A stretch of 64,000 nt of DNA, taken from contig JAZKCY010000001.1 in assembly GCA_040387855.1 (NCBI GenBank), positions 317,857 through 381,856 of the forward strand, given 5' to 3'. Below the pieces are notes generated by a model. It saw nothing but the letters and a program-made list of their open reading frames with translations. It was not told where the DNA came from and searched no databases. Source of the stretch: Patescibacteria group bacterium (GTDB lineage: Bacteria; Patescibacteriota; Minisyncoccia; Phycocordibacterales; JAKAEA01). A program made the translations under genes and the position numbers. This document shows, piece after piece, positions 1-64,000 of the stretch; the stretch's first letter is position 1; each line of letters begins with the position of its first letter.

Positions 1-902
1 GACTTCTTGATGTATCAGCAGATGATTTGGCTCCAAAGAAAAGCTATTACGGAGCGGGAAGTGATTCATCATATGATTCTATTCAAATCTATTTGAAAGA
101 AATTGGTCAGTATCCACTATTAAACGCGTCACAGGAAAAAGATCTTGCAAAGCGAATTGAAAAGGGAGAACAAGAAGCTAAGAATCTTTTGGCACGAGCC
201 AACCTCCGACTTGTGGTTTCTATTGCCAAGAAGTATGTAGGCCGAAGTCCAGACCTTACCCTTTTGGATCTCATCCAGGAAGGGAACCTGGGCCTCTTTA
301 AGGCTGTAGACAAGTTTGATTGGACCAAAGGCTATAAATTCTCAACCTATGCAACCTGGTGGATCCGACAGGCTATTACACGTGCTCTAGCCGACCAATC
401 ACGAACTATTCGTGTTCCAGTGCACATGGTGGAAACAATTGCTAAGTATAAGCAGGTTGTACGACGACTTGCTCAAGATTTGGGACGAGATCCATTGCCT
501 GAAGAAATCGCTACAGAAATGGGAATGGATGTAGATAAGATTTACAATATCGAAAAGATTGACCAGAGTACTGTTTCACTTCAGAGTCCCGTAGGAGATG
601 ATGGGGGAGATAAAGAATCAGAACTTCAGGATTTCATTGCAGATGATAAAATTCTTTCTCCAGATCAAGATTCATCACGACGAATTATTGGTGATCAAGT
701 TCGTGAGATTCTCAATGATCTTCCAGAAAAAGAACGAAAGATTCTTGAATTGCGACACGGACTCATTGATGGCGTGCAGCACACACTTGAAGAAGTAGGT
801 AAAAAATTTGGTGTGACTCGAGAACGAATTCGACAGATTGAAGCGAAAGCTCATGAAAAGATTCGTCAGCACGAGAAAGTAAACCGGCTTCGAAACTATT
901 AA
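1..902 (+). CDS. rpoD: RNA polymerase primary sigma-70 factor, 5' end truncated by window edge
   Basis: Frame is open from base 3 into track ORF 27..902; region 1.2/2 ([16 protein letters not shown]), region 3 and region 4 HTH ([23 protein letters not shown]) motifs. Confidence 0.85.
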
Positions 903-916
903 ATTTAAAAGAAATG

Positions 917-946
917 ATCCCGCTTATGGCGGGGTTGTTTTTTTGC
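917..946 (+). terminator. rho-independent terminator after rpoD
   Basis: hairpin cccgc-ttatg-gcggg followed by gttgttttttttg. Confidence 0.6.
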
Positions 947-1057
947 AAAAAAAAAGCCTAATGACGAGTCCAATCTTTACGAAGGGAATGTTTCATTAGG
1001 TACCTCCTTTCTAGGGGGTAAGGGTGAATTTGCATATCAGCGAAGTTGCTGAGTTTG

Positions 1058-1459
1058 CTAAGAACAGGTGCAGGGGTTCATGAGGTGCACAACCTTAAAT
1101 CGATTTGCACCTTTCATTACGCGTAGGATCTTCAGAACGAAATCGTCGCCGCTCATGTCTTTATTGATTCTGAGCTCGTAATCGTCTTTAACTTCTTTGA
1201 GAAGTACCTCCTTCGCCGATTCAACATCATGTTGATCGGTGATTGAAGGATCCGCTAGAATCTCCACTATTTGTCTAGCCATATTCGGTGCGGATTTGAC
1301 GAAGCGACCAGTGTCCTTCTTTTGCTTCTCCAGTCGAGCATCGAGTTCAGCTTTTTGCCTTGAGGGCAGGCAAGCTGGCTCTTCGAGAGGGTTTGGGGTT
1401 TCTCTTAGGATGACCTTCCTTGGTCCGTAAGTACCGGTAGGAAGTAGAAGCGGATGCAT
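1058..1459 (-). CDS. hypothetical protein, intermediate GC (about 47%)
   Basis: 133-aa ORF with GAGG 5 nt upstream of ATG; no recognisable domain; composition differs from flanking low-GC genes. Confidence 0.4.
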   Translation of the reverse strand: MHPLLLPTGTYGPRKVILRETPNPLEEPACLPSRQKAELDARLEKQKKDTGRFVKSAPNMARQIVEILADPSITDQHDVESAKEVLLKEVKDDYELRINKDMSGDDFVLKILRVMKGANRFKVVHLMNPCTCS

Positions 1460-1580
1460 AAAACCTCACGCAGGGACAATCCCCAACATATCTCAACTCC
1501 ATCTATTATAGTATCATATTTAAGCACATGAGTCAAGTGTCTGTTGGGCTGTGATTTTGGTGTGTTATAATAGGTATATT

Positions 1581-4500
1581 ATGGCTACAAATCAACGTTT
1601 CCAAGAGCTTTATACTCGACTAAATCCCGAGCAGAAAAAGGCAGTAGATACGATTGATGGCCCTGTTATGGTTATTGCTGGACCTGGTACTGGAAAAACT
1701 CAGATTCTTACTTTGCGTATTGCAAATATTTTGAAAGAAACTGATGCGGGACCTGACTCTATTTTAGCTCTTACATTTACCGAGTCGGGAGTGCATGCTA
1801 TGCGAAAGCGATTGGTAGATATTATTGGCAGTGCTGCGTACAAAGTCATGATTACTACATTTCATGGTTTTGCCAATGATGTGATTAAAAATTTCCCTGA
1901 AGAGTTTCCACGAATTATTGGTGCAAATAATGCTACTGATATCGATCAGATTAGATTAATGGAAGGTGTGCTTCAGTCGCTGAGCCTTGAACGGCTAAAA
2001 CCATACGGCGATCCTTTGTATTATGTGCGACCCATTTTGCAAGAGATAAAGCATCTTAAACGTGAAAACATAGATCCTGATGAACTAGAAAAGATAGTTG
2101 CCAAGCAACAAAAAGATTTTGATGTAATTCCTGATTTATACTATGAAAAAGGAGCCTATAAAGGCAAAATGAAAGGCGCATACAAAGATCTTGAAAAGCA
2201 GATTGAAAAAAACAAAGAATTAATTCTTGCATATAGAGGTTATGAGGTAGCCCTTACTAAAGAACGCCTGTTTGATTTTGAAGATATGATTATGGAGGTG
2301 GTGCGGGCAATGAAACGCAATGAAGATTTGCGTTTGCGATTGCAAGAAAAATATCAATATGTGCTTGCCGATGAACATCAGGATGCAAATCAAGCACAAA
2401 ACAGTATTTTGGAGCAGCTTTCAAGCTTTCATGATAACCCCAATCTTTTTATTGTGGGAGATGAAAAGCAAGCAATCTTTCGATTTCAAGGTGCATCACT
2501 TGAAAACTTTCTGTATTTCAAGCGTATCTACCCACAAGCCTCTTTAATTAGTTTAGTTTCAAACTATAGATCTCATCAGACTATTCTCGATGGATCCCAT
2601 AGTGTTATTGAAAAAAATAAAGTAGAAGATGCAAGCTTACGTGTACAACTACAGTCTCAAAGCAAGCTCGTACCTGAAAAAATTCGAATTGCTAACTTTT
2701 TAAAAGTAGAGGATGAGTATCTATTTTTACTAAAAGATATAGAAGATAAAATTAGATCTGGAATTTCTCCCTCTGAAATAGCTATTTTATTTAGAAATAA
2801 TAAAGATGTTTTTCCATTAGTAAAAACATTTGAAAAAACGGCTGTGCCTTTTTCTGTGGAATCTGGACAAGATGTATTGTCTGACGATGATATTTATAAA
2901 TTATTGCTCATTCTCCGTGCCATAAATGAACTTGGAAATAATGCATTACTCATGGATGTTATGTTTATTGATTTCCTCAAGCTCAGTCATATCGATGTAT
3001 TTAGAATTTCCACATATGCAAAGTCACAACGAATTTCTATCTATGATTGTCTCAGAGATGAAAGTTATTTGAATGAGGCCGGAGTCCATAATGTTGAGAA
3101 ATTTGTAGCTTTAAATGAAAAGCTTTCAGACTGGGCATCACTTGCTAAGAATAAAAACATTGTAGACTTTTTTGAGCATATTGTACGAGAGTCGGGATTT
3201 CTTGAGTATATACTTTCTCATAATGGATCATTGGATAAATTGCATAAGCTTGAAGCTTTTTTTGGTGAAGTTAAAAGAGTCGCTCAGAATCATAAAGAAT
3301 ATAAGTTGCGTGATTTTATTACGTATTTAGATTTGCTTAAATCTCACAAGATTTTAATTTCTTCCCAAAATACGAGCGAATCTCGTCAGGGGGTTCGACT
3401 TATGACAGCTCATCGATCAAAAGGATTGGAATTTGATCATGTGTATATAATTGGAGCATGTGATGGTCATTGGGGAAATAAGCGGGATGTGAAGTATTTT
3501 AAAGTTCCACTACCTGGACATAAAGAAGAATATGACGCTATTGATGATGAGCGAAGATTGTTTTATGTGGCACTCACACGTGCTCGAAAAGGATTAACTA
3601 TTACATGGTGTAGTCAGAGTCTAGAAGGAAAGATAGATCAGTTACCATCCCAGTTTTTAGAAGAAATTGCTGAAGATCATAAAGAGCAGATTGATGTTGA
3701 GACTATCCCTAAGCATGAATTAGCCGTACCTAGTTTTTCATTTGCTCCACAATTGAATTTTGGCATTGATCTTAAGGATAAAGAATTCTTAAAAAAGTTA
3801 TTCTTAGATCAAGGTATGGCAGTGACTGCTCTTAACAATTATTTAGACTGCCCATGGAAATGGTTTTTTCAAAATTTGGTGCGAATTCCTCAGCCACAGA
3901 GTAAACATCAATTGTATGGAACTGCAGTACATGAAACGCTCAAATTCTTTTTTGATAAATACAGAATAGAAGAAGATCTGACTAAAGACAGGTTATTAGA
4001 AGTACTAGAAGATAACCTTCGTAAAAAGCCTTTTGAATTAAGAGATTACGAAGACTCACTTAAAAAGGGAAGAGAAGCACTTAGTTTATATTTTGATTTG
4101 TATAAAAACAATTGGCCACGAGCTCTACTTACTGAATTTACTATATCTGGTATTCCTATTAGTTTTGAAGGTTCTGATGCTACACAGCACATTTTGAACC
4201 TTAGAGGACAGCTCGATAAAATAGAATTGGATAACGCGCCCTATGTAACGGTTATAGACTATAAAACAAAAAAGCCAATGACTCGTAATGAGATCGAAGG
4301 TAAGACTAAAAATTCTGATGGGGGATACAAACGCCAGTTGGTATTCTATAAGCTGCTCTTAGATAGATTTGAAGAAAATAAATATACAATGACTACGGGA
4401 ATTATTGATTTTCTTGAATCTGATACAGAAGGGCGATTTAAGAAAGAAGCATTCACTATTAGCCAGGAAGAAGTAGATGAATTAGAAATACTCATCAAAA

Positions 4501-4604
4501 AAACTGCCAAAGAAATTTATGATTTTTCTTTTTGGCAGTCTGTTTGTTCTAAGAAAGATTGTGAATTTTGTAGATTGAGAAAACTAATGGAACAAAAAAG
4601 CTAA
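1581..4604 (+). CDS. UvrD/PcrA-family SF1 helicase fused to C-terminal RecB/Cas4-like PD-(D/E)XK nuclease with Cys cluster (AddA/AddB-like single-chain helicase-nuclease)
   Basis: Walker A VIAGPGTGKTQ, motif II LADEHQD, C-terminal DYKTKKP nuclease motif plus 1+3 Cys pattern (CPWKW ... CSKKDCEFC) typical of Fe-S RecB-family nucleases; track ORF starts 1551 but ATG at 1581 (MATNQRF) is the likelier start. Confidence 0.8.
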   Translation: MATNQRFQELYTRLNPEQKKAVDTIDGPVMVIAGPGTGKTQILTLRIANILKETDAGPDSILALTFTESGVHAMRKRLVDIIGSAAYKVMITTFHGFANDVIKNFPEEFPRIIGANNATDIDQIRLMEGVLQSLSLERLKPYGDPLYYVRPILQEIKHLKRENIDPDELEKIVAKQQKDFDVIPDLYYEKGAYKGKMKGAYKDLEKQIEKNKELILAYRGYEVALTKERLFDFEDMIMEVVRAMKRNEDLRLRLQEKYQYVLADEHQDANQAQNSILEQLSSFHDNPNLFIVGDEKQAIFRFQGASLENFLYFKRIYPQASLISLVSNYRSHQTILDGSHSVIEKNKVEDASLRVQLQSQSKLVPEKIRIANFLKVEDEYLFLLKDIEDKIRSGISPSEIAILFRNNKDVFPLVKTFEKTAVPFSVESGQDVLSDDDIYKLLLILRAINELGNNALLMDVMFIDFLKLSHIDVFRISTYAKSQRISIYDCLRDESYLNEAGVHNVEKFVALNEKLSDWASLAKNKNIVDFFEHIVRESGFLEYILSHNGSLDKLHKLEAFFGEVKRVAQNHKEYKLRDFITYLDLLKSHKILISSQNTSESRQGVRLMTAHRSKGLEFDHVYIIGACDGHWGNKRDVKYFKVPLPGHKEEYDAIDDERRLFYVALTRARKGLTITWCSQSLEGKIDQLPSQFLEEIAEDHKEQIDVETIPKHELAVPSFSFAPQLNFGIDLKDKEFLKKLFLDQGMAVTALNNYLDCPWKWFFQNLVRIPQPQSKHQLYGTAVHETLKFFFDKYRIEEDLTKDRLLEVLEDNLRKKPFELRDYEDSLKKGREALSLYFDLYKNNWPRALLTEFTISGIPISFEGSDATQHILNLRGQLDKIELDNAPYVTVIDYKTKKPMTRNEIEGKTKNSDGGYKRQLVFYKLLLDRFEENKYTMTTGIIDFLESDTEGRFKKEAFTISQEEVDELEILIKKTAKEIYDFSFWQSVCSKKDCEFCRLRKLMEQKS

Positions 4605-5459
4605 TTATTTGTAGTTGGCTTGAATGATGAGCTGAATAATCTGATCCATAACAGTAGCTTGCATTGCACCACTTACGATTAATTTAGTTCCATCATTTGA
4701 TACTGAGAATGGTGCCATACCTCCTGTGCCTTGGCGAGTGAGAATTTGTAGGTTGGTTTGTTCAATGAAATCGATAGTTGCTCTATTGAGAGGTGCTTCT
4801 GAAATGATTACTGTATGAGGAGTTCCAACGGCACCAGCGCTTACTGCCTCATCATATTGCTGCTTAACTTTTGTTGCATACTTTCCACTTGTGAGACATG
4901 TTGAGAACTTTGCTTTGTCGATTCCAATACTTTCAGCAAGAACTGGAAGCTGTGATACTTCAATACCTACGTATTTATCGGTAGCACTTGTTTGGAAATG
5001 TTTTGCAGCAAATACTTTGTTGAGGTACTCCCAGAATTTATCGTTGCCACCAATTTCTGCCGCACATTCTGTAGCTTCAGCTTCTTTTGGTGCGCGTTCA
5101 TGAAAAGCAAAATGTCGATATGCCCATGCGAGTTTGCCATCTTTACCATATTTGTCTACAAGTTTTTGTAACTCAGGATGAAATCGCTGACAAAATGGAC
5201 AATCTGTATCTGAGAACTCAATCATAGAAACCTTGGCATTTGGATTACCTAAGACATGATCTGCTGGAGTTACTGGATTTACGGTGATACTGAGTGACTG
5301 GGTTGCTTGTTTTGCAACTGGACTATCTTTTTTAACAAGAAAGATAGCTCCAGCAATAATAATACCTGCAATAATAATTGAAAATGGCAGTAAGACATTT
5401 GTCTTCGCCGGTTGAGGCTGGTGATCTTGGTAATGATTTTGATCCATAGTAAATGACAA
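4605..5459 (-). CDS. membrane-anchored DsbA-like thiol:disulfide oxidoreductase (thioredoxin fold)
   Basis: N-terminal TM helix, CPFC active-site motif (DTDCPFCQRFHPE), about 60-aa C-terminal extension. Confidence 0.65.
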   Translation of the reverse strand: MSFTMDQNHYQDHQPQPAKTNVLLPFSIIIAGIIIAGAIFLVKKDSPVAKQATQSLSITVNPVTPADHVLGNPNAKVSMIEFSDTDCPFCQRFHPELQKLVDKYGKDGKLAWAYRHFAFHERAPKEAEATECAAEIGGNDKFWEYLNKVFAAKHFQTSATDKYVGIEVSQLPVLAESIGIDKAKFSTCLTSGKYATKVKQQYDEAVSAGAVGTPHTVIISEAPLNRATIDFIEQTNLQILTRQGTGGMAPFSVSNDGTKLIVSGAMQATVMDQIIQLIIQANYK

Positions 5460-5530
5460 TTAGTATGGATATATTCTACCATGGATGACATTTCAAGAAA
5501 ATAAAAAAGCTCTGTCCAGATGGGCAGGGC

Positions 5531-5905
5531 TTATGCGGCTTCGACGACTTCATGTTGAAGCATAACCAGATCTATGTGTTTGTCCGCAGGCTGACCTGCC
5601 AGCAACTTGTTGATCTGGTAGCGAGCAAGCATGAGGCACGCATTCGGCAGGGACTGGTAGCAGTCCCATCTCAAGACCAGCGAATAGCAAAGGGTCTTGT
5701 CGCACGTGCACAGATGGGGCCACACGGTGGCGTCCATTTCCCAGGGCGGGGTCTTGGCAACTAGCTTCTGATCGTAGATCTGCTTGCTGCTTTGCCTGAG
5801 TACGTCCATGCATTGGGGAAGGAAGTCGTCGATGAGGAACCTCCTCCAGTCGTGGGACCTGCCGAGCATTGCCGCCAGATCCATAACTACTTGATTCGTA
5901 AGCAC
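5531..5905 (-). CDS. hypothetical protein encoded in a high-GC island
   Basis: 124-aa ORF, GGAGGTG upstream of start, island about 5520-5960 is about 60% GC against a 35% background; no recognisable domain. Confidence 0.3.
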   Translation of the reverse strand: MLTNQVVMDLAAMLGRSHDWRRFLIDDFLPQCMDVLRQSSKQIYDQKLVAKTPPWEMDATVWPHLCTCDKTLCYSLVLRWDCYQSLPNACLMLARYQINKLLAGQPADKHIDLVMLQHEVVEAA

Positions 5906-5995
5906 GTCACACCTCCGTGTGCTAGGGACAGGGACGTCGTTTATGAGTCACTACCACTAGTATATAAAGACGGATGAGTTCGGTCCAGCTTACAA

Positions 5996-6571
5996 TTAGA
6001 AAGGAAGGGTATGGGTGAGTGAACTTTCATCAATATCATCCCAATTATTTGTATCAAGTGGAATAGTAATTATTTTGCCAGCATCTTTATATTTAAGTTT
6101 GCTGTTTTTAAGTGCGTAGTCATACACCTTTTTTGTAATTTTCACGTCATCCAAACAGTACTGGCGAATTTTCTCAATTTCACCTTGCTTCCACCAGGTG
6201 ATAGCCTGTAAACCGTGCCCAGATTTATTAATATTTAAAGTTCCTTCAGCAATACTATCTAATTTAAATCTGCGTCCTGTAGCATTCTTAATTTCTTTAA
6301 GTAAATCCAAACTTTTTATTTTAGTAAGATCTCCAGGATAGTATTTATTGAGCAGAGGAATATCAAAATGATCAGAATTATATCCAATCAAAATATCTGC
6401 TTTTTCTATAATCGGCCACAATTGGTTTAACTCTTCTTGAAGGTAACTTGTATACTTATTTGTTTCAGAATCCCATACACCTACGAGGGAAAGATCAAGA
6501 AGGGTTGGATCATTTTTACCGACATCTGAAAACATATTTCGGGTTTCAATATCGAAAATAATTTTACGCAT
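5996..6571 (-). CDS. DEDDy-type 3'-5' exonuclease (RNase H-like fold, PolB-exonuclease-like)
   Basis: Exo I FDIET, Exo II YNSDHFDIPLL, Exo III YCLDDV motifs. Confidence 0.6.
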   Translation of the reverse strand: MRKIIFDIETRNMFSDVGKNDPTLLDLSLVGVWDSETNKYTSYLQEELNQLWPIIEKADILIGYNSDHFDIPLLNKYYPGDLTKIKSLDLLKEIKNATGRRFKLDSIAEGTLNINKSGHGLQAITWWKQGEIEKIRQYCLDDVKITKKVYDYALKNSKLKYKDAGKIITIPLDTNNWDDIDESSLTHTLPF

Positions 6572-6574
6572 ACG

Positions 6575-7897
6575 TTATGTTCGTTTTAGGTAATCAATAA
6601 TTTCTTGTTCGTTTGCGAAAGAAGCTTCTGTTTTAGTTGCCAATTCTTTTACAGTAAACTTTTTATCTTTAATCTCATTTTCGCCAATAACCATAATAAA
6701 CGGTATTGCATGCTTATCTGCCCATTTGATTTGATCTCCAACTTTTCTACCAGTGATATCTACTACAGCATTTATACCTTTGCTGCGAAGTGTTTGAGCT
6801 AGGTTTGATGTATATGCAAGTGAAGATTCATCAAATGGACAAAGTGCGATTTGGGTTTTAGAACTAAACTGGGGAAGTAAATTGTGAGTCTCAAGAAAAT
6901 CTCGAATAGTAACATCACCCATACCAAATCCTACTGCAGGAACCTTTTCTACATCAAATACAGCAAGTAATTCATCAAATCTTCCACCTCCAAAAAGTGA
7001 TCGTACATTTGCGGGATCTGTATCATTAACTTCAAATACTATTCCTGTATAGTAATCAAAACCACGAGCAAGGGTTGGATCAAAAACAGCATTTGTGATT
7101 CCAGCTGATGAGAGCTTTTCAAGGAGCTCTTTCGTTTCTGCAAAACCGTTGATTTCTTGTGATGTTTTGTCAGCTAAACGTTTTTGAAGTTCATCAATAT
7201 TCTGCGCATTGAGAGCTAGTACAAAATTATCTGTCTGATCATTCAAGATTTCTTGTATTTGATTTTTGAACTCATCTGCTGAGATCTTCTTTTTCTTATC
7301 TATGAGTTTTGTAATTCTGTATGCATCTTCTTCTTTGAGATTAAATGCATCATGTAATATAAAGTTGAGAATTTTTCTGTTGTTGATGCTTATTTTGAAA
7401 TCTCTTTCTTCTGCACCAAAATGTTTCATAACTGCATGAGCTGTAGAAATAATTTCTACTTCTGCATTAATACCACTAATTCCAAAGAGATCTACATTGA
7501 GTTGGTAGTGTTCTCGCAGACGTCCACGCTGTGGTTTTTCATATCTAAAAAGATTGGGAATAGAATACCATCGAAGAGGGAATGAAAGCTCTTTTCGTTT
7601 TGCTGCAACCATACGAGTTACTGTAGGTGTCATTTCTGGACGTAGTGTTACATCTCTGTCGCCTCTATCTTTGAAAGAGTATGTTTGTTCATTAACAATT
7701 TCTTCTCCAGACTTTGCTTTATACAGCTCGGTTGGTTCTAAAATAGATGCTGCATATTCTTCATAACCAAAGCTTTCAACTGCTTTACGCATAGTAGAGA
7801 AAATATGGTTTTGGATAAACATATCTTCAGGATAAAAGTCCCGAACACCTTTATATGGCTCCGTTCCAAGAGATTTCTTTGTGTTTTCGTCGTTCAT
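6575..7897 (-). CDS. hisS: histidine--tRNA ligase
   Basis: class II aaRS motifs (GVRDFYPEDM, RLREHYQ, GGGRFDEL), anticodon-binding C-terminal domain; track ORF extends to 7960 but the internal Met (MNDENTKK, at 7897) avoids overlap with truB. Confidence 0.85.
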   Translation of the reverse strand: MNDENTKKSLGTEPYKGVRDFYPEDMFIQNHIFSTMRKAVESFGYEEYAASILEPTELYKAKSGEEIVNEQTYSFKDRGDRDVTLRPEMTPTVTRMVAAKRKELSFPLRWYSIPNLFRYEKPQRGRLREHYQLNVDLFGISGINAEVEIISTAHAVMKHFGAEERDFKISINNRKILNFILHDAFNLKEEDAYRITKLIDKKKKISADEFKNQIQEILNDQTDNFVLALNAQNIDELQKRLADKTSQEINGFAETKELLEKLSSAGITNAVFDPTLARGFDYYTGIVFEVNDTDPANVRSLFGGGRFDELLAVFDVEKVPAVGFGMGDVTIRDFLETHNLLPQFSSKTQIALCPFDESSLAYTSNLAQTLRSKGINAVVDITGRKVGDQIKWADKHAIPFIMVIGENEIKDKKFTVKELATKTEASFANEQEIIDYLKRT

Positions 7898-7914
7898 GAG
7901 GTAGATTCTACCAT

Positions 7915-8637
7915 ATGGAACTAGTCTACAAAAGAAGAGGTCAAACGCCACTCCAAGCACTCGATGAACTACGGGGTCAAAAACTAGACTACAAAGATAC
8001 AGCTTTAAGTTATGCGGGGCGACTTGATCCTATGGCCGAGGGACTTATGCTTGTGCTCGTAGGGGAAGAAAATAAAGAACGTGAAAAGTATTTGAATCTT
8101 GATAAAGATTATGTAGTAGATATTTTGTTTGGGATTGAAACTGATACGTATGATGGATTGGGGAAGATATCTGAGATTAAAAATACTGAAATAGAAATAC
8201 TAAATCTGGATAAATATATAGGTAAGTTTGTTCAAGAATATCCACCATATTCATCAAAGCCTGTAAACGGAAAGCCCATGTTTGAATGGGCGAGAGAAGG
8301 TAAATTAGATGAAATAGAAATTCCTACGAAAAAAGTTGAAATATTTTCATGTGAAATTCTATCTAAGAATGTTATTTCAGGTAAAGAACTTATAGAAAAT
8401 GCAGAATTAGATAGCACTTTAATTACTGGTGATTTTAGACAAGAAGAAATTCTTAGTTCTTGGAAGAATGCATTAAAAGAACATGAGAGTAGTGTTTTTA
8501 GTGTGCTAAAAATAAAAGTTTCATGTTCAAGTGGTACGTATATGAGGAGTTTTGCTCATAACCTTGGCAAAGAATTATCGTGCGGTGCAATTGCATATCG
8601 TATTAAACGTACGAAAGTGGGGGAATGGGTAATCTAA
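7915..8637 (+). CDS. truB: tRNA pseudouridine(55) synthase TruB-like
   Basis: catalytic motif AGRLDPMAEGLMLVLVGEENK (TruB HxGTLDPxAxGxL signature), divergent from hisS. Confidence 0.7.
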   Translation: MELVYKRRGQTPLQALDELRGQKLDYKDTALSYAGRLDPMAEGLMLVLVGEENKEREKYLNLDKDYVVDILFGIETDTYDGLGKISEIKNTEIEILNLDKYIGKFVQEYPPYSSKPVNGKPMFEWAREGKLDEIEIPTKKVEIFSCEILSKNVISGKELIENAELDSTLITGDFRQEEILSSWKNALKEHESSVFSVLKIKVSCSSGTYMRSFAHNLGKELSCGAIAYRIKRTKVGEWVI

Positions 8638-8757
8638 GCTCATCCTTGCATTTTTATGGCCTCTTGATATATTAGAGCCAATCGTAAGGTTCTCGTTCGA
8701 TCCTAAGTAATTAGTAGAAGAGAGGTCGCATACGATGTAAGTTAACGTATAAAGGAT

Positions 8758-9054
8758 ATGTCAAAAAAATTGTACATTGGAGGAGTGTCATACAATACGA
8801 CACAGCAAGGCCTTCAGGAAGCTTTTGAGAAATTCGGAAAAGTTGTCTCTGCCCAGATCATTATGGACAAGATGACAGGACGATCTCGAGGTTTCGGTTT
8901 CATTGAAATTGAGGACGCAGATGCAGAAGCAGCAATCAACGGTATGAATGGTGCTACTCTCGACGGCCGAAAGCTCATTGTAAACGAAGCAAAGCCTATG
9001 GTTCCACGGGACCAGTATAAGCGAGCTCCAATGGGAGACCGACAGAGTTACTAA
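8758..9054 (+). CDS. RRM-domain RNA-binding protein
   Basis: RNP-2 LYIGGV and RNP-1 RGFGFIEI motifs, 98 aa. Confidence 0.8.
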   Translation: MSKKLYIGGVSYNTTQQGLQEAFEKFGKVVSAQIIMDKMTGRSRGFGFIEIEDADAEAAINGMNGATLDGRKLIVNEAKPMVPRDQYKRAPMGDRQSY

Positions 9055-9076
9055 ATTCTAAGGTTTTCTACAAAAC

Positions 9077-9114
9077 AAAAATCCCGAACCGAAAGGTGAG
9101 GGATTTTTGTTTGC
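9077..9114. terminator. bidirectional rho-independent terminator
   Basis: aaaaatccc-gaaccgaaaggtga-gggattttt hairpin with flanking A/T runs, between convergent genes. Confidence 0.6.
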
Positions 9115-9321
9115 TTAAATCAGACCTAATTTATTCTTTATAACTCGGTTATCATCTTCAAGATTAGTGATTCTTCGTTCTTGGCTTGAGGTGTTTTTCT
9201 CGACGGTTACTAATCTTGATTCTATTCGATCAAATCTTGCATCGACTTTATCAAATCGATCAGACATTTGGCCTGAAAGTGAATTTATAAGAGTTTCTAA
9301 TCTTTGAAATCCTTGTTCCAT
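9115..9321 (-). CDS. small coiled-coil hypothetical protein
   Basis: 68-aa ORF, heptad-like charged sequence; no known domain. Confidence 0.35.
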   Translation of the reverse strand: MEQGFQRLETLINSLSGQMSDRFDKVDARFDRIESRLVTVEKNTSSQERRITNLEDDNRVIKNKLGLI

Positions 9322-9392
9322 ATAGATCTATTTTATTCTTGTTAATGCTCCAAGTAAAGCACATCAAGATAAAATAAAACTGAAGTAGGGAA

Positions 9393-11180
9393 TTATAATT
9401 TTCCTTCTCGCTGCGCTTTATCTCGCATTGATTTGTTTAAGAATTTCTTTCGAAGTCGAACTGACTTTGGAGTAATTTCGATGTATTCATCATCTGACAT
9501 AATTTCCATGGCTCGTTCGATAGAGAGGATGTAGGCAGGAGCAAGATAGATACCTTCGTCTGATCCTGAAGCTCGCATGTTGGTGAGCTGCTTTCCTTTG
9601 GTTGGGTTTACATAAAGATCATCACCTTTTGTAACACTTCCGACAACCTGACCTTCATATACTTCATAACTTGGTTCTACATAGAGAGTTCCTCGCTGCT
9701 GAAGGTTGTCGAGAGAGAAGGCGAGACACTTTCCTTTCATCATTGAGATCATAGATCCGAATGTCTGTCGTTCCACTGTTCCAGCATATGCTCGGAATTC
9801 TAGGAATCGTGAAGAAATAATTCCTTCTCCCTTAGTATCTACAACGAACTGTCCTCGGTATCCGAGCAAACCTCGAGTTGGGATTTCAAATACCAATCGT
9901 ACCTGACCTCGCTCTTCGGTCATGTTCATCATGATTCCTCGTCGTCGCTGGAGCTTTTCAATAACAGCACTTGATGATTCTTGAGGAACGTCGATAGTTA
10001 CTTCTTCAAAAGGTTCTGATTTTACTCCATCAATTTCTTTGATGATAACTTGTGGTTGTGATACTTGGAGTTCATAACCTTCTCGTCGCATATTTTCAAG
10101 CAAGATCGCAATGTGCAATTCTCCTCGTCCGTATACTTTGTAATTTTCACCTGTAAAGTCTACTTTGAGTCCAACGTTGATTTCGAGTTCTCGTTCTAGT
10201 CGTTCTCGAATTTGTCGTCCTGTAACAAACTTTCCTTCTTGTCCGGCAAATGGAGAATCGTTAACCAAGAATGTAAGAGAGATAGTAGGTTCATCAATCT
10301 GAATAGCAGGAAGCGCTTCTTGATCCTGTGATTCACACACAGTGTCTCCAATATAGATATCAGGAATTCCGGCCATCATCACAATATCTCCAGCTTCGGC
10401 AATATCAGTTTCTGTTCGAGTTACACCTTTGAATGTAAATAGTTTAGTTAGCTTTCCAGAGTGAATAGTTCCATCTGGTGTTTTTGCAAAAATGTTTTGT
10501 CCCATTTTCATCTTACCTTCGTATACTCGGCCAACAGCAAGTCGTCCTAGGAAGTTGTCGTATCCAAGGTTGAACACCTGCATTCGAAGTGGAGCTTCTG
10601 TATCTGCTTGTGCTGCAGGAACTTTTTCTAAAATAAGATCAAGGAGGGGAGTAAGATCTTTTGATTCATCTTCCATCTTTAGCTTTGCAACTCCTTGTCG
10701 TCCGATAGCATAGATAGTTGTGAAATCGAGCTGATCGTCATTTGCTCCAAGTTCGAAGAATAATTCAAGAACTTGATCATGTGCACGCTTTACATCTGCA
10801 GCAGGTTTATCAATTTTATTTAAAACAACGATAGGCTTAAGACCAAGCTCGAGAGATTTCTTAAGTACGAATCGTGTCTGGGGCATAGGACCTTCCTGAG
10901 CATCCACTACAAGAAGCACGGTGTCGATAGATCGCAGCACACGTTCCACTTCAGAACCGAAGTCGGCGTGGCCCGGTGTGTCCACAATGTTGATCTTTGT
11001 ATTCTTATAGAATACTGACGTGTTCTTAGCGTAAATAGTAATACCTCGTTCCTGTTCAAGGGCGTTTGAGTCCATTGATATACCTTCTTCCACCATACCT
11101 GTCTGGCGCATCAAAGCATCAGTAAGAGTTGTCTTACCGTGGTCCACGTGCGCAATAATTGCAATATTTCGAATTTCCAT
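9393..11180 (-). CDS. typA: translational GTPase TypA/BipA
   Basis: G1 AIIAHVDHGKTTL, G3 DTPGHADF, G4 NKIDK, EF-G-like domain order, 595 aa. Confidence 0.9.
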   Translation of the reverse strand: MEIRNIAIIAHVDHGKTTLTDALMRQTGMVEEGISMDSNALEQERGITIYAKNTSVFYKNTKINIVDTPGHADFGSEVERVLRSIDTVLLVVDAQEGPMPQTRFVLKKSLELGLKPIVVLNKIDKPAADVKRAHDQVLELFFELGANDDQLDFTTIYAIGRQGVAKLKMEDESKDLTPLLDLILEKVPAAQADTEAPLRMQVFNLGYDNFLGRLAVGRVYEGKMKMGQNIFAKTPDGTIHSGKLTKLFTFKGVTRTETDIAEAGDIVMMAGIPDIYIGDTVCESQDQEALPAIQIDEPTISLTFLVNDSPFAGQEGKFVTGRQIRERLERELEINVGLKVDFTGENYKVYGRGELHIAILLENMRREGYELQVSQPQVIIKEIDGVKSEPFEEVTIDVPQESSSAVIEKLQRRRGIMMNMTEERGQVRLVFEIPTRGLLGYRGQFVVDTKGEGIISSRFLEFRAYAGTVERQTFGSMISMMKGKCLAFSLDNLQQRGTLYVEPSYEVYEGQVVGSVTKGDDLYVNPTKGKQLTNMRASGSDEGIYLAPAYILSIERAMEIMSDDEYIEITPKSVRLRKKFLNKSMRDKAQREGKL

Positions 11181-11267
11181 GTGTCTTCTAACCTTAAAAT
11201 GCCTATAAATAAAAAGAGAGCTCGAGCTCTAATTAGGCTATTATCATAATAAAAAAAGCCTCATGTG

Positions 11268-11435
11268 TCAAACATTTGGCTGATCGGGTTTCTTTGGTTC
11301 AGGTGCATTTCTTTCGAAGATGCCCAGTGAGCACAGAAAGAAGGCCGCAATAGCGATAAGGCCGCACACAGCGCTCAGAAGCTTCAACAAACTACGAGCT
11401 AGTTTTTGAACCCCCTTAGTTACTATTTGAGTCAT
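11268..11435 (-). CDS. small membrane protein (about 55 aa), not in ORF track
   Basis: manual translation MTQIVTKGVQKLARSLLKLLSAVCGLIAIAAFFLCSLGIF... with one TM helix; lies at the GC-elevated edge of the 11.2-12.2 kb island; coordinates approximate. Confidence 0.25.
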   Translation of the reverse strand: MTQIVTKGVQKLARSLLKLLSAVCGLIAIAAFFLCSLGIFERNAPEPKKPDQPNV

Positions 11436-11536
11436 ATTACCTCACGTTTGTACATAGGTTCGGGATAAGTATACCTGAAACCATGGTACGATTGAAATGG
11501 AACCATGCTCACCCAAATTACAAGAAAGGAGGCCGC

Positions 11537-12235
11537 ATGCGTCTACCACCATTGAAGCCGATAATTCGTCTGTTTACGTCTCGGCTTGGCGAAGTTGCTC
11601 GACGCTTGTTGCGTCCGCTCGTTACACTCGAAGAAGCAAAATCAATTCTTGGTGATCCATATGTCATCGATGCTGCTACAGCGGCATCGGTGTGGAATAT
11701 GGAGGTGCCTCATGACCTACCGATTCCATTTACCAAGAAGCGACTTATGCGTTGTGCAAAAGCAAATGCCAAAGGTGATAAATGGCGGCTCGTGTGTTGT
11801 TTGGGAATTTCAGTTCTCGACATGCACACCAAGCGGCCTGAAGATTTTTATCACTCGAGCATTTGGCAGCAACACGAACGACCGCAATGGATGTCGGAGC
11901 ACGATGCTCCGTGCTACATGCTCATCAACATGAAGCTTCGGCTTAGGGATGCGGGGAGGGAGCAAATGATGCGGTATTTGATGAACCGCAAAAGAGTGTA
12001 CGCCTGGGCTCACTTTCCTACAGTCGTTGAAACCATCGTTACGCTGACTCACAGCCAGCGAGAAACATGCCTTACTGATGGCATGCATGTAGACCTTACC
12101 GAAGGAGATACTATTCCAACGGTCCAGGTCTTCGACGACGGGGTCAACATCTCGACGACTAACAAAGATGTCGTCGCGATGGGAATCAACACAATGGGCA
12201 TAGTCTTGTGCATTATCCCTGAGTCGCTCTCGTAG
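11537..12235 (+). CDS. hypothetical protein encoded in a high-GC island
   Basis: track ORF 11483..12235; ATG at 11537 (MRLPPLKP) has a perfect AAGGAGG 5 nt upstream; about 52-55% GC; no recognisable domain. Confidence 0.45.
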   Translation: MRLPPLKPIIRLFTSRLGEVARRLLRPLVTLEEAKSILGDPYVIDAATAASVWNMEVPHDLPIPFTKKRLMRCAKANAKGDKWRLVCCLGISVLDMHTKRPEDFYHSSIWQQHERPQWMSEHDAPCYMLINMKLRLRDAGREQMMRYLMNRKRVYAWAHFPTVVETIVTLTHSQRETCLTDGMHVDLTEGDTIPTVQVFDDGVNISTTNKDVVAMGINTMGIVLCIIPESLS

Positions 12236-12262
12236 CTGCTTGGGTTTTTTTATTGCTAAAAA

Positions 12263-12297
12263 TGATCACACTATTTTTAAGCGTGATCATTTTTTAG
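12263..12297 (+). terminator. rho-independent terminator
   Basis: atgatcac-actatttttaagc-gtgatcat followed by tttttt. Confidence 0.6.
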
Positions 12298-12314
12298 TTT
12301 GTGTATCAAGTAAA

Positions 12315-12464
12315 TTAGATAACTCGTCGGCCCTGGATAAGTCGAACTGCGAAGACAATAACGGCAGCTACAAGAAGAAGGTGGACTAATCCGCCAACTG
12401 TTGGAAATCCGATAAAGCCTACAAGCCAAAGTACCAAAAGGATAATTGCAATTGTAGATAGCAT
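12315..12464 (-). CDS. small membrane protein (49 aa) resembling the lmo0937/DUF-type double-TM family, not in ORF track
   Basis: manual translation MLSTIAIILLVLWLVGFIGFPTVGGLVHLLLVAAVIVFAVRLIQGRRVI; coordinates approximate. Confidence 0.4.
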   Translation of the reverse strand: MLSTIAIILLVLWLVGFIGFPTVGGLVHLLLVAAVIVFAVRLIQGRRVI

Positions 12465-12610
12465 AAGCGAATGTGATTATTTCAATAACTACCGACCTTT
12501 ACTCAACTGTAGACGAAGCTCTGCTGCAGCTCTTACATTTGCTGAGCCTGCTCTAAGCAATAGCCGCGCTTTGAGCTTTTTTCACAAATGATAAAATTAC
12601 ACTTATATAT

Positions 12611-14035
12611 ATGAATATGAAGTCATTATCATTACTGCAGCCATTGGCAATAGTAGATATAGAAACAACCGGGGCGAGTCCTTCTCATGACAGGATAATT
12701 GAAATTGCGATTATCAGATTTGAAGAGGGCAAAGAAATAGAGCGCTTTTCTACACTTGTTGATCCGGAGTGTTCTATTCCTTCCGGAATATTTTCTTTGA
12801 CAGGTATTACAACCGATCATGTAAAAGATGCTCCCACTTTCTATGACATATCTAAAGATGTAGAAAGGTTATTAAAAGGAGCTATATTTATTGCTCACAA
12901 TGTGCGGTTTGATTATTCTTTTGTAAAACAAGAGTTGTCACGCCTCAATATTTCTTTTTCAGCTCGACAATTGTGTACAGTGAGACTTTCAAAATATTTG
13001 TATCCTGAATTTCAGAGACACGATCTTTCTACTATTATTTCTCGCTTTAATTTTGTTTGTGAAGATCGCCATAGAGCTTTAGGTGATGCTCAGGTATTAG
13101 TAGATCTCTTGTATTTAGCAGATACAGAGCATAAAGAAAAATTTACAGAAGCAGCAGAAAAGATAATTGGTAGATCAAGATTGCCTACATTTTTAAACGA
13201 GTCTGTTATTAAATCTCTTCCTGAAGGACCTGGGGTATATATCTTTTATGGGGAAGATGGTGAAAAATTATATATAGGTAAAAGTGTAAATATTCGACAG
13301 CGGGTAGTATCTCATTTTGGAGGTATGACAAAAAATACACTAAGATTTTTGGAAGAGGTGAGAGATATAGAAGCTCGGGAGACAGCCGGAGAGCTTAGTG
13401 CGCTTTTACTTGAATCACATTTAATAAAAACAGAACAACCACTTTACAATAAACTTTCTCGAAAAATGAAAAAGCTGTGCTGTGTGATAGAAGATTCACA
13501 TAATGGATACAAATCTATTCGTATAGAACAGTATGATCAAGAAGAGCTTGAGCACTCTCATAAAATAATTGGCATTTTCAGAAGCATGATGCAAGCAAAG
13601 AAAATGCTTGATGCGTATGCAAAAGAACATTCATTGTGTCCGAGGTTGTCAGGACTTGAGAAGGGAACAGGGGCATGCTTTTATACCCAGCTAGGAAAAT
13701 GTAAGGGCGCATGTGCAAGTAAAGAAGATACACTTGCCTATAATCTTAGATTTGATGAAGCTTTTTCAAGCAGAAGATTAAAGGCATGGCCATACAATGG
13801 TCCTATCACTATTACGGAAACAAAAGATAAAGATACGGGAATTACTCATATTATCAATGAATGGCGGCTCGTAGGCAGTATTCAGTACGATGAAGGCGGC
13901 CAGCGACAGTTTTTACCTCAGAATCATATATTCGATTATGATGCCTATAAAATCCTCGTTCAGCACCTAAAAACCTATAAACAAAGGGTTAAAATCATCA
14001 CTCCATTTGAGATGAAGAATCTATTGACTTTATGA
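12611..14035 (+). CDS. fusion of DnaQ-like 3'-5' exonuclease domain and GIY-YIG (UvrC/Cho-like) nuclease domain
   Basis: Exo I IVDIETTGASP, Exo II FIAHNVRFDYSF, Exo III HRALGDA; GIY-YIG GVYIFYGEDGEKLYIGKSVNIRQRVVSHF. Confidence 0.75.
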   Translation: MNMKSLSLLQPLAIVDIETTGASPSHDRIIEIAIIRFEEGKEIERFSTLVDPECSIPSGIFSLTGITTDHVKDAPTFYDISKDVERLLKGAIFIAHNVRFDYSFVKQELSRLNISFSARQLCTVRLSKYLYPEFQRHDLSTIISRFNFVCEDRHRALGDAQVLVDLLYLADTEHKEKFTEAAEKIIGRSRLPTFLNESVIKSLPEGPGVYIFYGEDGEKLYIGKSVNIRQRVVSHFGGMTKNTLRFLEEVRDIEARETAGELSALLLESHLIKTEQPLYNKLSRKMKKLCCVIEDSHNGYKSIRIEQYDQEELEHSHKIIGIFRSMMQAKKMLDAYAKEHSLCPRLSGLEKGTGACFYTQLGKCKGACASKEDTLAYNLRFDEAFSSRRLKAWPYNGPITITETKDKDTGITHIINEWRLVGSIQYDEGGQRQFLPQNHIFDYDAYKILVQHLKTYKQRVKIITPFEMKNLLTL

Positions 14036-14081
14036 TATAAAAGTGATATAATATACATATTAAGTTAAGTATATAAATACT

Positions 14082-14411
14082 ATGACTACACACGTATATC
14101 ACGCAAAACACAAGGATCATAAAGAGCTTGCCGCAAAGCTTCAGCTTGAAGTTGATTCAATTTTGACCACTGTCAAAAATAAAGGTGAATATTCTGAATT
14201 CCGAGAACGAGAAGTAATTGATATTCATGACATTAGTGATAAACCACTTATGACAGAATTAATTGATCATCGTATTCATGAAATTGCTACTCGGCATCAA
14301 CGGCCAAGTAAAGTTTTGAAACAGACAGAACATGTTTTAAAACATACTGAAAAGGTTGGAAAGAATATTCATAAAGTAGTTAATTATCTTTTCAAACCGT
14401 TCGAACTCTAA
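14082..14411 (+). CDS. hypothetical protein
   Basis: 109-aa ORF, His/Lys-rich, no recognisable domain. Confidence 0.4.
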   Translation: MTTHVYHAKHKDHKELAAKLQLEVDSILTTVKNKGEYSEFREREVIDIHDISDKPLMTELIDHRIHEIATRHQRPSKVLKQTEHVLKHTEKVGKNIHKVVNYLFKPFEL

Positions 14412-14482
14412 AAGAAATCCACACAAATGAGTGATCATACGTGTGATATAGTAAAGCTATGCGACGAGCATAGCTTTATTAT

Positions 14483-16165
14483 ATGCATCTCTTTATCGAA
14501 CTTAGTCTTCTCATAGTAATTGCTCTTATTATTGCTTCAGTAATGAAGGTGTTACGACAGCCACTTATTGTGGGCTATATACTCACAGGAATTCTCGTGG
14601 GGCCTTTTGCGTTAAACTTTTTTCACTCTACAGAAAGTATTCATATATTTTCAGAATTAAAGATTGCGATTCTTCTGTTTATTGTGGGGCTTAGCCTTAA
14701 CCCTCTCATATTTAGAGAAGTAGGAAAAACAACATTGCTCACAGGGTTGGGCCAAGTCTTTTTTACCTCGGGAATTGGATATGCAATTATGCAGCTCATG
14801 GGATTTGATGCAATCACATCTCTTTATGTTGCATTAGCTATTTCATTTAGTAGTACTATTATTGTTTTAAAAATACTTACTGATAAGGGTGATTTAAATA
14901 AGCTGTACGGTAGAGTGTCTGTTGGATTTTTGTTGGTTCAAGATGTTGCGGCAATTATTGTACTACTTATCGTCTCTACAATTCCGCGAGTGACAGGAGA
15001 ATCACTTTCTGCTGCCGTGGCACTGCTATTTCTAAAAGGTTTTGCAATAACTGCACTCATTTACATTATTGGTAAAAGAGTACTTCCTCGAATAAGTAAG
15101 TTTTTTGCTTCATCACAAGAGTTGTTGTTCTTGTTTTCGTTAGCGTGGGGATTGGGATTGGCATCACTCTTTTATTCGCTCGGGTTTTCGATAGAAGTGG
15201 GAGCGCTTATTGCAGGAGTGCTACTTTCAGTATCACCATTTTCATATGAAATTAGTTCACGAATAAAACCATTGCGTGACTTTTTTGTGTTGCTCTTTTT
15301 CATAATGTTTGGAACTCAAATTATGCTTACTGAGCTTCCGTCACTCATAGGACCAGCACTTGTTCTTTCAACGATAGTATTACTTGGAAACCCACTTATT
15401 ATTTTCGTGATTATGAATGTGCTCGGATATAAACGGAAAACAAGCATTATGGCTGGTTTTACTGTTGCACAAGTAAGTGAGCTATCGTTAATTCTTATTT
15501 CTATTGGCTTTGCGAGTGGCCATGTTTCTGCATATATAGTTTCGCTTGTGACACTGGTATGTATTATCACAATTTGTGGATCAACATATCTTATGTTGTT
15601 TGCCGATACTATTTACCCACAAATACATAGATTGTTGGGAATCTTCGAATTGAGAAAGAAAAGAAGTGTACAGCAAATGACAAAAGAACAACATCCCGAA
15701 ATAATTATCTTTGGGTATGACCGAGTAGGTAGTGATTTTGTGTATGCCGCTGAGCAATTAAAAAAGCAGTATATCGTTGTAGATTTCAATCCGCGATCTA
15801 TTCAGAAACTTAAAGAAAATAACATTCCGTATGAATATGGTGATGCAGAAGATGTAGATTTTCTTCAAGATTTAGGACTTAATAATGCTGAGATGATTAT
15901 CTCAACATTGCCCGATTTTAACGCCAATATGCTTTTAGTTCAGATGTATCGAAAAGATAACCAGAAGGGAATTATCATGGTGCTTTCGCATGATGTAGAA
16001 CATGCAGAAGCTTTGTATAAAGCTGGAGCAACCTATGTGGTTATGCCTCACTACTTGGGTGCTCATTATGCATCATCTATGATTTCTCGTTTTGGATTTA
16101 ATTCTTTTGAGTTTGAAGAAGAGCGAAATAAGCATCTTCAGCACCTCGCGCAGCGTCAATCTTAA
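14483..16165 (+). CDS. CPA2-family (Kef-type) cation:proton antiporter with C-terminal RCK/TrkA-N domain
   Basis: about 12 TM helices followed by Rossmann GxGxxG (IIIFGYDRVGSDF) NAD-binding regulatory domain. Confidence 0.75.
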   Translation: MHLFIELSLLIVIALIIASVMKVLRQPLIVGYILTGILVGPFALNFFHSTESIHIFSELKIAILLFIVGLSLNPLIFREVGKTTLLTGLGQVFFTSGIGYAIMQLMGFDAITSLYVALAISFSSTIIVLKILTDKGDLNKLYGRVSVGFLLVQDVAAIIVLLIVSTIPRVTGESLSAAVALLFLKGFAITALIYIIGKRVLPRISKFFASSQELLFLFSLAWGLGLASLFYSLGFSIEVGALIAGVLLSVSPFSYEISSRIKPLRDFFVLLFFIMFGTQIMLTELPSLIGPALVLSTIVLLGNPLIIFVIMNVLGYKRKTSIMAGFTVAQVSELSLILISIGFASGHVSAYIVSLVTLVCIITICGSTYLMLFADTIYPQIHRLLGIFELRKKRSVQQMTKEQHPEIIIFGYDRVGSDFVYAAEQLKKQYIVVDFNPRSIQKLKENNIPYEYGDAEDVDFLQDLGLNNAEMIISTLPDFNANMLLVQMYRKDNQKGIIMVLSHDVEHAEALYKAGATYVVMPHYLGAHYASSMISRFGFNSFEFEEERNKHLQHLAQRQS

Positions 16166-16307
16166 TCGTAGCTTCATTAGTTGCTCATCCTTGACTTATC
16201 CACAGATTTTCAGTCTGCTATTGACGAATTTTTTAATAGGAGTAAGCTAGTATCTGGCTTCGTACCAATCGGGTTCTCAGATTTCTTGTTTTTCTCGGAG
16301 GTATTGC

Positions 16308-16925
16308 ATGACGGTTGTAGACAACATGGATGTTGGAGCGGCGCTTGCGCTCATGCGTGAAGAGTTGCCCGCGACGCTTTCTGGGGATGAAGTGAAGGCT
16401 GTGTGCGATGAGTGCACGGATCGGAGGTTGGCGGCACTTGCGCCCTCTACCGTTTCGACGGTCAACGTGACGTGCATGGACTTCCGGTTCTGCATCAAGT
16501 CACGTCATGCGTTGCGCACGATGTACGGGGTCGAAAAGCTCGTCGACCTCGTGACCTTCGCTGGTGGAGCCTACAGCTTCGCCGCGACATCAGGTGCGCC
16601 GTGGTGGCAGGTGCACAAGCACGTGTGGATCTGGTGCGTGAAGATGATGGTGCGCTTCGTGATGTGCATCAGCCTTCGGGTCGCCATCTACAAGCATGGC
16701 GTCGAGCGCATCGTGCTCTGCGGTCATGAGCAGTGTGGCCTGTGTTGCCTTCACGGGCATCATTTCGACACGATGGAGGATGACAGGGCGTTCCACCAGG
16801 ATCGTCTCCGGGCCGCGGGTAAGTGGCTGCGGAAGAAGTTTCCCGAGGTAAAGGTTATCTGTTTGTGTTTCCTGTATATGGACGGTGAAGGAGACGTTCA
16901 GCTCAAGGAGTTCGAACAGATGTAG
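16308..16925 (+). CDS. putative beta-class carbonic anhydrase-like protein encoded in a high-GC island
   Basis: GGAGG before ATG; motifs TCMDFRF (C-x-D-x-R) and LCGHEQCG (H-x-x-C) match beta-CA zinc-ligand signatures; about 62% GC; adjacent to a SulP transporter. Confidence 0.4.
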   Translation: MTVVDNMDVGAALALMREELPATLSGDEVKAVCDECTDRRLAALAPSTVSTVNVTCMDFRFCIKSRHALRTMYGVEKLVDLVTFAGGAYSFAATSGAPWWQVHKHVWIWCVKMMVRFVMCISLRVAIYKHGVERIVLCGHEQCGLCCLHGHHFDTMEDDRAFHQDRLRAAGKWLRKKFPEVKVICLCFLYMDGEGDVQLKEFEQM

Positions 16926-16935
16926 TTCCAATGGG

Positions 16936-16962
16936 GGTGCGATATCGCATTCCTTTTTTATT
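16936..16962 (+). terminator. rho-independent terminator after the high-GC gene
   Basis: palindrome tgcgatatcgca followed by ttccttttttatttg. Confidence 0.45.
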
Positions 16963-17066
16963 TGGGAAAAGCAGAAATAATATGATTGTATTGTAATTTA
17001 GCATTAAGAGGTATATAATTTTTTCTTGTGTCTTTACTTCGAGTTTAATGATTTCTTAATAATTTT

Positions 17067-18695
17067 ATGAACGGAATAGTTGATCAATTAAAGAAGAACT
17101 GGATTTCAGCTCTCTCAGTGGCACTGGTATCAGTACCGCTTTCTCTTTCACTAAGTATTGCTTCAGGAGCGGGTCCTGTCGCCGGAGTCATTACTGCAAT
17201 TTGGGCCGGGTTATTTGCCGGAATTTTCGGAGGAAGTAAATTCAACATTGTAGGCCCTGCAGGAGCACTCGCTGGGATTTTAGCTTCTATTGCTTTTGTG
17301 TATGGTGCTGCTGTACTACCTTTGATTGCTATTGTTTCTGGATTTATGATTTTGGTTGTTTGGTTTTTTAAATGGGACCGATATCTTATTTTCGTTCCAT
17401 CTGCTGTGGTGCATGGTTTTACGCTCGGTGTTGCACTTACTATTGGTTTTGGTCAGCTCAATTTTGCATTGGGATTGAAAGATCTTCCAAAACATGAACA
17501 TCTCATTTCAAATATATTAGAATCATTAAAACATATCGCATTCTCTCAAACATGGTCTGTGATTCCTTTTATAGTAGGTCTTGGACTAATGTTTACTATT
17601 CTTAAATACAAACCTCGTTGGCCTAATACTGTTATTGTTGCTGCTCTAGGTATTTTATTTGGATACCTTACAAGTATTGGAACAATTCCACTTACTATTG
17701 ATACTCTGTTTACAAAATTTGGCGACCTTATCCTTCGACCGTTCAATATTCCGACATTGTCTCGAGATATGTTTAACCAAGTGATTTTCCAGTATTCTGC
17801 AGTTGTTGCATTCGTGGTAGTTCTTGAAACATTGATATCAGCAAAGATTGCAGATGGAATGACTAAGACAAAATTCAAGCAGCGAAAGGAAGTACTTGGA
17901 GTGGGACTTGCAAACATTGCTGCAGGTATCTTCGGAGGTATTCCAGCAAGTGGAGTATTTGCTCGAACAGCCATCAATGTAAAAAGTGGAGCAACATCAA
18001 ACTGGTCTCAAATTATTAATGCTGTTTTTGTTGCTATTCTAGCTATGGTATTGCTCCCAGGATTTAAGTTTATTCCTTTATCTGTAATTGCTGCAATTCT
18101 TGTATATGCATCTATAAGAATGGTTGCAACACATCATTTTAAGAAGCTCTATAAATTTGATCGATCAGCATTTTGGATTTCTATGGCAGTAGCTATAATT
18201 ACTGTTGTTTATGATGCTACAGCAGGTATTCTTGTCGGAACCCTCCTAGCATTGCTTGTATTTGCTCGAAAGCTATCGAGTGCTCAATGTAATGTAACTA
18301 TTAATGAAGAAGATGGTCAGACAGATGCTACTGAAGTTCTTAATGAAAATGTGAAAGGAAAGGAAGTCGTGTATAGATTTGCTGGAGAACTCACATATAT
18401 CAATGCTAAGAGCCACATAGAACGATTACAGAGAATTAGTTCAGATAGTGCTATAGTTCTCAACTTTAGAAATTTATTTTATATAGACGTAGATGGAATC
18501 GAAGCCCTAGATGAAATTATTGAAGATTTAGACCGAAGAAATCAGTCGGTATTTGTGACGGGAGTAAACGAAAATATCATGAAGTTTGTAAAAGATCATG
18601 AATGGTTTAAAAAGCTTGTACATGAAAATAGAGTGCTTACAACAACGGATGCTGCAATTGCTCAATCAAAAACTATTTCTCTAAAGAATCTATAA
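17067..18695 (+). CDS. SulP-family anion (sulfate/bicarbonate) transporter with C-terminal STAS domain
   Basis: SulP TM core and STAS domain (VVYRFAGELTYINAKSH...), 542 aa. Confidence 0.85.
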   Translation: MNGIVDQLKKNWISALSVALVSVPLSLSLSIASGAGPVAGVITAIWAGLFAGIFGGSKFNIVGPAGALAGILASIAFVYGAAVLPLIAIVSGFMILVVWFFKWDRYLIFVPSAVVHGFTLGVALTIGFGQLNFALGLKDLPKHEHLISNILESLKHIAFSQTWSVIPFIVGLGLMFTILKYKPRWPNTVIVAALGILFGYLTSIGTIPLTIDTLFTKFGDLILRPFNIPTLSRDMFNQVIFQYSAVVAFVVVLETLISAKIADGMTKTKFKQRKEVLGVGLANIAAGIFGGIPASGVFARTAINVKSGATSNWSQIINAVFVAILAMVLLPGFKFIPLSVIAAILVYASIRMVATHHFKKLYKFDRSAFWISMAVAIITVVYDATAGILVGTLLALLVFARKLSSAQCNVTINEEDGQTDATEVLNENVKGKEVVYRFAGELTYINAKSHIERLQRISSDSAIVLNFRNLFYIDVDGIEALDEIIEDLDRRNQSVFVTGVNENIMKFVKDHEWFKKLVHENRVLTTTDAAIAQSKTISLKNL

Positions 18696-18701
18696 CAAAA
18701 A

Positions 18702-18726
18702 AGCCCTGAATAGTCAGGGCTTTTTG
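18702..18726. terminator. bidirectional rho-independent terminator
   Basis: agccctga-atag-tcagggct followed by ttttt and preceded by aaaaaa, between convergent genes. Confidence 0.65.
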
Positions 18727-19308
18727 CTATTCGAGAATTGCGTGAGCTATACCTAGTTCTACAGCATCGGAAGGTGTGAGTACTGTATTGTTTGCCATAA
18801 GTTCTAAAACTTTTTGCACGGTAAGCTTTCCATTTGATTGATCAGCTATTACTGAAGCGTATTGAAAATCTTTAAGTTTATCTTCTTTAACAATAGATTC
18901 CATTTCTGGAGTAGTCATTCGTTTTGGCATATCAAAAGTTCGTCCGGCAAGATGGAGAAGGAGAGTTGTGTTTGGAGTTATGAATCTGTTTTTACCTGTG
19001 AGAAAAATAATAATTCCACTTGAATCAACATCTCCTGATCCAATGGTGTTGAGAACTGGCTTGTACACACTTCTCATACTGTCATAAAAACTCATGCCGA
19101 TACCAGTTGGACCGCCATGGGATGTAACCACAAGATTAATTGGCTCAGTAGGATTGTCGATAACGAGATTTTGAATTCGTTCGATCATGTCAGCAAGTAT
19201 TCCACCACTTACACCACCAATCCACTGTATAGTTCGTGCAGGAAGATATGGTAAAACTAATTTTTCTTCAGAACTAACTTGATAACTAATCTTTTGACTT
19301 GTGGCCAT
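18727..19308 (-). CDS. ClpP-like serine protease (S14/S49-related fold)
   Basis: TSHGGPTGIGMSFYDSMR and GSGDVDSSGIIIFLTG resemble ClpP INSPGGSVTAGLAIYD / GQAASMG regions. Confidence 0.45.
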   Translation of the reverse strand: MATSQKISYQVSSEEKLVLPYLPARTIQWIGGVSGGILADMIERIQNLVIDNPTEPINLVVTSHGGPTGIGMSFYDSMRSVYKPVLNTIGSGDVDSSGIIIFLTGKNRFITPNTTLLLHLAGRTFDMPKRMTTPEMESIVKEDKLKDFQYASVIADQSNGKLTVQKVLELMANNTVLTPSDAVELGIAHAILE

Positions 19309-19394
19309 GTGTAAAATATTCTAACTGCTAACGTACTAAAGATCTTAGTAGTTATATTTTACCTTTGCCATCTTTGCTATACAAATTAATAATA

Positions 19395-19423
19395 CACAGG
19401 GCCCTCTATTTGAGGGCCCTGTG
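19395..19423 (-). terminator. strong hairpin, probable terminator for upstream minus-strand small gene
   Basis: 12-bp perfect stem cacagggccctc-tattt-gagggccctgtg, T-rich tail on the minus strand. Confidence 0.4.
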
Positions 19424-19439
19424 TAAAGATATTATCGAT

Positions 19440-19607
19440 TTATCGCTCTTCTATACCAAATTCGTCTTCCAACAGTCTTTTGTCTAATTCTTCATCTTCA
19501 TTCCTTGTTTTTGTATTTCCGTGTGATGCTTTATTTGAATTGTTTTGTTCTGAAATTTTTTGTCGGTTCTGGAGATTATTTTCACGAGCATTATTTTGTT
19601 GTGCCAT
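19440..19607 (-). CDS. small hydrophilic Asn/Gln/Glu-rich protein (about 55 aa), alternative to track ORF 19484..19750
   Basis: manual translation MAQQNNARENNLQNRQKISEQNNSNKASHGNTKTRNEDEELDKRLLEDEFGIEER; coordinates approximate; a similar small protein lies at 40308..40433. Confidence 0.2.
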   Translation of the reverse strand: MAQQNNARENNLQNRQKISEQNNSNKASHGNTKTRNEDEELDKRLLEDEFGIEER

Positions 19608-19733
19608 CTTCTATGAACTAAATAACCAATAATATTTTGTATCACCGACTGTGATGTAATAAAAGACGCATATCTATCGTATATACTTACCACTGATTGT
19701 TTCAGACTATGTATAAAAAGTATTGTCAATAAA

Positions 19734-19778
19734 ATAAAAAAAGCGCTCAAAGCTTGGAAGCCTGAGCGCTGGGTTTGT
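19734..19778. terminator. bidirectional terminator at the edge of the high-GC island
   Basis: 8-bp perfect stem agcgctca-(13 nt)-tgagcgct flanked by A and T runs; downstream of the minus-strand lipoprotein gene. Confidence 0.55.
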
Positions 19779-19813
19779 ACAAAAAGGACGAAACGAAAGT
19801 TACTCGACGACGA

Positions 19814-20581
19814 TCACCTGTCCGGGTGGTGGTGCACGGGATTGAAGTCGCTGGGATCGGACCACCGGTTGGGACGATTGTTCTGGCCTTGTCCCTGACC
19901 TTGGCCTTGACCCTGCTGGTTGTTGACATTGACACCGACGTTGTTGTTCACGCCGACGCCTTGATGATTGCGGTTGGTGGCCACAGCGTGGTTGTTGTTG
20001 TTCACCACAGGCCCTCCCACACGTACTTGGGGGGCTGAGTTGGCGTTGCCACCGGTTGCTCGAGAGCTACCGCCAGCACCACCTTGACCTCCCGTGCCAC
20101 CATCTCCACCGTTTCCACCAGCACCGCCGGTACCCGATCCACCGGAACCACCGTTGCCAGTGCCACCAGTTGCATTGCCACCGTTGACCTTGGTGACGTT
20201 GTTGTATCGGGCGGGATCCTCGACGGCTTTGCCGAGGACATAGGCTGTACCCGTTACAGCTCCTGGCAGGACATTTGCCCCGACTCCTCGATCTGTGGAC
20301 ACGGCGGTTGCCGTGATCACCATCGGAGGAGCCAGGAGGCGATCTGCCGGCTGTGTTGTCGCGACAGCTGGCTGATGGACCGTGGATCGCACGACGCTTT
20401 GGTGCGACTCCATGATGATCCCGTTTTGGCCCCATGGGTTGGTGAACTCGGCGACGGTAACCTCCTTGACGGAGCCGTCGGCCATGATCATGGGGTCCGA
20501 CTTGTACACCTTCAGCTTCGCGCAGCCGCTCGCGAGCGCAATGCTCGCGAGCAGCGCATACAGCACGATTTTGCTGTTCAT
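19814..20581 (-). CDS. secreted Gly/Asn-rich lipoprotein encoded in a high-GC island
   Basis: signal peptide with lipobox LASGC, long low-complexity GGxG / NN / QG tracts, about 63% GC. Confidence 0.5.
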   Translation of the reverse strand: MNSKIVLYALLASIALASGCAKLKVYKSDPMIMADGSVKEVTVAEFTNPWGQNGIIMESHQSVVRSTVHQPAVATTQPADRLLAPPMVITATAVSTDRGVGANVLPGAVTGTAYVLGKAVEDPARYNNVTKVNGGNATGGTGNGGSGGSGTGGAGGNGGDGGTGGQGGAGGSSRATGGNANSAPQVRVGGPVVNNNNHAVATNRNHQGVGVNNNVGVNVNNQQGQGQGQGQGQNNRPNRWSDPSDFNPVHHHPDR

Positions 20582-20613
20582 GTGACCTCCTTGGGTCTTG
20601 GGTTAAGGGTCTG

Positions 20614-22473
20614 TTACTTCACGTTTTCGATGACGCGAACTTTGCCTGGGACGTTGATCCATCCACTGCCTGGTGGCTGATTGGGATCCCGGTACATTGT
20701 GTGCTCCGGAAACTCGAAGATCTCACCGCGGGTGCTACGGCCAAGGTATTGGCCATGTGCGTCTACGATGGGAACTAGTTCACGGAGATTGTATCGCGAA
20801 TCAAACATCGCCACTCCCAGCAAGTTCACAGGATGGTCACCGGATTCGTGAAGCCGGTTCCTGTAGAACACTCGTTGCCCACGTGGCTCGATGTGGACCA
20901 CATCGCTGACGAACTTGCTCTCGTCTACGTCGATGCTCTTTCCATCGGGAGCTGTGGTCACCGGAGCAATCCTGCGGGGTTCCCCAATAAAAACGGCCCC
21001 CGATCCCGTGGATCGGGTGGAGGCCATGGCGGGCGGCGGGGTCACCGTCCTGGTTGGGTTGGTGGTCGCTGCGACGCTCGGCTCGGCCGACGGCACCGTG
21101 GTGCCGTCGGCCGGAGCCGGGGTTGTGGGAACGGGGGAAACAGAAGCTCCGGGACCCGTGGGACCCGAAGTCGGAGGTGCTACTTCGAACATCTCCTTTG
21201 GCGCGTTGCCGAAGGTCATGACCGACGCCTCGAAGGGCGTGAGCTGCGAACCGTTCTTGAAGGTCAGCGCAACCCACTTCTTGCTGGACCGGCGCTGGAA
21301 GTCGTCGACCACCTTGTCGGTGAGCGTGACAACCATGGCCGAACCGCCGTAAGGGATCGTAAGACCCCGAACATGCGGCTCGGCACGCAGGACGATGTGA
21401 GCACCGTCAGGCAAGCCTGAGATACTCGCGACGGCCGGGACATGATCCGGGTGAAGGTTCGACATGCGAACTTCCTTCAACTGGTTCTTGTCGATGAGCG
21501 TCGGCCTTCCTGCCTCGGTCTCGCGGAACAGGATCTGCCACTGATCGTAGGGCAGGCCTTCGTGGTACACGACCGGCATCTCGCTCGGCTTGGGCGGCGG
21601 CGCCACCGCGAGGAGCGGGGGCGTCTTGGCCTTGGGCTTCGGCTTGTCCTCACCACGATCGGGCGTACCGGTCGGGGTGGGTGAGCCTGGCGGGACCGAA
21701 CCTGGTCCGGTAGCCGGCCGGCTTGTGGGCCGGCCGCTCTTGATGCGAGGCGCCGTGGGGTCGGGATCGGAGGGCGTGCCACCGATCTTGTCCTTCACGA
21801 GCTTCACATCATCCGCGACCTTGTCGACTCGGGAGCCAAGCGCGCCGACCTTGTCGTCGACCTTCTTGTCTCCAGCATCCACGTACTCCTTATGAGTCAT
21901 TGGATTGCCTGGCTTCGTACCCTCCATCTCGATCTCCGAGCGGAGCTTGAGGTACTCCTTCCACTCGGAGGGCTGAGTCGGCACGGGTGCGGCGGGGACC
22001 ACGTTCACCGGCGGCGTATCGTTGGAGGGCGCCTTCTTGGCGTTCCACCAGTCGATGCCCGCAGTGATCAGCATGTAGAGGATGACGGCCAGGAGCACCG
22101 CACCGATGATGATGAACCACCTCAGGTTGCGCTGCCACCAGGTCTGGAGTTCGACCGGGTCCGACGAGGCCGGGCCGCCGACGATCGTGTCGTCGGGTCG
22201 CGGCGGGGTAGCGGCGGGGTCGGCGTACTGCCAGGCCTGCACCTTGTAGGTCACCTCGGGGTCCTCCTTGCTCAGGAGCTTGTTGACCTTGTCGGTGAAC
22301 TTGGTGCCGGTGATCTGCCTGTTCGGCAGTGGCGGGGTGGGGCGGTCGCTGGCCTGGCCGGTACGGGTGACGATGTAGTAGTCGGCATCGGGAACGGGTT
22401 CCCAGCTGACCTTCACAACGTTCCCGTGCTGCGTGGCTTCGACGAGCTCCGGGGTAACGAGATTCGTGGGCAT
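20614..22473 (-). CDS. bitopic membrane protein: cytoplasmic FN3-like N-domain, one TM helix, long Pro/Thr-rich extracytoplasmic region with a C-terminal globular domain, encoded in a high-GC island
   Basis: VVKVSWEPVPDADYYIVTR (FN3-like), TM WFIIIGAVLLAVILYMLITAGI, repeats VDDKVGALGSRVDKVADDVKLVKDKIGG, PxxP tracts; about 64% GC. Confidence 0.5.
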   Translation of the reverse strand: MPTNLVTPELVEATQHGNVVKVSWEPVPDADYYIVTRTGQASDRPTPPLPNRQITGTKFTDKVNKLLSKEDPEVTYKVQAWQYADPAATPPRPDDTIVGGPASSDPVELQTWWQRNLRWFIIIGAVLLAVILYMLITAGIDWWNAKKAPSNDTPPVNVVPAAPVPTQPSEWKEYLKLRSEIEMEGTKPGNPMTHKEYVDAGDKKVDDKVGALGSRVDKVADDVKLVKDKIGGTPSDPDPTAPRIKSGRPTSRPATGPGSVPPGSPTPTGTPDRGEDKPKPKAKTPPLLAVAPPPKPSEMPVVYHEGLPYDQWQILFRETEAGRPTLIDKNQLKEVRMSNLHPDHVPAVASISGLPDGAHIVLRAEPHVRGLTIPYGGSAMVVTLTDKVVDDFQRRSSKKWVALTFKNGSQLTPFEASVMTFGNAPKEMFEVAPPTSGPTGPGASVSPVPTTPAPADGTTVPSAEPSVAATTNPTRTVTPPPAMASTRSTGSGAVFIGEPRRIAPVTTAPDGKSIDVDESKFVSDVVHIEPRGQRVFYRNRLHESGDHPVNLLGVAMFDSRYNLRELVPIVDAHGQYLGRSTRGEIFEFPEHTMYRDPNQPPGSGWINVPGKVRVIENVK

Positions 22474-22622
22474 TGCATGCTCCTTCTAAGAGGGGGTGCG
22501 GTTGCGTGTTCGTGTTCCACAGCTATGCCAACAAGGCACAGCCGTAACTTTCTATTCTGTTGTCAAACCTCTTTTCTCCCTGCCACAATGGCCGGGAAAT
22601 AAAAAAGAGGCTTCAATAGCCT

Positions 22623-22644
22623 GTGCATAATTATGCACTTTTTT
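22623..22644. promoter_or_regulatory. perfect 16-bp palindrome plus T-run (orphan terminator-like element or operator) in the AT-rich spacer upstream of 20614..22473
   Basis: gtgcataattatgcac followed by ttttttatg and preceded by aggcttcaatagcct mini-hairpin. Confidence 0.3.
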
Positions 22645-22846
22645 ATGAATTTGTCAAGCGACTTTCGTTGAGCTCTACTATAAGGACGTATAACACGCCA
22701 AATACTTATATACAGCAGAGTCTGTTATATGGCTAATATTAATAGTATTTAAGATGCTTACTCGTAAGCTTGAGTAGACTTTATCGTCTCTAGATAGGTA
22801 AGGTATATGATAGTTAGAATTTACTCATAAAAAACCTTTATACGTT

Positions 22847-23530
22847 ATGGATCAAACAACTGGTTATTTTACAAATTTGGGTGATGTAACTGCTGCGTCT
22901 CTTCAGACTGCATGGTTTAATCTATTGCAGCATCTCCCAAAGATTATTGGAGCACTACTCATCCTCATTATTGGATGGATTGTAGCAAGCGTTATTGGTG
23001 GACTTGTAAAAAGAGTTGTTCGCGCAACTGGCTTGGATGAAGTTGTTGAAAGATCACAACTTAATCAAAAGCTTCGAGTGAGTGGTAAGTATAAATTGTT
23101 GTCTGGAATGATCGGTGAATTTGTGAAGTGGTTTATCATAATTGTTGTACTTATTGCTGCAGCAAATACCTTAAACCTCCCACAAGTAACTGAGTTCTTT
23201 AACGCAATTGCACTCTATATTCCTCGAGCAATTGTTGCAGTGATCATACTTGTCGTTGGATTACTCCTTGGTGAATTTGTTGCCAACCTTGTTCGTGGAG
23301 GACTTGAAGCATCAAAACTTCCAGTGCGTCACAAGCAAACCCTCGGTTCAGTTGCAAAGTACGCTATCATTGTATTTTCAATCATGGCTGCTCTTGTTCA
23401 ACTCAACATTGTGCCTGAACTCATTCAGATTCTTTTTGGTGGATTTGTGTTAGCACTTGCTCTTGCCTTTGGTCTTGGAGGTAGAGAAGAGGCTGCACGA
23501 TTTTTGGCTAGTTTCCGACAAGAACGTTAA
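22847..23530 (+). CDS. small multi-TM membrane protein with repeated conserved-TM-helix modules (MscS-N-terminal-like)
   Basis: two similar halves each with a hydrophobic helix followed by a charged segment (LPKIIGALLILIIGWIVASVIGGLVKRVVRATGLDE / IALYIPRAIVAVIILVVGLLLGEFVANLVRGGLEA). Confidence 0.4.
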   Translation: MDQTTGYFTNLGDVTAASLQTAWFNLLQHLPKIIGALLILIIGWIVASVIGGLVKRVVRATGLDEVVERSQLNQKLRVSGKYKLLSGMIGEFVKWFIIIVVLIAAANTLNLPQVTEFFNAIALYIPRAIVAVIILVVGLLLGEFVANLVRGGLEASKLPVRHKQTLGSVAKYAIIVFSIMAALVQLNIVPELIQILFGGFVLALALAFGLGGREEAARFLASFRQER

Positions 23531-23651
23531 GACATCTCACTCAGTATAAAGATGAACCTCGCAGAAATGTGGGGTTTAATCTTTGTATATAATGCTGAGT
23601 CTGTCCATAGACTAATCTTCCAAAAAATGGTACTGTATTATTCCTGTTCAT

Positions 23652-25136
23652 ATGTCTAAAAAATTAAACATAGCTCATATAGCTTCAGAAGTGGAGCCAT
23701 TTTCAAAGAGTGGTGGCCTGGCCAATGTGCTCAGTTCGCTTCCAAAAGCTCATAAAGAATTGGGGTATGACGTAATTGTAATCACTCCGCTTTTTGAACA
23801 CATCATTGATCCAAAAACTTTGGAACTTATTGGTGCTGCAGAAACAATTGAATTGAGTGAAGGTATATACGAGAAGGTAAGTTTCTACCGAGGCTATATA
23901 GATAATCTTGTTCCTGTATATTTCATTCAAAATCAAAAATACCTTAGTGATCTTAAAATATTGTATGGAGCAGAAAATGATAATGCGCGATTTATGTTGT
24001 TTAACGTTGCCGCATTGCATCTCATAAAAAAACTGGAATTTAAAGCAGACATTATTCAATGTCATGATTGGCATTCGGGTCTCGTTCCATATTTTCTCAA
24101 GGGTAGATATAAAAAAGATGAATTTTGGAAAGATACATCAACACTTTTTACGATTCACAATCTAACCTATCAGCTGGGACACAACTGGTGGGATATCCCT
24201 TCAGAAGAAAGAGATGACGGCCGATCATCATTACCAAAATTTGATGATCCAGCACTTGAAAAAGTAAACTTTGCAAAACGCGCAATTATATATGCAGATG
24301 CAATTAACGCTGTTTCTGAAACATATAGAGAAGAAATCATGACCAAGGACTTTGGTCAGGAATTAAATCGCGTACTCAAAAATCGAGAAAAGCGCGTGTT
24401 TGGAATTGTAAACGGGATTGATTACAACGAGTTTAATCCACTTACCGATCCAGGACTCATTCAGCACTATAGTGATAAGTCTGTACAAAGAAAACGTACA
24501 AATAAAAAATGGCTTCAAAAATTCTATAAGCTTACCGTCAATCCAGATATTCCACTTATCTGCATGACATCTCGAATTACAGAACAAAAAGGTTTTAAGC
24601 TTTTGATGAACATCATAAAGCTAATACTCAGATTTGAAGTCCAGATTATTATTATGGGAGATGGAGATAAGGAGATGGTGAGTTATTTTGAGAAGGTTCA
24701 AAAAGAATTCCCAAAGCAATTAGTTATAGTTCCATTCGATCACGAAAAAGAAACACTGTATTATGCTGCTTCAGATATCTTTCTACTACCTTCTCGATTT
24801 GAACCATGTGGAATCAATCAAATGATTGCACTTCGCTATGGATGTATTCCTGTGGTTCACCATATTGGGGGACTTGCAGATACTATTGTCGATTATGATC
24901 CACTTAAAAAGAGTGGAAACGGATTTACTTTCAAACGCTATAGCGCAGTCAATTTGCTTGTCGCCATTGTACGAGCTCTTGAGACTTTCAAGCACAAGCG
25001 AGCATGGAAAGAATTAACAATATCTAGTCTACGAGAAGCTAATTCATGGCTGCTTCCTGCATTTAAGTATATTGATTTGTATGAAACTACAATCAAGCTC
25101 AAACGTCGTTCAGATAGAGAGGATAAACAAAAATAA
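23652..25136 (+). CDS. glgA: glycogen/starch synthase (GT5)
   Basis: N-terminal IASEVEPFSKSGGLANVL (KTGGL motif), GT-B fold length 494 aa. Confidence 0.85.
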   Translation: MSKKLNIAHIASEVEPFSKSGGLANVLSSLPKAHKELGYDVIVITPLFEHIIDPKTLELIGAAETIELSEGIYEKVSFYRGYIDNLVPVYFIQNQKYLSDLKILYGAENDNARFMLFNVAALHLIKKLEFKADIIQCHDWHSGLVPYFLKGRYKKDEFWKDTSTLFTIHNLTYQLGHNWWDIPSEERDDGRSSLPKFDDPALEKVNFAKRAIIYADAINAVSETYREEIMTKDFGQELNRVLKNREKRVFGIVNGIDYNEFNPLTDPGLIQHYSDKSVQRKRTNKKWLQKFYKLTVNPDIPLICMTSRITEQKGFKLLMNIIKLILRFEVQIIIMGDGDKEMVSYFEKVQKEFPKQLVIVPFDHEKETLYYAASDIFLLPSRFEPCGINQMIALRYGCIPVVHHIGGLADTIVDYDPLKKSGNGFTFKRYSAVNLLVAIVRALETFKHKRAWKELTISSLREANSWLLPAFKYIDLYETTIKLKRRSDREDKQK

Positions 25137-25139
25137 TAT

Positions 25140-26300
25140 ATGCTAACCTGGATTAATTTTCTTCATATTTACCAGCCTCCAACACAGTCAAAAGAGATTG
25201 TGGATTTAGTAGTGCGAGAAAGTTATGAAACTATTGTGAGGGTTCTTAATTCATATCCCAAATTAAAGATTACACTTAATATCTCAGGATCTCTTATTGA
25301 GTTGCTTGAAAAAAATGGCCATCAAAACTTGCTTGCTGATTTTAAAAAACTAGCAGAAGAAAAAAGAATAGAACTTGTAGGCAGTGCGATGTACCATCCG
25401 CTTTTAGCTCTATTGCCAGAGTCTGAAATTGTGCGCCAGATTGAATTGCATAATGAAATATCAAAGAGATACTTTGGTGATGCCTATAATCCGAAAGGAT
25501 TTTTCATTCCAGAAATGGCTTACAGTAAAAAAGTCGCAGATATTGTAGAAAAAATGGGATTTACATGGCTCATCTTGGATGGGATGCATGCTGCAAGCGT
25601 AACTCCAAACCCTGAAGTGCATTACACAATTGAAGGAACCAATCTCTCTGTGGTTTTTCGTGATCGAGAATTTTCAAAAACATTTCCACCTGAGTTTATT
25701 GTGGAGAACAAAGATAAGATACAGCATTCTGCTATCGTTATTGCTCATGATGGTGAATTGTATGGGCATTGGCACAAAGATGATCGTGGATACTATCAAA
25801 AAGCATTTCAGGAATCTGATATTCAGTTTAAGACAATATCAGACTACATTTCAGGATTACAAATCTCAGATACTATTAAAGTTCAGGAGGGAAGCTGGGA
25901 ATCACTGCCTGCTGAAATATCTGCAAATGTTCCGTACGCATTATGGAACAATCCAAGCAATATGATTCATTCTATGATGTGGTCATTTGCTCGCTTTGTT
26001 TTAACAACAATAGAACATCATTCGCAGGATCAAAATTATATATCATCACGGCATCTGCTAGATCAAGGATTGGCAAGTTGTGCTTGGTGGTGGGCTACAA
26101 GTGAAAAACTTGTTGCAACATCTCCTATTTGTTGGAACCCAACGGAAATAGAAAAAGGAGCTGCACTCATGCTTCTTGCATTGCGATCATTGCGTCATGC
26201 AGATGATGAAAAAATTATTGCTGAAAAAAGCTTTGGTGAATTGCGAACTCTTATTTGGATTACCCATTGGCAATATGAAAAGAATAATAAAATACTGTAA
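25140..26300 (+). CDS. GH57-family alpha-glucan enzyme (branching enzyme / 4-alpha-glucanotransferase-like)
   Basis: N-terminal INFLHIYQPP (GH57 HxHQP region), catalytic-region similarity, starts 4 nt after glgA stop. Confidence 0.7.
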   Translation: MLTWINFLHIYQPPTQSKEIVDLVVRESYETIVRVLNSYPKLKITLNISGSLIELLEKNGHQNLLADFKKLAEEKRIELVGSAMYHPLLALLPESEIVRQIELHNEISKRYFGDAYNPKGFFIPEMAYSKKVADIVEKMGFTWLILDGMHAASVTPNPEVHYTIEGTNLSVVFRDREFSKTFPPEFIVENKDKIQHSAIVIAHDGELYGHWHKDDRGYYQKAFQESDIQFKTISDYISGLQISDTIKVQEGSWESLPAEISANVPYALWNNPSNMIHSMMWSFARFVLTTIEHHSQDQNYISSRHLLDQGLASCAWWWATSEKLVATSPICWNPTEIEKGAALMLLALRSLRHADDEKIIAEKSFGELRTLIWITHWQYEKNNKIL

Positions 26301-26362
26301 ATAAAATCGACGTTATACGTCGTAGAAACAGTAGAGAATTAACGCGGTAATTATCAGACACA

Positions 26363-27121
26363 ATGGAAAAGAAAGAAATGAAAATATCGGTAATTTCTAC
26401 AACATACAATAGAAAAGATCTACTAAAACAAACTATCGAGAGTGTGCAAAAGTCGATTGTGGCTCCTTTAGATTCTGTTGAATTTGAGCATATTATATAC
26501 GACGATGCCTCAACTGATGGAACTGAGGAATTATTTAAAGATAATCCTTGGAAAAACGTAAAATATATTCGAGGAGAAGAAAACAAAGGACCTTCATATG
26601 GCCGCAATAGAGCAATAGAGGCATGTACAGGGGACTATATTTTTCTCATTGATAGTGATGACATAATCCTTCAGCGAACGCTTCATAATTTTGCTATCTG
26701 TGCATTAGAACATCCTCAGACACAATGGTTTGTATCTTCATTTTTGCATGTTGATAATGATCTCAAGTACATCGTTGGAGATGATTACTACACATGGAAT
26801 TTTAAGGATACTCATGAAATGCTTACTGCTATTTTTAAAGGAGAACACTTTATACAAAGCAGTGTGTTCTTTACTAAAGATATATTCTTTAAAGCAGGTA
26901 TGTTTGATGAGAATTTGTCGATGGGAGAAGATTTAGACTTCTTTATTAGAGTTCTACTATTGGACGAAATGCCAAAGTTTGAAGCATTTATATCACATCT
27001 ACACCGGTTCCATACTTCAAATCTTTCAGATGGCATAACAAAGGAAAAGCATTTGAAACAAATTGATTTCTTCCGAGAAAAATATTCTGCTGAGCTTGCA
27101 AAGGCACAAATAAAAGTTTAA
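26363..27121 (+). CDS. family 2 glycosyltransferase
   Basis: ISVISTTYNRKDLLKQTIESV ... YDDASTDGT (GT2 DxD region). Confidence 0.7.
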   Translation: MEKKEMKISVISTTYNRKDLLKQTIESVQKSIVAPLDSVEFEHIIYDDASTDGTEELFKDNPWKNVKYIRGEENKGPSYGRNRAIEACTGDYIFLIDSDDIILQRTLHNFAICALEHPQTQWFVSSFLHVDNDLKYIVGDDYYTWNFKDTHEMLTAIFKGEHFIQSSVFFTKDIFFKAGMFDENLSMGEDLDFFIRVLLLDEMPKFEAFISHLHRFHTSNLSDGITKEKHLKQIDFFREKYSAELAKAQIKV

Positions 27122-27135
27122 AACAGATACATCAT

Positions 27136-28752
27136 ATGGAGAAAAAAGTACCTTGGTATAAAAATTCTGTAGTCTATCAAATTTATCCTTGGAGTTTTAA
27201 GGACTCAAACGGTGATGGTATTGGAGATATCCAAGGAATTATTGAAAAACTCGACTATCTTAATGACGGTACTGAAAAATCTCTTGGAGTAGGAGCAATT
27301 TGGCTTTCGCCAATTTATAAATCACCCATGAAAGATTATGGGTATGATATTTCTGACTTCTACGCCATTGATTCTCGTTTTGGAACAATGGAAGATTTCT
27401 ATGATATGACTGTCGAAGCTCATCGACGTGGTATTAGAGTTATTATGGACTTTGTAACAAGTCATACATCGTCGGAACATCCATGGTTTACAGAATCCAG
27501 ATCTTCAAAAAATAATCCCAAACGCGATTGGTATGTATGGCGCAATCCAAAACCTGATGGTTCACCTCCAAACAATTGGATAAGTGTTTTCGGTGGTCCT
27601 GCATGGACGTATGATGAATTTACAGGACAGTATTATCTCCATCACTTTTTGAAAGATCAACCTGATCTCAATTGGCGAAATCCTGAAGTGCGAGAAGAAA
27701 TGAAACGAATTTTGGATTTTTGGATGCATCGAGGGGTAGATGGCTTCCGTGTGGATGCAATCAGTCACTTCATCGAAGATGCCGAATTTAGAGACAATCC
27801 ATTAAATGAATCTTATCGAGAAGGAAAAGATCATCCGTATTCAAAGTATCTTCATAAATACAGTAAGGATCAACCAGAGCTTAAAGAAGTAGTAGAACTT
27901 TTGTGTGACACGCTTGATAACCATGAAGAAAAATTTGTAGTGAGTGAAGCTCATCTTGGCGTGAAGGATCTTGTAAATGTGTACAAATATTCTCAAAAGA
28001 AAATTCATGCGCCATTCAATTTCAATCTCATCAACATGAGATGGAGTGCGCATGCATACAAAAAGTTTATTGATTCATTTGATGCATTGCTTGGTGAAGA
28101 TGAAATTCCAACATATGTATTGGGCAATCACGATCAGCCACGATTAGCCTCACGTGTTGATTCTAAACGGGCACGAACACTTGCAATGCTTTTACTTACC
28201 GTGAAAGGCATGCCCTTTATTTACTATGGTGAAGAGCTTGGTCTTAAGAGTGTAAAAATTCCACAGCATAAATTGAAAGATGCGTTTTCAATTCAAACAA
28301 GTAAGAAGCATTCAAGTCGTGATCCTGAGCGAACCCCAATGCAATGGAATGAAGAAAAGTATGCTGGATTTTCATATGCCGAACCTTGGTTACCTCTTTC
28401 TCGAACATATAAAGAAAACAATGTAGAAAAACAACAAAAAGATTCAACTTCAATGTTTAGTCTCTACAGTAAACTTATACACTTTAGGAATAATTCTCAA
28501 GCATTAATCGAAGGCAGCTATAAGTCTTTGTCTACAGTATCAAAGAAAGTTTATGCATACATACGTGAATATAAAGATGAAAAGATATTGACAATACTTA
28601 ACTTTTCGAAAGATTCTGTAACTGAATCATTTGATTTCTCAAAAGCTGAAATTATTTGTTCAACGTATATGGATACAAAGAAAAAGCAAAAGTTAGATGG
28701 GGAAGGACTCACCTTACGTCCATACGAAGGATACATCATAAAGATTTCGTAA
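27136..28752 (+). CDS. GH13 alpha-glucosidase / oligo-1,6-glucosidase-like
   Basis: [33 protein letters not shown] catalytic region, 538 aa. Confidence 0.8.
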   Translation: [538 protein letters not shown]

Positions 28753-28770
28753 TTATGATTGAGGAAAAAA

Positions 28771-30450
28771 TTACTTTCGCTTAAACATTTTATCAAGTTC
28801 GTTCATGCTCACTTCAATATGAGTAGGACGGCCGTGTGGACAGGTGTATCCGGCTGGGCATGCCAATAATTTCTCAAGTAATCTTTTGCGCTCGTCAGGT
28901 GCAAGGGGATCTCCTGCTTTTACTGCAGTTCGACACGCCATAAATGCTAATGTCCTTTCTGTTGTTCTATCAAGCTTTGATCCTGAATTTCTCCCTTCAC
29001 GCATATCATTAATAAATTCAGAGATTAGTTCTTTATAATTTCTATCTTTAAATACGTCAGGAACTGCACAAAGCTTAAATGTATTTACACCAAACAAACT
29101 AATATCAAAACCAAGCTTTTGGAGTGTCTCAGCATGCTCATCTAAAATTATAGAATCAGAAGCTGGAAGGTTTATAAGTAGTGATTCAGGTAATTCAAAC
29201 ACAGCTCCCGTTGCATGTGAATTTCTAAATGCTTCTTTAAACTGCTCAAATAAAATACGTTCGTGCGCTGCATGTTGATCTACAAGTAAAATGCCATCAG
29301 CTGTTGGCGCTACTAAATATAAATTGTGAAGCTGAGAAATCTCCTGCATATTTTCAGGCTTTAGATTCCATGGAGTTACCATATCTTTAAGCATGTCGGC
29401 AGTAGATCCATCCATGCCTCGTTCTTTCATAAAATCACTACTTATTTTTTTATAGGTTATATTATTATTTTTGAGTGTAGTTACAACAGCTTCTTCGCAC
29501 AATTCTAAGATATTCTTTGGATAGGCAAAAGCAACTTCTTCTTTTCGAGGATGAACATTTACATCAACACTTTCATAGGGAAGCTCAAGAGATACTACAA
29601 ACACCGCATGGGTTCGTGGCTCAATGAGGGATCCAAAACTTTCTGTCACTGTGCGTGAGATAGGAAGGTGAGTAATACTTCTATTATTTACAAATAGATA
29701 TTGGTGAGCTCGTGAAGATCCTGCAAGTTGGGGTTTACCAATGAAGCCATTTAGTCTTCCATACTGAGATTCATGAGTAATTGGCATCATCTGCATTCCA
29801 ATATCATCACCTAATAATGCATGAATCCGTTCTTGTAGATTTTGTTCTTTTGGAACATTTACAATAACGTTCCCATCGTGCTCAAGGATGAAGCCAACTC
29901 GAGGAAATGATAAAGCGATTGTGGTAATAGCATCTACTATGTGACGTAGCTCGGTACGGCTATCTTTCACAAATTTTTTTCGTGCTGGAATTGTTGAGAA
30001 TAAATCTTTAATTTCTATTTCAGTTCCTACTGGGATTCCAGCAGAGCTAAGTGTTGGCTCTTGAAAGGGAATTAGCTCAACCATGTATCCATGCTCAGCA
30101 TCTGTTTTTCTGCTTTTTATAGTCATGTGAGACACAGCAGCAATACTTGAAAGTGCTTCACCTCGAAAACCAAATGATTGAATAGTATCCAAATCTTTTT
30201 CAGTAGTTATTTTACTAGTTGTATGAGGCAGAAAACATATTTCCAAATCTTCTTTGCTCATGCCTTTGCCATCATCTTTTACAACAATCTTTTTTAATCC
30301 GCCTTGTTCTAAGATTATTTGAATATATGTTGCACCTGCATCAAGAGAATTTTCAACTAGTTCTTTAATAGCGGATGCAGGACGATCAACTACTTCACCA
30401 GCAGCAATCTTTGAAACAATATGATGGGGAAGGTGATTGATAGTTTTCAT
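28771..30450 (-). CDS. mutL: DNA mismatch repair protein MutL
   Basis: GHKL ATPase N-terminus INHLPHHIVSKIAAGEVVDRPASAIKELVENSLDAGA. Confidence 0.9.
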   Translation of the reverse strand: MKTINHLPHHIVSKIAAGEVVDRPASAIKELVENSLDAGATYIQIILEQGGLKKIVVKDDGKGMSKEDLEICFLPHTTSKITTEKDLDTIQSFGFRGEALSSIAAVSHMTIKSRKTDAEHGYMVELIPFQEPTLSSAGIPVGTEIEIKDLFSTIPARKKFVKDSRTELRHIVDAITTIALSFPRVGFILEHDGNVIVNVPKEQNLQERIHALLGDDIGMQMMPITHESQYGRLNGFIGKPQLAGSSRAHQYLFVNNRSITHLPISRTVTESFGSLIEPRTHAVFVVSLELPYESVDVNVHPRKEEVAFAYPKNILELCEEAVVTTLKNNNITYKKISSDFMKERGMDGSTADMLKDMVTPWNLKPENMQEISQLHNLYLVAPTADGILLVDQHAAHERILFEQFKEAFRNSHATGAVFELPESLLINLPASDSIILDEHAETLQKLGFDISLFGVNTFKLCAVPDVFKDRNYKELISEFINDMREGRNSGSKLDRTTERTLAFMACRTAVKAGDPLAPDERKRLLEKLLACPAGYTCPHGRPTHIEVSMNELDKMFKRK

Positions 30451-30493
30451 GAAGTAGAATCATTATAATATAACAAAAGTTGCTATATAAAAT

Positions 30494-32986
30494 TTAAGTT
30501 AGCTTTTTTATTACAATACTATCCTGATTTGTTTCATCAAATGTCTTCAAAAGTTCAGTAGCACGAGATGTAACATTTTGTGGAATCCCCGCAAGCTTTG
30601 CAACTGCAATAGCATAACTTCCATGCGCGCCTCCTCTTGTTAATCTATATAAAAATACCGGATTAGAATTTGATTCCTCAATTGCCATGTGATAGTTTTT
30701 TATCTTTTCAGGATAGTGAGATTCCAGTTGTTGGAGCTCGTGATAGTGTGTTGCAAAAAGAGTTTTTGCAGATTTATTATTCTGAGTTACCAAATATTCT
30801 GCAACAGCCCAGGCAATACTGATTCCGTCATAAGTGCTTGTACCTCTTCCAATTTCATCCATAATAATTAAGCTATCTTGAGTGGCATGATGAAGGATAT
30901 ATGCAGTCTCAACCATCTCCACCATAAATGTAGAAAGTCCTCGGCCGATACTATCTGCAGCACCAGAACGTACAAAGATACGATCAACTAATGAAATGGA
31001 TGCACGCTTGGCTGGCACAAAACTCCCCATATGTGCCATAAGAGTAATGAGAGCAACTTGTCGCATGTACACACTCTTACCAGCCATATTTGGGCCTGTG
31101 AGCATTAGAAGCTGATGATCCTGATTATTTAAATTAGTATTGTTTGGAACAAAAGAAGTATCACGCAATTGTTCTACAACTGGATGTCGACCGTCTTCTA
31201 TTTTTAGCTCACTAGGTGAATCAGGATTTCCTGAAGAGGTTATTTCAGGTTTTACGTAGCGCTCATGTTCTGCCGTTGTTGCAAAACTAATAATGCAATC
31301 AAGTTCGGCAACAGCATGAGCAACTTCTTGAATCCTTTTTGTATGACTTAAAATAAAATAGAGCATCTCCAAAAAGAGCGCGTATTCTTTTTTATTAATT
31401 AAATCTTCGCCATGAAGAACTTTGTCTTCATAAGTTTGAAGTTCGTGGGTGATATATCGCTCGGCATTTACGGTAGTCTGCTTTCTTATATAATCTGAGG
31501 GTACTAAATGCGTATTTGATTTACTGATTTCTATGTAATAACCAAACACACTGTTAAATCTAACTTTAAGTGAACCAATACCAGATCGCTCACGCTCGCG
31601 TTGCTCAAGATTTGCAATCCATACTTGGCTATCACGAATGCTGTCGCGGAGGGCATCAAGTTCTGGATTCACTCCCGATTTCATAAGTCCACCTTCACGA
31701 GATTCAATTGGGGGTTCAGGCACCAGCCGTTCATCAATATAATTAGCAACATGAATAATCTCTGGAATTGTTTTTAATTTATCTTGTATAAATGAAGAAG
31801 GGGAACTTATAGAATTTAATAACTCATAAACTTGTGACGCAGAAAAAAGTGTTGATTTTAAGTTTATTAAATCATGTGGAGTACCAATGCCAACAGAAAG
31901 GCGTGAGACTATTCGTTCAATGTCATACATTCGTGCAAGTTCGAGACGCACTTTTTCTCGAAGTGATCGTTCATGCAATACACATTCAACAGCGTTGAGA
32001 CGAGCTTCTATGTGTTTTTTATTTCGTAAAGGCTCACGAATCCATCGGCGAAGGAGACGTCCTCCCATTGCTGTTCGGGTTTCATCAATGCAGTGTACGA
32101 AAGAGCCAATCTCTTCGTTGTCTCTAATAGTTGAAAAAAGTTCAAGATTAGAAATAGTAGAAGCATCGAGAACAACATGCTCATCAGGAGAGTATGTTTT
32201 AAGTGTATTAATATGCCCAATATTATCTTTTTGAGTGTGTGAGAGATATCCAAGTAATGCTCCTGCCACACGTACTGCCATTGGTTTATCATGCAAGCCA
32301 AAGCTTCTCAGTGTCTTAATTGAAAAATGCTTTTTTAATTTTGTTTCAGCTTGTTCTGCATGAGTATCCCATTCAGGGAAATGATAGACATTACTATTTT
32401 TTGTAGAAGTTAAGAGGCCAAGTAACTCTGCATCATTGTAAAGTTCAGAATTTAAAATACACTCTGATGGCATAAATCGCGCGAGCTCATTATTCAAGAT
32501 ATGAGTAAAATTTTCAGAGTAGGGGATTTCAGTTACTTGAAAATCTCCTGTAGATACATCTGCTACGGCAAATGCTATTGTTGATTCATTCTTAGTAATG
32601 CTCATCGTGTAGTTGTGTTCTTTTGCACGCAATGTTTTTTCATCCAAGATTGACCCAGGAGTAACAATTCTTACAACATCTCTTTGTACTATACCTTTCA
32701 AACTTGGATCACTCACTTGTTCACAGATTGCAACCTTGTGTCCCATTTTTACGAGCTTGGCGATGTAACCATCAGCAGCATGAAAGGGAACACCTGCCAT
32801 AGGAATATCTCCATCTTTTCCCCGAGGTCGTCGGGTAAGTACTATTTCCAAAGCTTTTGCTCCAACAATTGCATCATCTAAAAATAATTCATAAAAATCG
32901 CCAAGTCTAAAAAACAGCAAGCAATCTGGATATTGCTGTTTAATATTCATGTACTGTTGCATCATGGGAGTAGAGAACTCACGCAT
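30494..32986 (-). CDS. mutS: DNA mismatch repair protein MutS
   Basis: N-terminal mismatch-binding motif TPMMQQYMNIKQQYPDCLLFFRLGDFYELF, Walker A GPNMAGKS, 830 aa. Confidence 0.9.
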   Translation of the reverse strand: MREFSTPMMQQYMNIKQQYPDCLLFFRLGDFYELFLDDAIVGAKALEIVLTRRPRGKDGDIPMAGVPFHAADGYIAKLVKMGHKVAICEQVSDPSLKGIVQRDVVRIVTPGSILDEKTLRAKEHNYTMSITKNESTIAFAVADVSTGDFQVTEIPYSENFTHILNNELARFMPSECILNSELYNDAELLGLLTSTKNSNVYHFPEWDTHAEQAETKLKKHFSIKTLRSFGLHDKPMAVRVAGALLGYLSHTQKDNIGHINTLKTYSPDEHVVLDASTISNLELFSTIRDNEEIGSFVHCIDETRTAMGGRLLRRWIREPLRNKKHIEARLNAVECVLHERSLREKVRLELARMYDIERIVSRLSVGIGTPHDLINLKSTLFSASQVYELLNSISSPSSFIQDKLKTIPEIIHVANYIDERLVPEPPIESREGGLMKSGVNPELDALRDSIRDSQVWIANLEQRERERSGIGSLKVRFNSVFGYYIEISKSNTHLVPSDYIRKQTTVNAERYITHELQTYEDKVLHGEDLINKKEYALFLEMLYFILSHTKRIQEVAHAVAELDCIISFATTAEHERYVKPEITSSGNPDSPSELKIEDGRHPVVEQLRDTSFVPNNTNLNNQDHQLLMLTGPNMAGKSVYMRQVALITLMAHMGSFVPAKRASISLVDRIFVRSGAADSIGRGLSTFMVEMVETAYILHHATQDSLIIMDEIGRGTSTYDGISIAWAVAEYLVTQNNKSAKTLFATHYHELQQLESHYPEKIKNYHMAIEESNSNPVFLYRLTRGGAHGSYAIAVAKLAGIPQNVTSRATELLKTFDETNQDSIVIKKLT

Positions 32987-33131
32987 ATGTTCATAGTATA
33001 CATGAAATTATGATCAAGATTGCTGCCATTGCTAAAAGGAGTAATCTGTCCTATAGTACTGATCAGGAGGAGTTGCGGTGGACTGCAGCTCTAAGTCCTA
33101 ATGACAGTGGACAATGTGTGGAGTGTCACTC

Positions 33132-33932
33132 ATGGCACGCACGTATATCGAGAGTCTCGAGAATCGAAGCCATCTTTCTGGTACCTTTGAGGTGTCGGGC
33201 CTGGGTACAACGTACGTGGGCAGGATCAAGATCGAGGTTGAGATCGGTACGGTGACGATCACGGGGACCAAAGGCCCCGACGTGATCGACGCCAAGGTCG
33301 TGAGCGGTAAGAACGCAAGCACGCTCGAGGTCAACGGCAAGAAGGTCACTGTTCCTGCCCGCTTCCACTCCTTCATCATGAAGGGGATGCTCGGCAAGGA
33401 CGACATGACGCTCAACACCCGGGGGTTCCTTCGGAACGAGACGTTGACGTTGATCTACGGCGACGACCCCGACAACTACGAGGTGGGGAGTGCCGACACG
33501 ATCCGTGGCTACTTCGACGGCGAAGGCCTCATCGAGGCTGGCGCAGGTGACGACTTCGTTACTGGCATCGGCCAGCCTGCTACCGGCTTCGGTCGCGTCG
33601 TAAACTTCAACGGTGGCTCGGGCAACGACGTCATTCTCGGTACGTCCGGGGACGACATCCTTACCGGTGGCACTGGCAAGAACAAGATCTATGGCCTGGG
33701 TGGCAACGACATCCTGGTCAGCGAAGGTGGCTTCGACGAGTTGTGGGGAGGGGCCGGCGACGACCAGCTCTTCACAACTGCGAACTACCTCACCACGGGC
33801 CCGACCGTTAGTGGGCTCTTCCGTGGAGGTCCTGGGATCGATCTTGTCGTGGTCTACGATGTGATCGATCCGTCGATCCTCGACTATCTCGACACTCGTA
33901 CCGTGGAGGACATCTACTTCACGTTTGGCTAA
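33132..33932 (+). CDS. secreted RTX-like (beta-roll, GGxGxD nonapeptide repeat) protein, paralog 1, high-GC
   Basis: N-terminal YIESLENRSHLS motif; repeats GGSGNDVILGTSGDDILTGGTGKNKIYGLGGNDILVSEGGFDELWGGAGDDQLF; track ORF 33114, ATG at 33132. Confidence 0.55.
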   Translation: MARTYIESLENRSHLSGTFEVSGLGTTYVGRIKIEVEIGTVTITGTKGPDVIDAKVVSGKNASTLEVNGKKVTVPARFHSFIMKGMLGKDDMTLNTRGFLRNETLTLIYGDDPDNYEVGSADTIRGYFDGEGLIEAGAGDDFVTGIGQPATGFGRVVNFNGGSGNDVILGTSGDDILTGGTGKNKIYGLGGNDILVSEGGFDELWGGAGDDQLFTTANYLTTGPTVSGLFRGGPGIDLVVVYDVIDPSILDYLDTRTVEDIYFTFG

Positions 33933-33967
33933 TAACAAGGTCAATAGAACATTAATGTACATCAACA

Positions 33968-34002
33968 CAGCATATCCTCATGAGGGGAGATGCTGTTTTT
34001 TA
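33968..34002 (+). terminator. rho-independent terminator in the AT-rich spacer between RTX-like genes
   Basis: cagcatatcctc-atg-aggggagatgctg followed by ttttttatt. Confidence 0.55.
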
Positions 34003-34161
34003 TTGTCTATAGTAACTATTTATACTACACCATATGCTTGACTTTTAATCTAATATATGCTATTATACACAACGAATGACCCCGCGTGTGCGGAGGTCTA
34101 TGTTCCCAGAGATTTGGCAAGTTTGCCATTCTCAGTCTGATTTCACTCTCGGAGACTCGAA

Positions 34162-35139
34162 ATGTCCAACATCCTCAGCCTCATCGTCGCTTCCGTCAAG
34201 AAGGCCCTCACCCCCGCCAACAACCCGATCGCACAGGCCATCCGGCCCGTCGTGATCGAGAAGATGGAAGGGCGGACCCTCTTCGCGGTCGCGCCGGCCC
34301 CGATCGAGATGCCGTCGATCAGCGTCGACCTGTTCAACGGGTCGATCAACGTCAACGGCACCAGCAAGTCCGACACCGTCAAGGTGTTCGGGCGAGTGGT
34401 CACCAAGACCGTCAACACCGACATGGGACTCGTCTCGTTCCCGGTGCTGAAGGCCGACTTCGTCGTCAACGGCATGTTGTTCTCCTACACGGGGGCCAAC
34501 AGCAGCGAGTGGTTCACCGTGAACACCGGCGCCGGCAACGACGTGGTGGAGGTGAGCATCGTGACCGGAGGTGCCTTCGGGTACTACGCCGGGTTGATCA
34601 ACACGGGCGCCGGTCTCGACAAGGTCCTCCTCAACCAGGCGGACCAGAGCGTGACCGTCGACACCGGCAACGACGCCGACTACGTGAAGGAGCTCGACGA
34701 CCCCAACAAGGCCCGTCACAACATCCTTCTCGGCAGCGGCAACGACGTCGCGGTGGTCGTGGACGACTACGTCGACGCCGGCAGCGGTGACGACAAGGTC
34801 TACGCGGCCCACAGCATCTTCGCCAACCCGAAGGACAACTTCGGTTCCGTGATCTACGCCGGCGACGGCAACGACACGGTCTACGGCGGTACCGGCGATG
34901 ACTTCATCTCCGGTGGCCGCGGCAAGGACACGATGTTCGCCGGGCTCGGGAACGACACGTTCCTGTACAACGCGTACGAGGTGAAGGACCCGGACAACGC
35001 CAACGGCGGCGCCGGTACCGACTCGGCCGTGCAGTACATCGACATCTCGCGTGGCGAGACGTTGGTGAAGTACCCCGGCATCTTCTCGAGCGTCGAGATC
35101 AAGACGTCGTACAAGTTCGACGGCAACAGCAAGGGCTGA
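34162..35139 (+). CDS. secreted RTX-like repeat protein, paralog 2, high-GC
   Basis: N-terminal VIEKMEGRTLFAVAPAP motif; repeats GSGNDVAVV, GSGDDKVYA, GDGNDTVYGGTGDDFISGGRGKDTMFAGLGNDTF. Confidence 0.55.
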   Translation: MSNILSLIVASVKKALTPANNPIAQAIRPVVIEKMEGRTLFAVAPAPIEMPSISVDLFNGSINVNGTSKSDTVKVFGRVVTKTVNTDMGLVSFPVLKADFVVNGMLFSYTGANSSEWFTVNTGAGNDVVEVSIVTGGAFGYYAGLINTGAGLDKVLLNQADQSVTVDTGNDADYVKELDDPNKARHNILLGSGNDVAVVVDDYVDAGSGDDKVYAAHSIFANPKDNFGSVIYAGDGNDTVYGGTGDDFISGGRGKDTMFAGLGNDTFLYNAYEVKDPDNANGGAGTDSAVQYIDISRGETLVKYPGIFSSVEIKTSYKFDGNSKG

Positions 35140-35213
35140 ACAAGCCCCGGCTAGAACGACAACGGACATACCAAGTACCTTAAACTAGTGCGAGTCACAC
35201 GGCTCACAAGCAC

Positions 35214-35249
35214 GACGGCGATCTCTATGAGGTCGCCGTTTACATTTTT
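35214..35249 (+). terminator. rho-independent terminator in AT-rich spacer
   Basis: acggcga-tctctatgagg-tcgccgt followed by ttacattttt. Confidence 0.5.
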
Positions 35250-35307
35250 GGATGATTTTGAATATAAATTACTTGCCATAAATCATATTATATGGTATTT
35301 TCTTTTT

Positions 35308-35333
35308 AGAAAGGCGCCACGTTGTGTGGCGCT
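35308..35333 (+). promoter_or_regulatory. GC-rich hairpin in the AT-rich 5' region of RTX paralog 3, followed by short direct repeats
   Basis: aggcgccac-gttgt-gtggcgctt; then ggtagtac-tgc-ggtagtac and aatctag-aatctag direct repeats before the start codon. Confidence 0.25.
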
Positions 35334-35402
35334 TCGTCCGATAGGAAAGATTAAGGTAGTACTGCGGTAGTACCTCAATCTAGAATCTAGCAGGAGTGTT
35401 CT

Positions 35403-36335
35403 ATGTTTCTCTCCCAGATCAAGCAGCACCTCGTGTGCTCGATGGGTCTCACCAGCCGCGCCCCCAAGCGTGGTTCGGCTCCCAAGCGTCAGGCGCCGCC
35501 GGTTCGTCCGGTCGTCGAAACGCTCGAGAGCCTGCAGTACATGTCGGCGACGATCCATGACGTCAACGCCAACGGCGACGTCGTCGTTGAAGTCACGGGT
35601 GACGTCGGGTTCTCGAAGAGCTACACCGTGGTCACCGCGTCCAACAACGCGGATGGCATGGCGACGCTCACCGTCTCGCACGGGTACTTGAACCCCGTTG
35701 TCACCACATGGTCGGCCTCGGTCGACACCCCGATCTTCGGGGTCCTGATCCAAGGCGACGGCACCAACAACGAGATCTTCCTCAACGGGCAGACGTCGGT
35801 GTTCGGTGGAGCGCTGATCAGCGTGGACAGCGGAGATGGCAACGACCTGATCGGGGCCGCCGTCGACACCTCGGTGATGCTCAACGGTGGTGCCGGCAAC
35901 GACGGGATCATCTGCGGTGGCATGGCTGCCCTCGCCGAGGGCAGCAGCCCGGTTTTCATCTCCGGTGGCAGTGGCAACGACAACCTGCAGGGCAGTCAGG
36001 GCTTCGACGTCATCAACGGCGGCAGCGGCAACGACTACCTGCAGGGTAACACCGGCAACGATCAGCTCTTCGGCGGGTCGGGCAACGACCGGCTGTGGGG
36101 CAACCAGGGGGACGACTCCCTCAACGGCGGTGTCGGCGACGACTACCTGCGCGGCAACAGCGGCAACGACGTCTACTACCTCGACCTGACCTTCAGGTAC
36201 CAGGGCCGTGAGGTGTTGGATGACACCAGCGGCCGCGACTCGATCTACTACGCGAAGGACACCAACTTCAAGGACATGACGATCAAGGGCCGCTTCGAGG
36301 TCTACCGGCTCGTCCCGAATGCGCCCGGCGTTTGA
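35403..36335 (+). CDS. secreted RTX-like repeat protein, paralog 3, high-GC
   Basis: canonical nonapeptides GGSGNDYLQGNTGNDQLFGGSGNDRLWGNQGDDSLNGGVGDDYLRGNSGNDVYY; N-terminal basic region then VVETLESLQYMS. Confidence 0.6.
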   Translation: MFLSQIKQHLVCSMGLTSRAPKRGSAPKRQAPPVRPVVETLESLQYMSATIHDVNANGDVVVEVTGDVGFSKSYTVVTASNNADGMATLTVSHGYLNPVVTTWSASVDTPIFGVLIQGDGTNNEIFLNGQTSVFGGALISVDSGDGNDLIGAAVDTSVMLNGGAGNDGIICGGMAALAEGSSPVFISGGSGNDNLQGSQGFDVINGGSGNDYLQGNTGNDQLFGGSGNDRLWGNQGDDSLNGGVGDDYLRGNSGNDVYYLDLTFRYQGREVLDDTSGRDSIYYAKDTNFKDMTIKGRFEVYRLVPNAPGV

Positions 36336-36419
36336 GCAGTACTGAGCATGAGGCTCGGTCAAAGTGACCCTTGGGAAAGAGGATTTGTATGTACAACAAC
36401 GTGACAGGATGTCACATAA

Positions 36420-36460
36420 AGCAGCGACTTTGGGTAAAACCGGGTCGCTGCTTTCAATTT
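36420..36460 (+). terminator. rho-independent terminator after the RTX array
   Basis: 9-bp stem agcagcgac-tttgggtaaaaccgg-gtcgctgct followed by ttcaattttc. Confidence 0.6.
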
Positions 36461-36532
36461 TCATAAAATCATGGGTTTATAGTATAGTTATTTCTACGTG
36501 TGTTTTTATTTCAATAATTAGTTTTATAAAGT

Positions 36533-37342
36533 ATGGATTCTACAAAAACAGGAAGAGTGGAAGGGAAGATCGCCCTTGTCACAGGTGCTGCTGATGGAAT
36601 TGGAAAAGCTATTGCAACCAAGCTTGCAGCAGAAGGTGCTACAGTAATAGTTGCCGACATTAATGCAGAACTAGGAACTAAAACTGCAGAGGAATTACGT
36701 GGGGTTTTTATGTCTCTTGATGTGAGTAATGAAGGTGCATGGCAAGATGCAGCGAGCTACATAACTAAAAATTACGGGCATCTCAATATTTTAGTAAACA
36801 ATGCCGGTATCATTGGTAAGGGAGCTCAAGATCCTGAAAATGCATCACTTACTGATTGGCAGGTGATTCATAAAATAAATCTCGACAGTGTGTTTCTTGG
36901 GTGCAAATATGCTATTAAGCTTATGAAAGAAAAGGGAGGTTCTATTGTAAATATGTCATCACGATCAGGAATAGTAGGCGTGCCAGGAGCTGCTGCATAT
37001 GCTTCAACAAAAGCTGCTGTACGAAATCATACAAAATCTGTAGCGCTCTATTGTGCACAGCAAGGATATCCTATTCGATGTAACTCAGTCCATCCTGCAT
37101 CTATCCTCACTGCAATGTGGAAAAATATGTTGGGTGAAGGGGAAGCGTATACAGAAAATCTTAAAAAGTTTGCTAAAGATATTCCAATGCAGCGATTTGG
37201 TACTCCAGAGGAAGTAGCTGCTGCTGTTTTATTCTTGGCTTCTGATGAATCATCTTACACAACTGGATCAGAACTCAATGTAGATGGAGGAATTTTGGCC
37301 GGAACGACAACAAGCCCCGATACAGGGCTTGAGAAGAAGTAA
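36533..37342 (+). CDS. short-chain dehydrogenase/reductase (SDR) family oxidoreductase
   Basis: TGAADGIGKAIA (TGxxxGxG), NNAG, catalytic YASTKAAV. Confidence 0.8.
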   Translation: MDSTKTGRVEGKIALVTGAADGIGKAIATKLAAEGATVIVADINAELGTKTAEELRGVFMSLDVSNEGAWQDAASYITKNYGHLNILVNNAGIIGKGAQDPENASLTDWQVIHKINLDSVFLGCKYAIKLMKEKGGSIVNMSSRSGIVGVPGAAAYASTKAAVRNHTKSVALYCAQQGYPIRCNSVHPASILTAMWKNMLGEGEAYTENLKKFAKDIPMQRFGTPEEVAAAVLFLASDESSYTTGSELNVDGGILAGTTTSPDTGLEKK

Positions 37343-37354
37343 AAGAGTTAATTA

Positions 37355-37723
37355 TTATGCAGTAGGTGTAAGACTTTTTTCTACGACATCGAGAAGGTGT
37401 CGACTGCTAAAAGGTTTGGAAACAAAGGTGTTGACGCCATAGGCTTCAATGCCTTTTTCCATATTATGATTTGCCGAAATCATAATAATTGGAATAGCTT
37501 TGGTTTCATCTTTTGATTTAAGTTCTTTAGCAATTTCACGGCCGTCTAAACCAGCAAGCATAACATCCATGAGAATGAGATCAGGCTTAAATGTGTTTAC
37601 AAGTTCGATAGTCTCTTCTCCTTTAAGAGTATATTTGGTTTCGTATCCTGCATTTTTCAACACCATCTCGATTCCTTTGGTAATAGGAAGATCATCATCA
37701 ACCACAAGAATTTTCTTATTCAT
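37355..37723 (-). CDS. stand-alone response-regulator receiver (REC) domain protein
   Basis: KILVVDDD...DLILMDVMLAGLDGREIAKELK, no output domain; the ATG directly follows the TAA of the upstream ORF in the same frame. Confidence 0.8.
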   Translation of the reverse strand: MNKKILVVDDDLPITKGIEMVLKNAGYETKYTLKGEETIELVNTFKPDLILMDVMLAGLDGREIAKELKSKDETKAIPIIMISANHNMEKGIEAYGVNTFVSKPFSSRHLLDVVEKSLTPTA

Positions 37724-38014
37724 TTAATATCCGTATTGATTATATTTAAAACCCTGTATACTTCTATTTTCGCTGGAAGTATCCTTAATGTCAATAAGAC
37801 TCAGTTTTTCTCCACGAGCTGCTTTCTCCCATGACTTTCGGAAAAAGTCTTTTGTTAGTTCGATTGATTTACTTCGACTGTCTGTTTTCTCAAAAAACGT
37901 AGAGAAAACACTATCTGCAGTATCTTCATAGAATCGAAGGAATTTTTCTTGTGTATTTCTCATATATTCAGTATAGATGCTAGGTATGAAGATTAAATGA
38001 AGGGGTCTTAACAA
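37724..38014 (-). CDS. small hypothetical protein, possible sigma-70 region-2-like helical domain
   Basis: probable start at internal MRNTQEKF; segment DSVFSTFFEKTDSRSKSIELTKDFFRKSWEKA weakly resembles ECF sigma region 2 (..AEDLVQETFLKAW..); low confidence. Confidence 0.3.
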   Translation of the reverse strand: MLRPLHLIFIPSIYTEYMRNTQEKFLRFYEDTADSVFSTFFEKTDSRSKSIELTKDFFRKSWEKAARGEKLSLIDIKDTSSENRSIQGFKYNQYGY

Positions 38015-38022
38015 TAAATCTT

Positions 38023-38241
38023 CTAATCAAGTTTTTGTACTTCAGCTCTAAATTCCTCAAGCATTTCAAGCATTTTAGCTTGGGACTTATCAATATCTTC
38101 TAAAATTTCTTTTTGCTGAGGGGTAAGATCTCCTGCCATTCCACCAATGAGCATATCCAAAAAAAGCTTTGATGAGGCAAGGGGAGTTCGTAGCTCATGT
38201 GATAGGTGAGAGAACAATTTTTTTGCTGAAGAATCAGACAT
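38023..38241 (-). CDS. stand-alone HisKA (DHp) dimerisation/phosphoacceptor domain protein, no ATPase domain
   Basis: H-box LSHELRTPLASSKLFLDML in a 72-aa ORF; a HATPase_c domain is absent from every frame downstream. Confidence 0.5.
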   Translation of the reverse strand: MSDSSAKKLFSHLSHELRTPLASSKLFLDMLIGGMAGDLTPQQKEILEDIDKSQAKMLEMLEEFRAEVQKLD

Positions 38242-38596
38242 GTTTTTTGATTGTTATTAGTAGTGAATCTAGATTGAATGGCTTTGCTATAAAATCATCA
38301 GCACCTGCATCCTTAACCGATTGTTCAGCTCCTGGATGAGCCGACATCATAATAATTGGAATTTGCTGTGTGGCTTTCTGACTTTTAAGCTTTTTACATA
38401 TTTCGCGGCCGTCCTTACCAGAAAGGAGGATGTCGAGGAGTATGAGATCAGGAAGAGCTTTTTTGTTTTTTTCAATTGCCTCAATCTCTTCTGGGTGTTC
38501 TGCTGCCACAACTTCATATCCAGAATACTCAAGAGTAAAACGCATGGCTTCCATGATGCTGTGATCATCTTCAATTACCAGGATCTTTTTACTCAT
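38234..38596 (-). CDS. stand-alone response-regulator receiver (REC) domain protein
   Basis: KILVIEDDHSIMEAM...DLILLDILLSGKDGREICKKLK; internal Met (MSKKILVIED, at 38596) starts 7 nt after the kinase stop; track ORF extends to 38662. Confidence 0.8.
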   Translation of the reverse strand: MSKKILVIEDDHSIMEAMRFTLEYSGYEVVAAEHPEEIEAIEKNKKALPDLILLDILLSGKDGREICKKLKSQKATQQIPIIMMSAHPGAEQSVKDAGADDFIAKPFNLDSLLITIKKHV

Positions 38597-40223
38597 GTGT
38601 TTGTTTTGTGAAAGGCATAGTAAAGCAAAACTTTGATCCCTTTCCCTTAATACTTTTAACATCTATTTTGCCATGATGTCTTCGAACTATTTCGGAAGAT
38701 ATATAGAGTCCAATTCCGAGTCCAGGAAATGTACGTGCTTCCGGACCCGACACTCTATAAAAACGTGTAAAGATTTTCTTTTGCTGTTCTTTTGTGATGC
38801 CTATACCGTAGTCTTGAACAGTAATTTCTGCATTATGTTTTGTTTCACCAACATGAACAACTACTTTATGTGCCTCTGGTGAGTATTTTATCGCATTCGT
38901 TAGTAAATTTGTAATTACTTGTGCAATACGATATTTGTCACCCCATACTTTCTTTGTGAGAGTGCCTTTGATTGTAATCTTGTGTTGAATTGAACTTGCC
39001 TGAACACTTTCGATTGTATCTACAACAACTTCTTGTAAATCAAAAAATTCCTCATGAAATTCCAGCTTACCCAACTGTAATTTTGAAATATTGAGAAGAT
39101 CATCAATAAGCAGCGTGAGTTTATTAATTTGGGTTTCCATCTTTTTAAGTGGAATGATCATTTGATCTTCACCTTTTCGTTTCATCTGCTCTAGAATAAC
39201 CTGCGTGTACATTTTTAAAGAGGTGACTGGGGTTTTCAATTCATGACTTGCAACACTAATAAACTCATCACGAACTGAAACTGCTTTTTGAGATTCTGTA
39301 AACAAACGTGCATTGTGAATAGCGAGTGCCGCCCGAGCTGCAACTTCTTGTGCAACAGTGAGATCTGCTTGTGTATATTTTCGCCCCGATTCTGAATAAA
39401 TAAAACTGATTGCACCAACAGGCTTATCTTGAATGATAATTGGAAGCATCATCACCGACGATAGCTGAAGCTTGCGAGCAAGTTTAAGGTGTTCTTCATC
39501 TCGTGCAGAAGCGACAAGCATTTCATCAGTAATAACTGGATAAAATTGTGTTTCACCCTTAGTAAGTACTTTAGTAAGTCCATTAGTCTCATCATTAATA
39601 TCAGGTGGATCTTTTTTGTTGAGTTCAATAGCCCATTTTACTTTTTTGGGGTCTATGTGGGCTACAGCCAATCTATGTATTTGATTATCGGCAGTAAGCA
39701 TATCTACTGCACACCAATCGGCAATCTCAGGTACACCAAGATCCGCAACAGCTTTGAGTGTTTTATTGTAATCAAGTGATGAAGATAATACTTTACTCAC
39801 TTGAGCTAAGTATGAAAGATTTGATTCCACTTGTTTTCGTTCTGTAATATCGATATTAACTCCAATAACCCGAATTGCTTTTTTCTTTGCATTGCGAACT
39901 ATTTTTGCTCGAGTCATCAGATGGTGAACACTTTTATCAGGCCAGATCACTCTGAATTCAATATTAAGTTCATTTTCGTGTTTCAATCCATATGCTGTTG
40001 CATCAGCAACTTTCTTCTTATCCTCAGGGTGAAGTAGTTTTGACCATTCGACGCTATTTTTTCCTTTAAAACCGCCATTTGGAAAGCCATAGAGGGCTTC
40101 AAAACCCTTTGACCATGTTGATATTCCTTTTACAAGATCCCATTCAAAAGTACCAATTTTTCCGGCTTTTTGAATAAATTCATCTTGATCTATGTGGTTT
40201 TGTTCCAAATGTGATGAGGACAT
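38589..40223 (-). CDS. cytoplasmic sensor histidine kinase, PAS-GAF-HisKA-HATPase_c
   Basis: PAS (GTFEWDLVKG...), GAF-like region, H-box SHELKTPVTSLKMY, G-boxes GIGITKEQQKKIF / GLGIGLYIS; probable start MSSSHLEQ at 40223 (track 40289 uses upstream GTG). Confidence 0.8.
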   Translation of the reverse strand: MSSSHLEQNHIDQDEFIQKAGKIGTFEWDLVKGISTWSKGFEALYGFPNGGFKGKNSVEWSKLLHPEDKKKVADATAYGLKHENELNIEFRVIWPDKSVHHLMTRAKIVRNAKKKAIRVIGVNIDITERKQVESNLSYLAQVSKVLSSSLDYNKTLKAVADLGVPEIADWCAVDMLTADNQIHRLAVAHIDPKKVKWAIELNKKDPPDINDETNGLTKVLTKGETQFYPVITDEMLVASARDEEHLKLARKLQLSSVMMLPIIIQDKPVGAISFIYSESGRKYTQADLTVAQEVAARAALAIHNARLFTESQKAVSVRDEFISVASHELKTPVTSLKMYTQVILEQMKRKGEDQMIIPLKKMETQINKLTLLIDDLLNISKLQLGKLEFHEEFFDLQEVVVDTIESVQASSIQHKITIKGTLTKKVWGDKYRIAQVITNLLTNAIKYSPEAHKVVVHVGETKHNAEITVQDYGIGITKEQQKKIFTRFYRVSGPEARTFPGLGIGLYISSEIVRRHHGKIDVKSIKGKGSKFCFTMPFTKQTHE

Positions 40224-40274
40224 ATACGTAGTCTTTAGACATTGGCATAATACAGTATGGGCTGATACAAGTAA

Positions 40275-40303
40275 ATAAAAACTCCCCACTTGGGGAGTTT
40301 TTG
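40275..40303. terminator. bidirectional rho-independent terminator
   Basis: aaactcccc-actt-ggggagttt flanked by A and T runs. Confidence 0.65.
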
Positions 40304-40307
40304 AAAT

Positions 40308-40433
40308 TTATTCAGATTCTTCTTCAGAATCTTGTTCTTCTGTTGGAGCTTGTGTTCCTCCACTATGTGATGCTTTTTGTTCGTCTTTAGAACCTCCTTT
40401 TGAATTTGAGTTAGAATCTCGATTTGATGCCAT
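40308..40433 (-). CDS. small hydrophilic Ser/Glu-rich protein (about 41 aa), not in ORF track
   Basis: manual translation MASNRDSNSNSKGGSKDEQKASHSGGTQAPTEEQDSEEESE, directly followed by the terminator; coordinates approximate. Confidence 0.25.
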   Translation of the reverse strand: MASNRDSNSNSKGGSKDEQKASHSGGTQAPTEEQDSEEESE

Positions 40434-40605
40434 AAAATTATTTAAATTATGTTACTAATGAACACGCTTTTAATGACGGGCTAGTTTATAACTCCTTACT
40501 TTAATGTTGAGCTGTTTTCATAATTAGACAACACAAAATCTTGTTGAGCATAAGTCTAAACTATACTCTGTAAAAAATAAGCGGTTTCTGCGTCATAGAT
40601 AGCAC

Positions 40606-40794
40606 ATGGCGAACATAATTCTTTTATCTGGAATAGCAATTCTGTCTTTTATGCTTATATTTGTAGGCAATTTGTCACGTATCACAAGTGATATGGCTGT
40701 GGCACGTCCGGGCTATGCCTTCTATTTTCCAATCACAACAATGATGCTCATGAGCATCGTGCTATCATTTATTTTCTGGATTTTACGCCGATAG
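40606..40794 (+). CDS. small two-TM membrane protein
   Basis: 62-aa hydrophobic ORF immediately upstream of the YibE/F-like gene. Confidence 0.3.
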   Translation: MANIILLSGIAILSFMLIFVGNLSRITSDMAVARPGYAFYFPITTMMLMSIVLSFIFWILRR

Positions 40795-40812
40795 TCGTCT
40801 ACTATAGAACGT

Positions 40813-41958
40813 ATGTATAAAAAATTGCTCATCATTGGTGTTGCTGCTCTTTGTATGAGTTTGTTTGGTGTAGTTCAGATTCATGCTCAAGAAGAGTCTT
40901 CAGATGTGCAGGGTGTATGGAAAGCAAAAGTACTTGAGGTTACAAACCAGGAAACACGACTCGTTCCAGGTACTGATACACAGTCTACCTACCAAACTCT
41001 ACAAGTAGAAGTTTTGGAAGGGGAAAGAAAAGGCCAGATTATAACTATAGAAAATGATTTCCTAAAATTAGAAAAAGGGGATGCTTTCTTTATGAATTAT
41101 CTGAAGAAAGCAGATGGAACAGAATTATATTCTGTACGCGACATTGAGCGAAGGCCAACCATCTATTTTCTTATCGCACTTTTTGTTGCTGTGATAATCT
41201 CATTTGGCGGCAGACAGGGGATCCGCTCTTTAATTAGTCTTGCTGGTAGTTTACTTATTATTTTATATGTTTTATTGCCTGCGCTATTAAAAGGATACAA
41301 CCCCGTACTTATGAGTACTCTCATTGCTACATGTATTTTGTTTTTAGCAATTTATTTTACACATGGATTTAACAAGGAATCTACAGCTGCATTTCTAGGT
41401 ACTGTAATAGCAATTGTTGTAACTGGAATTCTTGCATCTCTTGCTGTGAGTGCTGCAAGCCTATCTGGCTTTGCTTCAGATGAGTCAGTGTTTCTAAATC
41501 TCACAACGAGGGGTACATTAAATATGCAGGGACTCTTATTGGGTGCAATCATTATTGGAGTGCTTGGAGTTCTTGATGATATCGCAATTACACAGGCGAC
41601 CGTTGTGAGAGAATTATATGGCACCGCACCACATTTAAAAAGATTGGAAATATACAAAATTGCAATTCGTGTAGGGAAAGAACACGTTGGAGCATTGGTA
41701 AACACACTTGCTCTTGCATATACAGGCGCGTCGCTACCGTTACTACTATTGTTCTCTTCAGGAAGTACATCTGTATCCATGATTTTAAATTATGAAATTT
41801 TTGCGACAGAAGTTATTCGAACAATTATAGGTAGTATCGGACTCATACTCACAGTTCCGATAGTAACTGGCTTAGCTGTTGTGCTCCTCGAGAAGACAAG
41901 AGGACAAAAGCCTCACCATGCACACGGTCACAGCCATTCTCATAATCACGTGCATTAG
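40813..41958 (+). CDS. YibE/F-like multi-TM membrane protein with His-rich C-terminal tail
   Basis: signal/TM, soluble N-domain, about 8 TM helices, C-terminus HHAHGHSHSHNHVH. Confidence 0.45.
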   Translation: MYKKLLIIGVAALCMSLFGVVQIHAQEESSDVQGVWKAKVLEVTNQETRLVPGTDTQSTYQTLQVEVLEGERKGQIITIENDFLKLEKGDAFFMNYLKKADGTELYSVRDIERRPTIYFLIALFVAVIISFGGRQGIRSLISLAGSLLIILYVLLPALLKGYNPVLMSTLIATCILFLAIYFTHGFNKESTAAFLGTVIAIVVTGILASLAVSAASLSGFASDESVFLNLTTRGTLNMQGLLLGAIIIGVLGVLDDIAITQATVVRELYGTAPHLKRLEIYKIAIRVGKEHVGALVNTLALAYTGASLPLLLLFSSGSTSVSMILNYEIFATEVIRTIIGSIGLILTVPIVTGLAVVLLEKTRGQKPHHAHGHSHSHNHVH

Positions 41959-41992
41959 TGTATACTAGTAAAGTACTTATTAAACAAATTAC

Positions 41993-42145
41993 ATGGCATC
42001 AATAGCATATTGCATGAAGTGCAAAGAAAAGCGGGATATGAAAGATGAGAAGGAGGTAGAAATGAAAGGTGGCCGACGAGCATTACAGGGAGTATGTTCA
42101 AAGTGTGGCACTAAAATGTTTAAGATCTTAGGTAAGGCAAAATAA
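41993..42145 (+). CDS. small zinc-ribbon protein (about 50 aa), not in ORF track
   Basis: manual translation MASIAYCMKCKEKRDMKDEKEVEMKGGRRALQGVCSKCGTKMFKILGKAK with CxxC...CxxC; followed by a terminator. Confidence 0.4.
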   Translation: MASIAYCMKCKEKRDMKDEKEVEMKGGRRALQGVCSKCGTKMFKILGKAK

Positions 42146-42169
42146 ACATTGAGATAGTAAAAATAAAAA

Positions 42170-42200
42170 GCACCCCGAAAATCTCGAGGGTGTTTTTTAT
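42170..42200 (+). terminator. rho-independent terminator
   Basis: gcaccccga-aaatc-tcgagggtg followed by ttttttatt. Confidence 0.55.
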
Positions 42201-42258
42201 TGCCCAGATTGACTCTAAACTAATTGTGTCCTGTCACACATTTTTTCGAAAGATAGAG

Positions 42259-42279
42259 ATACTTAAGCGTCTTAAGTAT
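42259..42279. promoter_or_regulatory. 9-3-9 perfect inverted repeat, candidate operator upstream of the CHRD gene
   Basis: ATACTTAAG-cgt-CTTAAGTAT about 50 nt upstream of the 42328 start. Confidence 0.3.
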
Positions 42280-42327
42280 TATCGTAAACATGATTGTTTA
42301 TAGATTTTAAAAATAGAATTTTAAATT

Positions 42328-43200
42328 ATGACTAAAAAATTATTATCAGGAATGCTTGTTGTTACTTTGCTTGCTGCTGGAACAGCTGTAGCAACAGCTG
42401 ATACTTCAATGCATGGTTCAACAACAATGCAGACTCATTCAATTATGGTAGGTGATTATAAACATACGTTTAGTGCAAATCTTTCTGGAGGAATGGAAGT
42501 GCCACCTGTAACTACTCAGGGAATGGGTACTAGTGAATTTCATGTGTCAGGAGATGAGCGAACGATTCACTATAAGCTAGGAGTACACAATCTTTCATCT
42601 CCAGTTACAGGAGCTCATCTTCATTGCGCACCTATGGGACAAAATGGGCCTGTTGTTGTTCCATTAGCAAATCCAATGGGATCAACGACACATATGATGT
42701 CTGAAGGAATGATTACTGAATCTCAAATAACAGCAGCATCAGCAGCATGTAGTCCAAATATTCGCACCGCATCACATCTAGTACAGGCAATGCGGGAAGG
42801 ACAGATGTATGTAAATGTTCATACTGAATTACATCCCAGCGGCGAAGTGAGAGGTCAATTAATGCTTCAAGATGGAAAGGCAAGTCCAGTATATTCTCAT
42901 GATGATCATATGAAAATGTATAAAGATGGATACTCTATGATGAAAGAAGGTTATTCTTGGATGAGTAATCCAGACAAAATGTACGAAGGATATATGATGA
43001 TGCACAAGGGCTATATGCATATGCATGATTCATACAAGCACGTTGATGCTGATCATCATGCAATGATGACAGAGGCTCATACTTGGATGCTCAGTGCACA
43101 TCAAAAGATGCTCGATCATTATAATGCAATGCACAATTCTCTTATGATGCATTCACCAATGATGCATGCAACGTCTACTGCCACAACAACATCAATGTAG
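42328..43200 (+). CDS. secreted CHRD-domain protein with Met/His-rich C-terminal tail
   Basis: signal peptide; CHRD-like LSGGMEVPPVTTQGMGTSEFHV ... VHNLSSPVTGAHLHCAPMGQNGPVVVPL; tail MMKEGYSWM, MMMHKGYMHMHDSYKH, MMHSPMMH. Confidence 0.6.
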   Translation: MTKKLLSGMLVVTLLAAGTAVATADTSMHGSTTMQTHSIMVGDYKHTFSANLSGGMEVPPVTTQGMGTSEFHVSGDERTIHYKLGVHNLSSPVTGAHLHCAPMGQNGPVVVPLANPMGSTTHMMSEGMITESQITAASAACSPNIRTASHLVQAMREGQMYVNVHTELHPSGEVRGQLMLQDGKASPVYSHDDHMKMYKDGYSMMKEGYSWMSNPDKMYEGYMMMHKGYMHMHDSYKHVDADHHAMMTEAHTWMLSAHQKMLDHYNAMHNSLMMHSPMMHATSTATTTSM

Positions 43201-43303
43201 TCTATTCCAATAACTGTTTGAAACAATAAAACCTCAGAAAACTTCTGAGGTTTTATTATGTGTATATATGATAAAATGTAGCTAAAGTTTCTATAAAATT
43301 ATT

Positions 43304-43828
43304 ATGAAGAAATCTGCACTCATTACTTTTTTTGCTTTCATAGCTGCATTTATTACTCTTTTGGCTAGGGAAGCTATAAGCCCTACCGCTTCTCCACAAA
43401 CTCTTCCTGCAAGTGTGTACAATGTGGTTCAAGTGGTAGATGGAGATACTATTAAAGTAGAAATAGACGGAACAAAGCAAACATTACGATTGATAGGCAT
43501 TAACACTCCTGAAACTGTGGACCCACGAAAGCCAGTAGAATGCTTTGGTAGGGAAGCATCAAACAAAGCAAAAGAATTGCTTGCTAATCAAAATGTAAAA
43601 ATTGTCGCTGATCCCACTCAAGACGAGCGAGATAAATATGATAGGTTGTTGCGATATGTATATTTAGAAGATGGAACAAATTTTAATAAACTCATGATTG
43701 AGCAAGGATATGCATATGAGTATACCTACGATGTTCCGTATCAGTATCAAGAAGATTTCAAAGCTGCTCAGCGATATGCCCAACAAAATAAATTGGGATT
43801 ATGGGGTGCTACTTGTTCTCAAAACTAG
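43304..43828 (+). CDS. secreted thermonuclease (staphylococcal nuclease, SNase fold)
   Basis: N-terminal TM/signal, VVDGDTIKVEIDGTKQTLRLIGINTPET, RYVYLEDGTNFNKLMIEQGYA. Confidence 0.8.
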   Translation: MKKSALITFFAFIAAFITLLAREAISPTASPQTLPASVYNVVQVVDGDTIKVEIDGTKQTLRLIGINTPETVDPRKPVECFGREASNKAKELLANQNVKIVADPTQDERDKYDRLLRYVYLEDGTNFNKLMIEQGYAYEYTYDVPYQYQEDFKAAQRYAQQNKLGLWGATCSQN

Positions 43829-44618
43829 TTGCCATATAATGTGATTCTCCTGGTTCTTCATGTCCATGGTTTACAAATGTACCGATGGTAAACATGAGTG
43901 CAATACCTAAAATTAAAGAAACTATATGGATACTAAGATGATCATGTTTTCGTACTGAATCAATAGTGTGGGGAAGGAGATCTCGTAGTACTACATAAAT
44001 GAAACTTCCTGCAGCAAGGCCTAGCAATGGCAACTGGAATTGTTCAACAGCTGATACAAAGAATGTGAGAACAACACCAATAATTATAGTTCCAGAAATA
44101 AAGAAGTTACGAATAAGAGCTTGTCGGGAAGTGTATCCTGCCTCTTTAAGAATAAAAAATTCTGATGTTTCTTGAGCAAGTTCATGGATCAAAATTGCTA
44201 GAGCAGTAGTTATACCTACATAGGTACTAACTAAAAATGCAGTAGTAAGGAGAATGCCGTCGCCAATATTATGAAGTGCATCACCAATTTGTAATCGTCG
44301 AGCATCGATATGTGTGTGCTCATGATCGTGTTCAAGTGTGTCGTGATGGTGGTGAGTATCAGGAATTAATCTACTTGCAATCTCAACAACTAAAATTCCA
44401 GCTATCATCCACAAAAATACTGTACTTACTGATGAAGATTCATGAAGTACTTCTTCAACAAGTTGATAAATAATTACAAGAAACACACCCATTGAGAAGG
44501 TGATAAGGAATCGCAAATTATGTTGGAGCCAATTGTGTAATCGTGCAGAAAGAAAAATTCCTCCAATGAGAGATCCACACATAATAGCTACAACCGAGAG
44601 TGCAACTGGAATTATCAT
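43809..44618 (-). CDS. ZIP-family divalent metal (Zn/Fe) transporter with His-rich loop
   Basis: HELAQETSEFFILKEAGY signature (HExPxExGD-like), loop DTHHHHDTLEHDHEHTHID; internal Met MIIPVALSV at 44618 preferred (track ORF 44831 overlaps the upstream gene). Confidence 0.7.
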   Translation of the reverse strand: MIIPVALSVVAIMCGSLIGGIFLSARLHNWLQHNLRFLITFSMGVFLVIIYQLVEEVLHESSSVSTVFLWMIAGILVVEIASRLIPDTHHHHDTLEHDHEHTHIDARRLQIGDALHNIGDGILLTTAFLVSTYVGITTALAILIHELAQETSEFFILKEAGYTSRQALIRNFFISGTIIIGVVLTFFVSAVEQFQLPLLGLAAGSFIYVVLRDLLPHTIDSVRKHDHLSIHIVSLILGIALMFTIGTFVNHGHEEPGESHYMATSFENK

Positions 44619-44667
44619 ATAAACTCGAGTATATTCCAATTCATAAATTAATGCAAGTAAATTGCAT

Positions 44668-45480
44668 TTAGACTGAGCACTGAGATAGTGATCCAGATTC
44701 AAAACCTCGATTAAATGAAGTGACCCGTTGTTCTGATGAACCGTGTGTCCAACTTTCTGGATTGGTTCTGCCTGTTGTTGCCTTTTGTATACGATCATCT
44801 CCAACCGCAGCTGCTGCATCAAGTGCTTCATTTATTTCACCCGGTGAGAATATTCCTAAGTCTTTTATTGAATGAGCCCACATTCCTGCATAACAGTCTG
44901 CTTGAAGTTCTGTTGCAACAGATTCAGCATTTGATTCACGTTCATTTAAACTCCCTAATATATTTTGTACATGATGACCGACTTCATGAGAGATAACATA
45001 TGCTTCAGCTACATCTCCACCTTGAGCTCCAAGTCGAGAACTAAGTTCTTCAAAAAAAGTTTCGTCTAAATAAATAGTGCCATCCAAAGGACAGTAATGT
45101 GGTCCTACTCGTGCATCTGCACCACCACACTCTGATTGTGTTGATCCTCTGAAAAGTACCAGTGTTGGTTCTTGATATGTACGATTGTTTTCGGCAAATA
45201 TTCGTTTCCACATATCATTGTTTGAACCCAATACTGTTGATGCAAATACTTCATAACTATCCGCTCCTTCAAAATCCTGAGCGTTGTATGTTTGCTGTTG
45301 CTGAAGCTGGTTTGGATCTATTTGTGTTATAACGTCAGTTACATCACCTCCATTAAGTAATGTAAAAATTATTCCAATAATTAGGCCCGTAATTCCTAAA
45401 CCTCCTCCAATAGCCGCTGGCCCCATTGCGCGTCTATCTTGAACATTCCCACGTGATGATACTTTATCCCATAATGCCAT
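44668..45480 (-). CDS. YpfJ-like putative neutral zinc metallopeptidase, membrane-anchored
   Basis: N-terminal TM, HExxH in YVISHEVGHHVQN, conserved ELQADCYAGMWAHS region. Confidence 0.65.
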   Translation of the reverse strand: MALWDKVSSRGNVQDRRAMGPAAIGGGLGITGLIIGIIFTLLNGGDVTDVITQIDPNQLQQQQTYNAQDFEGADSYEVFASTVLGSNNDMWKRIFAENNRTYQEPTLVLFRGSTQSECGGADARVGPHYCPLDGTIYLDETFFEELSSRLGAQGGDVAEAYVISHEVGHHVQNILGSLNERESNAESVATELQADCYAGMWAHSIKDLGIFSPGEINEALDAAAAVGDDRIQKATTGRTNPESWTHGSSEQRVTSFNRGFESGSLSQCSV

Positions 45481-45527
45481 ATAGATATATAGACAGATTT
45501 TTTGTCTAAGAATTACACACGGGCTAA

Positions 45528-47195
45528 TTATTCTGCGAGCGGTAGAGTGAAGTAGAACGTTGAGCCTTTTCCTTTAATACTTTTAACCCATAATCTTCCT
45601 CCTTGATTCACTATAATTTCATTACAAATGTAGAGACCTAAGCCAAGTCCTGGATATGTTTTTAATTCAGGAGTATTTATTTGATAGAACCGTGTAAAGA
45701 TTTTATCTTGATGATCTTTATCAATTCCAATACCAAAATCTTGAACACCTACAATCAATTCTTTGTTTTTTTTCTTAATCTCAACAATGATTTTGTTTGC
45801 ATGCGGAGAATACTTAATCCCATTGGTTAGAAAATTAATTATTACCTGGCGCACTCTATCTTTGTCGGCAAATACTTTTGAAGAATCAGCAGTTCTGACA
45901 GTGATTTTATGAGTAGCTGTTGTCGCTTGTACATCTGTCACTACATCAGTCAATAAATTCTTAAGAGAGAACTGAGACTTTTTGTATTCTAATTTACCTT
46001 TTTGGACTCGAGTAATATCCAAAAGATCAACTATAAGTTTGGTAAGTCTATCAAGTTGTTCTTCTATTCGAGTGGCAAACATATGACCTTTTGCATCATT
46101 TTTGTCTTTAAAATGTTGATTCAAAACATGAGAAAACATTTTAAGTGAAGTTACTGGAGTCTTAAGCTCGTGACTTACAAGAGCAACGAAATCTTCTTTT
46201 TGTTGGTCTGCCAATTTCTTTTCTGTAATATCACGACCAATAGCAGATGCTCCAATAATATTACCCTTAGTATCTTTAATGGGTGATACTGTAAGAGATA
46301 CAAAAATTTCTTTTCCAGATTTATGAAAACGACGTGTTTCATAGTGTTGGATACGTTGACCCTTTTTTATGCAGCTAATTATATATTCCTCATCCTTATG
46401 AAGTGATGGGGGGATTAAAAAAGTAACATGCTTACCTATAATTTCTGAGTCTTTATAGCCATACATTTTTTCTGCTCCACGATTCCAGCTCGTAATTACT
46501 CCGTTCAAATCTTTACTCGTAATTGCATCGCTTGATGATTCAACAATTGCCGCGAGTCTCTTCTGAGCAAAATATGCTTCTTCAAGTTCTATCGTTCGAT
46601 TTTCAAGATCAACCTGAATCTTTTTTTCATCAGTAATGTCTTGAGCTGTTCCAATCATCTTAACAACTCTGCCTTTTCTGTCTTTTATAACTCTGCCTAT
46701 GCCTCGCACATATCTAATAGAACCATTTTTTCGAAATACACGGTGATAGAGAAGATATGGCTTTTTTGCTTTAAATGCCGTTTCAATTATTTTTTTTATT
46801 TCTGCTTGATCTTCGGGATGAATGAGAGATATATACTCATCAAAAGTTGGATTGTGTTTTGAGACGGGGAGATCAAATATCTTAAATAATTGAGGTGACC
46901 ATATAATAGTGTTGGCTAAAACATCCCATTGCCAGTTACCAAGCTTAGCTGTTGTTTGGGCTAGCTGAAGTTCATTGTTTACAGATTCAATTGTTGCAAT
47001 CTTTTCATGAATTACTTCTGTCATCAATTGAATACCTGTATACAATTCTGTGAATTCATCATCATTATCAGGAAGAGTGATTTTAGTAGAAAAATCACCA
47101 ATTGCCGCTTTTGCAAAGAGGGGGCGAAGCTTTTTTAATTGTTTTTGAACATTTTTCTTGTAATGTTCTAGTCCGGGATCTTTCATTATTTCCAT
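45528..47195 (-). CDS. sensor histidine kinase with HAMP-like N-terminus, two PAS domains, HisKA and HATPase_c
   Basis: H-box SHELKTPVTSLKMF, G-boxes GIGIDKDHQDKIF / GLGLGLYICNEI, 555 aa, no TM. Confidence 0.8.
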   Translation of the reverse strand: MEIMKDPGLEHYKKNVQKQLKKLRPLFAKAAIGDFSTKITLPDNDDEFTELYTGIQLMTEVIHEKIATIESVNNELQLAQTTAKLGNWQWDVLANTIIWSPQLFKIFDLPVSKHNPTFDEYISLIHPEDQAEIKKIIETAFKAKKPYLLYHRVFRKNGSIRYVRGIGRVIKDRKGRVVKMIGTAQDITDEKKIQVDLENRTIELEEAYFAQKRLAAIVESSSDAITSKDLNGVITSWNRGAEKMYGYKDSEIIGKHVTFLIPPSLHKDEEYIISCIKKGQRIQHYETRRFHKSGKEIFVSLTVSPIKDTKGNIIGASAIGRDITEKKLADQQKEDFVALVSHELKTPVTSLKMFSHVLNQHFKDKNDAKGHMFATRIEEQLDRLTKLIVDLLDITRVQKGKLEYKKSQFSLKNLLTDVVTDVQATTATHKITVRTADSSKVFADKDRVRQVIINFLTNGIKYSPHANKIIVEIKKKNKELIVGVQDFGIGIDKDHQDKIFTRFYQINTPELKTYPGLGLGLYICNEIIVNQGGRLWVKSIKGKGSTFYFTLPLAE

Positions 47196-47335
47196 TCAAT
47201 TATATATGTAGTACTGCCATCAGGATTGCTATATGACTCTACTTTACCTTGAAGTCAAAAATTCTCCAACATTGAACTGATAAAGCTCTTTGTATTATTA
47301 ATTGCAAATTAGTTGCATTGTGGTAGTGTGCATAT

Positions 47336-47752
47336 ATGAAGCATGATTTCAGTACTATTTTAAAGAATAAGAAGTTTAAAGTTACTCCAGCTCGAGTGGC
47401 TATTCTTGAGGTGTTCTCAAAAGAATGTAAACCAGTAAATGCAGAGGAGATTTTTGATAGTGTGAAAGATACAAAGATAGATCAGGTAACGGTTTATAGA
47501 ACGCTAAATTCGTTTGAAGAAACAGGTATTTTAAAAAGAGTAGATCTTCGAAAAGGATCTGCCTATTATGAACTTAATAGTGCTCAGCACCACCATCATA
47601 TTGTGTGTACTATTTGTGGAACTATTGAAGGTTTTGATATGTGTTCTGTTGAAAAGATTTCAAAAGAAGTATTGAATACCTCTAAAAAGTTTAAAACTAT
47701 TTCAGATCACTCACTTGAATTGTTTGGAAGTTGTACAAAATGCAGCAAATAA
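47336..47752 (+). CDS. Fur-family metalloregulator (Fur/Zur/PerR)
   Basis: winged-helix N-domain, HHHHIVCTICG ... CTKC metal-site motifs, 138 aa. Confidence 0.8.
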   Translation: MKHDFSTILKNKKFKVTPARVAILEVFSKECKPVNAEEIFDSVKDTKIDQVTVYRTLNSFEETGILKRVDLRKGSAYYELNSAQHHHHIVCTICGTIEGFDMCSVEKISKEVLNTSKKFKTISDHSLELFGSCTKCSK

Positions 47753-47767
47753 AAAACTAGCCATCGG

Positions 47768-48145
47768 CTAGCGGTTTGGGTCGCCCTGCATCTCTTCGGT
47801 CACGAGTGTGATTGTGACAAACTCGAGATCTGGTACTGGCGATGTCACTTCGGCGCAGTGTACGTCGAAGTTGAACAGGGCTGTTTCCGACTGAGGGAAT
47901 CTTCGGTCCCTCCACCACTTTGCTGCTTCAGGAGCGGACTGTTCTAAAGCATTGATCGCATCGACCTGACGGACGATGTACCCTGGTTTGGGACCCAAGG
48001 ACTTGCCATCGACTACTCCCGAAACGCCGAAGCCAATCCGGTCGAAGGCGATGCATGGCATCTCCACACCCACCCATTGGATCCGGATTATTACTGGGGC
48101 TTGACCATCGGGTGTTTCCACGATGACGATCTTTCCTGTAATCAC
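47768..48145 (-). CDS. hypothetical protein encoded in a high-GC island
   Basis: 125-aa ORF with GTG start, about 58% GC, no recognisable domain. Confidence 0.3.
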   Translation of the reverse strand: MITGKIVIVETPDGQAPVIIRIQWVGVEMPCIAFDRIGFGVSGVVDGKSLGPKPGYIVRQVDAINALEQSAPEAAKWWRDRRFPQSETALFNFDVHCAEVTSPVPDLEFVTITLVTEEMQGDPNR

Positions 48146-48226
48146 TGGATTGTCGGGTATGACGAGTTCCTTTCTTTTGTACGAGTATGATTACAATAGT
48201 ACTCAGCACTATATAAAACGCAAGGA

Positions 48227-49999
48227 TTATTTTAATTGGATAGTTTTACTTAAATTTATTTTTCCTAAAACATGTAATTCTGTTATTGCACGGGTAAGGG
48301 CAACATAGAGTAAATCTTTTTTGATACGGGTTAACTCTTCATTTTGATTATGAGTAGTAATAGAATCATCAATTCCAACAATACAGACAATATCAAACTC
48401 GACTCCTTGTGATTCTCGCATCGTAAGAATGTGCACGTTAGAATTGCTTTTAAATTCAGAAATAAAAGGGGAGAGATATTCTGGGTTTTGAGCAAGAATA
48501 CCAATGCTTTGTTCTGGATACTTTTCTATCAAGCTTTTAATATAATCTATTTCTTCTGCATTGCTTTGCATAACTAACTCACTCACATCTGGGCCTGATT
48601 TAATTTGTTCTGGAATAGAAATGTCATATCCCAATTTCTGAATATAATTCAGAATATTTTTAGTATTTCTATATACTTTCTTTAATAGTACTTGTTTCTC
48701 ATCTGGAATAGCTTCACCGATCTGTTCCCATGAACGTATTGTCCCAAGCTGAATTTGCTGGGCCATGTCTCCCACATACACTATAGACTGGGTCTCTTTT
48801 GCTAGAGTGCTTTTAAAAAGACTAAGCTGTTCTGGTAAATAGTTTTGGAATTCATCTACTAATGCGAAAGAATATTCAGCTACAGTTTTTTCTTTTCTGA
48901 ATGCTAGTTTCTTATCTTTGTGCTTTCCCTTTAAGCATTGTAAAAGTAAGGTGAGGTCAAAGCGATCTAGTTTCTTTTCTTTCTTTTGTTGAGCAAATAA
49001 CTTCAGAGCTTCGACCGATAGTTTTTCTGAGTAGATTTGATTGAGTGTCGTAAATGGTTTTGCATTGAATGCGAGCTCGGGTTTTGATCTCAAGATCTGA
49101 AGCTTTTCAAATTCATATGCATCACGTTGTTGTTCTGTGGATCCAAATCTAATAGCATATGAATACTCTTGAGAATCTAGATCTAAAACAGTAAAAGCCC
49201 ATTCTGAGAATGTAGTAATATGCACGCCTTTAATACCTAGCTCAGGAAGAAGATGTGAAAAGTAATCTTTTGTGCCGTTATCTTGCACTAGAATAATAAT
49301 AGAACGTTCAGGATAAAGTTGAGATGTGTCTGGTGCTTGTACGAGATATGCTACTCGGTGAAAGGCGAGTGTTGTTTTTCCTGATCCCGCAGGTCCTGCA
49401 ATAACTAAAGGTCCCTTGTGATGAGCTCTGATAACTTGATCCTGAGCTTTTTCCATTTGGGCCACAATTTCAGGAAGCATGAATCCTGATTTTCTGTTTG
49501 AGAAATGTTCTTGGTGAATAAGTTCACGAGGTGTACCTAAAGATTCTTTCGCAAAAAATATTACATTACCATCTACAATCATATACTGTTCTTTATCTTC
49601 GAGTAATGCATGTTTTTTTGTACCGTCTGGAAGTGTATAGAAAACAGGTCCTGGTTCTTCAAATCTGATAGATGCTACTGGCGCAACCCATGAATATATT
49701 TTTTCGTCACTCAAATGAAATTTTGCAAATCGGTATTCCACTTTTTCACCTGAATCTTTGAGGGTGAGATTTACTTTTATGAAGTAAGGAGAGTTATAAA
49801 GATGATCGAGTTCTTCAACCCGTTTTTCAAACTGAGCTTTAAGTGCCCAGTAGGTAACTTGATCTTCTCGAGCCAATCCTTTGATTGCAGACATGGGTAA
49901 ACTGCTTCTATCAAATGCTGCTTTTCGAGCATCTACAATTTTAGTTCTAATAAACTCGATGTGGTTTTTAAGCTTGTGTAGTAAGGTTTCTTTACTCAT
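48227..49999 (-). CDS. UvrD-like SF1 DNA helicase (HelD / helicase IV-like architecture)
   Basis: N-terminal extension then Walker A IAGPAGSGKTTLAFHR, later helicase motifs, 590 aa. Confidence 0.7.
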   Translation of the reverse strand: MSKETLLHKLKNHIEFIRTKIVDARKAAFDRSSLPMSAIKGLAREDQVTYWALKAQFEKRVEELDHLYNSPYFIKVNLTLKDSGEKVEYRFAKFHLSDEKIYSWVAPVASIRFEEPGPVFYTLPDGTKKHALLEDKEQYMIVDGNVIFFAKESLGTPRELIHQEHFSNRKSGFMLPEIVAQMEKAQDQVIRAHHKGPLVIAGPAGSGKTTLAFHRVAYLVQAPDTSQLYPERSIIILVQDNGTKDYFSHLLPELGIKGVHITTFSEWAFTVLDLDSQEYSYAIRFGSTEQQRDAYEFEKLQILRSKPELAFNAKPFTTLNQIYSEKLSVEALKLFAQQKKEKKLDRFDLTLLLQCLKGKHKDKKLAFRKEKTVAEYSFALVDEFQNYLPEQLSLFKSTLAKETQSIVYVGDMAQQIQLGTIRSWEQIGEAIPDEKQVLLKKVYRNTKNILNYIQKLGYDISIPEQIKSGPDVSELVMQSNAEEIDYIKSLIEKYPEQSIGILAQNPEYLSPFISEFKSNSNVHILTMRESQGVEFDIVCIVGIDDSITTHNQNEELTRIKKDLLYVALTRAITELHVLGKINLSKTIQLK

Positions 50000-50130
50000 G
50001 ATTGTGATTTTTACATAAACAAAAAACCGCTAGTCGCGGTTCTTTCCAAATGGCCTGCTCAACGAGAGGTGTTTATGTGGTTTATAATTCCCAAACATAT
50101 GAAGGTTTTATAGTACTGCTTATTTAAGAA

Positions 50131-50535
50131 TTACGCAAGTTTGCACTTTTCTGCAACGAGCCGCATGAGCTGTTCATCACCAGCTTCGGTGAGTCCAGAA
50201 AAAGAAAGAATATAGTCACCAGCTCGAATAGCTCCACCTGTCTGATCTTTTTCTGGATTGCGTGTTTCAAAGCTTGTCATAATATGCGTGGGAGAATTTA
50301 GAAGTCTAAATGCTTTCTCCTGACTCATATTCATCCAGCGTTCTTTTTTATTTTGTGGAACTAATCCTACTGCTTGAAGTATAAGAGGAGATTGATCTTT
50401 TGATTCTGGATTATTTTTAAGTACACATAAAAAGCCGCTTGATCGATGTTGATCTGGTGCTCGGTTTTTATTTACAGACTCTAGAAATTCTTGAGAGCTT
50501 AGAATTTCAGATGTAGTGTTAATTATTTCTTGCAT
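50131..50535 (-). CDS. hypothetical protein
   Basis: 134-aa ORF immediately downstream of the HxlR gene (2-nt gap); no confident domain. Confidence 0.35.
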   Translation of the reverse strand: MQEIINTTSEILSSQEFLESVNKNRAPDQHRSSGFLCVLKNNPESKDQSPLILQAVGLVPQNKKERWMNMSQEKAFRLLNSPTHIMTSFETRNPEKDQTGGAIRAGDYILSFSGLTEAGDEQLMRLVAEKCKLA

Positions 50536-50536
50536 A

Positions 50537-50869
50537 CTATGCCTGCTTTTTTAAAAGCTTCTTTCCAAAATTGAACATACTATCAACAACAGGAAGACTT
50601 TCTTTGCCAAGCTTACTAAGACAGTAGGTGACTGAGAGTTTATTAATTGTTTCTTCGTTGCGGATAATCATTCCCATTTCTTCAAGAGTCTTGAGCTTTG
50701 TTGTGAGGGTAGCAGAATTGATTCCCAATAATTCTTGAAGTTCTTTAAATCGAAGTTCGCCATTGCGTAGAGCATCAACAATCTTCAAACGCCAGCCATC
50801 ACCAAAGACTTCAAAGGCTTTGATACATGCTGGTTCGTTGTTTGGTTCAGGTTGCTTGGAGTTTTGCAT
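50537..50869 (-). CDS. HxlR-family winged-helix transcriptional regulator
   Basis: CIKAFEVFGDGWRLKIVDALRNGELRFKELQELLGINSATLTTKLKTLEEMGMIIR. Confidence 0.75.
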   Translation of the reverse strand: MQNSKQPEPNNEPACIKAFEVFGDGWRLKIVDALRNGELRFKELQELLGINSATLTTKLKTLEEMGMIIRNEETINKLSVTYCLSKLGKESLPVVDSMFNFGKKLLKKQA

Positions 50870-50884
50870 TGTGGTGTAGTTGGG

Positions 50885-50906
50885 TTTAAGTTTGCTTTAA
50901 AACTTA
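50885..50906. promoter_or_regulatory. 8-6-8 inverted repeat in the HxlR / FMN-reductase divergent intergenic region (candidate operator)
   Basis: TTAAGTTT-gcttta-AAACTTAA. Confidence 0.3.
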
Positions 50907-50966
50907 AAGTGCTTTATTATTTAAACTACTTTACTATATAAAGCAATAATAACATATTCAGACATT

Positions 50967-51548
50967 ATGATCAAGATAAAAATAATTGCCGGATCGACAC
51001 GGCCAGGACGGTTTAACACACAGCCAGCGCAGTGGATTTATAATCTCGCAAAAGAACGAAAAGATATTGAAGTAGAACTTTTGGACTTAGCAGAAATTAA
51101 CTTGCCATTACTCGATGAAGCCGTTCCACCATCAATGGCTGGCGGGAAATATGAACATGAGCATACTCGAAAATGGGCAGCAAAGATTAGCGAAGCCGAT
51201 GGATTTATTATTGTTGCCCCTGAATACAATCATTCAGTACCTGCGGCGCTAAAAAATGCTTTAGACTTTGTGTATCATGAATGGAGTTTTAAACCAGTAA
51301 GCTATATTAGCTATGGTTCACTTGCAGGAGGGGCTCGATCGGTAGAACATTTACGTGGAATTGCTGGGGAACTAAAGATGTATGATCTGCGAGAACAAAT
51401 TTTACTTCCCGCATATTATGAAAATCTTAATGAGAAAGGTGAGTATCAATTTAATGAACGGCATGTAAAACAAGCTGAAGGGATGCTAAATGATATTACA
51501 TTCTGGTCAACTGAGATGAAGGCATCTCGTGCAAAGCTATCAATATAG
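50967..51548 (+). CDS. NAD(P)H-dependent FMN reductase (flavodoxin-like fold)
   Basis: MIKIKIIAGSTRPGRFNTQ N-terminus and overall NADPH-dependent FMN reductase family pattern, 193 aa. Confidence 0.75.
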   Translation: MIKIKIIAGSTRPGRFNTQPAQWIYNLAKERKDIEVELLDLAEINLPLLDEAVPPSMAGGKYEHEHTRKWAAKISEADGFIIVAPEYNHSVPAALKNALDFVYHEWSFKPVSYISYGSLAGGARSVEHLRGIAGELKMYDLREQILLPAYYENLNEKGEYQFNERHVKQAEGMLNDITFWSTEMKASRAKLSI

Positions 51549-51639
51549 CTTTCCTATACACAGCTGTACATTGGATGAGCCTGAATAGTGCGATATACTT
51601 AAGTCACATTATCATGTGGTCTTATACTTCGCTTATTTG

Positions 51640-54285
51640 ATGAAAAAGTTACATATATATTTACTTATAGCAGCACTACTTATTGGTAGTGTTGTTGTCG
51701 TTGGTATGATGATTGAAAAAAACAATCGTCTACCTGCTGCGGTTAGTCAATCCAGCATATCCAACACAACTCAGCGGGTTACTCAATTTATGCTGATAAA
51801 TGCTGATAATGATCAGGCAATTACTTCAATTACTAATAACTCAGTAATAAATCTTGCTACATTACCTACAAAGAACTTAAATATTGAGGTAATTACTAAT
51901 CCTGCTACTGTGGGCAGCGTTAGGTTCTCATATGACCAATATTCAGGATACAAGCTTCAAGATATCCCACCATATGCTATTGGAGGAAGTTCAACGAGTA
52001 GAGATTTCTATAGTTGGAATCTTACCGAAGGATCACATACCCTTAAAGTTACTCCATATACTGGTAAGGGAGGAACAGGTACAGCGGGAAGTCCTCTTAC
52101 TGTAGAATTTTCTGTAATCAATCAAGTTCAACAAGCTACAATTCAAAGTCTTGAACTCTACAACACTGACTATAATGCACCAACTAAATTTTTTACTCCC
52201 ATTACTGATGGCACCGTAATTGATTTAACTAAACTTACAACTAAAAATCTTACAATTAAGGCTAATCCATCTGCTGATACTTCTATTGTTCAATTTGATT
52301 TGGATGGAAAATTAAAATTTGGATATGAAACTGGTGCACCGTATTTTATGGCTGGAGATAATACTTCAAACTGGCCCTATGCATGGAATCCAACATTAGG
52401 TTCACATACAGTAGTGGTAACTCCATTTAAGCGAGTAAATGGATCACTCGTTGCGGGAGTTCCTAAAACAATTCGATTTTCTGTAATCAATCCAGCCCCA
52501 GTAGTTGTTGTACCAACTATGTCACTTGCAGCTCCTACGAGTATTACTTCAGGAGGGAATATTACATTGTCGTGGACATCTACAAACACTACGTCATGTG
52601 TAGCCTCAGGTGATTGGACAAATACTCAAGGTCCATCTGGAACCATTACATTCTCAGGAATTACTCAAGCAAAAACATTTACGTTAACGTGTACTGGTGC
52701 AGGAGGTAATGTTTCAAAGACTGTATCTGTAGCGGTAACTGAAGTAGTTGTGCCTCCCACTCCACCCACACCACCAACTCCGCCTACACCTCCCACTCCT
52801 CCAGATATAACCCCACCAGACACAACACCTGTTGTTGGGTATACGGATATAACACCTAAATTTGATTCTAAAATTGTATATGTATCATCATCACTAGGAA
52901 GTGATAGTAACGATGGATCACTTGGCGCACCGGTACAGTCGGTATCAAAAGCTATGACTATGATACGAAGTGGTTATCCAGATCAGATACTTCTAAAACG
53001 AGGAGATAGTTGGAGTGGAGAAATTACAAACTATATTACATCACTCTACAATCCAATCTCAGGTAGATCTGCATCAGACAGATTGGTAATTAGTTCATAT
53101 GGCACAGGAAGTAGACCAAAAGTATCTTCAAATACCAACGGAGTCACTCTAGGTCATGGTACAAAACATATTGCTATTGTTGGAATCCATTTCGTCGGGA
53201 ATTTTAAGGATGATGCAATACGACTTGAAGGTACTTCTGTTGGTGGTGAAAATATTCTTATTGAAGATTGCTACATAGAAAAGTTTGCAAAGGGAATTAC
53301 TATCTCAGTTGCCCAGCCATATTCTCAAGTAACACAACAGAATTCACCTAATCTCATAAAGAATGTTGCTATTCGACGTAATGTTGTCGTTGATGTATTT
53401 AGTACTGTTGATGCGCAAGGGAATCTAGAACACCCTGAAGGAACATATTTTTATGGTATTAACGGCATACTTGTAGAAGATAATATATTTGATAACAACG
53501 GACGGCGGGCAAACGGAACAGGAGGTACAATCTTCGGACATGCAGTTTATATTACAGGTAGAAACTGGAACTCAGTTGTGCGAAATAATATATTCTCAAA
53601 TGCAGCAAGTGATGCTCTTCAAGCTCGTGCTGGAGGAATAGTAGAAAACAACTTCTTCTACAATAATCCAATTCACCTTTCTTTTGGATATGTAAATGGA
53701 GGAGGACCACAACATTTAGGCGGTGTTCGAGGAACCGTTAAGAATAATGTGATGATTGGTACTCGTATTGTAGATGCGGGAGGACCAAATGTATCTGGTC
53801 CAGTAAATGGTAAACGAGGTCAAGCATTGGTAATGGCAAACATTGCTGAGGCTGTTGTAGAAAAAAATATTATTGCGTTTAATACACTGTCGACAAATCG
53901 TGCTGCTATTATTCTTGAGCCTGGATCTGGTGAATATGCAGCAGATGCAATAGGTATTCATAATCTTATGATACGAGATAATATTGTGTATCAATATCCT
54001 ACTGCCTTTACAATTAATAGTCTTGGACTTGTTGGACTTGGCCGATACTCAGCAAGTAATATTGTATTACGAGGAAATCATCTTTCAGGTCTAGTTAAAG
54101 TAAGTTCTGCATATACTACTCCAGATGGACCATTTAATGCTCCTATTGAAGTGAGTCCAAATCTCAGTTCAAATTATGATTCATTTATTTTAGAAGCACG
54201 TAGTCAATCTAAAACAAATTGGCGATCTCAGTTTACTGCAACTGCAATCAACAATCAGGTGCGGAGCTTAATGTATTTCAAATAA
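51640..54285 (+). CDS. large cell-surface protein: N-terminal anchor, two tandem about 115-aa beta-sandwich repeats, Ig-like domain, Pro-Thr linker, C-terminal right-handed parallel beta-helix (pectin-lyase-fold) domain
   Basis: internal tandem repeat (…NLNIEVITNPATVGSVRFSYD… / …NLTIKANPSADTSIVQFDLD…), linker PTPPTPPTPPTPPTPP, beta-helix NNIFSNAASDALQARAGGIVENNFFYNN; ATG at 51640 (track start 51616 is GTG). Confidence 0.6.
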   Translation: MKKLHIYLLIAALLIGSVVVVGMMIEKNNRLPAAVSQSSISNTTQRVTQFMLINADNDQAITSITNNSVINLATLPTKNLNIEVITNPATVGSVRFSYDQYSGYKLQDIPPYAIGGSSTSRDFYSWNLTEGSHTLKVTPYTGKGGTGTAGSPLTVEFSVINQVQQATIQSLELYNTDYNAPTKFFTPITDGTVIDLTKLTTKNLTIKANPSADTSIVQFDLDGKLKFGYETGAPYFMAGDNTSNWPYAWNPTLGSHTVVVTPFKRVNGSLVAGVPKTIRFSVINPAPVVVVPTMSLAAPTSITSGGNITLSWTSTNTTSCVASGDWTNTQGPSGTITFSGITQAKTFTLTCTGAGGNVSKTVSVAVTEVVVPPTPPTPPTPPTPPTPPDITPPDTTPVVGYTDITPKFDSKIVYVSSSLGSDSNDGSLGAPVQSVSKAMTMIRSGYPDQILLKRGDSWSGEITNYITSLYNPISGRSASDRLVISSYGTGSRPKVSSNTNGVTLGHGTKHIAIVGIHFVGNFKDDAIRLEGTSVGGENILIEDCYIEKFAKGITISVAQPYSQVTQQNSPNLIKNVAIRRNVVVDVFSTVDAQGNLEHPEGTYFYGINGILVEDNIFDNNGRRANGTGGTIFGHAVYITGRNWNSVVRNNIFSNAASDALQARAGGIVENNFFYNNPIHLSFGYVNGGGPQHLGGVRGTVKNNVMIGTRIVDAGGPNVSGPVNGKRGQALVMANIAEAVVEKNIIAFNTLSTNRAAIILEPGSGEYAADAIGIHNLMIRDNIVYQYPTAFTINSLGLVGLGRYSASNIVLRGNHLSGLVKVSSAYTTPDGPFNAPIEVSPNLSSNYDSFILEARSQSKTNWRSQFTATAINNQVRSLMYFK

Positions 54286-54293
54286 AAAACACC

Positions 54294-54803
54294 TCAAGGA
54301 ACTTGATCCTTGGGTGCATTATCAGACAAAGGATTTGCCTTTGTCTGATTTTGTTGTGGGGAACTACTTGGGTAGCAGAGGAAAATTGCAGCAACTATCG
54401 CTGCAGAAAATCCCACTGCTTGCATCCATGTGATTCCGCGGTTGACGATGATCGAATAGATCGCCGGTGGGCATGTTTGGGCGACGAGCATCACTACAAA
54501 AAGAATACCCACTTTTGCAGGCATAGCTTCGGATAGCAATGTGTTGAAGATCACCACGCCTCCGGTTGCGATCACTGCAGCAATGATGGTCATTGTCCAG
54601 TTGGCACGGTAGAGCGAACTTGTATCCATCAGTGCCGGAGTGATCAAGAGCGTAAGCTGAATACAGCTCACAACCACACACGTTACAAATCCAGATAGAT
54701 TGCTCTTGTTCATGAACAATGGCCAGATGCCGAAGAGCAATCCCGCTGCGATGGCCATGATTTGATGTTTCATCTCCACAGACTCCACAAAGACTCGGAA
54801 CAT
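54294..54803 (-). CDS. small 4-5-TM membrane protein, intermediate GC
   Basis: hydrophobic ORF; about 48% GC, higher than the flanks; overlapping alternative-frame ORF 54364..54843 considered less likely. Confidence 0.35.
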   Translation of the reverse strand: MFRVFVESVEMKHQIMAIAAGLLFGIWPLFMNKSNLSGFVTCVVVSCIQLTLLITPALMDTSSLYRANWTMTIIAAVIATGGVVIFNTLLSEAMPAKVGILFVVMLVAQTCPPAIYSIIVNRGITWMQAVGFSAAIVAAIFLCYPSSSPQQNQTKANPLSDNAPKDQVP

Positions 54804-54872
54804 GACGCTCAGCGTAAATTACCACTATGAAGTAGTTTGTCAATTAACACATAATGCTATACTTATGTATAT

Positions 54873-55343
54873 ATGATAAAGAATAATAAAACAGCGTTTA
54901 TAATTGGCGGGTCTATTATAGGGGGAATCATTATTGGATGTATTATTTGTTGTCTCATGATGATGTGTATGGGAGGAGGAATGATGAATCGTCATATGAA
55001 GATGAAAGGAATGTATTCTCAGAACATGAATGGAATGCACATGATGCCTGATGGAACAATGATGCCAAATGCAGGAGCTGTACCACCACGTGATACTCCT
55101 GGCATGCAAGGAATGATGGATCATATGAATGCAAATCTCGAAGGAAAAACAGGGGATGCATTTGATCAAGCGTTCTTAGAAGAAATGATTGTGCATCATG
55201 AAGGGGCAGTAGAAATGGCAGAAGCTGCATTAACGAATGCAAAGCATCCTGAAATCAAAAAGCTTTCTCAAGATATAATTACTGCTCAGAAGAAAGAAAT
55301 TGCAGATATGAAAGCATGGCTAAAAGCTTGGTATAACAAATAA
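54873..55343 (+). CDS. DUF305-family protein with N-terminal TM anchor and Met-rich segment
   Basis: DUF305-like FLEEMIVHHEGAVEMA and ITAQKKEIADMKAWL; N-terminal MMMCMGGGMMNRHMKMKGMYSQNMNGMHMMPDGTMMP. Confidence 0.6.
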   Translation: MIKNNKTAFIIGGSIIGGIIIGCIICCLMMMCMGGGMMNRHMKMKGMYSQNMNGMHMMPDGTMMPNAGAVPPRDTPGMQGMMDHMNANLEGKTGDAFDQAFLEEMIVHHEGAVEMAEAALTNAKHPEIKKLSQDIITAQKKEIADMKAWLKAWYNK

Positions 55344-55355
55344 AAATCTAAAGTA

Positions 55356-55382
55356 AAAAACCACCCTATGGTGGTTTTTTAC
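55356..55382 (+). terminator. rho-independent terminator
   Basis: aaccacc-ctat-ggtggtt followed by tttttt. Confidence 0.65.
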
Positions 55383-55405
55383 TTCTCAACTCCTACAACA
55401 TCTTG

Positions 55406-55894
55406 TTAAACAGAGTACATTTTTTGTAGTTTTTCAATATCTTTATAAATATAGGAATCTGATGGAAGAGAAAATAATTCTACATCTAGCTTTGTACTTG
55501 TATCTGAAAATATTTTCTGTAACGCCATAAGTCTGCCATTACCTTCAAATGACATATAGCCATCTTTGTAGGGAATAATTTGAATTGGGCTTACAGAGGG
55601 CATTATTTCTATGAGCTGATCATTTGATATAGTCTCATCATTCAAAACCATAGTATCTTTTATATCAGAAAGTGCCTTCACTCTAAGATCAATTTTATCT
55701 AGTGCTGATTTTCTATTTATCGGGTGAATGAGAATAATAGAATGTATAGGTACTGATGTAAAAGTTCGTAAGGTGGCTTTGCGGGTAATATCAAGAACGA
55801 TTTTTGCAAGTAATGCATCGCTAAGTGAGAGGTGACGTAATTCAGGGGTTTTATGTAGAAGCCATTTTCGGAACCGGTTTAGTCGATGAATCAT
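55406..55894 (-). CDS. hypothetical protein
   Basis: 162-aa ORF, no recognisable domain. Confidence 0.4.
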   Translation of the reverse strand: MIHRLNRFRKWLLHKTPELRHLSLSDALLAKIVLDITRKATLRTFTSVPIHSIILIHPINRKSALDKIDLRVKALSDIKDTMVLNDETISNDQLIEIMPSVSPIQIIPYKDGYMSFEGNGRLMALQKIFSDTSTKLDVELFSLPSDSYIYKDIEKLQKMYSV

Positions 55895-55975
55895 AGTTGT
55901 AGTATAGCAAAAATATTACTTTTTCAAGATCATACTAGGGTGTCATAAAGCCTCAGCATTTTCGTCTCTAGATAT

Positions 55976-56221
55976 ATGTCAGACACAACAAAACTAACAA
56001 AAGTTGAAGCGTACCTTTCAAACGAACGTACACTACTCTCTTATATGCGAACAGCAGCATCAGTGGCTGTACTTGCTGTTGCAATGTTTAAGTTTTTTGA
56101 AGATGAATGGGTGATCTATTTAGGATTTGCTGTGTTACTACTTGGAGTTGGCGTATTTGTTTTGGGTACCTATAGATTTATTCAGGGAAGAAAACGAATT
56201 AATTCGATTACTACTTCGTAA
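55976..56221 (+). CDS. DUF202 (YidH-like) small membrane protein
   Basis: LSNERTLLSYMRTAASV signature and two TM helices. Confidence 0.6.
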   Translation: MSDTTKLTKVEAYLSNERTLLSYMRTAASVAVLAVAMFKFFEDEWVIYLGFAVLLLGVGVFVLGTYRFIQGRKRINSITTS

Positions 56222-56699
56222 GCCCAGCAAGTACTTCATCTAGTCGCTCATGTCCTTCTACAACTCCGTGCTCCATTCCAGACTGAATCATTCCATCGCG
56301 ATCAGTTTGTGTTGAAAACACGGATGTCCCAACAACTCGAGTTCTGTTTCCAGGAAGACTTTCAAATCGAGCTGTTTCTAATGCAACATGACCTCGTTCT
56401 GGAAGACCTTCAAATTCAAATGTTCCCACAAGCAATTCTGGGGTTTTCATGTAGTGGGTGACACCGTTAAATGCATAAGCATTACCCTGAGGATCTTTTG
56501 AAATATATCTCCATGAACCTCCATTTTTTGCTTCAAATTTTTCAATTTCCATACTCATACCTCGAGGACCTACCCATTGTTTGTACAAATCAGCTTCTGT
56601 ATATGCTCTAAATACTAAATCTCGTGGTGCATCAAATTCTCGAGTGATTATTATACTTAGTTGTCCTGGTTCTGCTACTATTGTTGTTTTATTAGCCAT
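56211..56699 (-). CDS. SRPBCC-superfamily protein, AHSA1 (activator of Hsp90 ATPase)-like
   Basis: IITREFDAPRDLVFRAYTEADLYKQWVGP; 8-nt overlap with the upstream ArsR gene. Confidence 0.7.
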   Translation of the reverse strand: MANKTTIVAEPGQLSIIITREFDAPRDLVFRAYTEADLYKQWVGPRGMSMEIEKFEAKNGGSWRYISKDPQGNAYAFNGVTHYMKTPELLVGTFEFEGLPERGHVALETARFESLPGNRTRVVGTSVFSTQTDRDGMIQSGMEHGVVEGHERLDEVLAGLTK

Positions 56700-57033
56700 A
56701 ATGTTTTTTCTTTAATTTTTCTAATACCTCATCTAAGCGCTCAAATTTTTCCTCCCATATCTTTCTATACTCCTCTATATATTCATATGCAAACTTCATC
56801 GCAGGAGGGGAGAGAGCAATATATTGATGCGTACCTTCACGTCGCTTTTCTATTAAATGTGCTTTTGCTAATACTTGAATATGTTTAGAGACTGCAGCAA
56901 GTGTGAGATCATATCGTTCTGCGAGTTCATTCACAGATAGTTCTTTCTTGGCTACGCGCTTTAATATATCTCGACGGGTGGGATCCGCGAGGGAATAAAA
57001 GATACGATCAATGTCTAATTTATATTCAACCAT
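56692..57033 (-). CDS. ArsR/SmtB-family transcriptional regulator
   Basis: FYSLADPTRRDILKRVAKKELSVNELAERYDLTLAAVSKHIQVLAKAHLI. Confidence 0.75.
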   Translation of the reverse strand: MVEYKLDIDRIFYSLADPTRRDILKRVAKKELSVNELAERYDLTLAAVSKHIQVLAKAHLIEKRREGTHQYIALSPPAMKFAYEYIEEYRKIWEEKFERLDEVLEKLKKKHYG

Positions 57034-57087
57034 TTAGTTGAATAATATACTATATGAGTTTTTATGTCAAATAAAAAACCGACATGG

Positions 57088-57852
57088 TCAGAGGATCTGA
57101 TTCATGCCGGCAACGGTGATCTTGAGGTTTTCGTACAGCCCGGGCACACCAACTGTGCTGTAGGATTGGCCATCTGGAGCAATGAACACGAGGTCACAGT
57201 CGCATACGAGCTCATTGCAGCCCGGGCAGGTTTGGTAGCGATCAAACACCTCCTGCTCGAGATCGATACCACGCACGTATGCGAGCGTGAGTAGCCAGCT
57301 GAGTACATCTGCAGCTTCGAGCTCAGACTGGTGATCTGCCATACCACCACGAAGAGGTGTATGTGGGCCTCTCGACTGGATGATGCTCAGTTCACCGACT
57401 TCGCTTACGAGCCTGCCGTAGATCTTCCAGAACTTGTCGCCCTGAAGGTGTCGCCAGCCGTAGACGGTCTTGAGGTGCTCTTGCCACCGTCTCAACGTCC
57501 AGCCGCGCTGCTCATCATGCAGCTTGTAATCCTTTGGGTCGGGACGGGTTGCATCATTGCAGTCGCAGGGCATGTGCGTGCAGTACAAGCAGCCATACGG
57601 CGGGAACTTGTACATCATCCCGCGCTCAAGGTCGACGCGACCATTGAAGAAATTGACTACGTTGTAGAAGTAGCTGACACTTCTCGCAAGTCGTCCGGGC
57701 AGGCGCTCGCTTTTCCGCTCCGCATCAGCGATCTTGCCGACGCGGTAGATCATATGGCCTGCACGTTCCGGGAACGAACCTCCGGTGTGTTGAACACGAC
57801 GGTTGTACATCCGGTTGAAATGGTTCTGCAGTCCGAGAATGGTGGTTTCCAT
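57088..57852 (-). CDS. Cys-rich protein with C-terminal MazG-like nucleotide pyrophosphohydrolase motifs, encoded in a high-GC island
   Basis: LVSEVGELSII and ELEAADVLSWLLTLAYVRGIDLEQEV match the MazG E-x-x-E-x-G-E-L / E-x-x-D-x-L pattern; CxxC pairs CLYCTHMPCDC and CPGCNELVCDC; about 60% GC. Confidence 0.4.
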   Translation of the reverse strand: METTILGLQNHFNRMYNRRVQHTGGSFPERAGHMIYRVGKIADAERKSERLPGRLARSVSYFYNVVNFFNGRVDLERGMMYKFPPYGCLYCTHMPCDCNDATRPDPKDYKLHDEQRGWTLRRWQEHLKTVYGWRHLQGDKFWKIYGRLVSEVGELSIIQSRGPHTPLRGGMADHQSELEAADVLSWLLTLAYVRGIDLEQEVFDRYQTCPGCNELVCDCDLVFIAPDGQSYSTVGVPGLYENLKITVAGMNQIL

Positions 57853-57917
57853 GTGACGCGCTCCTACGTGGTGTTGTGGTCGTAGTACAGAAGAACGACG
57901 ATCGTTCTGTCGCTATA

Positions 57918-58721
57918 CTATTGCTGTGGGTACCAATTTGCAAGTACTACTTCAATATTTGAGTCTCCAGTATTTACAAGTGTTTTAAATTTAGCCACAT
58001 CTGCTAATCCATCTTGTCCGCGGTAGTGGTAGGGATATACGATCTTTGGTTTGAATGCGAGCACTGCTTGAGCTGCATCTTCAACACCCATAGTGAATGG
58101 AAGATTCATAGGAACAAATGCCATATCAATATCAGTGAGTGCTTTCATTTCTGGAGTTGGTCCGGTATCACCAGCAACATACACTCGGTAGCCATCTCGC
58201 TCAATTATGTATCCATTGCCTCGGCCTTTTGTATGTCTGCTATCTGTTGCTTCAGGATAGTTATACATAGGTACTGCGGTAATAGTGAAACCTTGTTCTG
58301 TTCGTGTCTGACCATTGTTCATTACAACTGCTCGTGATTTAAGATTTGCAGGAAGCAAATCAACTACTGCTTTTGGTGCGATAAGTGTAGAGCTGCCAAC
58401 GATAGTATTTAATGTACTGGTACTTAAGTGATCTCCATGGATATCAGTTACAAGAATGATATTTGGTGGTTGAATTCCTTGAAAGTTTGCTGCGCCACCC
58501 GTTGGATCCAAAAAGATATTTTTATTTGCCCAAGTGAGAACTCCGGTTGCATGTGAAAGCGGAATCACTGTTACAGGAACATTTTGTTGCTGTGTATTTC
58601 CTGTCTGATTGGTTGAGGTTGCTAACGGTTGAGTCCCATCTGTTGTTGTAGTTCTATTTAAAAGTGAAAACAAGGCGATTATTATAATAATTACTAAAAT
58701 TATGGGTATGATTCTTTTCAT
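57918..58721 (-). CDS. secreted MBL-fold metallo-hydrolase
   Basis: N-terminal TM/signal, HxHxDH motif in ILVTDIHGDHLS. Confidence 0.7.
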   Translation of the reverse strand: MKRIIPIILVIIIIIALFSLLNRTTTTDGTQPLATSTNQTGNTQQQNVPVTVIPLSHATGVLTWANKNIFLDPTGGAANFQGIQPPNIILVTDIHGDHLSTSTLNTIVGSSTLIAPKAVVDLLPANLKSRAVVMNNGQTRTEQGFTITAVPMYNYPEATDSRHTKGRGNGYIIERDGYRVYVAGDTGPTPEMKALTDIDMAFVPMNLPFTMGVEDAAQAVLAFKPKIVYPYHYRGQDGLADVAKFKTLVNTGDSNIEVVLANWYPQQ

Positions 58722-58799
58722 ATAAGTTCATTATACCAACTAGTAATAGGTCAACAATACTAAGACGTGTGAGAACTAAGAATCTGTATTTTTAAGTAT

Positions 58800-58826
58800 A
58801 AAAAAACCGTGTCGAAACACGGGTGT
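58800..58826 (-). terminator. rho-independent terminator (minus strand) after the high-GC gene 58859..59371
   Basis: ccgtgt-cgaa-acacgg hairpin with T-run on the minus strand (the plus strand shows the preceding A-run). Confidence 0.55.
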
Positions 58827-58858
58827 CATGAAATCTACGACAAGAACTGATGGTGCAC

Positions 58859-59371
58859 TTACGGCTTGATCCACACCGCAGTGGACTCTGCTGAGATCGT
58901 CGTTGATGTGCTACCAGTGGAGCTCACGGTTATGCGAACTCCCTGGCCGGTCACGCTGTAGACGCCACCTCTTTGGAAACCGCTAATGCTCTTGCTAACC
59001 GTGGTGTCGGTCGAGTAGACCTTGAACGTGGCAAGTGCCACTTGGCGCATAGTGCCAGTGGTTTGCTGTTGGCGGATCACCAGCCGAGTATGTGTGGCCC
59101 GAGGACCACTTGGGTTGATGGTGTAGGTGAACTTCACCGTCGCCGCACCCGTAAGCGTATTACGGGCGACGATCTGCCGCTGCAGGTAGAGCGGTGGTTG
59201 TACCCGCGTTACCGAGGTTGTGGTCACCGCTCTAAGGTTGTAGGTGTAAGCAGCCTGTGCCACCGAGTCGAGAATCGATGTCGCGCCTCCACCGAGGCCA
59301 ACCGACATCACAGTACGATTTTCGAGACATTCAACATACGGAAGCATGAAACGTAGTCCTTCTGCATGCAA
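58859..59371 (-). CDS. secreted Thr/Ser-rich protein with N-terminal LENR motif, encoded in a high-GC island
   Basis: TTG start; N-terminus MLPYVECLENRTVMSVGLGGG shares the LExRxxxS motif with the RTX-like paralogs; beta-rich TxT repeats; about 60% GC. Confidence 0.4.
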   Translation of the reverse strand: MHAEGLRFMLPYVECLENRTVMSVGLGGGATSILDSVAQAAYTYNLRAVTTTSVTRVQPPLYLQRQIVARNTLTGAATVKFTYTINPSGPRATHTRLVIRQQQTTGTMRQVALATFKVYSTDTTVSKSISGFQRGGVYSVTGQGVRITVSSTGSTSTTISAESTAVWIKP

Positions 59372-59439
59372 ACGAAAAGGAGCAGCCGTGCTCCTTGTTC
59401 ATCTGCGGGAACTGAACCGAACGGTACAATACCAAAAAA

Positions 59440-59628
59440 TCAGGAAAATCTCAAGCCTTCTTTTTTAAGTGCAGCTCGCAAGAGTGGAAGTGAACCTGGT
59501 CCCATGCCGTGAAGAGCTAAGATTTCTTTTTCAGAATATCTTGAGAGTTTTTTGAGGGAATCTATACCAGCATTAAGTAATGCTCTTTGTGCTGGTGCAG
59601 AAAGTTTTATTTGACTAATTTCTTTCAT
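59440..59628 (-). CDS. small helix-hairpin-helix (HhH) domain protein
   Basis: LHGMGPGSLPLLRAALK (GhG hairpin) in a 62-aa ORF. Confidence 0.4.
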   Translation of the reverse strand: MKEISQIKLSAPAQRALLNAGIDSLKKLSRYSEKEILALHGMGPGSLPLLRAALKKEGLRFS

Positions 59629-59635
59629 AAGCTAA

Positions 59636-60019
59636 TTACATAAATACAAAATATGCAGCAATAATAATTGCTGCTTGTGCGAGTACATACGTAGTATCAG
59701 TAATAATTGCATACTTACTTTTACCTGAGAAAAGACTTGTTGCTTTAATGAATACTGCGACCATACACACAATGAGAATGGCAAATGGTAGGGAAAGAAC
59801 AAGGGCGAGATTCAAAACCCATGCAAATAAAATAGTTCCTAATCCTTGTGACAAAAGAATTAATCCAAGAGGTCGGCCGGGAACAGCTGGTGTACCCATG
59901 CCTGCACGCCATTTGTTTCCAAACATTTTTGGTGAAAACCATAATGATCCAAGTGAGAAAGCAATAAAAGCCCCTATAATAACTGACAACCAATTTATAT
60001 TAGTTAGAAGTGATTCCAT
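59636..60019 (-). CDS. small 4-TM membrane protein (DUF1761-like)
   Basis: 127-aa hydrophobic ORF NINWLSVIIGAFIAFSLGSLWFSPKMFGNKW. Confidence 0.45.
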   Translation of the reverse strand: MESLLTNINWLSVIIGAFIAFSLGSLWFSPKMFGNKWRAGMGTPAVPGRPLGLILLSQGLGTILFAWVLNLALVLSLPFAILIVCMVAVFIKATSLFSGKSKYAIITDTTYVLAQAAIIIAAYFVFM

Positions 60020-60100
60020 AAAAATATTTATTAAATGATATTTAAAGTATAGCAGAGTTAGAATAATCTAGCATAAAAAAAACGCATACAGCCAGGAAGT

Positions 60101-60259
60101 TTACTTGGTCGGTATATGCGTTGGGGGATTGCGTGGTGTTTGCGGGACGCGGTATTCTTTGCCGCAATAGATACACCACATCTGCTTGCCGCGCGTATGT
60201 TCGTCTACAGACTGGGTTTTGACGCAGCGCGGATTGGGACAATAGAGTTTCACGGGCAT
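60101..60259 (-). CDS. 52-aa zinc-ribbon protein encoded in a high-GC micro-island, not in ORF track
   Basis: manual translation MPVKLYCPNPRCVKTQSVDEHTRGKQMWCIYCGKEYRVPQTPRNPPTHIPTK (CxxxxC ... CxxC); AAGGAG 7 nt upstream of ATG; preferred over the overlapping 91-aa track ORF 60042..60317. Confidence 0.3.
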   Translation of the reverse strand: MPVKLYCPNPRCVKTQSVDEHTRGKQMWCIYCGKEYRVPQTPRNPPTHIPTK

Positions 60260-60431
60260 GGTTGGCTCCTTTCACTCTACCTATCCATAATGGTACAGCT
60301 ATTTGGCATTTATACAACGGATAACATGAATATTGTATTAAAAATATAAATGGAAAACCCGCCGACGATACAGCTGACGGAGGGTTTCCATCGGCCGCTT
60401 TGTGGCGGGGTGTGTGAGGTACTTGTGAAGG

Positions 60432-61088
60432 TCATCGACGACGGCGACGAGCGAGAAGTCCTATGCCAGCGAGTCCTGTTAGTGCAACGGATCCTGGCTC
60501 AGGCGCTTGGGTCAGCACGAAGGTCTTGATCTCGACGTGGGAAGCTGGACCGCGGAGGTCGAAGTGGTAGACCGCGGTGAGTGTGCCGTTCGAGCTTTTG
60601 CTCAGACTTCCGATGGCATTGTCGACGAGGCCTGATGACAGAGTAAACTGCACCATGCCCACATCGAGTTGGCCCATCGAATCGTTGATGTGATCGAGAT
60701 CGATGGCACCGGCAAACGTTGCCGGTGTACCATGGGTTTCGCTGAACGGCAGGGTCTGCGTGCTTGCGCTTCGCATCGAGCGGATGTCTCGACCGGTCAT
60801 CTTCACATCCACCGAGTACGTGTAGTACTCCTTTTGTTGGTATGTGATTTCCACGAGATCGATCGTCGCACTCGTTATGAGTCGAGCCGCGAGCGATCCT
60901 GTTGAGGGATCGATCGAGTACTGCTGCGAGATGATTCCAGAGTCGATCGTCATGACCGTCTGGGAATCGGACTTGATCCCGGACGCGCTCAAGGGGTTGA
61001 GGGTGATGAGCGAAGCCTGCGTGGCCGAGCTCAGGGAGAGAATGGCCACGATGAATGCGAGAGCGGACTTCATTGAGAATCCCTTCAC
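60432..61088 (-). CDS. PEP-CTERM sorting-signal secreted protein (exosortase substrate type), encoded in a high-GC island
   Basis: signal peptide MKSALAFIVAILSLSSATQA; C-terminus PEPGSVALTGLAGIGLLARRRRR (PEP motif + TM + Arg cluster); about 60% GC. Confidence 0.6.
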   Translation of the reverse strand: MKGFSMKSALAFIVAILSLSSATQASLITLNPLSASGIKSDSQTVMTIDSGIISQQYSIDPSTGSLAARLITSATIDLVEITYQQKEYYTYSVDVKMTGRDIRSMRSASTQTLPFSETHGTPATFAGAIDLDHINDSMGQLDVGMVQFTLSSGLVDNAIGSLSKSSNGTLTAVYHFDLRGPASHVEIKTFVLTQAPEPGSVALTGLAGIGLLARRRRR

Positions 61089-61183
61089 GATTTCACTGCT
61101 ACATTGCTTGGGGCACTATGCCTTTCACAATAGCTGAGTCTGTGTGTATTATATCATATTTAGGTAAAAAGTCAATATTTAAT

Positions 61184-61666
61184 TTAAATAAGATTTGAGA
61201 GAAAATATCCAACAAAATAAGCAATTACTGCAGCTACTGTTCCAATCATGAGTGTTGCACACGCAGCCCAAGCTCTATTTGTATTTGTAACTTTTCCTTT
61301 TACATATCCCACGAAGATAAATGCAAGGCCAGTGAGAATACATGACATAAGAAATGTGTCTATTCCCGTAGGAACTATGAATGAGAAAAGTGGTACAAAT
61401 CCAATAACTACAAAAGATACAAATGTTATAAATGCAGCTGTAATTGGTTTTTTCTCTGCACTGTTGTGACCTAGATCTTCTTCAGATTTTGAGGATAAAT
61501 AATTTGAGGCTGCCATAGAAAATCCGTCGGCAAAAAGATTTGCAAATCCTAAAATTAAAATAACAGCAGGTGATAGTGATGCTCCAATAACTCCAGATAC
61601 AACAGCAAATGTTGTTACGAGGCCATCAATACTTCCAAAGATAAAGTCAGGTAAATATTTTTTCAT
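61184..61666 (-). CDS. VIT1/CCC1-family Fe/Mn transporter-like membrane protein
   Basis: GSIDGLVTTFAVVSGVIGA and ILGFANLFADGFSMAASNYLS signatures. Confidence 0.55.
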   Translation of the reverse strand: MKKYLPDFIFGSIDGLVTTFAVVSGVIGASLSPAVILILGFANLFADGFSMAASNYLSSKSEEDLGHNSAEKKPITAAFITFVSFVVIGFVPLFSFIVPTGIDTFLMSCILTGLAFIFVGYVKGKVTNTNRAWAACATLMIGTVAAVIAYFVGYFLSNLI

Positions 61667-61686
61667 GTTGTACTAGTATATACGGA

Positions 61687-62298
61687 TTACTTTTCCCACT
61701 CAACTATTGTTCCAGCTTTAAGCTCCAAGGCATCTGCTCGGCGAATAAACTTTTTATTTATTTTGGGATAAAAAGGAACATGAGGAGACTTGTCTATATG
61801 TGCTGCAAGATCAAATAACTCTACTTCTGTAGTGATCCATTCAGTACCAAATTTTTTGAGATTTACAGGACGGGTATAGCTTTGTAATACTTTCTCACCA
61901 GTTTCATAATGAAAATATTCATGAAAATATGACATCATAAGTTCGCGAACTGTTTTGTAAACCGGATCACGAAATCGTACAGTAGAGTGATTTGATTTTG
62001 AAATAGCTCCCCATAAGCCATTTATTTTGTAGAGTGCAACACTGTGATCGTCATCATAGGGATGGGCTTTTAGATTTATAATAATTGGTTCTTGTCCGTT
62101 GATCCACAATACTGCTGCAGCAAAAAGAGCAGCTTCCATACAATGAGCTTTTTTCTCGCGTATGACTCTTCGAGGAGACATATTGGTTTCACCATTTGGC
62201 TCAAAGTTGAAGGGAAGAGTATCCAAAAAATCTTGAATCTTAATTGGAGAGTTTAGAGATCGTAGTTTTTTAAGCTCAAGTTTACTCAGATTAAACAT
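61687..62298 (-). CDS. transglutaminase-like / papain-fold cysteine peptidase domain protein
   Basis: candidate Cys-His-Asp arrangement AHCMEAALFAAAVLWINGQ ... DDDHSVALYKINGLWGAIS. Confidence 0.35.
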   Translation of the reverse strand: MFNLSKLELKKLRSLNSPIKIQDFLDTLPFNFEPNGETNMSPRRVIREKKAHCMEAALFAAAVLWINGQEPIIINLKAHPYDDDHSVALYKINGLWGAISKSNHSTVRFRDPVYKTVRELMMSYFHEYFHYETGEKVLQSYTRPVNLKKFGTEWITTEVELFDLAAHIDKSPHVPFYPKINKKFIRRADALELKAGTIVEWEK

Positions 62299-62302
62299 TA
62301 AC

Positions 62303-63484
62303 CTATTTTAGCTTTTTTGGGGTTTTATGAATAGGCAACGAGAAAAAGAACGTTGTGCCCGTACCAACTTTGCTTTCCAACCAAATTTTACCTCCATGAG
62401 ACTTTATAATTTCAGAGGTGATATAGAGTCCAAGTCCAAGACCTTTAATTTCTCGCTCTTTTTTACCATTAGTTCTATAGAATCGTTCAAAGATCTTTTC
62501 TTGCTGATCCCTCGCTATACCCATGCCAAAATCTTGAACACTAATGATAATATCTGTTTTGTTTTTGCTTATCTTAATAGCTATCTTTTTACTATCTGGA
62601 GAATACTTAATAGCATTGGTTAATAAGTTTATAAGTACCTGACTAATACGTTCTTTATCAGCAAAAATCTTAATGCCTGTTGAACCTGACACAGTTATTT
62701 TATGCGTATCTGTAGAGTATTGGAATGTCTCAACCTCTTCATGAACTGCCTTATCCAATAAGAAATGATTTCGATGCATTGCCATTGTTCCAGATTGAAT
62801 CGAATACACATTGAGGAAAGAACTCATCATGCTACTTAATCTATCAATTTGAGAATCAATTTTATTTGAAATAAAAAGGGAATTGATATCTTTATCTTTT
62901 TTATGGCGCTTTTGCAAAAGCTGAATAAACATTTTGATACTTGTAAGAGGGGTTTTTAGTTCATGCGATGCCATTGCAATAAAATCATCTTTCTCTTTTT
63001 CAATTCTGCGTTGCTCAGTCACATCCTCAATGGCAAGTAAAATGAGCTCAGTTTGATGTCCCTCAAGTACTATACGTCGAGCATTGAGCATCATGGTTCG
63101 GGTGCCAATATCCTCAAAATGGTGAGTTACTTCATAATCATTAAAAACAGAATCTTTTGGGAGGATTTCTAAAAGGAGCTTTTTAAGTGGGGGAATGTCC
63201 CATTGTCCGTTACCAAGATCAAATATCTTTTTATTATAGGTTTCAGACTTTTTTACTTCAAACATCTCAAAGAAAGCCTTATTAGCTGTCTTAATGCATA
63301 AGTCTTCATTTAAGATGACGAGAGGTTCACGAACTGTTTCAACAATTGCTTCAGCGTAGGCAAACATGACTACCACATCTTCAACAGTTAGATTTTTTAT
63401 ATCTTTAATATCCTTAATATCCTTGAGGAGTTCGATGGCTTCATTGGCTTTCTCGTGAGCCTTGATGTTCTTTTTGTTTTTCAA
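62303..63484 (-). CDS. cytoplasmic sensor histidine kinase (PAS-HisKA-HATPase_c)
   Basis: H-box SHELKTPLTSIKMF, G-boxes GMGIARDQQEKIF / GLGLGLYITSEI. Confidence 0.8.
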   Translation of the reverse strand: MKNKKNIKAHEKANEAIELLKDIKDIKDIKNLTVEDVVVMFAYAEAIVETVREPLVILNEDLCIKTANKAFFEMFEVKKSETYNKKIFDLGNGQWDIPPLKKLLLEILPKDSVFNDYEVTHHFEDIGTRTMMLNARRIVLEGHQTELILLAIEDVTEQRRIEKEKDDFIAMASHELKTPLTSIKMFIQLLQKRHKKDKDINSLFISNKIDSQIDRLSSMMSSFLNVYSIQSGTMAMHRNHFLLDKAVHEEVETFQYSTDTHKITVSGSTGIKIFADKERISQVLINLLTNAIKYSPDSKKIAIKISKNKTDIIISVQDFGMGIARDQQEKIFERFYRTNGKKEREIKGLGLGLYITSEIIKSHGGKIWLESKVGTGTTFFFSLPIHKTPKKLK

Positions 63485-63549
63485 AAAAATAGGTAATTTG
63501 ACATTGGAACAGTATCATTATATGACATGTTTGTCGAGTGAGTTGAGAG

Positions 63550-64000
63550 CTAGATTTTTATTTGTTCTTTCATCCATAGTGGAAGCTTAAGTAACGTATG
63601 AGTTCCATCAGGATTGTGAACTACCATTCCACTATTAGAAGAAAATGCCCATGGCATAAGTAATGTGAACCCAGTATTTACCAATTTGTTTGAAATATCT
63701 ACAGTAGAAGTATAGTTTGCTTCTGTGTTATAGAGTTCAGAATTTCCAGCAATAGGATGCTCAATCGCTTGGGGATCATAATAATTATATCCTCCATACT
63801 CAACTACCCACTTAGGTTTATTTTTGACCCCGCTAAAATCAAATACTTGGTCAGCAGAATTTCTATAAATATGTAAGCTATATACATCTGTAGAATCATC
63901 TACAAGACGAGTTCTTTTTGCTTCATCTGAAAATAATTGGTATTTAGGTTGTTCACGTTCTTCAAGATCAGAAAATCCTACATAGGTAGAACCTACGAGA
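63550..64000 (-). CDS. hypothetical protein, 3' portion only (gene runs off the window end)
   Basis: open minus-strand frame from the window edge to a TAG near 63550 (…VVHNPDGTHTLLKLPLWMKEQIKI*); not in track because no start lies in the window; coordinates approximate. Confidence 0.3.
   Translation of the reverse strand, partial: LVGSTYVGFSDLEEREQPKYQLFSDEAKRTRLVDDSTDVYSLHIYRNSADQVFDFSGVKNKPKWVVEYGGYNYYDPQAIEHPIAGNSELYNTEANYTSTVDISNKLVNTGFTLLMPWAFSSNSGMVVHNPDGTHTLLKLPLWMKEQIKI

Follow-up and report, generated by a model that had tools for sequence, protein, structure and literature searches.

Compositionally foreign, GC-rich transcription units in the chromosome of a Patescibacteria group bacterium suggest moron-like gene gain

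The 64,000-nucleotide stretch analysed here (the window) is part of a 981,549-bp NCBI MAG contig labelled "Patescibacteria group bacterium"; the host chromosome, of the Patescibacteria (CPR), is about 1 Mb long with 37% GC. The gene content is ordinary, comprising rpoD, hisS, truB, typA, clpP, glgA, mutL, mutS, and similar housekeeping genes. Profiled in 400-bp windows, the sequence has a median GC content of 0.38 (robust sd 0.044), and 10 of 160 such windows exceed that median by more than 5 robust sd, the highest reaching 0.66. Two-state GC segmentation yielded 11 high-GC segments (5509-5939, 11528-12244, 16335-16848, 19803-22544, 33064-33911, 34078-35238, 35409-36375, 47760-48128, 57106-57882, 58852-59306, and 60358-61068), which total 9,692 bp (15.1% of the window) and have a mean GC content of 0.597 versus 0.370 elsewhere. 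Every segment matches ORFs listed in an initial annotation that described high-GC single-gene islands in an AT-rich genome, and sliding GC, segmentation, and per-ORF GC3 agree that these islands are real.

The GC-rich set consists of 15 ORFs in 14 units, with GC contents of 48-64% and GC3 of 0.49-0.94; background genes have 33-42% GC and GC3 of 0.17-0.32 (about 0.25). ORFs 1058-1459 and 54294-54803 are intermediate, as annotated, but so is 11537-12235, which had been counted as a full island (GC 0.48-0.50 and GC3 0.49-0.54 for the three). The others (GC 0.54-0.64, GC3 0.60-0.94) are indeed GC-rich, although several, at 54-57%, fall short of the 58-65% originally given. Codon preference is inverted between islands and background (ATC, 0.84 versus 0.18; AAG, 0.88 versus 0.31), C-ending codons predominate throughout the islands, and their products contain more Gly, Pro, and Val and less Lys, Ile, and Glu. 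TGA stops occur in six of 14 island genes versus one of 32 host genes; islands and host thus differ in codons, amino acids, and stop codons alike. Antisense shadow ORFs cluster in the islands, where 24 of the 32 with 100 aa or more lie, but they also occur elsewhere, contrary to the initial claim of exclusivity. The islands are compositionally foreign.

A different assembler produced, from run SRR26324620, a pair of Logan contigs of 25.8 and 62.5 kb that reproduce parts of the window with 100% identity and 0 mismatches: SRR26324620_154029 covers 6308-21106 and SRR26324620_119711 covers 23896-42986, a match of 34 kb with six islands and 12 junctions. Two assemblies, which share one read set, show the units joined to host DNA without a break.

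The leftmost unit (947..1536, reverse strand; recognized by composition) lies between rpoD and a UvrD/PD-(D/E)XK helicase-nuclease gene. It contains intermediate ORF 1058-1459 (133 aa, GC 0.48, GC3 0.49), for which Pfam and PHROG searches gave no match, a promoter TTGACT-17-TACTAT at 1536, and, 102 nt beyond the stop codon, a terminator hairpin of -13.7 kcal/mol with T9. Unit 5500..5987 (reverse strand; segment 5509-5939), with ORF 5531-5905 (124 aa, GC 0.55, GC3 0.71), sits between an RNaseH-like gene (5996-6571) and a DsbA-like gene (4605-5459); it has a promoter-like TGGACC-17-TATACT (5987-5959), and its 3' boundary coincides exactly with the T-run 5500-5508. Unit 11528..12254 (forward strand; composition and segmentation) holds the intermediate ORF 11537-12235 or 11483-12235 (232-250 aa, GC 0.50, GC3 0.54), has a T7 run beginning 9 nt past the stop, and is identical in Logan contig 154029. 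The junctions of unit 16294..16962 (forward strand; ORF 16308-16925, 205 aa, GC 0.58, GC3 0.74), which was assigned to Pro_CA_2 by PF20393 and ends in a terminator at 16933-16954 with T6ATT, were recovered in a Logan contig. The two-gene unit 19733..22657 (reverse strand; segment 19803-22544) comprises ORFs 20614-22473 (619 aa, GC3 0.78) and 19814-20581 (255 aa, GC3 0.66), separated by a GC-rich spacer of 32 nt with a Shine-Dalgarno site and sharing a promoter (TTGACA-16-CATAAT at 22657) and a terminator (hairpin of -15 kcal/mol with T7ATT at 19733). Its transcript would open with a 5'-terminal hairpin of -17.2 kcal/mol (z=-4.6), and part of the unit, with its 3' junction, lies in Logan contig 154029.

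Three adjacent forward-strand units encode RTX-repeat proteins, and all are covered by Logan contig 119711. Unit 33029..34004, identical there, contains ORF 33132-33932 (266 aa, GC3 0.77; HemolysinCabind, 5.8e-13), preceded by TTGCTA-17-TATAGT (33029-33057) with the GC rise 6 nt after the -10 hexamer and followed by a terminator with T6ATT at 33996. Unit 34038..35250, identified by composition and an RTX match, has the highest GC3 (0.94; ORF 34162-35139, 325 aa), a promoter with 11 of 12 consensus matches (TTGACT-17-TATTAT), and GC-rich 5' and 3' untranslated regions of 84 and 99 nt, its GC-rich DNA beginning 11 nt downstream of the -10 and stopping where the terminator stem ends. In unit 35273..36462 (ORF 35403-36335, 310 aa, GC3 0.88; HemolysinCabind, 1.6e-17), the GC rise comes 11 nt downstream of the -10 in TTGCCA-17-TATTTT, the leader has a 5'-terminal hairpin, and the terminator has -22.5 kcal/mol. 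The stretches between the three genes, each about 75 bp with 25% GC, are host-like.

The six remaining units are all on the reverse strand. Unit 47748..48223 (composition and segmentation), between a helicase gene and fur, encodes a singleton-cluster protein (ORF 47768-48145, 125 aa, GC 0.54, GC3 0.60); TTGCGT-16-TACTAT begins 4 nt beyond the stop codon that ends the upstream helicase gene, and a 6-bp hairpin overlapping the unit's own stop codon precedes T6ATT at 47748. The intermediate ORF 54294-54803 (169 aa, GC 0.48, GC3 0.52), a predicted multi-pass membrane protein in a unit recognized by composition (54281..54843), follows TTGACA-16-TAATTT, with GC rising 1 nt after the -10, an 11-nt leader, and T6ATT at 54281. 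GC-rich DNA of unit 57070..57943 (composition; ORF 57088-57852, 254 aa, GC 0.56, GC3 0.67, weakly MazG-like with Cys-rich ribbons) begins 4 nt past the stop codon of host gene 57918-58721, located upstream; a -10-like TAGTAT overlaps that stop codon, and the unit's T6ATT at 57070 adjoins the -35 of the host promoter that follows. Unit 58800..59454 (ORF 58859-59371, 170 aa, GC 0.56, GC3 0.62), is marked by composition and by a terminator hairpin with T7 at 58800; its GC-rich DNA begins 16 nt past the stop codon of an RNA-polymerase alpha-CTD-like host ORF (59440-59628, 62 aa). Small unit 60095..60330 (composition and a weak IBR match) encodes a putative zinc-ribbon peptide (CPNPRC...CIYC; ORF 60101-60259, 52 aa, GC3 0.60). 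Unit 60340..61175 (PF07589, TIGR02595; ORF 60432-61088, 218 aa, GC 0.57, GC3 0.68), which encodes a signal peptide and a PEP-CTERM tail, has a perfect 12/12 promoter (TTGACT-16-TATAAT at 61175) and a 74-nt GC-rich 3' untranslated region ending at a T-run.

The boundaries follow transcription rather than translation. The initial annotation placed the GC switch no more than a few bases from the start and stop codons; we find the 5' change-point 9-90 nt upstream of the start codon and, in six units, 1-11 nt downstream of a -10-like hexamer. The 3' change-point usually lies 8-99 nt beyond the stop codon and coincides in eight units with the T that opens the terminator T-run. Because the switch comes directly downstream of a sigma-70-like -10 box on one side and at the T-run on the other, each island is a whole transcription unit. 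Promoters of four units match at least 10 of the 12 consensus positions, a significant 5'-terminal hairpin opens the leader in four units, beginning at nucleotide 1 of the GC-rich segment, and the hairpin-plus-T-run terminators are present where they had been annotated. That horizontal transfer normally brings intergenic DNA along holds here in part: the islands with the highest GC3 keep 130-183 nt of GC-rich noncoding flank, and the flank shortens as GC3 falls (Spearman 0.70, p=0.008). All inserts are intergenic, with intact neighbouring genes and correctly oriented promoters and terminators. The islands lack mobile-element hallmarks: neither a tRNA, an integrase, or a transposase nor shared repeats or target-site duplications were found.

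Matches above the Pfam and NCBIfam cutoffs for the RTX repeats and the PEP-CTERM tail (PF07589, 21.9 bits, cutoff 20.7; TIGR02595, 24.6 bits, cutoff 16) argue that the islands hold real genes; the carbonic-anhydrase and MazG fold matches are weak. The 205-aa protein (PF20393, 32.9 bits, cutoff 30; PDB 1ddz, E=0.0014) may be a distant beta-carbonic-anhydrase-like protein, and has an AT-rich, native-looking relative with 26% identity in another Patescibacteria locus (L047); the match of the 254-aa protein is to PDB 1vmg (E=0.007). The 255-aa protein is lipoprotein-like and Gly/Asn-rich, and the 619-aa protein is Pro-rich, with one transmembrane helix and a short Fn3-like N-terminus. All three RTX proteins, annotated as paralogs, do carry RTX repeats but resemble each other at the repeat level only (28-40% over 84-163 aa). 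About half of the products are predicted to be secreted or surface-located (three RTX, one PEP-CTERM, one lipoprotein, and membrane-anchored or multi-pass proteins), which suggests accessory roles at the cell surface. Homologues were sought for three island proteins in a database that covers proteins of the same sequencing run and in which island proteins are singletons. For the 619-aa and 254-aa proteins, searches of 5.8 billion and 1.84 billion proteins yielded no full-length homologue, and RTX protein 34162-35139 had homologues at the RTX-repeat level only (best 27% identity), mostly from Alphaproteobacteria and cyanobacteria. PEP-CTERM tail and RTX repeats are the sole donor-type clues, and point to some diderm bacterium but to no named phylum.

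Comparison with relatives from JGI and ENA metagenomes, in which gene order is conserved, shows the site of one island, 5531-5905, empty or otherwise filled. The RNaseH-like and dsbA genes are 536 bp apart in the window, with the island between them, and 44 bp apart in two relatives (L044 and L045); in a third (L036) another gene, encoding 153 aa and equipped with a promoter and terminator of its own, occupies the gap. Together with the foreign composition, this bears out the earlier proposal of repeated single-gene or single-unit capture. GC-rich single-gene units with promoter and terminator also occur in related Patescibacteria, on independent contigs from JGI and ENA metagenomes (L039, L045, L075, L084, L079, and L090), and eight of the ten tested matched no Pfam family. 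Relatives carry such units about 7-10 times less often than the window (24 of 1002 ORFs versus 11 of 62; odds ratio 8.8, p=1.5e-6).

The initial annotation had also raised the possibility that the contig is chimeric or misassembled, or that the sequence was artificially composed. Fragments of other organisms' GC-rich DNA joined to a CPR contig by assembly or binning would account for the extreme compositional contrast, for the singleton status of the islands, and for the detection of the organism in one run only, and the modular order of promoter, leader hairpin, SD site, CDS, and terminator can look designed. Reproduction of 34 kb with six islands and their junctions by a second assembler, however, makes either very unlikely. 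Junctions that always spare the neighbouring genes and respect promoter and terminator orientation, and the same architecture in unrelated metagenome assemblies, also speak against a chimera; a synthetic origin is hardly credible for DNA present in both a deposited MAG and a second assembly of a public run, with the same units and conserved gene order in natural relatives.

A single donor, the bacterial host of this episymbiont, is a rival we regard as unlikely. It would be Planctomycetes/Verrucomicrobia-like, as in the single donor that the initial annotation offered as one possibility, or an actinobacterium, like the hosts of Saccharibacteria. The diderm features and the dominance of C-ending codons in every island would fit one source, as would the N-terminal motif Y[IV]E.LENR..[LM]S common to two island proteins (YIESLENRSHLS in 33132-33932 and YVECLENRTVMS in 58859-59371), which we take to resemble planctomycete N-termini. 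Yet the LENR motif matched no Pfam model, GC3 runs continuously from 0.94 to 0.49, the searched proteins lack full-length homologues in sampled genomes, including the well-sampled Actinobacteria and the same run, the RTX matches lie mostly outside the phyla proposed, and the sole island family with a detectable relative has its AT-rich member in another Patescibacterium. Native genes kept GC-rich in place by selection for stable, nuclease-resistant mRNA or by biased gene conversion, would explain why the GC-rich domain equals the transcribed region, why promoters and terminators seem well integrated, and why donors were not found; we consider this improbable, since the shift extends to codon positions 1 and 2 and to amino acids, as in genes that have long evolved within a GC-rich genome, stop-codon usage is foreign, the genes are absent from all relatives, with one site empty there, and no extra copies exist as conversion partners. 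About equally improbable is reverse transcription and integration of foreign mRNAs, reaching from transcription start to terminator U-tract. This would yield transcript-shaped inserts, with hairpins at nucleotide 1 of the GC-rich segment and no target-site duplications, terminal repeats, or transposase, but we know of no precedent for it, the window contains no reverse transcriptase gene, a pre-existing promoter would be needed at every site, and selection retaining promoter, gene, and terminator predicts the same boundaries.

We therefore favour, with a probability of roughly 0.7, the repeated, moron-like gain of about 14 foreign transcription units (0.2-2.9 kb, 15 ORFs), one at a time, from unsampled GC-rich donors, followed by different degrees of decay. 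DNA would have entered by uptake, and units consisting of a sigma-70-type promoter or promoter-like site, a GC-rich 5' leader often beginning with a stable hairpin, an SD site, a GC-rich CDS, and an intrinsic terminator would have been inserted singly into intergenic gaps by illegitimate end-joining. A unit with its own promoter and intrinsic terminator can be both expressed and insulated while the adjacent genes stay undisturbed, and retention may have been limited to units that were expressed and harmless to those genes; foreign flanks without function would have been deleted or drifted to host AT-richness. The GC3 series from 0.94 to 0.49 could then be an age series or a mixture of donors, which probably belong to GC-rich lineages missing from current databases. 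Against the gain of single units stands the failure of searches of sampled proteins to yield a donor. A GC3 of 0.94 implies almost no decay, and it is awkward for very recent transfer from a co-occurring donor that donor proteins are missing although proteins of the same run were searched. The AT-rich stretches between the RTX genes are also unlike block transfer out of a GC-rich genome and count against this reading; intergenic GC in GC-rich Patescibacteria relatives is 0.48-0.57. A further difficulty is that every unit would have had to acquire a good promoter in a short time.

A parallel to single-unit gain comes from phage genomes, in which "morons" are single-gene units with their own promoter and terminator. 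The islands share this architecture but are located in a cellular chromosome, which suggests that reduced CPR bacteria may gain genes unit by unit, as phages do with morons.

The compositional mosaic reported in the initial annotation is borne out by a GC profile in 400-bp windows, by two-state segmentation, and by per-ORF GC at third codon positions (GC3), with corrected GC values. Mean GC of the window is 40.4% and the median of the 400-bp windows is 0.38; ten of these lie more than five robust standard deviations over the median, with a maximum of 0.66. Segmentation yielded 11 high-GC segments totaling 9,692 bp (15.1% of the window), with a GC content of 59.7% versus 37.0% elsewhere, and each overlaps one of the ORFs originally listed as GC-rich. 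GC3 is 0.17–0.32 in host ORFs versus 0.60–0.94 in island ORFs, the 52-codon zinc-ribbon ORF (60101–60259) having 0.60; intermediate values of 0.49–0.54 are found in the ORFs at 1058–1459, 11537–12235, and 54294–54803. Taken as whole units, the islands differ from their surroundings in both GC (0.48–0.64 versus 0.37) and GC3 (0.49–0.94 versus 0.25), and their GC3 values form a continuous series from 0.94 down to 0.49. Twenty-four of the 32 shadow ORFs of at least 100 amino acids that overlap other ORFs are within islands.

Two other explanations had been offered for this pattern, a chimeric or misassembled contig and an artificial sequence. The island proteins are exact matches of NCBI entries MES2436730–774 (locus tags V4519_018xx–020xx), encoded on a 981,549-bp contig of the metagenome-assembled genome (MAG), which is labeled Patescibacteria group bacterium. 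In Logan, a second and independent assembly of run SRR26324620, contig 154029 (25,798 bp) is identical to window positions 6308–21106 and contig 119711 (62,458 bp) to positions 23896–42986, with 0 mismatches over 33.9 kb. Between them these contigs span six islands and their junctions, namely those at 11537, 16308, 19814/20614 (in part), 33132, 34162, and 35403. Direct confirmation covers these two intervals; as far as the end of the window it is implied by the length of contig 119711. A de Bruijn assembler can join unrelated genomes at a dozen sites only where they share k-mers. Given this requirement and the identity across the junctions, both a chimeric and an artificial origin are very unlikely.

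The AT-rich background is that of a cellular chromosome. It encodes a sigma-70 factor, a UvrD/PD-(D/E)XK helicase-nuclease, a DsbA-like protein, HisRS, TruB, an RRM protein, TypA, an exonuclease/GIY-YIG protein, an Na+/H+ exchanger, SulP, ClpP, glycogen-metabolism enzymes including GlgA, MutL, MutS, two-component systems, and Fur. The RRM_1-domain protein (8758–9054, plus strand) stands alone and has 98 amino acids, and a protein of 62 amino acids similar to the RNA polymerase alpha C-terminal domain is encoded at 59440–59628 (minus strand). Two convergent host gene pairs, SulP/ClpP and DUF305/55406–55894, each share one bidirectional terminator (18696–18726 and 55344–55405, respectively), a GC hairpin between A-runs and T-runs. 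The minus-strand ORFs of a ZIP transporter (43809–44831) and a Zn-peptidase (44668–45480) overlap by 164 nt; the true start of the transporter is probably further downstream than listed.

The GC switch had been placed within a few bases of the start and stop codons. It sits instead near a −10-like hexamer on the 5′ side and at the T-run of a terminator on the 3′ side. In six units the 5′ switch falls 1–11 nt past the hexamer and is followed by a leader of 9–90 nt, of about 50% GC, and then by a Shine-Dalgarno site; in eight units the 3′ switch coincides with the first T in the T-run of a hairpin terminator. Consensus scans found promoter-like sites 5′ of all units, with at least ten of the 12 consensus positions matched in four. 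Predicted promoters include TTGACT-17-TATTAT for the unit at 34162, TTGCTA-17-TATAGT at 33132, and TTGACA-16-TAATTT at 54294, and a perfect consensus, TTGACT-16-TATAAT, precedes 60432; the share of good promoters is at least as high among islands as among host genes. Hairpin plus T-run terminators were predicted after 10–12 of the 14 units and are of the same type as those of host genes. Four leaders can form a stable hairpin from the first GC-rich nucleotide onward (z −2.2 to −4.6). In the units at 57088 and 58859, GC-rich DNA begins only 4 and 16 nt, respectively, past the stop codon of the upstream host gene. Because the switches coincide with promoter and terminator positions, each island reads as a complete transcription unit, from predicted promoter to predicted terminator; one such unit holds two genes (20614–22473 and 19814–20581).

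In that two-gene unit, between a promoter at 22657 and the GC-rich start, lies an AT-rich hairpin that contains T6ATT (22555–22615, minus strand; cctcttttttatttccc...gggagaaaagagg), which could be an attenuator or leader structure and has no match in Rfam. The sequence T6–7ATT follows the terminators of eight of 13 island units, the 9-mer occurring 18 times versus 3.4 expected. We considered it as a junction signature and rejected it: it also stands behind the island terminators of relatives, and in some cases it is just a T-run that abuts the next host promoter. We take it as a local style of terminator and not as an insertion motif.

Codon usage in the islands is inverted relative to the host, with C- and G-ending codons dominant (ATC 0.84 versus 0.18; AAG 0.88 versus 0.31), and the GC enrichment extends to first and second codon positions. 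Compared with host proteins, those of the islands contain more Gly, Pro, and Val and less Lys, Ile, and Glu. TGA is the stop codon in six of 14 island genes versus one of 32 host genes, the remainder of the latter using TAA (23) or TAG (8); the rarity of TGA in the host reflects avoidance and not obvious recoding, host ORFs being intact under table 11. Since codon, amino-acid, and stop-codon shifts of this kind evolve slowly, they indicate that the genes evolved in GC-rich genomes and were not kept GC-rich in place.

Comparison with related genomes provides an empty site for one island. A metagenome scan with TypA recovered 80 loci at 65%–74% TypA identity (a scan with the SulP protein recovered no relatives), and gene order near typA is partly kept: typA, (RRM), truB, hisS, an RNaseH-like gene, dsbA, further genes, and rpoD. 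The gap between the RNaseH-like gene and dsbA is 44 bp and empty in two of these loci, L044 and L045, and 536 bp in the window, where it holds the island at 5531–5905; the conserved dsbA −10 box, TAGAAT, restarts directly past the T-run of this island. In L036, the closest relative for this block, the same gap (13563–14209) holds another gene, of 153 amino acids and GC 0.44, with its own predicted promoter and terminator; by eye its product is histidine-phosphatase-like, with no Pfam match. The empty-site evidence covers the island at 5531–5905, gene order around the other islands being lost in the available relatives. The closest relative in the GTDB genome collection, L001, a Candidatus Saccharibacteria MAG with a MutS of 67% identity, retains only the mutS-mutL order and is thus uninformative on the site of the RTX genes. 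Beside typA, L036 (12223–12993), L045 (7620–8387), L044, L046, and L082 carry a HisRS-like gene of about 255 codons, whose product matches two pieces of the 461-amino-acid HisRS of the window at 65%–70% identity; this gene may be a truncated paralogue, or its length may stem from frameshifts or Ns in the contigs.

GC-rich segments occupy 1.6% of 1.01 Mb of relatives (three of them being 23S rRNA) versus 15.1% of the window, and ORFs at least 0.12 in GC over the median of their locus number 24 of 1,002 in relatives versus 11 of 62 in the window (odds ratio 8.8, p = 1.5e-6). Similar units, with a consensus promoter, GC-rich transcript, and terminator, occur in loci L039/L040 (GC3 0.88), L045, L075, L079, L084, and L090; Pfam has no family for eight of the ten GC-rich units of relatives that were tested. 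Other members of this part of the Patescibacteria therefore carry such units too, and the present genome is unusually rich in them. L075 (18.4 kb, TypA 68% identity) is itself a dense mosaic with three to five GC-rich single-gene units (GC 0.53–0.58 versus 0.38); its candidates at 735–1133, 3444–3785, 9381–9881, 14235–15017, and 15376–15891 have consensus promoters and T-run terminators and no Pfam family. In L045, an AT-rich gene for an IS200-like Y1 transposase (11985–12626, minus strand; PF01797, E = 1e-9) adjoins a GC-rich island (11326–11763).

Few of the island proteins can be assigned a function. Three adjacent genes (33132–33932, 34162–35139, and 35403–36335) encode proteins of the RTX class, defined by tandem GGxGxD nonapeptide repeats, and match PF00353 (HemolysinCabind) with 42.6–63.5 bits against a gathering cutoff of 23; they resemble one another at the repeat level only, and the window contains no type I secretion (T1SS) genes in its 64 kb. 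A signal peptide and, at the other end, a PEP-CTERM tail (PEP motif, transmembrane helix, and basic tail; TIGR02595, 24.6 bits, cutoff 16; PF07589, 21.9 bits, cutoff 20.7) mark the product of 60432–61088, again with no exosortase (EpsH/XrtA) gene in the 64-kb window. Other island genes encode a lipoprotein-like protein, a 619-amino-acid Pro-rich protein with one transmembrane helix (20614–22473), a weak relative of beta-carbonic anhydrases (16308–16925), and a weakly MazG-like protein of 254 amino acids (57088–57852). Apart from the RTX and PEP-CTERM proteins, none received a functional assignment from NCBIfam, PHROGs, or PADLOC, and those not named here have no Pfam match either. The 16308–16925 protein has a 142-amino-acid relative in L047 (816–1247; 26% identity over 136 amino acids) whose gene is AT-rich and looks native (GC 0.35, GC3 0.26), so this family is not foreign to Patescibacteria.

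Searches for homologues were largely negative. Neither the 619- nor the 254-amino-acid protein has a full-length homologue among 5.8 billion clustered proteins, and an exhaustive HMMER search of 1.84 billion representatives with the former likewise returned no full-length homologue, a 35-residue Fn3-like stretch alone finding matches. The seven island proteins present in the collection each form a singleton cluster, tblastn against plasmids returned nothing for two island proteins, and an AlphaFold2 model of the 254-amino-acid protein, made without an alignment, is uninformative at a pLDDT of 34. Matches of the RTX protein P0005 to other proteins are confined to its repeats, and P0011, considered as the best RTX homologue, was rejected as showing repeat similarity only. 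An N-terminal motif, YIESLENRSHLS and YVECLENRTVMS (33132–33170 and 59330–59347; eight of 12 positions identical), is common to two island proteins that are otherwise unrelated, and looser versions, EKMEGRTLF and ETLESLQYMS, occur in the two other RTX proteins. This motif may have come from the donor as a sorting or propeptide signal.

The donor with Planctomycetes- or Verrucomicrobia-like signatures considered in the initial annotation is not supported. The motif resembles planctomycete N-termini. No homologue points to such a source; the motif, as Y[IV]E.LENR..[LM]S in two island proteins, corresponds to no Pfam model, and raising the E value limit to 10 gave no Pfam family for four island N-termini. 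Matches of the RTX proteins are mostly alphaproteobacterial and cyanobacterial and are due to the repeats alone. The PEP-CTERM and RTX features point to diderm bacteria as at least some of the donors. The database includes proteins of the same run, and the failure to find homologues there argues against an abundant donor in the same sample.

A search for signatures of known mobility mechanisms was negative. It contains no tRNA, tmRNA, or other Rfam family, no integrase, transposase (Y1 included), or other recombinase, and no reverse transcriptase domains. We looked for repeats, attC-like sequences, and IS-like ends and found no sequence common to the island ends; the longest flank repeats, sought as target-site duplications, do not exceed chance expectation (6.4 versus 6.0 nt), and the promoter regions are not duplicates of other host regions. 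A transposon, IS, or MITE identity was accordingly rejected, there being no terminal inverted repeats or conserved ends, target-site duplication, or transposase. The length of GC-rich noncoding flank rises with island GC3 (Spearman 0.70, p = 0.008), from 8–25 nt in the islands of lowest GC3 to 183 and 130 nt in those of highest. We propose that imported DNA would have been inserted repeatedly and independently by illegitimate recombination, that units would be kept only if expressed and insulated from their neighbors, and that useless foreign flanks would progressively be lost by deletion or by drift toward the AT-richness of the host.

This insertion scheme does not account for the host-style promoters on very fresh units, including the RTX trio, whose genes are separated by just ~75 bp each of 25%-GC DNA carrying such promoters. 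Among the relatives, GC-rich Patescibacteria have intergenic GC of 0.48–0.57, so that transfer of a block from such genomes would look different. Alternatively, some Patescibacteria lineages would have a regular, possibly dedicated, route for installing GC-rich coding sequences, foreign or otherwise newly made, as units with the exact shape of a transcript, from transcription start to terminator U-tract. One candidate is reverse transcription and integration of mRNAs captured from the cells they live on; the lack of relatives of the proteins would then reflect an unsampled partner or virus as the source. We regard this as a long shot; if it is true, a symbiont's partners could be read from its islands.

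Patescibacteria (CPR) are regarded as having streamlined genomes that have recently gained few genes from other phyla. Foreign DNA accounts for 15% of this 64-kb stretch and has barely moved toward the composition of the host; it arrived as at least a dozen independent, ready-to-express single-gene units, whose proteins mostly have no known relatives and are often located at the surface. If the whole genome and its relatives are alike in this respect, moron-like accretion would be an important mode of gene gain for these symbionts, the inserts could serve as compositional tracers of donors or hosts, and outlier-based tools for MAG decontamination would discard real genes. The islands would then also provide a graded natural set, fresh at one end and half-decayed at the other, in which to follow the gain of host promoters and the loss of flanks by foreign genes.

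Several classes of mobile DNA share features with these units. Like classical genomic islands, they have atypical composition and accessory cargo, often surface proteins, but they lack the tRNA target, integrase, flanking direct repeats, and multi-gene structure of integrative elements, being only 0.2–2.9 kb long. Like integron cassettes, they are single-gene modules bounded at the edges of the gene, and their 3′ ends can form hairpins; cassettes, however, are arrayed beside intI and usually promoterless, whereas these units are spread over 60 kb, have their own predicted promoters, and show neither intI nor a common attC-like sequence. With single-stranded DNA elements of the IS200/IS605 type (PATEs) they share hairpins near both ends and the absence of terminal inverted repeats and target-site duplication, but all the hairpins differ, within as well as between units, and the window has neither a Y1 transposase nor a conserved target motif. 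A survey of Patescibacteria described horizontal transfer of individual genes and genomic islets, mostly within the phylum, at 3.9%–34.5% divergence and so not recent, with no unique transferred genes (PMC12455944); a mosaic like the present one is not described there. By comparison, the genes described here account for 15% of the window, are GC-rich and little decayed toward the host, and have no donor that could be identified.

The closest parallel is with phage morons, a concept of Hendrix and Juhala: single genes or a few genes lying between genes that are adjacent in relatives, with their own promoter and terminator and deviant GC, inserted by an unknown mechanism at sites that, when hot spots, may hold differing cargo (PMC2920897). 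The island at 5531–5905 likewise separates RNaseH-like and dsbA genes that are adjacent in L044 and L045, and this site behaves as a hot spot, being empty in those loci and occupied by the island in the window and by a different gene in L036. The units also have predicted promoters and factor-independent terminators of their own and deviant composition. Unlike phage morons, they reside in a cellular housekeeping chromosome (rpoD, hisS, typA, clpP, mutS/L, glgA) with no phage genes nearby, and the island proteins have no PHROG matches; their density is very high, about one unit per 4.6 kb, and their GC contrast of 20–25 points is well above the usual. Literature searches returned no description of a pattern of GC-rich single-gene units and no mention of run SRR26324620. 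The units function like morons, showing three of the four defining features, and fall outside the class by definition because phage residence is missing; they are a real and moderately surprising form of horizontally acquired single-gene units.

Follow-up and report, generated by a model that had tools for sequence, protein, structure and literature searches.

The window analysed in the present study was a 64-kb stretch of a 981,549-bp contig, whose GenBank records for the genes described here name the source as 'MAG Patescibacteria group bacterium'. Three genes were found on the + strand of the window: P1 (33132-33932, 266 aa), P2 (34162-35139, 325 aa) and P3 (35403-36335, 310 aa), which corresponded to MES2436743.1 ('calcium-binding protein'), MES2436744.1 (V4519_01930, 'hypothetical protein') and MES2436745.1, respectively. 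P1 had a GGAG ribosome-binding site 9 nt upstream of its start, P2 a GGAG 7 nt upstream and P3 an AGGAG 6 nt before the ATG; a second possible ATG of P1, upstream at 33114, had no such site. The array was bordered by native genes with a third-codon-position GC content (GC3) of 0.26, namely mutS on the left (30494-32986, - strand) and an SDR gene on the right (36533-37342, + strand). A preliminary description of this DNA was partly confirmed: the three same-strand genes, their Pfam family, the GC contrast, the terminators and the low-GC mutS and SDR flanks agreed with our results, while the paralogy and the dominance of repeats did not.

Membership of the RTX family was judged sensu Linhartova et al. 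2010 (PMC3034196). The PF00353 HemolysinCabind model, which the preliminary description had suggested as a check, scored 49, 42.6 and 63.5 bits for P1, P2 and P3, respectively, all above the Pfam gathering cut-off of 23 bits, and NCBIfam RTX models also matched. In the comparison with solved structures, P3 matched the CyaA RTX blocks with an E-value of 6e-35, as well as serralysins, lipases and AlgE R-modules, the weakest of these matches having an E-value of 1e-5, and a single-sequence model of P3 placed strands 9 residues apart over residues 184-251. The AlphaFold model of P2 (pLDDT 66 overall, 70-90 over most of residues 120-290) contained short repeated strands, with a beta-roll or beta-helix predicted over residues ~118-291; its top PDB matches were weak and were all Ca2+ beta-helix or RTX structures. 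These results supported the proposed identity of P1-P3 as RTX-type beta-roll proteins with predicted Ca2+ binding. At the level of sequence, each of these small proteins exhibited a putative N-terminal leader of the planctomycete type (ExLExRxLL[AS]), a beta-strand-rich middle and a nonapeptide (GGxGxDxUx) beta-roll. The earlier claim that the repeats dominate the products was overstated, as canonical units made up only 15-30% of each protein: about 6 in residues 161-214 of P1 (33612-33773, + strand), 3-4 in residues 242-290 of P2, where degenerate GxGND units began from residue 120, and 9 in residues 162-259 of P3. Gly and Asp together accounted for 21-26% of the amino acids, and roughly the first 120-160 residues lay outside the canonical repeats. 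The tandem GGxGxDxUx units, the structure matches of P3 and the predicted beta-roll resembled the RTX modules of type I secretion system (T1SS) proteins, such as CyaA, serralysin/PrtC, the Pseudomonas lipase PML and AlgE, but P1-P3 were only 266-325 aa long and carried no catalytic or toxin domain. Given the sequence matches to solved RTX structures and the predicted beta-roll, Ca2+-dependent folding outside the cell is a likely mode of action; by analogy with other RTX modules, the proteins would be disordered until they met external Ca2+.

The three genes had been described as a paralogous array that arose by local duplication. Pairwise BLASTP revealed similarity only within the repeat region, with about 35-40% identity over about 70-93 aa, and comparison over the entire length gave 25% identity with 28% gaps. 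At the DNA level, the genes had only a 27-nt repeat periodicity in common. Since the likeness was limited to the repeats, these results indicated that P1-P3 were not recent duplicates.

Each gene was associated with its own candidate transcription signals on the + strand. Promoter-like sites were found upstream of P1 (33029-33057, TTGCTA-17-TATAGT, a consensus match only), P2 (34038-34066, TTGACT-17-TGnTATTAT, 10/12 matches) and P3 (35273-35301, TTGCCA-17-TGnTATTTT). Five such sites occurred in the interval 32900-36600, against 1.5 expected, and elsewhere in the AT-rich window promoter-consensus matches were at chance level. The hairpin terminators reported in both spacers were recovered, after P1 at 33967-34004 (hairpin 33967-33996 followed by TTTTTTATT; dG -16.4 kcal/mol, z -4.5 relative to shuffles) and after P2 at 35214-35250 (12-bp stem followed by a T-run; dG -19.5 kcal/mol, z -5.0), and a third was found 3' of P3 at 36418-36466 (hairpin 36418-36454 followed by a T-rich tail; dG -22.5 kcal/mol, z -6.5). 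The predicted 5' UTR of P3 (35305-35402, + strand) was moderately GC-rich and structured (dG -35.6, z -3.6). The locus would consist of three separate single-gene units, in each of which a promoter-like site is followed by a 70-95-nt leader with GGAG as ribosome-binding site at its end, then by the ORF and by a terminator hairpin and its T-run, and P1, P2 and P3 would be transcribed one by one.

The genome is AT-rich, at ~37% GC, and the native genes (n = 44) had a GC3 of 0.26 +/- 0.04 with a maximum of 0.40. The GC content of the P1, P2 and P3 ORFs was 0.59, 0.63 and 0.64, respectively, whereas the spacers at 33933-34161 and 35140-35402 had only 0.38 (core 0.30) and 0.43 (core 0.20). This contrast had been seen in the preliminary description, which overlooked that third codon positions carry most of the anomaly (GC3 0.77, 0.94 and 0.88 for P1, P2 and P3) and did not arrive at the main interpretation of the present study, namely that the genes probably came into this AT-rich CPR genome from a foreign source. 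The anomaly extended to 14 of the 58 window genes, P1-P3 and eleven more, and occupied 16% of the window. In these genes the codon choice was inverted, with AAG, AAC, ATC and GAC used at 85-100% compared with 15-34% in native genes, and all 14 had the same preferences, including CTC>CTG. Change-point analysis placed the start of GC-rich DNA just after a -10-like box and its end at the terminator T-run; at P1, GC rose 68 nt ahead of the start codon, directly downstream of the -10 hexamer. Such borders are not predicted by random integration of donor fragments and count against a foreign origin. P2 had an amino-acid composition of the kind encoded by AT-rich genomes, with a K/(K+R) of 0.75 and a FYMINK value of 0.29 that placed it at the 96th percentile among 349 RTX hits; this composition fits a GC-rich donor poorly and also counts against a foreign origin.

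A possible but unlikely explanation is that the genes are long-term residents whose GC-rich, transcript-shaped composition was made or kept in place, for instance through selection on mRNA stability or structure, biased gene conversion in a pool of recombining accessory genes or repeated replacement by GC-rich alleles from related lineages. The coincidence of GC-rich DNA with the predicted transcription units, the host-style terminators and promoter-like sites, the combination of GC3 0.94 with AT-type amino acids in P2 and the codon preferences common to all 14 genes would fit this explanation. It is also favoured by the GC-rich gene at 57088-57852 (254 aa), whose family is native to CPR-like genomes of low GC content and whose GC3 was still raised (0.44 vs 0.22) in a deeply diverged relative with orthologues 60-75% identical. 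The native CPR-like family of this gene suggested that not all GC-rich genes are planctomycete imports and that another process may act. However, we know of no bacterial process that would bring single genes to a GC3 of 0.94 in a genome with a GC3 of 0.26, and the two-gene block at 19814-22473 retained a high GC content in its intergenic spacer and at first and second codon positions, a pattern that imported DNA would be expected to show.

The sharp switches in composition, in a sequence of metagenome-assembled source, could in principle be an assembly or binning artefact in which GC-rich reads of another organism were joined to an AT-rich contig. We regard this as extremely improbable. About 12 GC alternations were observed within 64 kb, each bordered by a terminator or promoter-like site, and a chimera would require dozens of long k-mers common to unrelated genomes. 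In addition, run SRR26324620, assembled separately in Logan, yielded a 62-kb contig that spanned the array with 100% identity over 19,091 bp.

The slot between mutS and the SDR gene was variable. The SDR protein was 75% identical to that of relative L032, the closest MutS (67%) was in a Saccharibacteria-labelled MAG, and homology with the closest relative, L028, stopped at window position 33021. RTX genes were absent from the mutS/SDR slot in all three relatives, which were uniformly low in GC and carried other low-GC genes there: msrA-msrB-HK upstream of mutS in L002, MFS-MazE-TIG upstream of mutS in L028 and SDR-HK-msrB-msrA in L032. Their absence speaks against long-term residence. With respect to genomic islands, the deviant composition and codon usage and the absence from the locus in relatives were as expected, whereas mobility genes, tRNA, flanking repeats and a donor lineage with close homologues were lacking. 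No integrase or transposase domains were found in the window, and no tRNA, flanking direct repeats or attC-like sites were found at the borders of the array, which counts against a foreign origin. An integron gene-cassette array was considered and rejected, since the spacers had no common inverted-repeat element, each contained a terminator and promoter-like site, and the window held no integrase domain. Genomic islands and horizontal transfer have been reported to cover up to 13% of genome length in Patescibacteria and to be mostly intra-phylum (PMC12455944). The GC-rich genes resembled these islands as compositionally deviant, lineage-specific accessory genes at 16% of the window, but differed in being scattered singly or in groups of up to three, with no accompanying mobility genes, in the extreme GC3 (0.26 vs up to 0.94), in source signals of the diderm planctomycete type and in a host-style terminator and promoter-like site per gene.

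Planctomycete N-terminal motifs of cell-surface proteins were reportedly described by Studholme in 2004. The motif RRLxxExLExRxLLA has been described as a planctomycete cell-surface export signal, and 52 proteins with the motif occur in Tuwongella immobilis (PMC8567305). In the present study, leader motifs were found on the + strand in P1 (IESLENRSHLS, 33150-33176), P2 (IEKMEGRTLFA, 34258-34284) and P3 (VETLESLQYMS, 35517-35543), the last being the weakest, with a K/R/P-rich stretch before it and R replaced by L. A leader HMM was built only from eight database leaders and run on all six-frame segments. The ExLExR motif also occurred in a fourth GC-rich ORF of the window, and three of the four motif-bearing ORFs were the top three of all segments, P2 ranking second (E 0.057) and P1 third (E 0.5). 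These E-values were marginal (0.03-0.5), P3 ranked only 11th, and none of P1-P3 reached the reporting level of Pfam PF07595 (Planc_extracel), all of which counts against the planctomycete type. As in planctomycete surface proteins of this family, the ExLExR-type motif lay 6-45 residues from the N-terminus and was followed by an 'xLxIxGTxxxDxIxV' strand and then the RTX repeats, a layout also seen in the best full-length-like database matches, which carry the leader (P0033, P0050, P0073, P0122, P0225, P0274 and P0344). The best full-length matches of P2, P0122 and P0225, had the same leader as P2; P0274, a match of P1, had the leader IESLESRAMMAG, and the leader of P0050 matched PF07595 at 21 bits (cut-off 25.5). 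Two matches were named Planctomycetota: P0103, one of the eight in the HMM, with an E-L-F-E-A-R leader, and P0021, with only a looser form (EMLQKREMMAG). Unlike the planctomycete proteins, P1-P3 had degenerate motifs, without Arg in P3 and without a strongly basic stretch in P1 and P2, and they belong to a Patescibacteria genome, so that the planctomycete claim concerns origin and not organism. Leader-RTX genes also formed a tandem same-strand array on a 57%-GC contig, but its spacers were GC-rich (0.55-0.61), in contrast to the AT-rich spacers of the P1-P3 locus. The N-terminal motif of P1-P3 may be read as a degenerate planctomycete-type export leader. A GC-rich gene for a PEP-CTERM protein was also present in the window, and both kinds of signal point to a foreign source and away from long-term residence.

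The preliminary interpretation was right about the RTX Ca2+ beta-roll, but its view of P1-P3 as locally duplicated paralogues and as type I secretion substrates was not supported. According to that view, the proteins would be ordinary T1SS substrates with a C-terminal signal, exported by an ABC/MFP/outer-membrane system encoded elsewhere, and we consider this quite improbable. Most T1SS signals are not recognisable from sequence, the inspected DNA was 64 kb of the 981-kb contig, all three sequences lacked a classical Sec signal peptide, and the C-terminal stretch of P3 aligned to the terminal part of CyaA RTX block V. RTX repeats are also a hallmark of T1SS substrates (PMC3034196, PMC6891781). 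However, RTX repeats also occurred in Actinomycetota proteins with Sec/Tat signals, so the repeats alone do not imply a T1SS. As had been stated, the window contained no ABC, HlyD/MFP or TolC-type domains (Pfam, about 45 ORFs), and NCBIfam models of T1SS C-terminal target domains had no match at E<=0.1 in P1-P3. The putative planctomycete-type leader at the N-terminus is a further difference from T1SS RTX proteins. RTX proteins of the family come from diderm producers, whereas the source here bears the label Patescibacteria, a phylum proposed to lack an outer membrane (PMC12102498), and the CPR host is putatively monoderm. Classical type I secretion of P1-P3 is unlikely, and export, if any, would probably not proceed via an ABC/MFP/TolC system.

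On balance, we lean towards the reading that P1-P3 are beta-roll surface proteins gained by horizontal transfer and probably of planctomycete type, each furnished with a host-style terminator and promoter-like site. The putative leader tag is typical of planctomycete surface proteins and suggests that the genes were taken over from a bacterium of a very different kind. The donors would be GC-rich diderms of the planctomycete (PVC) type, and the genes were probably brought in independently, since none of the three duplicates another and the AT-rich spacer cores resemble native DNA. No close donor homologue was found among 5.8 billion proteins, the best non-self matches having 27-41% identity, for the most part within the repeats only, and no viral relative of P2 was found. 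A GC3 as high as 0.94 means that amelioration has had little time to act, yet a close donor homologue is missing, which counts against a foreign origin and in favour of long-term residence. Recent acquisition could also have delivered mere passenger DNA, functionless, not exported and bound to decay, with ORFs still intact as stops are rare in GC-rich DNA; this seems improbable. The antisense strand of the GC-rich blocks contained equally long ORFs of 280-393 aa, which showed that long ORFs can persist by chance in such DNA. Moreover, P1-P3 were each singletons at 90% clustering, and machinery for planctomycete leaders or PEP-CTERM signals is not known in CPR cells and was absent from the window. 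Against passenger DNA stand the well-placed GGAG ribosome-binding site, promoter-like site and strong host-style terminator of each gene, the complete domain architecture from leader to C-terminal cap, and the dead weight that 16% of the window would represent in a streamlined genome.

If P1-P3 were acquired and are surface proteins, as we favour, their products may be extracellular Ca2+-dependent binding or structural proteins with a plausible use at the symbiont-host interface, and borrowed planctomycete-like genes are possibly a clue to the host of this ultra-small Patescibacteria bacterium. The P2 model was structurally closest to region IV of MpAFP, the adhesin/antifreeze protein of Marinomonas primoryensis (PDB 3p4g), a weak match (E 3e-3, TM 0.35, 20% identity). 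This region is a Ca2+-stabilised beta-helix with degenerate Gly/Asp-rich repeats that forms an adhesin binding surface and, unlike P2, it belongs to a T1SS adhesin of 1.5 MDa.

The three plus-strand genes between mutS and the SDR gene encoded proteins of 266 aa (P1, 33132–33932, GenBank MES2436743.1), 325 aa (P2, 34162–35139, MES2436744.1, V4519_01930) and 310 aa (P3, 35403–36335, MES2436745.1). GenBank labels them "calcium-binding protein" (two of them) or "hypothetical protein", under "MAG: Patescibacteria group bacterium". The previously proposed P1 start at 33132 was supported by a GGAG 9 nt upstream and by the NCBI annotation, which uses the same start; the ATG at 33114 lacked such a site. 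All three proteins matched the Pfam HemolysinCabind model (49, 42.6 and 63.5 bits for P1, P2 and P3; gathering cut-off 23) and, via the repeat region only, the NCBIfam RTX, serralysin and lipase models. When compared with sequences of solved RTX beta-rolls, P3 matched CyaA with an E value of 6e-35, and serralysins, lipases and AlgE R-modules followed down to 1e-5. The AlphaFold model of P2, built from a 30-sequence alignment, consisted of short strands at regular spacing (pLDDT 66; 70–90 across most of residues 120–290), and its matches in the PDB were weak (best E 3e-3, TM 0.35) and were all Ca2+-bound beta-helix or RTX structures. The single-sequence model of P3 was poor overall, with one strand per nine residues across residues 184–251 (pLDDT 65–80). 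Since Pfam, the solved-structure matches and the models agreed, the RTX beta-roll assignment of the preliminary description stands. Its wording that the proteins are dominated by nonapeptide repeats was too strong: P1 had about six canonical nonapeptides, P2 three to four and P3 nine, covering 15–30% of each protein, and G+D made up 21–26% of the residues.

The genes had also been taken for a paralogous array. Pairwise BLASTP among P1–P3 gave 36–40% identity along 84–93 residues of the repeat region, nothing convincing aligned beyond that region, and only the 27-nt periodicity recurred in the DNA-level comparison. These results ruled out a recent tandem duplication and indicated that the three genes are not local duplicates.

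We further observed that P1, P2 and P3 carried, near the N-terminus, a leader-like motif of the planctomycete type ExLExRxLL[AS] (IESLENRSHLS, IEKMEGRTLFA and VETLESLQYMS, respectively), as did the ORF at 58859–59371 (VECLENRTVMS). Previous studies have reported that RRLxxExLExRxLLA is a planctomycete cell-surface export signal (Studholme 2004), with 52 such proteins in Tuwongella immobilis (PMC8567305). Because our regular expression had been derived from these same four sequences, an independent HMM was built from eight leaders of database proteins and used to score all six-frame segments of the window. The segment 58862–59398 (−) ranked first (E 0.03), P2 second (0.06), P1 third (0.5) and P3 eleventh. 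The ORF at 58859–59371 (−) was GC-rich, with the leader MLPYVECLENRTVMS and without RTX repeats. No entry of the protein collection had exactly this sequence; the ORF may lack an annotation or have been called from a different start. Database proteins P0033, P0050, P0073, P0122, P0225, P0135, P0274 and P0344 covered most of the query and had the same layout, in which the leader is followed by an "xLxIxGTxxxDxIxV" strand and then by RTX repeats. The P0050 leader matched Pfam PF07595 (Planc_extracel; E 2.5e-4) at 21 bits, slightly below the cut-off, and Pfam did not report this family in the window proteins. Two named matches came from Planctomycetota MAGs; P0103 had the leader and P0021 a looser form. 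The leader-bearing matches examined in their context lay on contigs at 53–57% GC. One of these, L051 (57% GC), held a same-strand array of leader-RTX genes together with ECF sigma factors of PF07638, which we take to be a planctomycete-derived family. The spacers of this array had a GC of 0.55–0.61, so that a natural array has GC-rich spacers, unlike the AT-rich spacers between P1–P3. The L051 array (3219–11224) illustrates what a donor-side array would look like, and two of its leader-RTX genes did not differ in the 67 N-terminal residues that were compared (MAKKHRKLGNRIESLESRAMMAG...). P1–P3 are RTX beta-roll proteins of an already known planctomycete leader-RTX architecture; our literature search found no papers tying RTX proteins to CPR.

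The base composition of the genes was far from that of their genome. GC3 was 0.77, 0.94 and 0.88 in P1, P2 and P3, compared with 0.26 ± 0.04 (maximum 0.40) in the 44 native genes of the window. P2 used AAG in 18/18, AAC in 25/25, ATC in 18/18 and GAC in 29/30 cases, compared with 15–34% in native genes. Altogether 14 of the 58 window genes, or 16% of the window, had a GC3 of 0.49–0.94, and the codon preferences were common to all of these GC-rich genes, CTC>CTG included. The eleven others (GC3 0.49–0.78) were mostly singletons amid AT-rich DNA, ending in a hairpin and a TTTTTTATT-type terminator, and several were ORFans. Besides 58859–59371 (−), they lay at 1058–1459 (−), 5531–5905 (−), 11483–12235 (+), 47768–48145 (−), 54294–54803 (−), 16308–16925 (+; a Pro_CA_2 protein), 57088–57852 (−; a 254-aa protein of the "NTP pyrophosphatase" family, a name from one source, with a GC3 of 0.67), 60432–61088 (−), 19814–20581 (−) and 20614–22473 (−). 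The last two form a block, 19814–22473, whose products are a Pro/Thr-rich protein of 619 aa with a single transmembrane segment and a lipoprotein-like protein of 255 aa that is rich in Gly/Asn/Gln. The 32-bp spacer between the two genes is GC-rich and contains AGGAGG, so that they were probably imported together; their GC1 (0.63–0.65) and GC2 (0.49–0.52) were also high. The gene at 60432–61088 encodes a PEP-CTERM protein (TIGR02595, E 3e-5; PF07589, 21.9 bits vs a cut-off of 20.7), which has a Sec-like signal peptide and, at the C-terminus, the PEP-CTERM sorting domain; the Patescibacteria genome that carries it is putatively monoderm. An 11/12 promoter match lay just upstream (61175–61148), and no exosortase domains were found in the window. 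A prophage or phage origin was rejected, as the ten other GC-rich ORFs scanned had no PHROG match and P2 had no viral relative.

The contrast between GC-rich genes and AT-rich spacers had been described correctly, with a GC of 0.59, 0.63 and 0.64 in the P1–P3 ORFs and of 0.38 and 0.43 in the two spacers (spacer cores, 0.30 and 0.20). The hairpin terminators noted in the spacers were likewise found, and a third followed P3 (dG −16.4, −19.5 and −22.5 kcal/mol; none of 200 shuffles folded as well). A GGAG or AGGAG lay 6–9 nt ahead of the ATG of each gene, and a sigma-70-like match 70–95 nt upstream, with 5 sites in the region vs 1.5 expected. As evidence for promoters these sites are modest, because matches in the AT-rich remainder of the window only reached chance expectation and are uninformative there. 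GC rose 68–90 nt ahead of each start codon, right after the −10-like hexamer, and the GC-rich DNA ended at the terminator T-run, so that the blocks are transcript-shaped; the same borders were seen in about 10 of the 12 GC-rich units of the window. Each RTX gene would form an independent transcription unit. Integron cassettes with attC sites were rejected from the spacer comparison, the promoter-like sites and the terminators. The spacers held no RNA genes or riboswitches at the Rfam gathering level, and the window as a whole no tRNAs or Rfam matches. Across the whole window, TTTTTTATT occurred in 18 copies vs 3.4 expected (e.g., 5500, 12246, 16954, 19733, 33996, 47748 and 57070). About eight of them were terminator T-runs at the 3′ ends of GC-rich genes, and similar T-runs were present in native terminators. 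The putative 5′ UTR of P3 (35305–35402, +) had a dG of −35.6 (z −3.6 vs shuffles), began with a GC hairpin of 9 bp and had no Rfam match; the leader RNAs of P1 and P2 were unremarkable (z −1.7 and −1.9).

The GenBank contig carrying P1–P3 is 981,549 bp long, and a separate Logan assembly (run SRR26324620) yielded a 62-kb contig with 100% identity over 19,091 bp spanning the array. The rest of the window is housekeeping, including sigma-70, an AddA-like helicase, HisRS, TruB, BipA, glycogen metabolism, MutS/MutL, two-component systems and transporters. No integrase, transposase or ABC/HlyD/TolC exporter domains were found in the window, which confirmed the reported absence of type I secretion system (T1SS) genes. 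The nearest MutS among GTDB representatives, at 67%, came from a Saccharibacteria-labelled MAG, and a scan of metagenome contigs gave nothing closer than 47%. The closest relative found, contig L028, was reached through the MutS 90% cluster, and its mutS had 84% DNA identity. The homology broke off 35 bp upstream of mutS, at window position 33021; the genes next to it in L028 encode an MFS transporter, MazE and a TIG-domain protein (all 31–46% GC). Contig L002 has msrA-msrB-HK (HK, histidine kinase gene) beside mutS-mutL, and contig L032, found through a homologue of the 254-aa gene, has the order SDR-HK-msrB-msrA, where the window has SDR-P3-P2-P1-mutS-mutL. The slot comparison covered window 32987–36532, L002 2943–4844, L028 2799–4572 and L032 16013–19900. 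A strong GC-rich block was absent from all relatives sampled, and the differing gene content beside mutS and SDR indicated that the array occupies a slot variable in every one of them. The slot upstream of mutS differed in each sampled relative, mutS-mutL itself being conserved, and these gene orders suggest a local hot spot where genes turn over.

Collectively, the most likely reading is that P1–P3 are Ca2+-binding beta-roll surface proteins of planctomycete type that a CPR genome acquired horizontally; the donor would be of planctomycete type, and the three genes would have been acquired separately. In this reading the fold family, the base composition, the absence from the relatives and the terminators are demonstrated, and the type of donor, the separate acquisition, the transcription and the function are inferred. 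The presence of foreign-looking genes in a CPR genome is the main point that the preliminary description passed over. It has been reported that HGT accounts for as much as 13% of the genome length in Patescibacteria, most of it between members of the phylum (PMC12455944). Compared with these documented cases, the genes described here are unusual in that their GC3 contrast is extreme, their sorting signals are of diderm type, and every unit has a host-style terminator and a promoter-like site around it.

Several results did not fit a simple import. No close donor homologue was found among 5.8 billion proteins, the best being 27–41% identical, mostly in the repeats. The GC3 of P2 implies almost no amelioration, yet no closer homologue exists in this set. 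The amino acids of P2 were AT-genome-like, with a FYMINK of 0.29 and a K/(K+R) of 0.75 (96th percentile of 349 RTX matches), compared with 0.30 and 0.61 in native genes. Beside the highest GC3, P2 had a native-like GC1 (0.55) and GC2 (0.40). The family of the 254-aa gene also occurred in low-GC CPR-like contigs (L032 9610–10338, L035 8001–8759 and L037 4309–5034). The L032 copy was 52% identical, also lay downstream of a Lactamase_B gene, and had a GC3 of 0.44 vs a background of 0.22. Orthologues in the window and L032 are only 60–75% identical, at which divergence neutral amelioration should have erased this difference; apparently the elevated GC has either been retained or been restored. We therefore keep alive the alternative that a GC-rich transcript composition is maintained in place, and is not a recent import. 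The missing close homologue, the transcript-shaped blocks, the AT-type make-up of P2, the raised GC3 in the diverged L032 and the common codon preferences all argue for it.

A bolder proposal, which we regard as very improbable, is that the GC-rich genes are a dedicated host-directed gene set of a CPR symbiont, whose signals name a Planctomycetota/PVC host. The set would comprise the three RTX genes, the fourth leader-bearing ORF, the PEP-CTERM gene and nine others, and the planctomycete export leader and PEP-CTERM would be signals readable only by a diderm host. Whole transcripts, not codons alone, would be kept at host-like GC, and host machinery would route the proteins, or even the nucleic acids, to their place of action inside or on the host. 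The CPR lineage would be Saccharibacteria-like.

With respect to export, no classical signal peptide and no recognisable T1SS C-terminal domain were detected in P1–P3. Export by a classical T1SS is unlikely, because T1SS components are missing nearby, because no such domain was recognised, because Patescibacteria have been proposed to lack an outer membrane (PMC12102498), and because RTX repeats are also found behind Sec/Tat signals in Actinomycetota. The earlier observation was largely confirmed and its fold was right; paralogy and type I secretion were wrong or unsupported. P1–P3 depart from the RTX/T1SS family in the strict sense in several defining features: no T1SS genes are linked to them, the producer is putatively not diderm, and no C-terminal signal can be recognised. 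The proteins should be called "RTX-repeat beta-roll proteins" and not "T1SS substrates". By analogy with other RTX modules, the low Ca2+ inside the cell would keep P1–P3 unfolded, and folding would take place extracellularly; for proteins of an episymbiont, the place of action would be the cell-cell interface. To our knowledge, only very few Patescibacteria have a known host, and the attachment of their cells to hosts is poorly understood. The window offers a concrete lead, as about one sixth of a streamlined CPR segment lies in GC-rich single-gene units, and several of these units have surface-type products whose sorting signals are planctomycete-style. Should the genes indeed be of foreign origin, the donor signature could predict a host or close neighbour, and the RTX proteins would be candidates for the attachment interface. 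Extreme GC3 combined with host-style terminators, promoter-like sites and the AT-type amino acids of P2 is a small but real puzzle for amelioration models. What makes the locus interesting is the possible clue to a host or donor, together with a transcript-shaped GC mosaic that lacks an explanation, and not the RTX proteins themselves.

Antisense ORFs of 280, 345 and 393 aa covered all three RTX genes (33126–33968, 34132–35169 and 35283–36464, all −). The gene calls on the matching Logan contig chose antisense ORFs (270, 345 and 393 aa) over the RTX frames and recorded no Pfam families for them. These ORFs were rejected as true genes, because the plus frames contain PF00353, have a GC3 far over GC1 and GC2, and are annotated by NCBI. 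As a practical warning, an automatic gene caller picked antisense shadow ORFs in all three blocks.

Follow-up and report, generated by a model that had tools for sequence, protein, structure and literature searches.

Large families of exported proteins in Planctomycetes and some Verrucomicrobia carry an N-terminal LExRxLLS/A motif, as a first, sequence-only reading of the DNA described here pointed out. The literature consensus is RRLxxExLExRxLLA (Studholme et al. 2004, cited in PMC8567305), which is taken to be an N-terminal export signal specific to planctomycetes (PMC8567305); it precedes many unrelated extracellular domains in Planctomycetes (PMC8567305) and is likewise treated as a signal peptide in PMC10952558. 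In T. immobilis, 20 of 52 motif proteins were seen by proteomics (8 solely in the SDS fraction), and the export role is a literature proposal in Planctomycetes too (PMC8567305). The Pfam planctomycete extracellular model invoked in the sequence-only reading does exist (PF07595, Planc_extracel, 'Planctomycete extracellular'; gathering cut-off 25.5 bits). As for Patescibacteria, individually transferred genes and islands from diverse donors are reported to account for up to 13% of their genomes (PMC12455944); these donors are mostly other Patescibacteria and no Planctomycetota donor is listed there.

The DNA analysed here (the window, 64 kb in its entirety) comes from a 981-kb contig of a Patescibacteria metagenome-assembled genome with a GC content of roughly 36%, which bears out the predicted low-GC, small-genome host. 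The motif at the N-termini of four proteins encoded in it is a real but divergent copy of the already known leader, for which Patescibacteria are an unexpected carrier, the genome belonging, unlike those of PF07595 carriers, to this group and not to Planctomycetota. The best explanation, to which we give a probability of about 0.6, is a divergent planctomycete leader on horizontally acquired genes, with a Planctomycetota-like source of those encoding RTX proteins. Under this explanation, all four proteins would have a divergent form of the RRLxxExLExRxLLA (PF07595) leader at their N-terminus. Three would be tandem, independently transcribed RTX beta-roll proteins, two of which (RTX1 and RTX2) would have a layout common among Planctomycetota (leader, then IxGTxxxDxIxV module, then GGxGxD repeats), and the fourth (P170) would be a small beta-rich orphan that is unrelated to them and encoded at another locus (Table 1). 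Each gene would have been acquired horizontally and would lie between an AT-rich sigma-70-like promoter and low-GC downstream sequence, and the leader would be an unstructured N-terminal targeting peptide that, in the donor lineage, sends proteins out of the cell or to its surface.

Table 1 Coordinates of genes, leader motifs and putative transcription signals within the window
Feature	Position	Strand	GC3	Remarks
AT-rich sigma-70-like promoter of RTX1	33029..33057	+		TTGCTA-17-TATAGT, 9/12 matches
RTX1, 266-aa calcium-binding RTX protein, MES2436743.1	33132..33932	+	0.77	exact NCBI protein match
Leader motif YIESLENRSHLSG	33144-33182	+		in RTX1
AT-rich sigma-70-like promoter of RTX2	34038..34066	+		TTGACT-17-TATTAT, 10/12 matches, extended -10 (TG)
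RTX2, 325-aa protein, MES2436744.1	34162..35139	+	0.94	PF00353
Leader motif VIEKMEGRTLFAV	34252-34290	+		in RTX2
Intrinsic-terminator-like hairpin and T-run after RTX2	35214..35249	+		12-bp stem, 7 GC pairs, then TACATTTTTG
AT-rich sigma-70-like promoter of RTX3	35273..35301	+		TTGCCA-17-TATTTT, 9/12 matches, TG present
RTX3, 310-aa RTX protein, identical to P0001	35403..36335	+	0.88	NCBI 'calcium-binding protein [Patescibacteria group bacterium]'
Degenerate motif VVETLESLQYMSA	35511-35549	+		in RTX3, Arg replaced by Leu
Intrinsic-terminator-like hairpin and T-run after P170	58800..58822	-		CCGTGTTTCGACACGG, then TTTTTTT
P170, beta-rich orphan protein	58859..59347	-	0.64	best custom motif HMM match
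Leader motif VECLENRTVMSVG	59335-59297	-		in P170
Sigma-70-like promoter of P170	59426..59454	-		TTGAGA-17-TATTGT, TG present
PEP-CTERM protein, high-GC	60432..61088	-	0.68	classical signal peptide, no ExLExR motif

Layout of the four proteins and possible export signals

All three RTX proteins exceed the cut-off of PF00353 (HemolysinCabind, 23 bits), with 49 bits (E 5.8e-13) for RTX1, 42.6 bits (E 5.7e-11) for RTX2 and 63.5 bits (E 1.6e-17) for RTX3. The leader of RTX1 is followed by VTITGTKGPDVIDAKV and then by the RTX repeats, while that of RTX2 precedes, in this order, INVNGTSKSDTVKV, a beta-rich domain and the repeats; an outside protein compared with RTX2, P0132, starts with MNIETMEGRTLFSV. 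The IxGTxxxDxIxV module is present in RTX1 and RTX2, with no clear copy in RTX3, whose N-terminal region is basic and proline-rich (RAPKRGSAPKRQAPPVRP) upstream of the degenerate motif. In the AlphaFold2 (AF2) model of RTX2, motif residues 33-41 have pLDDT values below 50 and a confident beta domain starts at residue 52; the motif is modelled as an unstructured, low-confidence linker before a folded domain, which is compatible with a targeting signal but is not proof of one.

The three-part layout of RTX1 and RTX2, including its order, recurs in Planctomycetota RTX proteins (for example P0021, P0103, P0070, P0050 and P0129), and in the N-terminal module the E, R, G and T columns are invariant between RTX1, RTX2 and the outside proteins; RTX3 has the leader position and the repeats in common with them. 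Among outside proteins of this layout, P0021 and P0103, which come from metagenome-assembled genomes, are named Planctomycetota by NCBI, and the gene of P0070 adjoins PSCyt1/PSCyt2/PSD1, DUF1501 and Sigma70_ECF genes on a contig of 57% GC. Gene GC contents are also alike (0.57-0.59 in the outside loci L003 and L004, 0.59-0.64 in the window). The window proteins differ in their low identity (only 22-34%), their length (266-325 aa vs 400-540 aa) and their fewer repeats, and no orthologue was identified. With type I substrates (CyaA, serralysin/PrtC, lipases) they share Ca2+-binding nonapeptide beta-roll repeats, by sequence and weakly by fold (PDB sequence matches of the repeats are CyaA, lipase and PrtC, and the PDB matches of RTX2 are RTX beta-rolls). 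Unlike the classical substrates, they possess an extra N-terminal leader and no toxin or enzyme domain, and their genes, unlike type I loci, are not accompanied by genes for an ABC transporter, a membrane-fusion protein or an outer-membrane component.

P170 has no further similarity to the RTX proteins beyond the motif. Its homologues are weak and consist of repeated beta-sandwich-like units (P0127, E 1.1e-8; P0128, E 4.2e-5), and its single-sequence AF2 model was unusable (pLDDT 38.5). Depending on the start codon, the protein has 162 aa (ATG 59347), 170 aa (TTG 59371) or 149 aa (Met22, the NCBI start). The last of these leaves the motif outside the protein, so its N-terminal position in P170 holds only with an upstream start; a Shine-Dalgarno sequence (AGAAGGA) is located 9 nt upstream of ATG 59347 and none is found at Met22.

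The description of the four proteins as secreted could not be sustained as an observation: no hydrophobic signal peptide was found in RTX1, RTX2, RTX3 or P170 (maximum 12-residue hydropathy of their N-termini 0.77-1.9 vs 2.64 for the lipoprotein P255), and the genes annotated in the window include none for type I secretion, an exosortase or any other secretion function. The four proteins may be secreted. The high-GC PEP-CTERM protein, which scores 21.9 bits with PF07589 (cut-off 20.7) and 24.6 bits with TIGR02595 (cut-off 16), belongs to the foreign gene set but stands outside the motif family. RTX repeats, a PEP-CTERM protein and foreign genes of roughly 60% GC, all listed in the sequence-only reading, were confirmed.

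The leader motif and its divergence from PF07595

The four peptides quoted in that reading are all present, but the positions attached to them (33132, 34162, 35403 and 58859) are ORF boundaries and not motif positions. As in PF07595 leaders, the motifs all fall in the 50 N-terminal residues of their ORFs (GC3 values of 0.64-0.94), ahead of extracellular-type (RTX) domains and without a hydrophobic signal-peptide core; the first motif Glu is residue 7 in RTX1, 33 in RTX2, 39 in RTX3 and 6 in P170 (from ATG 59347). The core E-x-[LM]-E-x-R-x-x-[LMF]-[SA] is found in three of the four (ESLENRSHLS in RTX1, EKMEGRTLFA in RTX2 and ECLENRTVMS in P170, which correspond to E-x-L-E-x-R-x-L-L-[AS]). In these, the 'LL' after Arg is changed to HL, LF or VM, and RTX3 (ETLESLQYMS) has Leu in place of Arg. 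Upstream of the motif are RAPKRGSAPKRQ in RTX3, KK and one R in RTX2, a single R in RTX1, and no R in P170, or one if translated from the TTG; the Arg-rich n-region seems to be missing in RTX1 and P170, and the outside homologue P0132 lacks it as well.

The proposed search with the Pfam model gave no PF07595 match at E<=10 for any of the four, neither with whole proteins nor with N-terminal peptides of 34-41 aa, and formal membership of this family fails. Synthetic canonical peptides, used as a positive control, score 24.3 bits, and the outside N-termini of P0129, P0026, P0021, P0070 and P0050 reach 25.6 (above the cut-off), 25.1, 24.1, 23.6 and 21.6 bits, respectively. In total, 8 of 13 homologous N-termini match PF07595 at E<=0.15 (range 12-25.6 bits), and the other 5 motif-bearing ones fail to do so. 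Sequence comparison shows that the window motif resembles the PF07595-matching leaders of these outside proteins, the core IESLENR being identical in RTX1 and P0129. Among the best 120 matches of RTX3, 10 carry the motif in the first 90 residues, including both that are named Planctomycetota and none of the 21 with another taxon name.

In the recipient, the leader might still be used via some route, or it might be decaying. The window copies score weaker than planctomycete homologues (below every one that matches PF07595), lack the n-region in RTX1 and P170 and have lost the Arg in RTX3. The same weakening would suit a different proposal, which we consider unlikely, namely that the leader is a non-functional relic: the genes would have come recently from a high-GC diderm, bringing its leader, RTX and PEP-CTERM sorting signals into a monoderm-like Patescibacterium without matching machinery, and the signals would be decaying and the proteins cytoplasmic, unexpressed or exported otherwise. 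The missing secretion genes in the window fit such a relic, and GC3 values of 0.88-0.94, which are nearly unameliorated, speak for a short residence. However, the core E-x-L-E-x-R is intact in three proteins, and the four intact ORFs with host-type promoters, terminator-like hairpins 3' of RTX1, RTX2 and P170, and Shine-Dalgarno-like sequences 5' of RTX3 and P170 look like functional integration.

It is improbable that the planctomycete resemblance is coincidental or convergent, with ExLExR being a conserved N-terminal cap in a single RTX subfamily and its appearance in P170 due to chance. The absence of PF07595 matches in the window and in 5 of the 13 outside N-termini, the shortness of the motif and the otherwise dissimilar P170 would agree with this, and because the three RTX genes are paralogous to one another, the motif occurs independently only twice. 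On the other hand, the presence of the motif in the window is shown to be non-random. Searched against the six-frame translation, the pattern of the sequence-only reading finds its four sites and no others, but it was fitted post hoc; the literature consensus in relaxed form, E.[LM]E.R..[LMFIV][SA], gives 3 matches there, compared with a mean of 0.057 in residue shuffles of the six frames (maximum 1 in 300) and 0.0008 expected from shuffles of eight high-GC proteins. Moreover, in a search (hmmsearch --max) of 1040 stop-to-stop pieces with a custom 16-column motif HMM trained only on 13 non-window proteins, P170 ranked first (E 0.0034), followed by RTX2 (rank 2, E 0.0086) and RTX1 (rank 3, E 0.33). 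Taken by itself, the RTX3 copy lacks significance (rank 28, E 20) because of its Leu, and its support is limited to its position and the 'RPVV-E' stretch that it shares with RTX2. Finally, the PF07595 matches of 8 homologous N-termini, one with an identical core, speak against coincidence, and occurrence on the unrelated P170 fits a motif known to precede many unrelated domains (PMC8567305).

Foreign composition and origin of the high-GC genes

The foreign codon usage of the motif genes, the RTX domains and the identity of the host are established. GC3 is 0.64-0.94 in the motif genes vs 0.17-0.36 in host genes; window-wide, 12 genes have values of 0.52-0.94 and the other 42 of 0.17-0.36, and the GC content of four-fold sites is 0.62-0.91 in foreign genes (standard errors 0.02-0.05) vs 0.18-0.22 in the host. 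The foreign genes form at least 9 separate high-GC segments of one or two genes, each returning to host sequence. No tRNA, integrase or flanking repeats marking the inserts and no phage families of note were found in the window. The inserts differ from the islands of PMC12455944 in being of single-transcription-unit size, in GC3 values of up to 0.94 and in having no mobility genes.

The P170 promoter shares sequence with the 3' end of the adjacent low-GC gene, which it overlaps, and aligns with the promoters of RTX2, RTX3 and the PEP-CTERM gene. Both the GC profile and the sequence reveal a climb in GC content directly 3' of the RTX2 promoter.

The four genes were probably acquired from bacteria with a planctomycete-type ExLExR leader. 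A single donor of the high-GC set, as initially supposed, is not borne out, given the spread of four-fold-site GC (0.62-0.91) and the lack of close relatives: the databases searched contained neither a close homologue of an island gene nor a donor, GTDB scans were empty and the best non-self matches of RTX3 show 30-34% identity over 74-87% of its length. The Planctomycetes-like character of the source stands in part: proteins of the same layout are Planctomycetota by name or context, but the donor was not found.

More speculatively, and rather doubtfully, the Patescibacterium may have repeatedly captured single transcription units from a physically associated high-GC Planctomycetota-like organism, possibly its host. 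If so, the captured units would mostly be surface proteins with the leader, RTX and PEP-CTERM sorting signals of the donor, and the foreign leader would serve as a genomic fingerprint by which the host of an uncultured epibiont could be recognised. The precise fit of the inserts from promoter to terminator, with GC going up directly after a native -10 box and coming down at a terminator, would then suggest that the capture mechanism is unusual or that deletional trimming is very strong.

It is hardly credible that errors of assembly or binning, i.e. chimeric joins with DNA of a co-occurring high-GC organism, account for the high-GC genes. In favour of this, the sequence derives from a metagenome-assembled genome, the Logan assembly made from the same run breaks off inside the high-GC gene near 21.1 kb and continues only from 23.9 kb, and this second assembly may stem from the same reads and so not be an independent sample. 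Against it, at least 9 segments require about 18 switches where one chimera makes one, these switches fall at the boundaries set by promoters and terminators, and P254 is located on the strand of a low-GC gene, 65 bp downstream of it. P0001, a 100% match to RTX3, is encoded on a Patescibacteria contig of 981,549 bp. The assembly itself is real: two assemblers yield the same sequence across the RTX island, which a Logan contig from SRR26324620 spans with 100% identity over 19,091 bp, and across the 19.8-kb junction, which is confirmed by another Logan contig.

Copies of the ExLExR motif in the window and their relation to PF07595

All four peptides quoted in the sequence-only reading were found (Table), and the coordinates attached to them there correspond to ORF boundaries. 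They lie near the N-termini of three tandemly encoded RTX proteins (RTX1, RTX2 and RTX3) and of P170, an orphan protein encoded at a second locus. The pattern originally used to describe the peptides matches just these four sites in six frames, but it had been fitted to them. With a relaxed form of the published consensus (E.[LM]E.R..[LMFIV][SA]), 3 occurrences were observed against 0.057 expected from shuffled sequences (maximum of 1 in 300 shuffles), and the expectation was 0.0008 when only the high-GC proteins were considered. A custom motif HMM (16 columns, built exclusively from 13 non-window proteins, and run unfiltered over 1040 stop-to-stop pieces) ranked P170 first (E 0.0034), RTX2 second (E 0.0086) and RTX1 third (E 0.33). 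The copy in RTX3 ranked 28th (E 20), because Leu stands in for Arg, and its inclusion rests on the position of the motif and on an 'RPVV-E' stretch common to RTX2. RTX1, RTX2 and RTX3 are tandem paralogues (22–31% identity), and the window therefore effectively contains two independent occurrences of the motif. For P170, the start annotated by NCBI (Met22, giving 149 aa) lies downstream of the motif, so that the ExLExR segment is excluded from the predicted protein. Since the upstream ATG at 59347 is preceded (by 9 nt) by AGAAGGA and Met22 lacks a Shine-Dalgarno sequence, the motif is probably translated.

The Pfam profile for this leader, PF07595 (Planc_extracel), comprises 20 positions and has a cut-off of 25.5 bits; synthetic canonical peptides scored 24.3 bits against it. 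Assignment of the four window N-termini to this family was not borne out, as they gave no match at E ≤ 10, and Pfam and NCBIfam scans of the whole proteins and N-terminal peptides of the motif genes, in which positive controls worked, yielded no PF07595 match either. Among the best 120 RTX3 homologues, 10 carry E.[LMFIV][EQD].R..[LMFIV] within their first 90 residues. Several of these share one layout: a basic N-terminus, the motif, a gap of some 10 residues, 'LxIxGTxxxDxIxV' and finally the RTX repeats. The E, R, G and T columns are invariant. A profile of this N-terminal module, searched against 5.8 billion proteins (word index), retrieved only 4 short fragments without taxonomy. These fragments and the N-termini of the homologues with the RTX layout were scored against PF07595: P0129 reached 25.6 bits (above the cut-off), P0026 25.1, P0021 24.1, P0070 23.6, P0050 21.6, P0130 18.3, P0012 12.6 and P0073 12.3 bits. 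The core IESLENR is identical in P0129 and RTX1, and the start of another such database protein, P0132 (MNIETMEGRTLFSV), can be compared with that of RTX2 (IEKMEGRTLFAV). Because a chain of intermediate sequences (P0129, P0132 and others) connects them, the window motifs can be regarded, judging from sequence, as divergent relatives of true PF07595 leaders that fall outside formal Pfam membership.

Planctomycete affinity and putative role of the leader

The motif is present in 2 of 2 taxon-named RTX matches from Planctomycetota and in 0 of 21 from other groups (Proteobacteria, Cyanobacteria, Chloroflexi and Nitrospirae). The gene for P0070 adjoins PSCyt1/PSCyt2/PSD1, DUF1501 and Sigma70_ECF genes, which we take to be hallmark planctomycete families, on a contig of 57% GC. 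The ExLExR leader is regarded as planctomycete-specific, has no known export route and has received little study in other phyla. What the window carries is a genuine, though divergent, form of a known motif, on Planctomycetota-like, horizontally acquired genes in an unexpected host. The observation behind the sequence-only reading is thus confirmed and its interpretation partly supported; formal Pfam membership fails, secretion stays a prediction and a single donor a possibility.

RRLxxExLExRxLLA has been proposed as a novel export signal at the N-termini of planctomycete proteins; of 52 such proteins in Tuwongella immobilis 20 were detected by proteomics, and 8 were found solely in the SDS-soluble fraction (PMC8567305). 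Planc_extracel has also been counted among signal peptides (PMC10952558). In the donor lineage, the ExLExR segment would serve as a leader peptide that directs the proteins to export or to the cell surface. P0026, an RTX protein with the motif, is encoded on a 55%-GC contig (L004; 5306-8119 and 10001-11554) just downstream of a secretin gene and a type II secretion operon (T2SS-J/K), a neighbourhood that possibly hints at the ExLExR export route. No secretion genes were found among the annotated genes of the 64-kb window.

RTX1–3 are RTX beta-roll proteins and P170 is beta-rich, each with an N-terminal ExLExR segment. Their earlier description as secreted is a prediction rather than a demonstrated property, and none of the four has the hydrophobic core of a classical signal peptide. 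An AF2 model of RTX2, built from a 15-sequence alignment, has a mean pLDDT of 67.7; pLDDT is below 50 at residues 33–41 and a confident beta domain begins at residue 52; the motif is thus modelled as an unstructured linker preceding that domain. A fold search with this model returned weak RTX beta-roll matches and nothing beyond, and the P170 model (pLDDT 38.5) was too poor for a structure search. Planctomycete homologues have stronger motifs, an observation compatible with leader decay in the window; the intact ORFs, the promoters, the terminator-like hairpins and, for RTX3 and P170, the preceding Shine-Dalgarno-like sequences are compatible with leader use. The window may be viewed as a natural experiment: placed in a very different cell envelope, a planctomycete leader either keeps functioning or decays. 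Should the motif be no more than a relic, the finding amounts to commonplace horizontal transfer, if a vivid example of it.

Identifying hosts is a long-standing problem in Patescibacteria. Divergent copies of the motif on unameliorated high-GC genes provide a clue to the DNA-exchange partner of an uncultured, probably host-dependent bacterium with a 981-kb genome; that they mark a Planctomycetota-like partner of this Patescibacterium is, in our estimation, rather unlikely.

Foreign composition, donors and anatomy of the inserts

About one in five window genes (12 of ~54) has a GC3 of 0.52–0.94, compared with 0.17–0.36 in the rest, the host genes having ~36% GC. The high-GC3 genes are spread between host genes as at least 9 separate inserts, each of one or two genes (Table), and this foreign-looking single-gene mosaic is unusually dense for a ~1-Mb genome. 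At four-fold sites, GC is 0.62–0.91 in the high-GC genes versus 0.18–0.22 in host genes. The excess falls at third and four-fold positions and therefore reflects codon usage; an origin in amino-acid content was rejected.

Features of the window (GC4, GC at four-fold sites)
Feature	Coordinates	Strand	GC	Remarks
High-GC3 gene	11483-12235			
Cys-rich 205-aa gene, high GC3	16308-16925	+	GC3 0.74	faint Pro_CA_2 (carbonic-anhydrase-like) match
P255, high-GC pair	19814-20581	-	GC4 0.62-0.65	255-aa lipoprotein, Gly/Asn/Gln-rich tail
P619, high-GC pair	20614-22473	-	GC4 0.74	619-aa proline-rich membrane protein
RTX1-RTX2-RTX3 high-GC3 stretch	33132-36335	+		
RTX1	33132-33932	+	GC4 0.70	motif 33144-33182
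RTX2	34162-35139	+	GC4 0.91	motif 34252-34290
RTX3	35403-36335	+	GC4 0.86	motif 35511-35549
Antisense ORFs (Logan record L001)	33126-33968, 34132-35169, 35283-36464	-		270-280, 345, 393 aa
High-GC3 gene	54294-54803			
P254, high GC3	57088-57852	-	GC4 0.62-0.65	254 aa; no Pfam match; Cys clusters CLYCTHMPCDC, CPGCNELVCDC
P170, high GC3	58859-59347	-	GC4 0.62-0.65	motif 59335-59297
Zinc-ribbon ORF (CPNPRC...CIYC), unlisted	60101-60259	-	GC3 0.60	52 aa
PEP-CTERM gene, high GC3	60432-61088	-	GC4 0.62-0.65	
GC-boundary/promoter sites	33950-34100, 35200-35350, 59426-59454, 61148-61175, 22630-22657			

The RTX genes are Planctomycetota-like by layout and named hits, in line with the Planctomycetes side of the source proposed earlier; a single donor is not supported by the range of four-fold GC. 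This spread is wide relative to the standard errors (0.02–0.05) and points either to several donors or to unequal residence times, while a common preference for CTC over CTG is weak evidence compatible with related donors. The data are compatible with one donor as well as with several, and the databases searched yielded no donor. Nor did they contain a close homologue for any of the island genes: the best non-self full-length matches of RTX3 share 30–34% identity, an exhaustive HMMER search with P170 gave weak beta-sandwich repeat matches only, and GTDB genome scans with RTX2 and P254 gave no matches. PHROGs and phage tblastn searches gave no indication of a phage origin of the high-GC genes. 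In a metagenome scan with MutS for a close relative with an 'empty site', relatives were at most 47% identical, apart from one 34-residue fragment (71%).

RTX3 is 100% identical to an NCBI entry ('MAG: calcium-binding protein [Patescibacteria group bacterium]') from a 981,549-bp contig, and RTX1, RTX2 and three further high-GC proteins likewise have exact matches at NCBI, under V4519_ locus tags. Over 19,091 bp (23896-42986), a stretch that takes in the RTX island, the window is identical to a Logan assembly of run SRR26324620, and a second Logan contig confirms the host/island junction near 19.8 kb. The coding strand of RTX1–3 is the forward one (PF00353 matches with E 1e-11 to 1e-17, GC3 0.77–0.94); the long antisense ORFs called in place of these genes in the Logan record were rejected as high-GC artefacts, their high GC being located at codon position 1.

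High GC occurs within transcription units only. Between the RTX genes it drops to 0.32–0.37, and these spacers hold terminator-like hairpins with T-runs as well as sigma-70-like promoters (RTX2, TTGACT-17-TATTAT; RTX3, TTGCCA-17-TATTTT). P170, the PEP-CTERM gene and P619 have comparable promoters upstream; an alignment can be made of those belonging to RTX2, RTX3, P170 and the PEP-CTERM gene, and GC climbs straight after the -10 box of these AT-rich promoters. Terminator-like hairpins follow RTX1, RTX2, P170 and P254. In two Planctomycetota-like outside loci the lowest 100-nt GC is 0.37–0.39, and the RTX spacers therefore look host-like rather than donor-like. Most foreign units examined sit behind a native-looking promoter, and this wider mosaic may be the more unusual observation. 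Neither tRNA genes, integrases or flanking repeats nor Rfam families were seen at the inserts or in the window. Integron cassettes were rejected: inspection by eye revealed no attC-like RYYYAAC/GTTRRRY cores downstream of the genes, every gene is served by a separate promoter and the flanks are not repeated.

Several other inserts deserve mention. The Cys-rich 205-aa gene is situated between low-GC genes for a Na+/H+ exchanger and a SulP/STAS transporter. Both P255 and P619 are orphans, and the Logan assembly is interrupted within the latter gene (~21.1 kb), where GC reaches 0.74. The C-terminal half of P254 shows a weak MazG-like match (PDB 1vmg, E 0.007). Its gene follows a low-GC metallo-beta-lactamase-fold gene on the same strand at a distance of 65 bp, and because of this spacing and orientation the two may be co-transcribed. 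The zinc-ribbon ORF, placed between the DUF1761 and PEP-CTERM genes, is preceded by a Shine-Dalgarno-like AAAGGAG and followed by a T-run.
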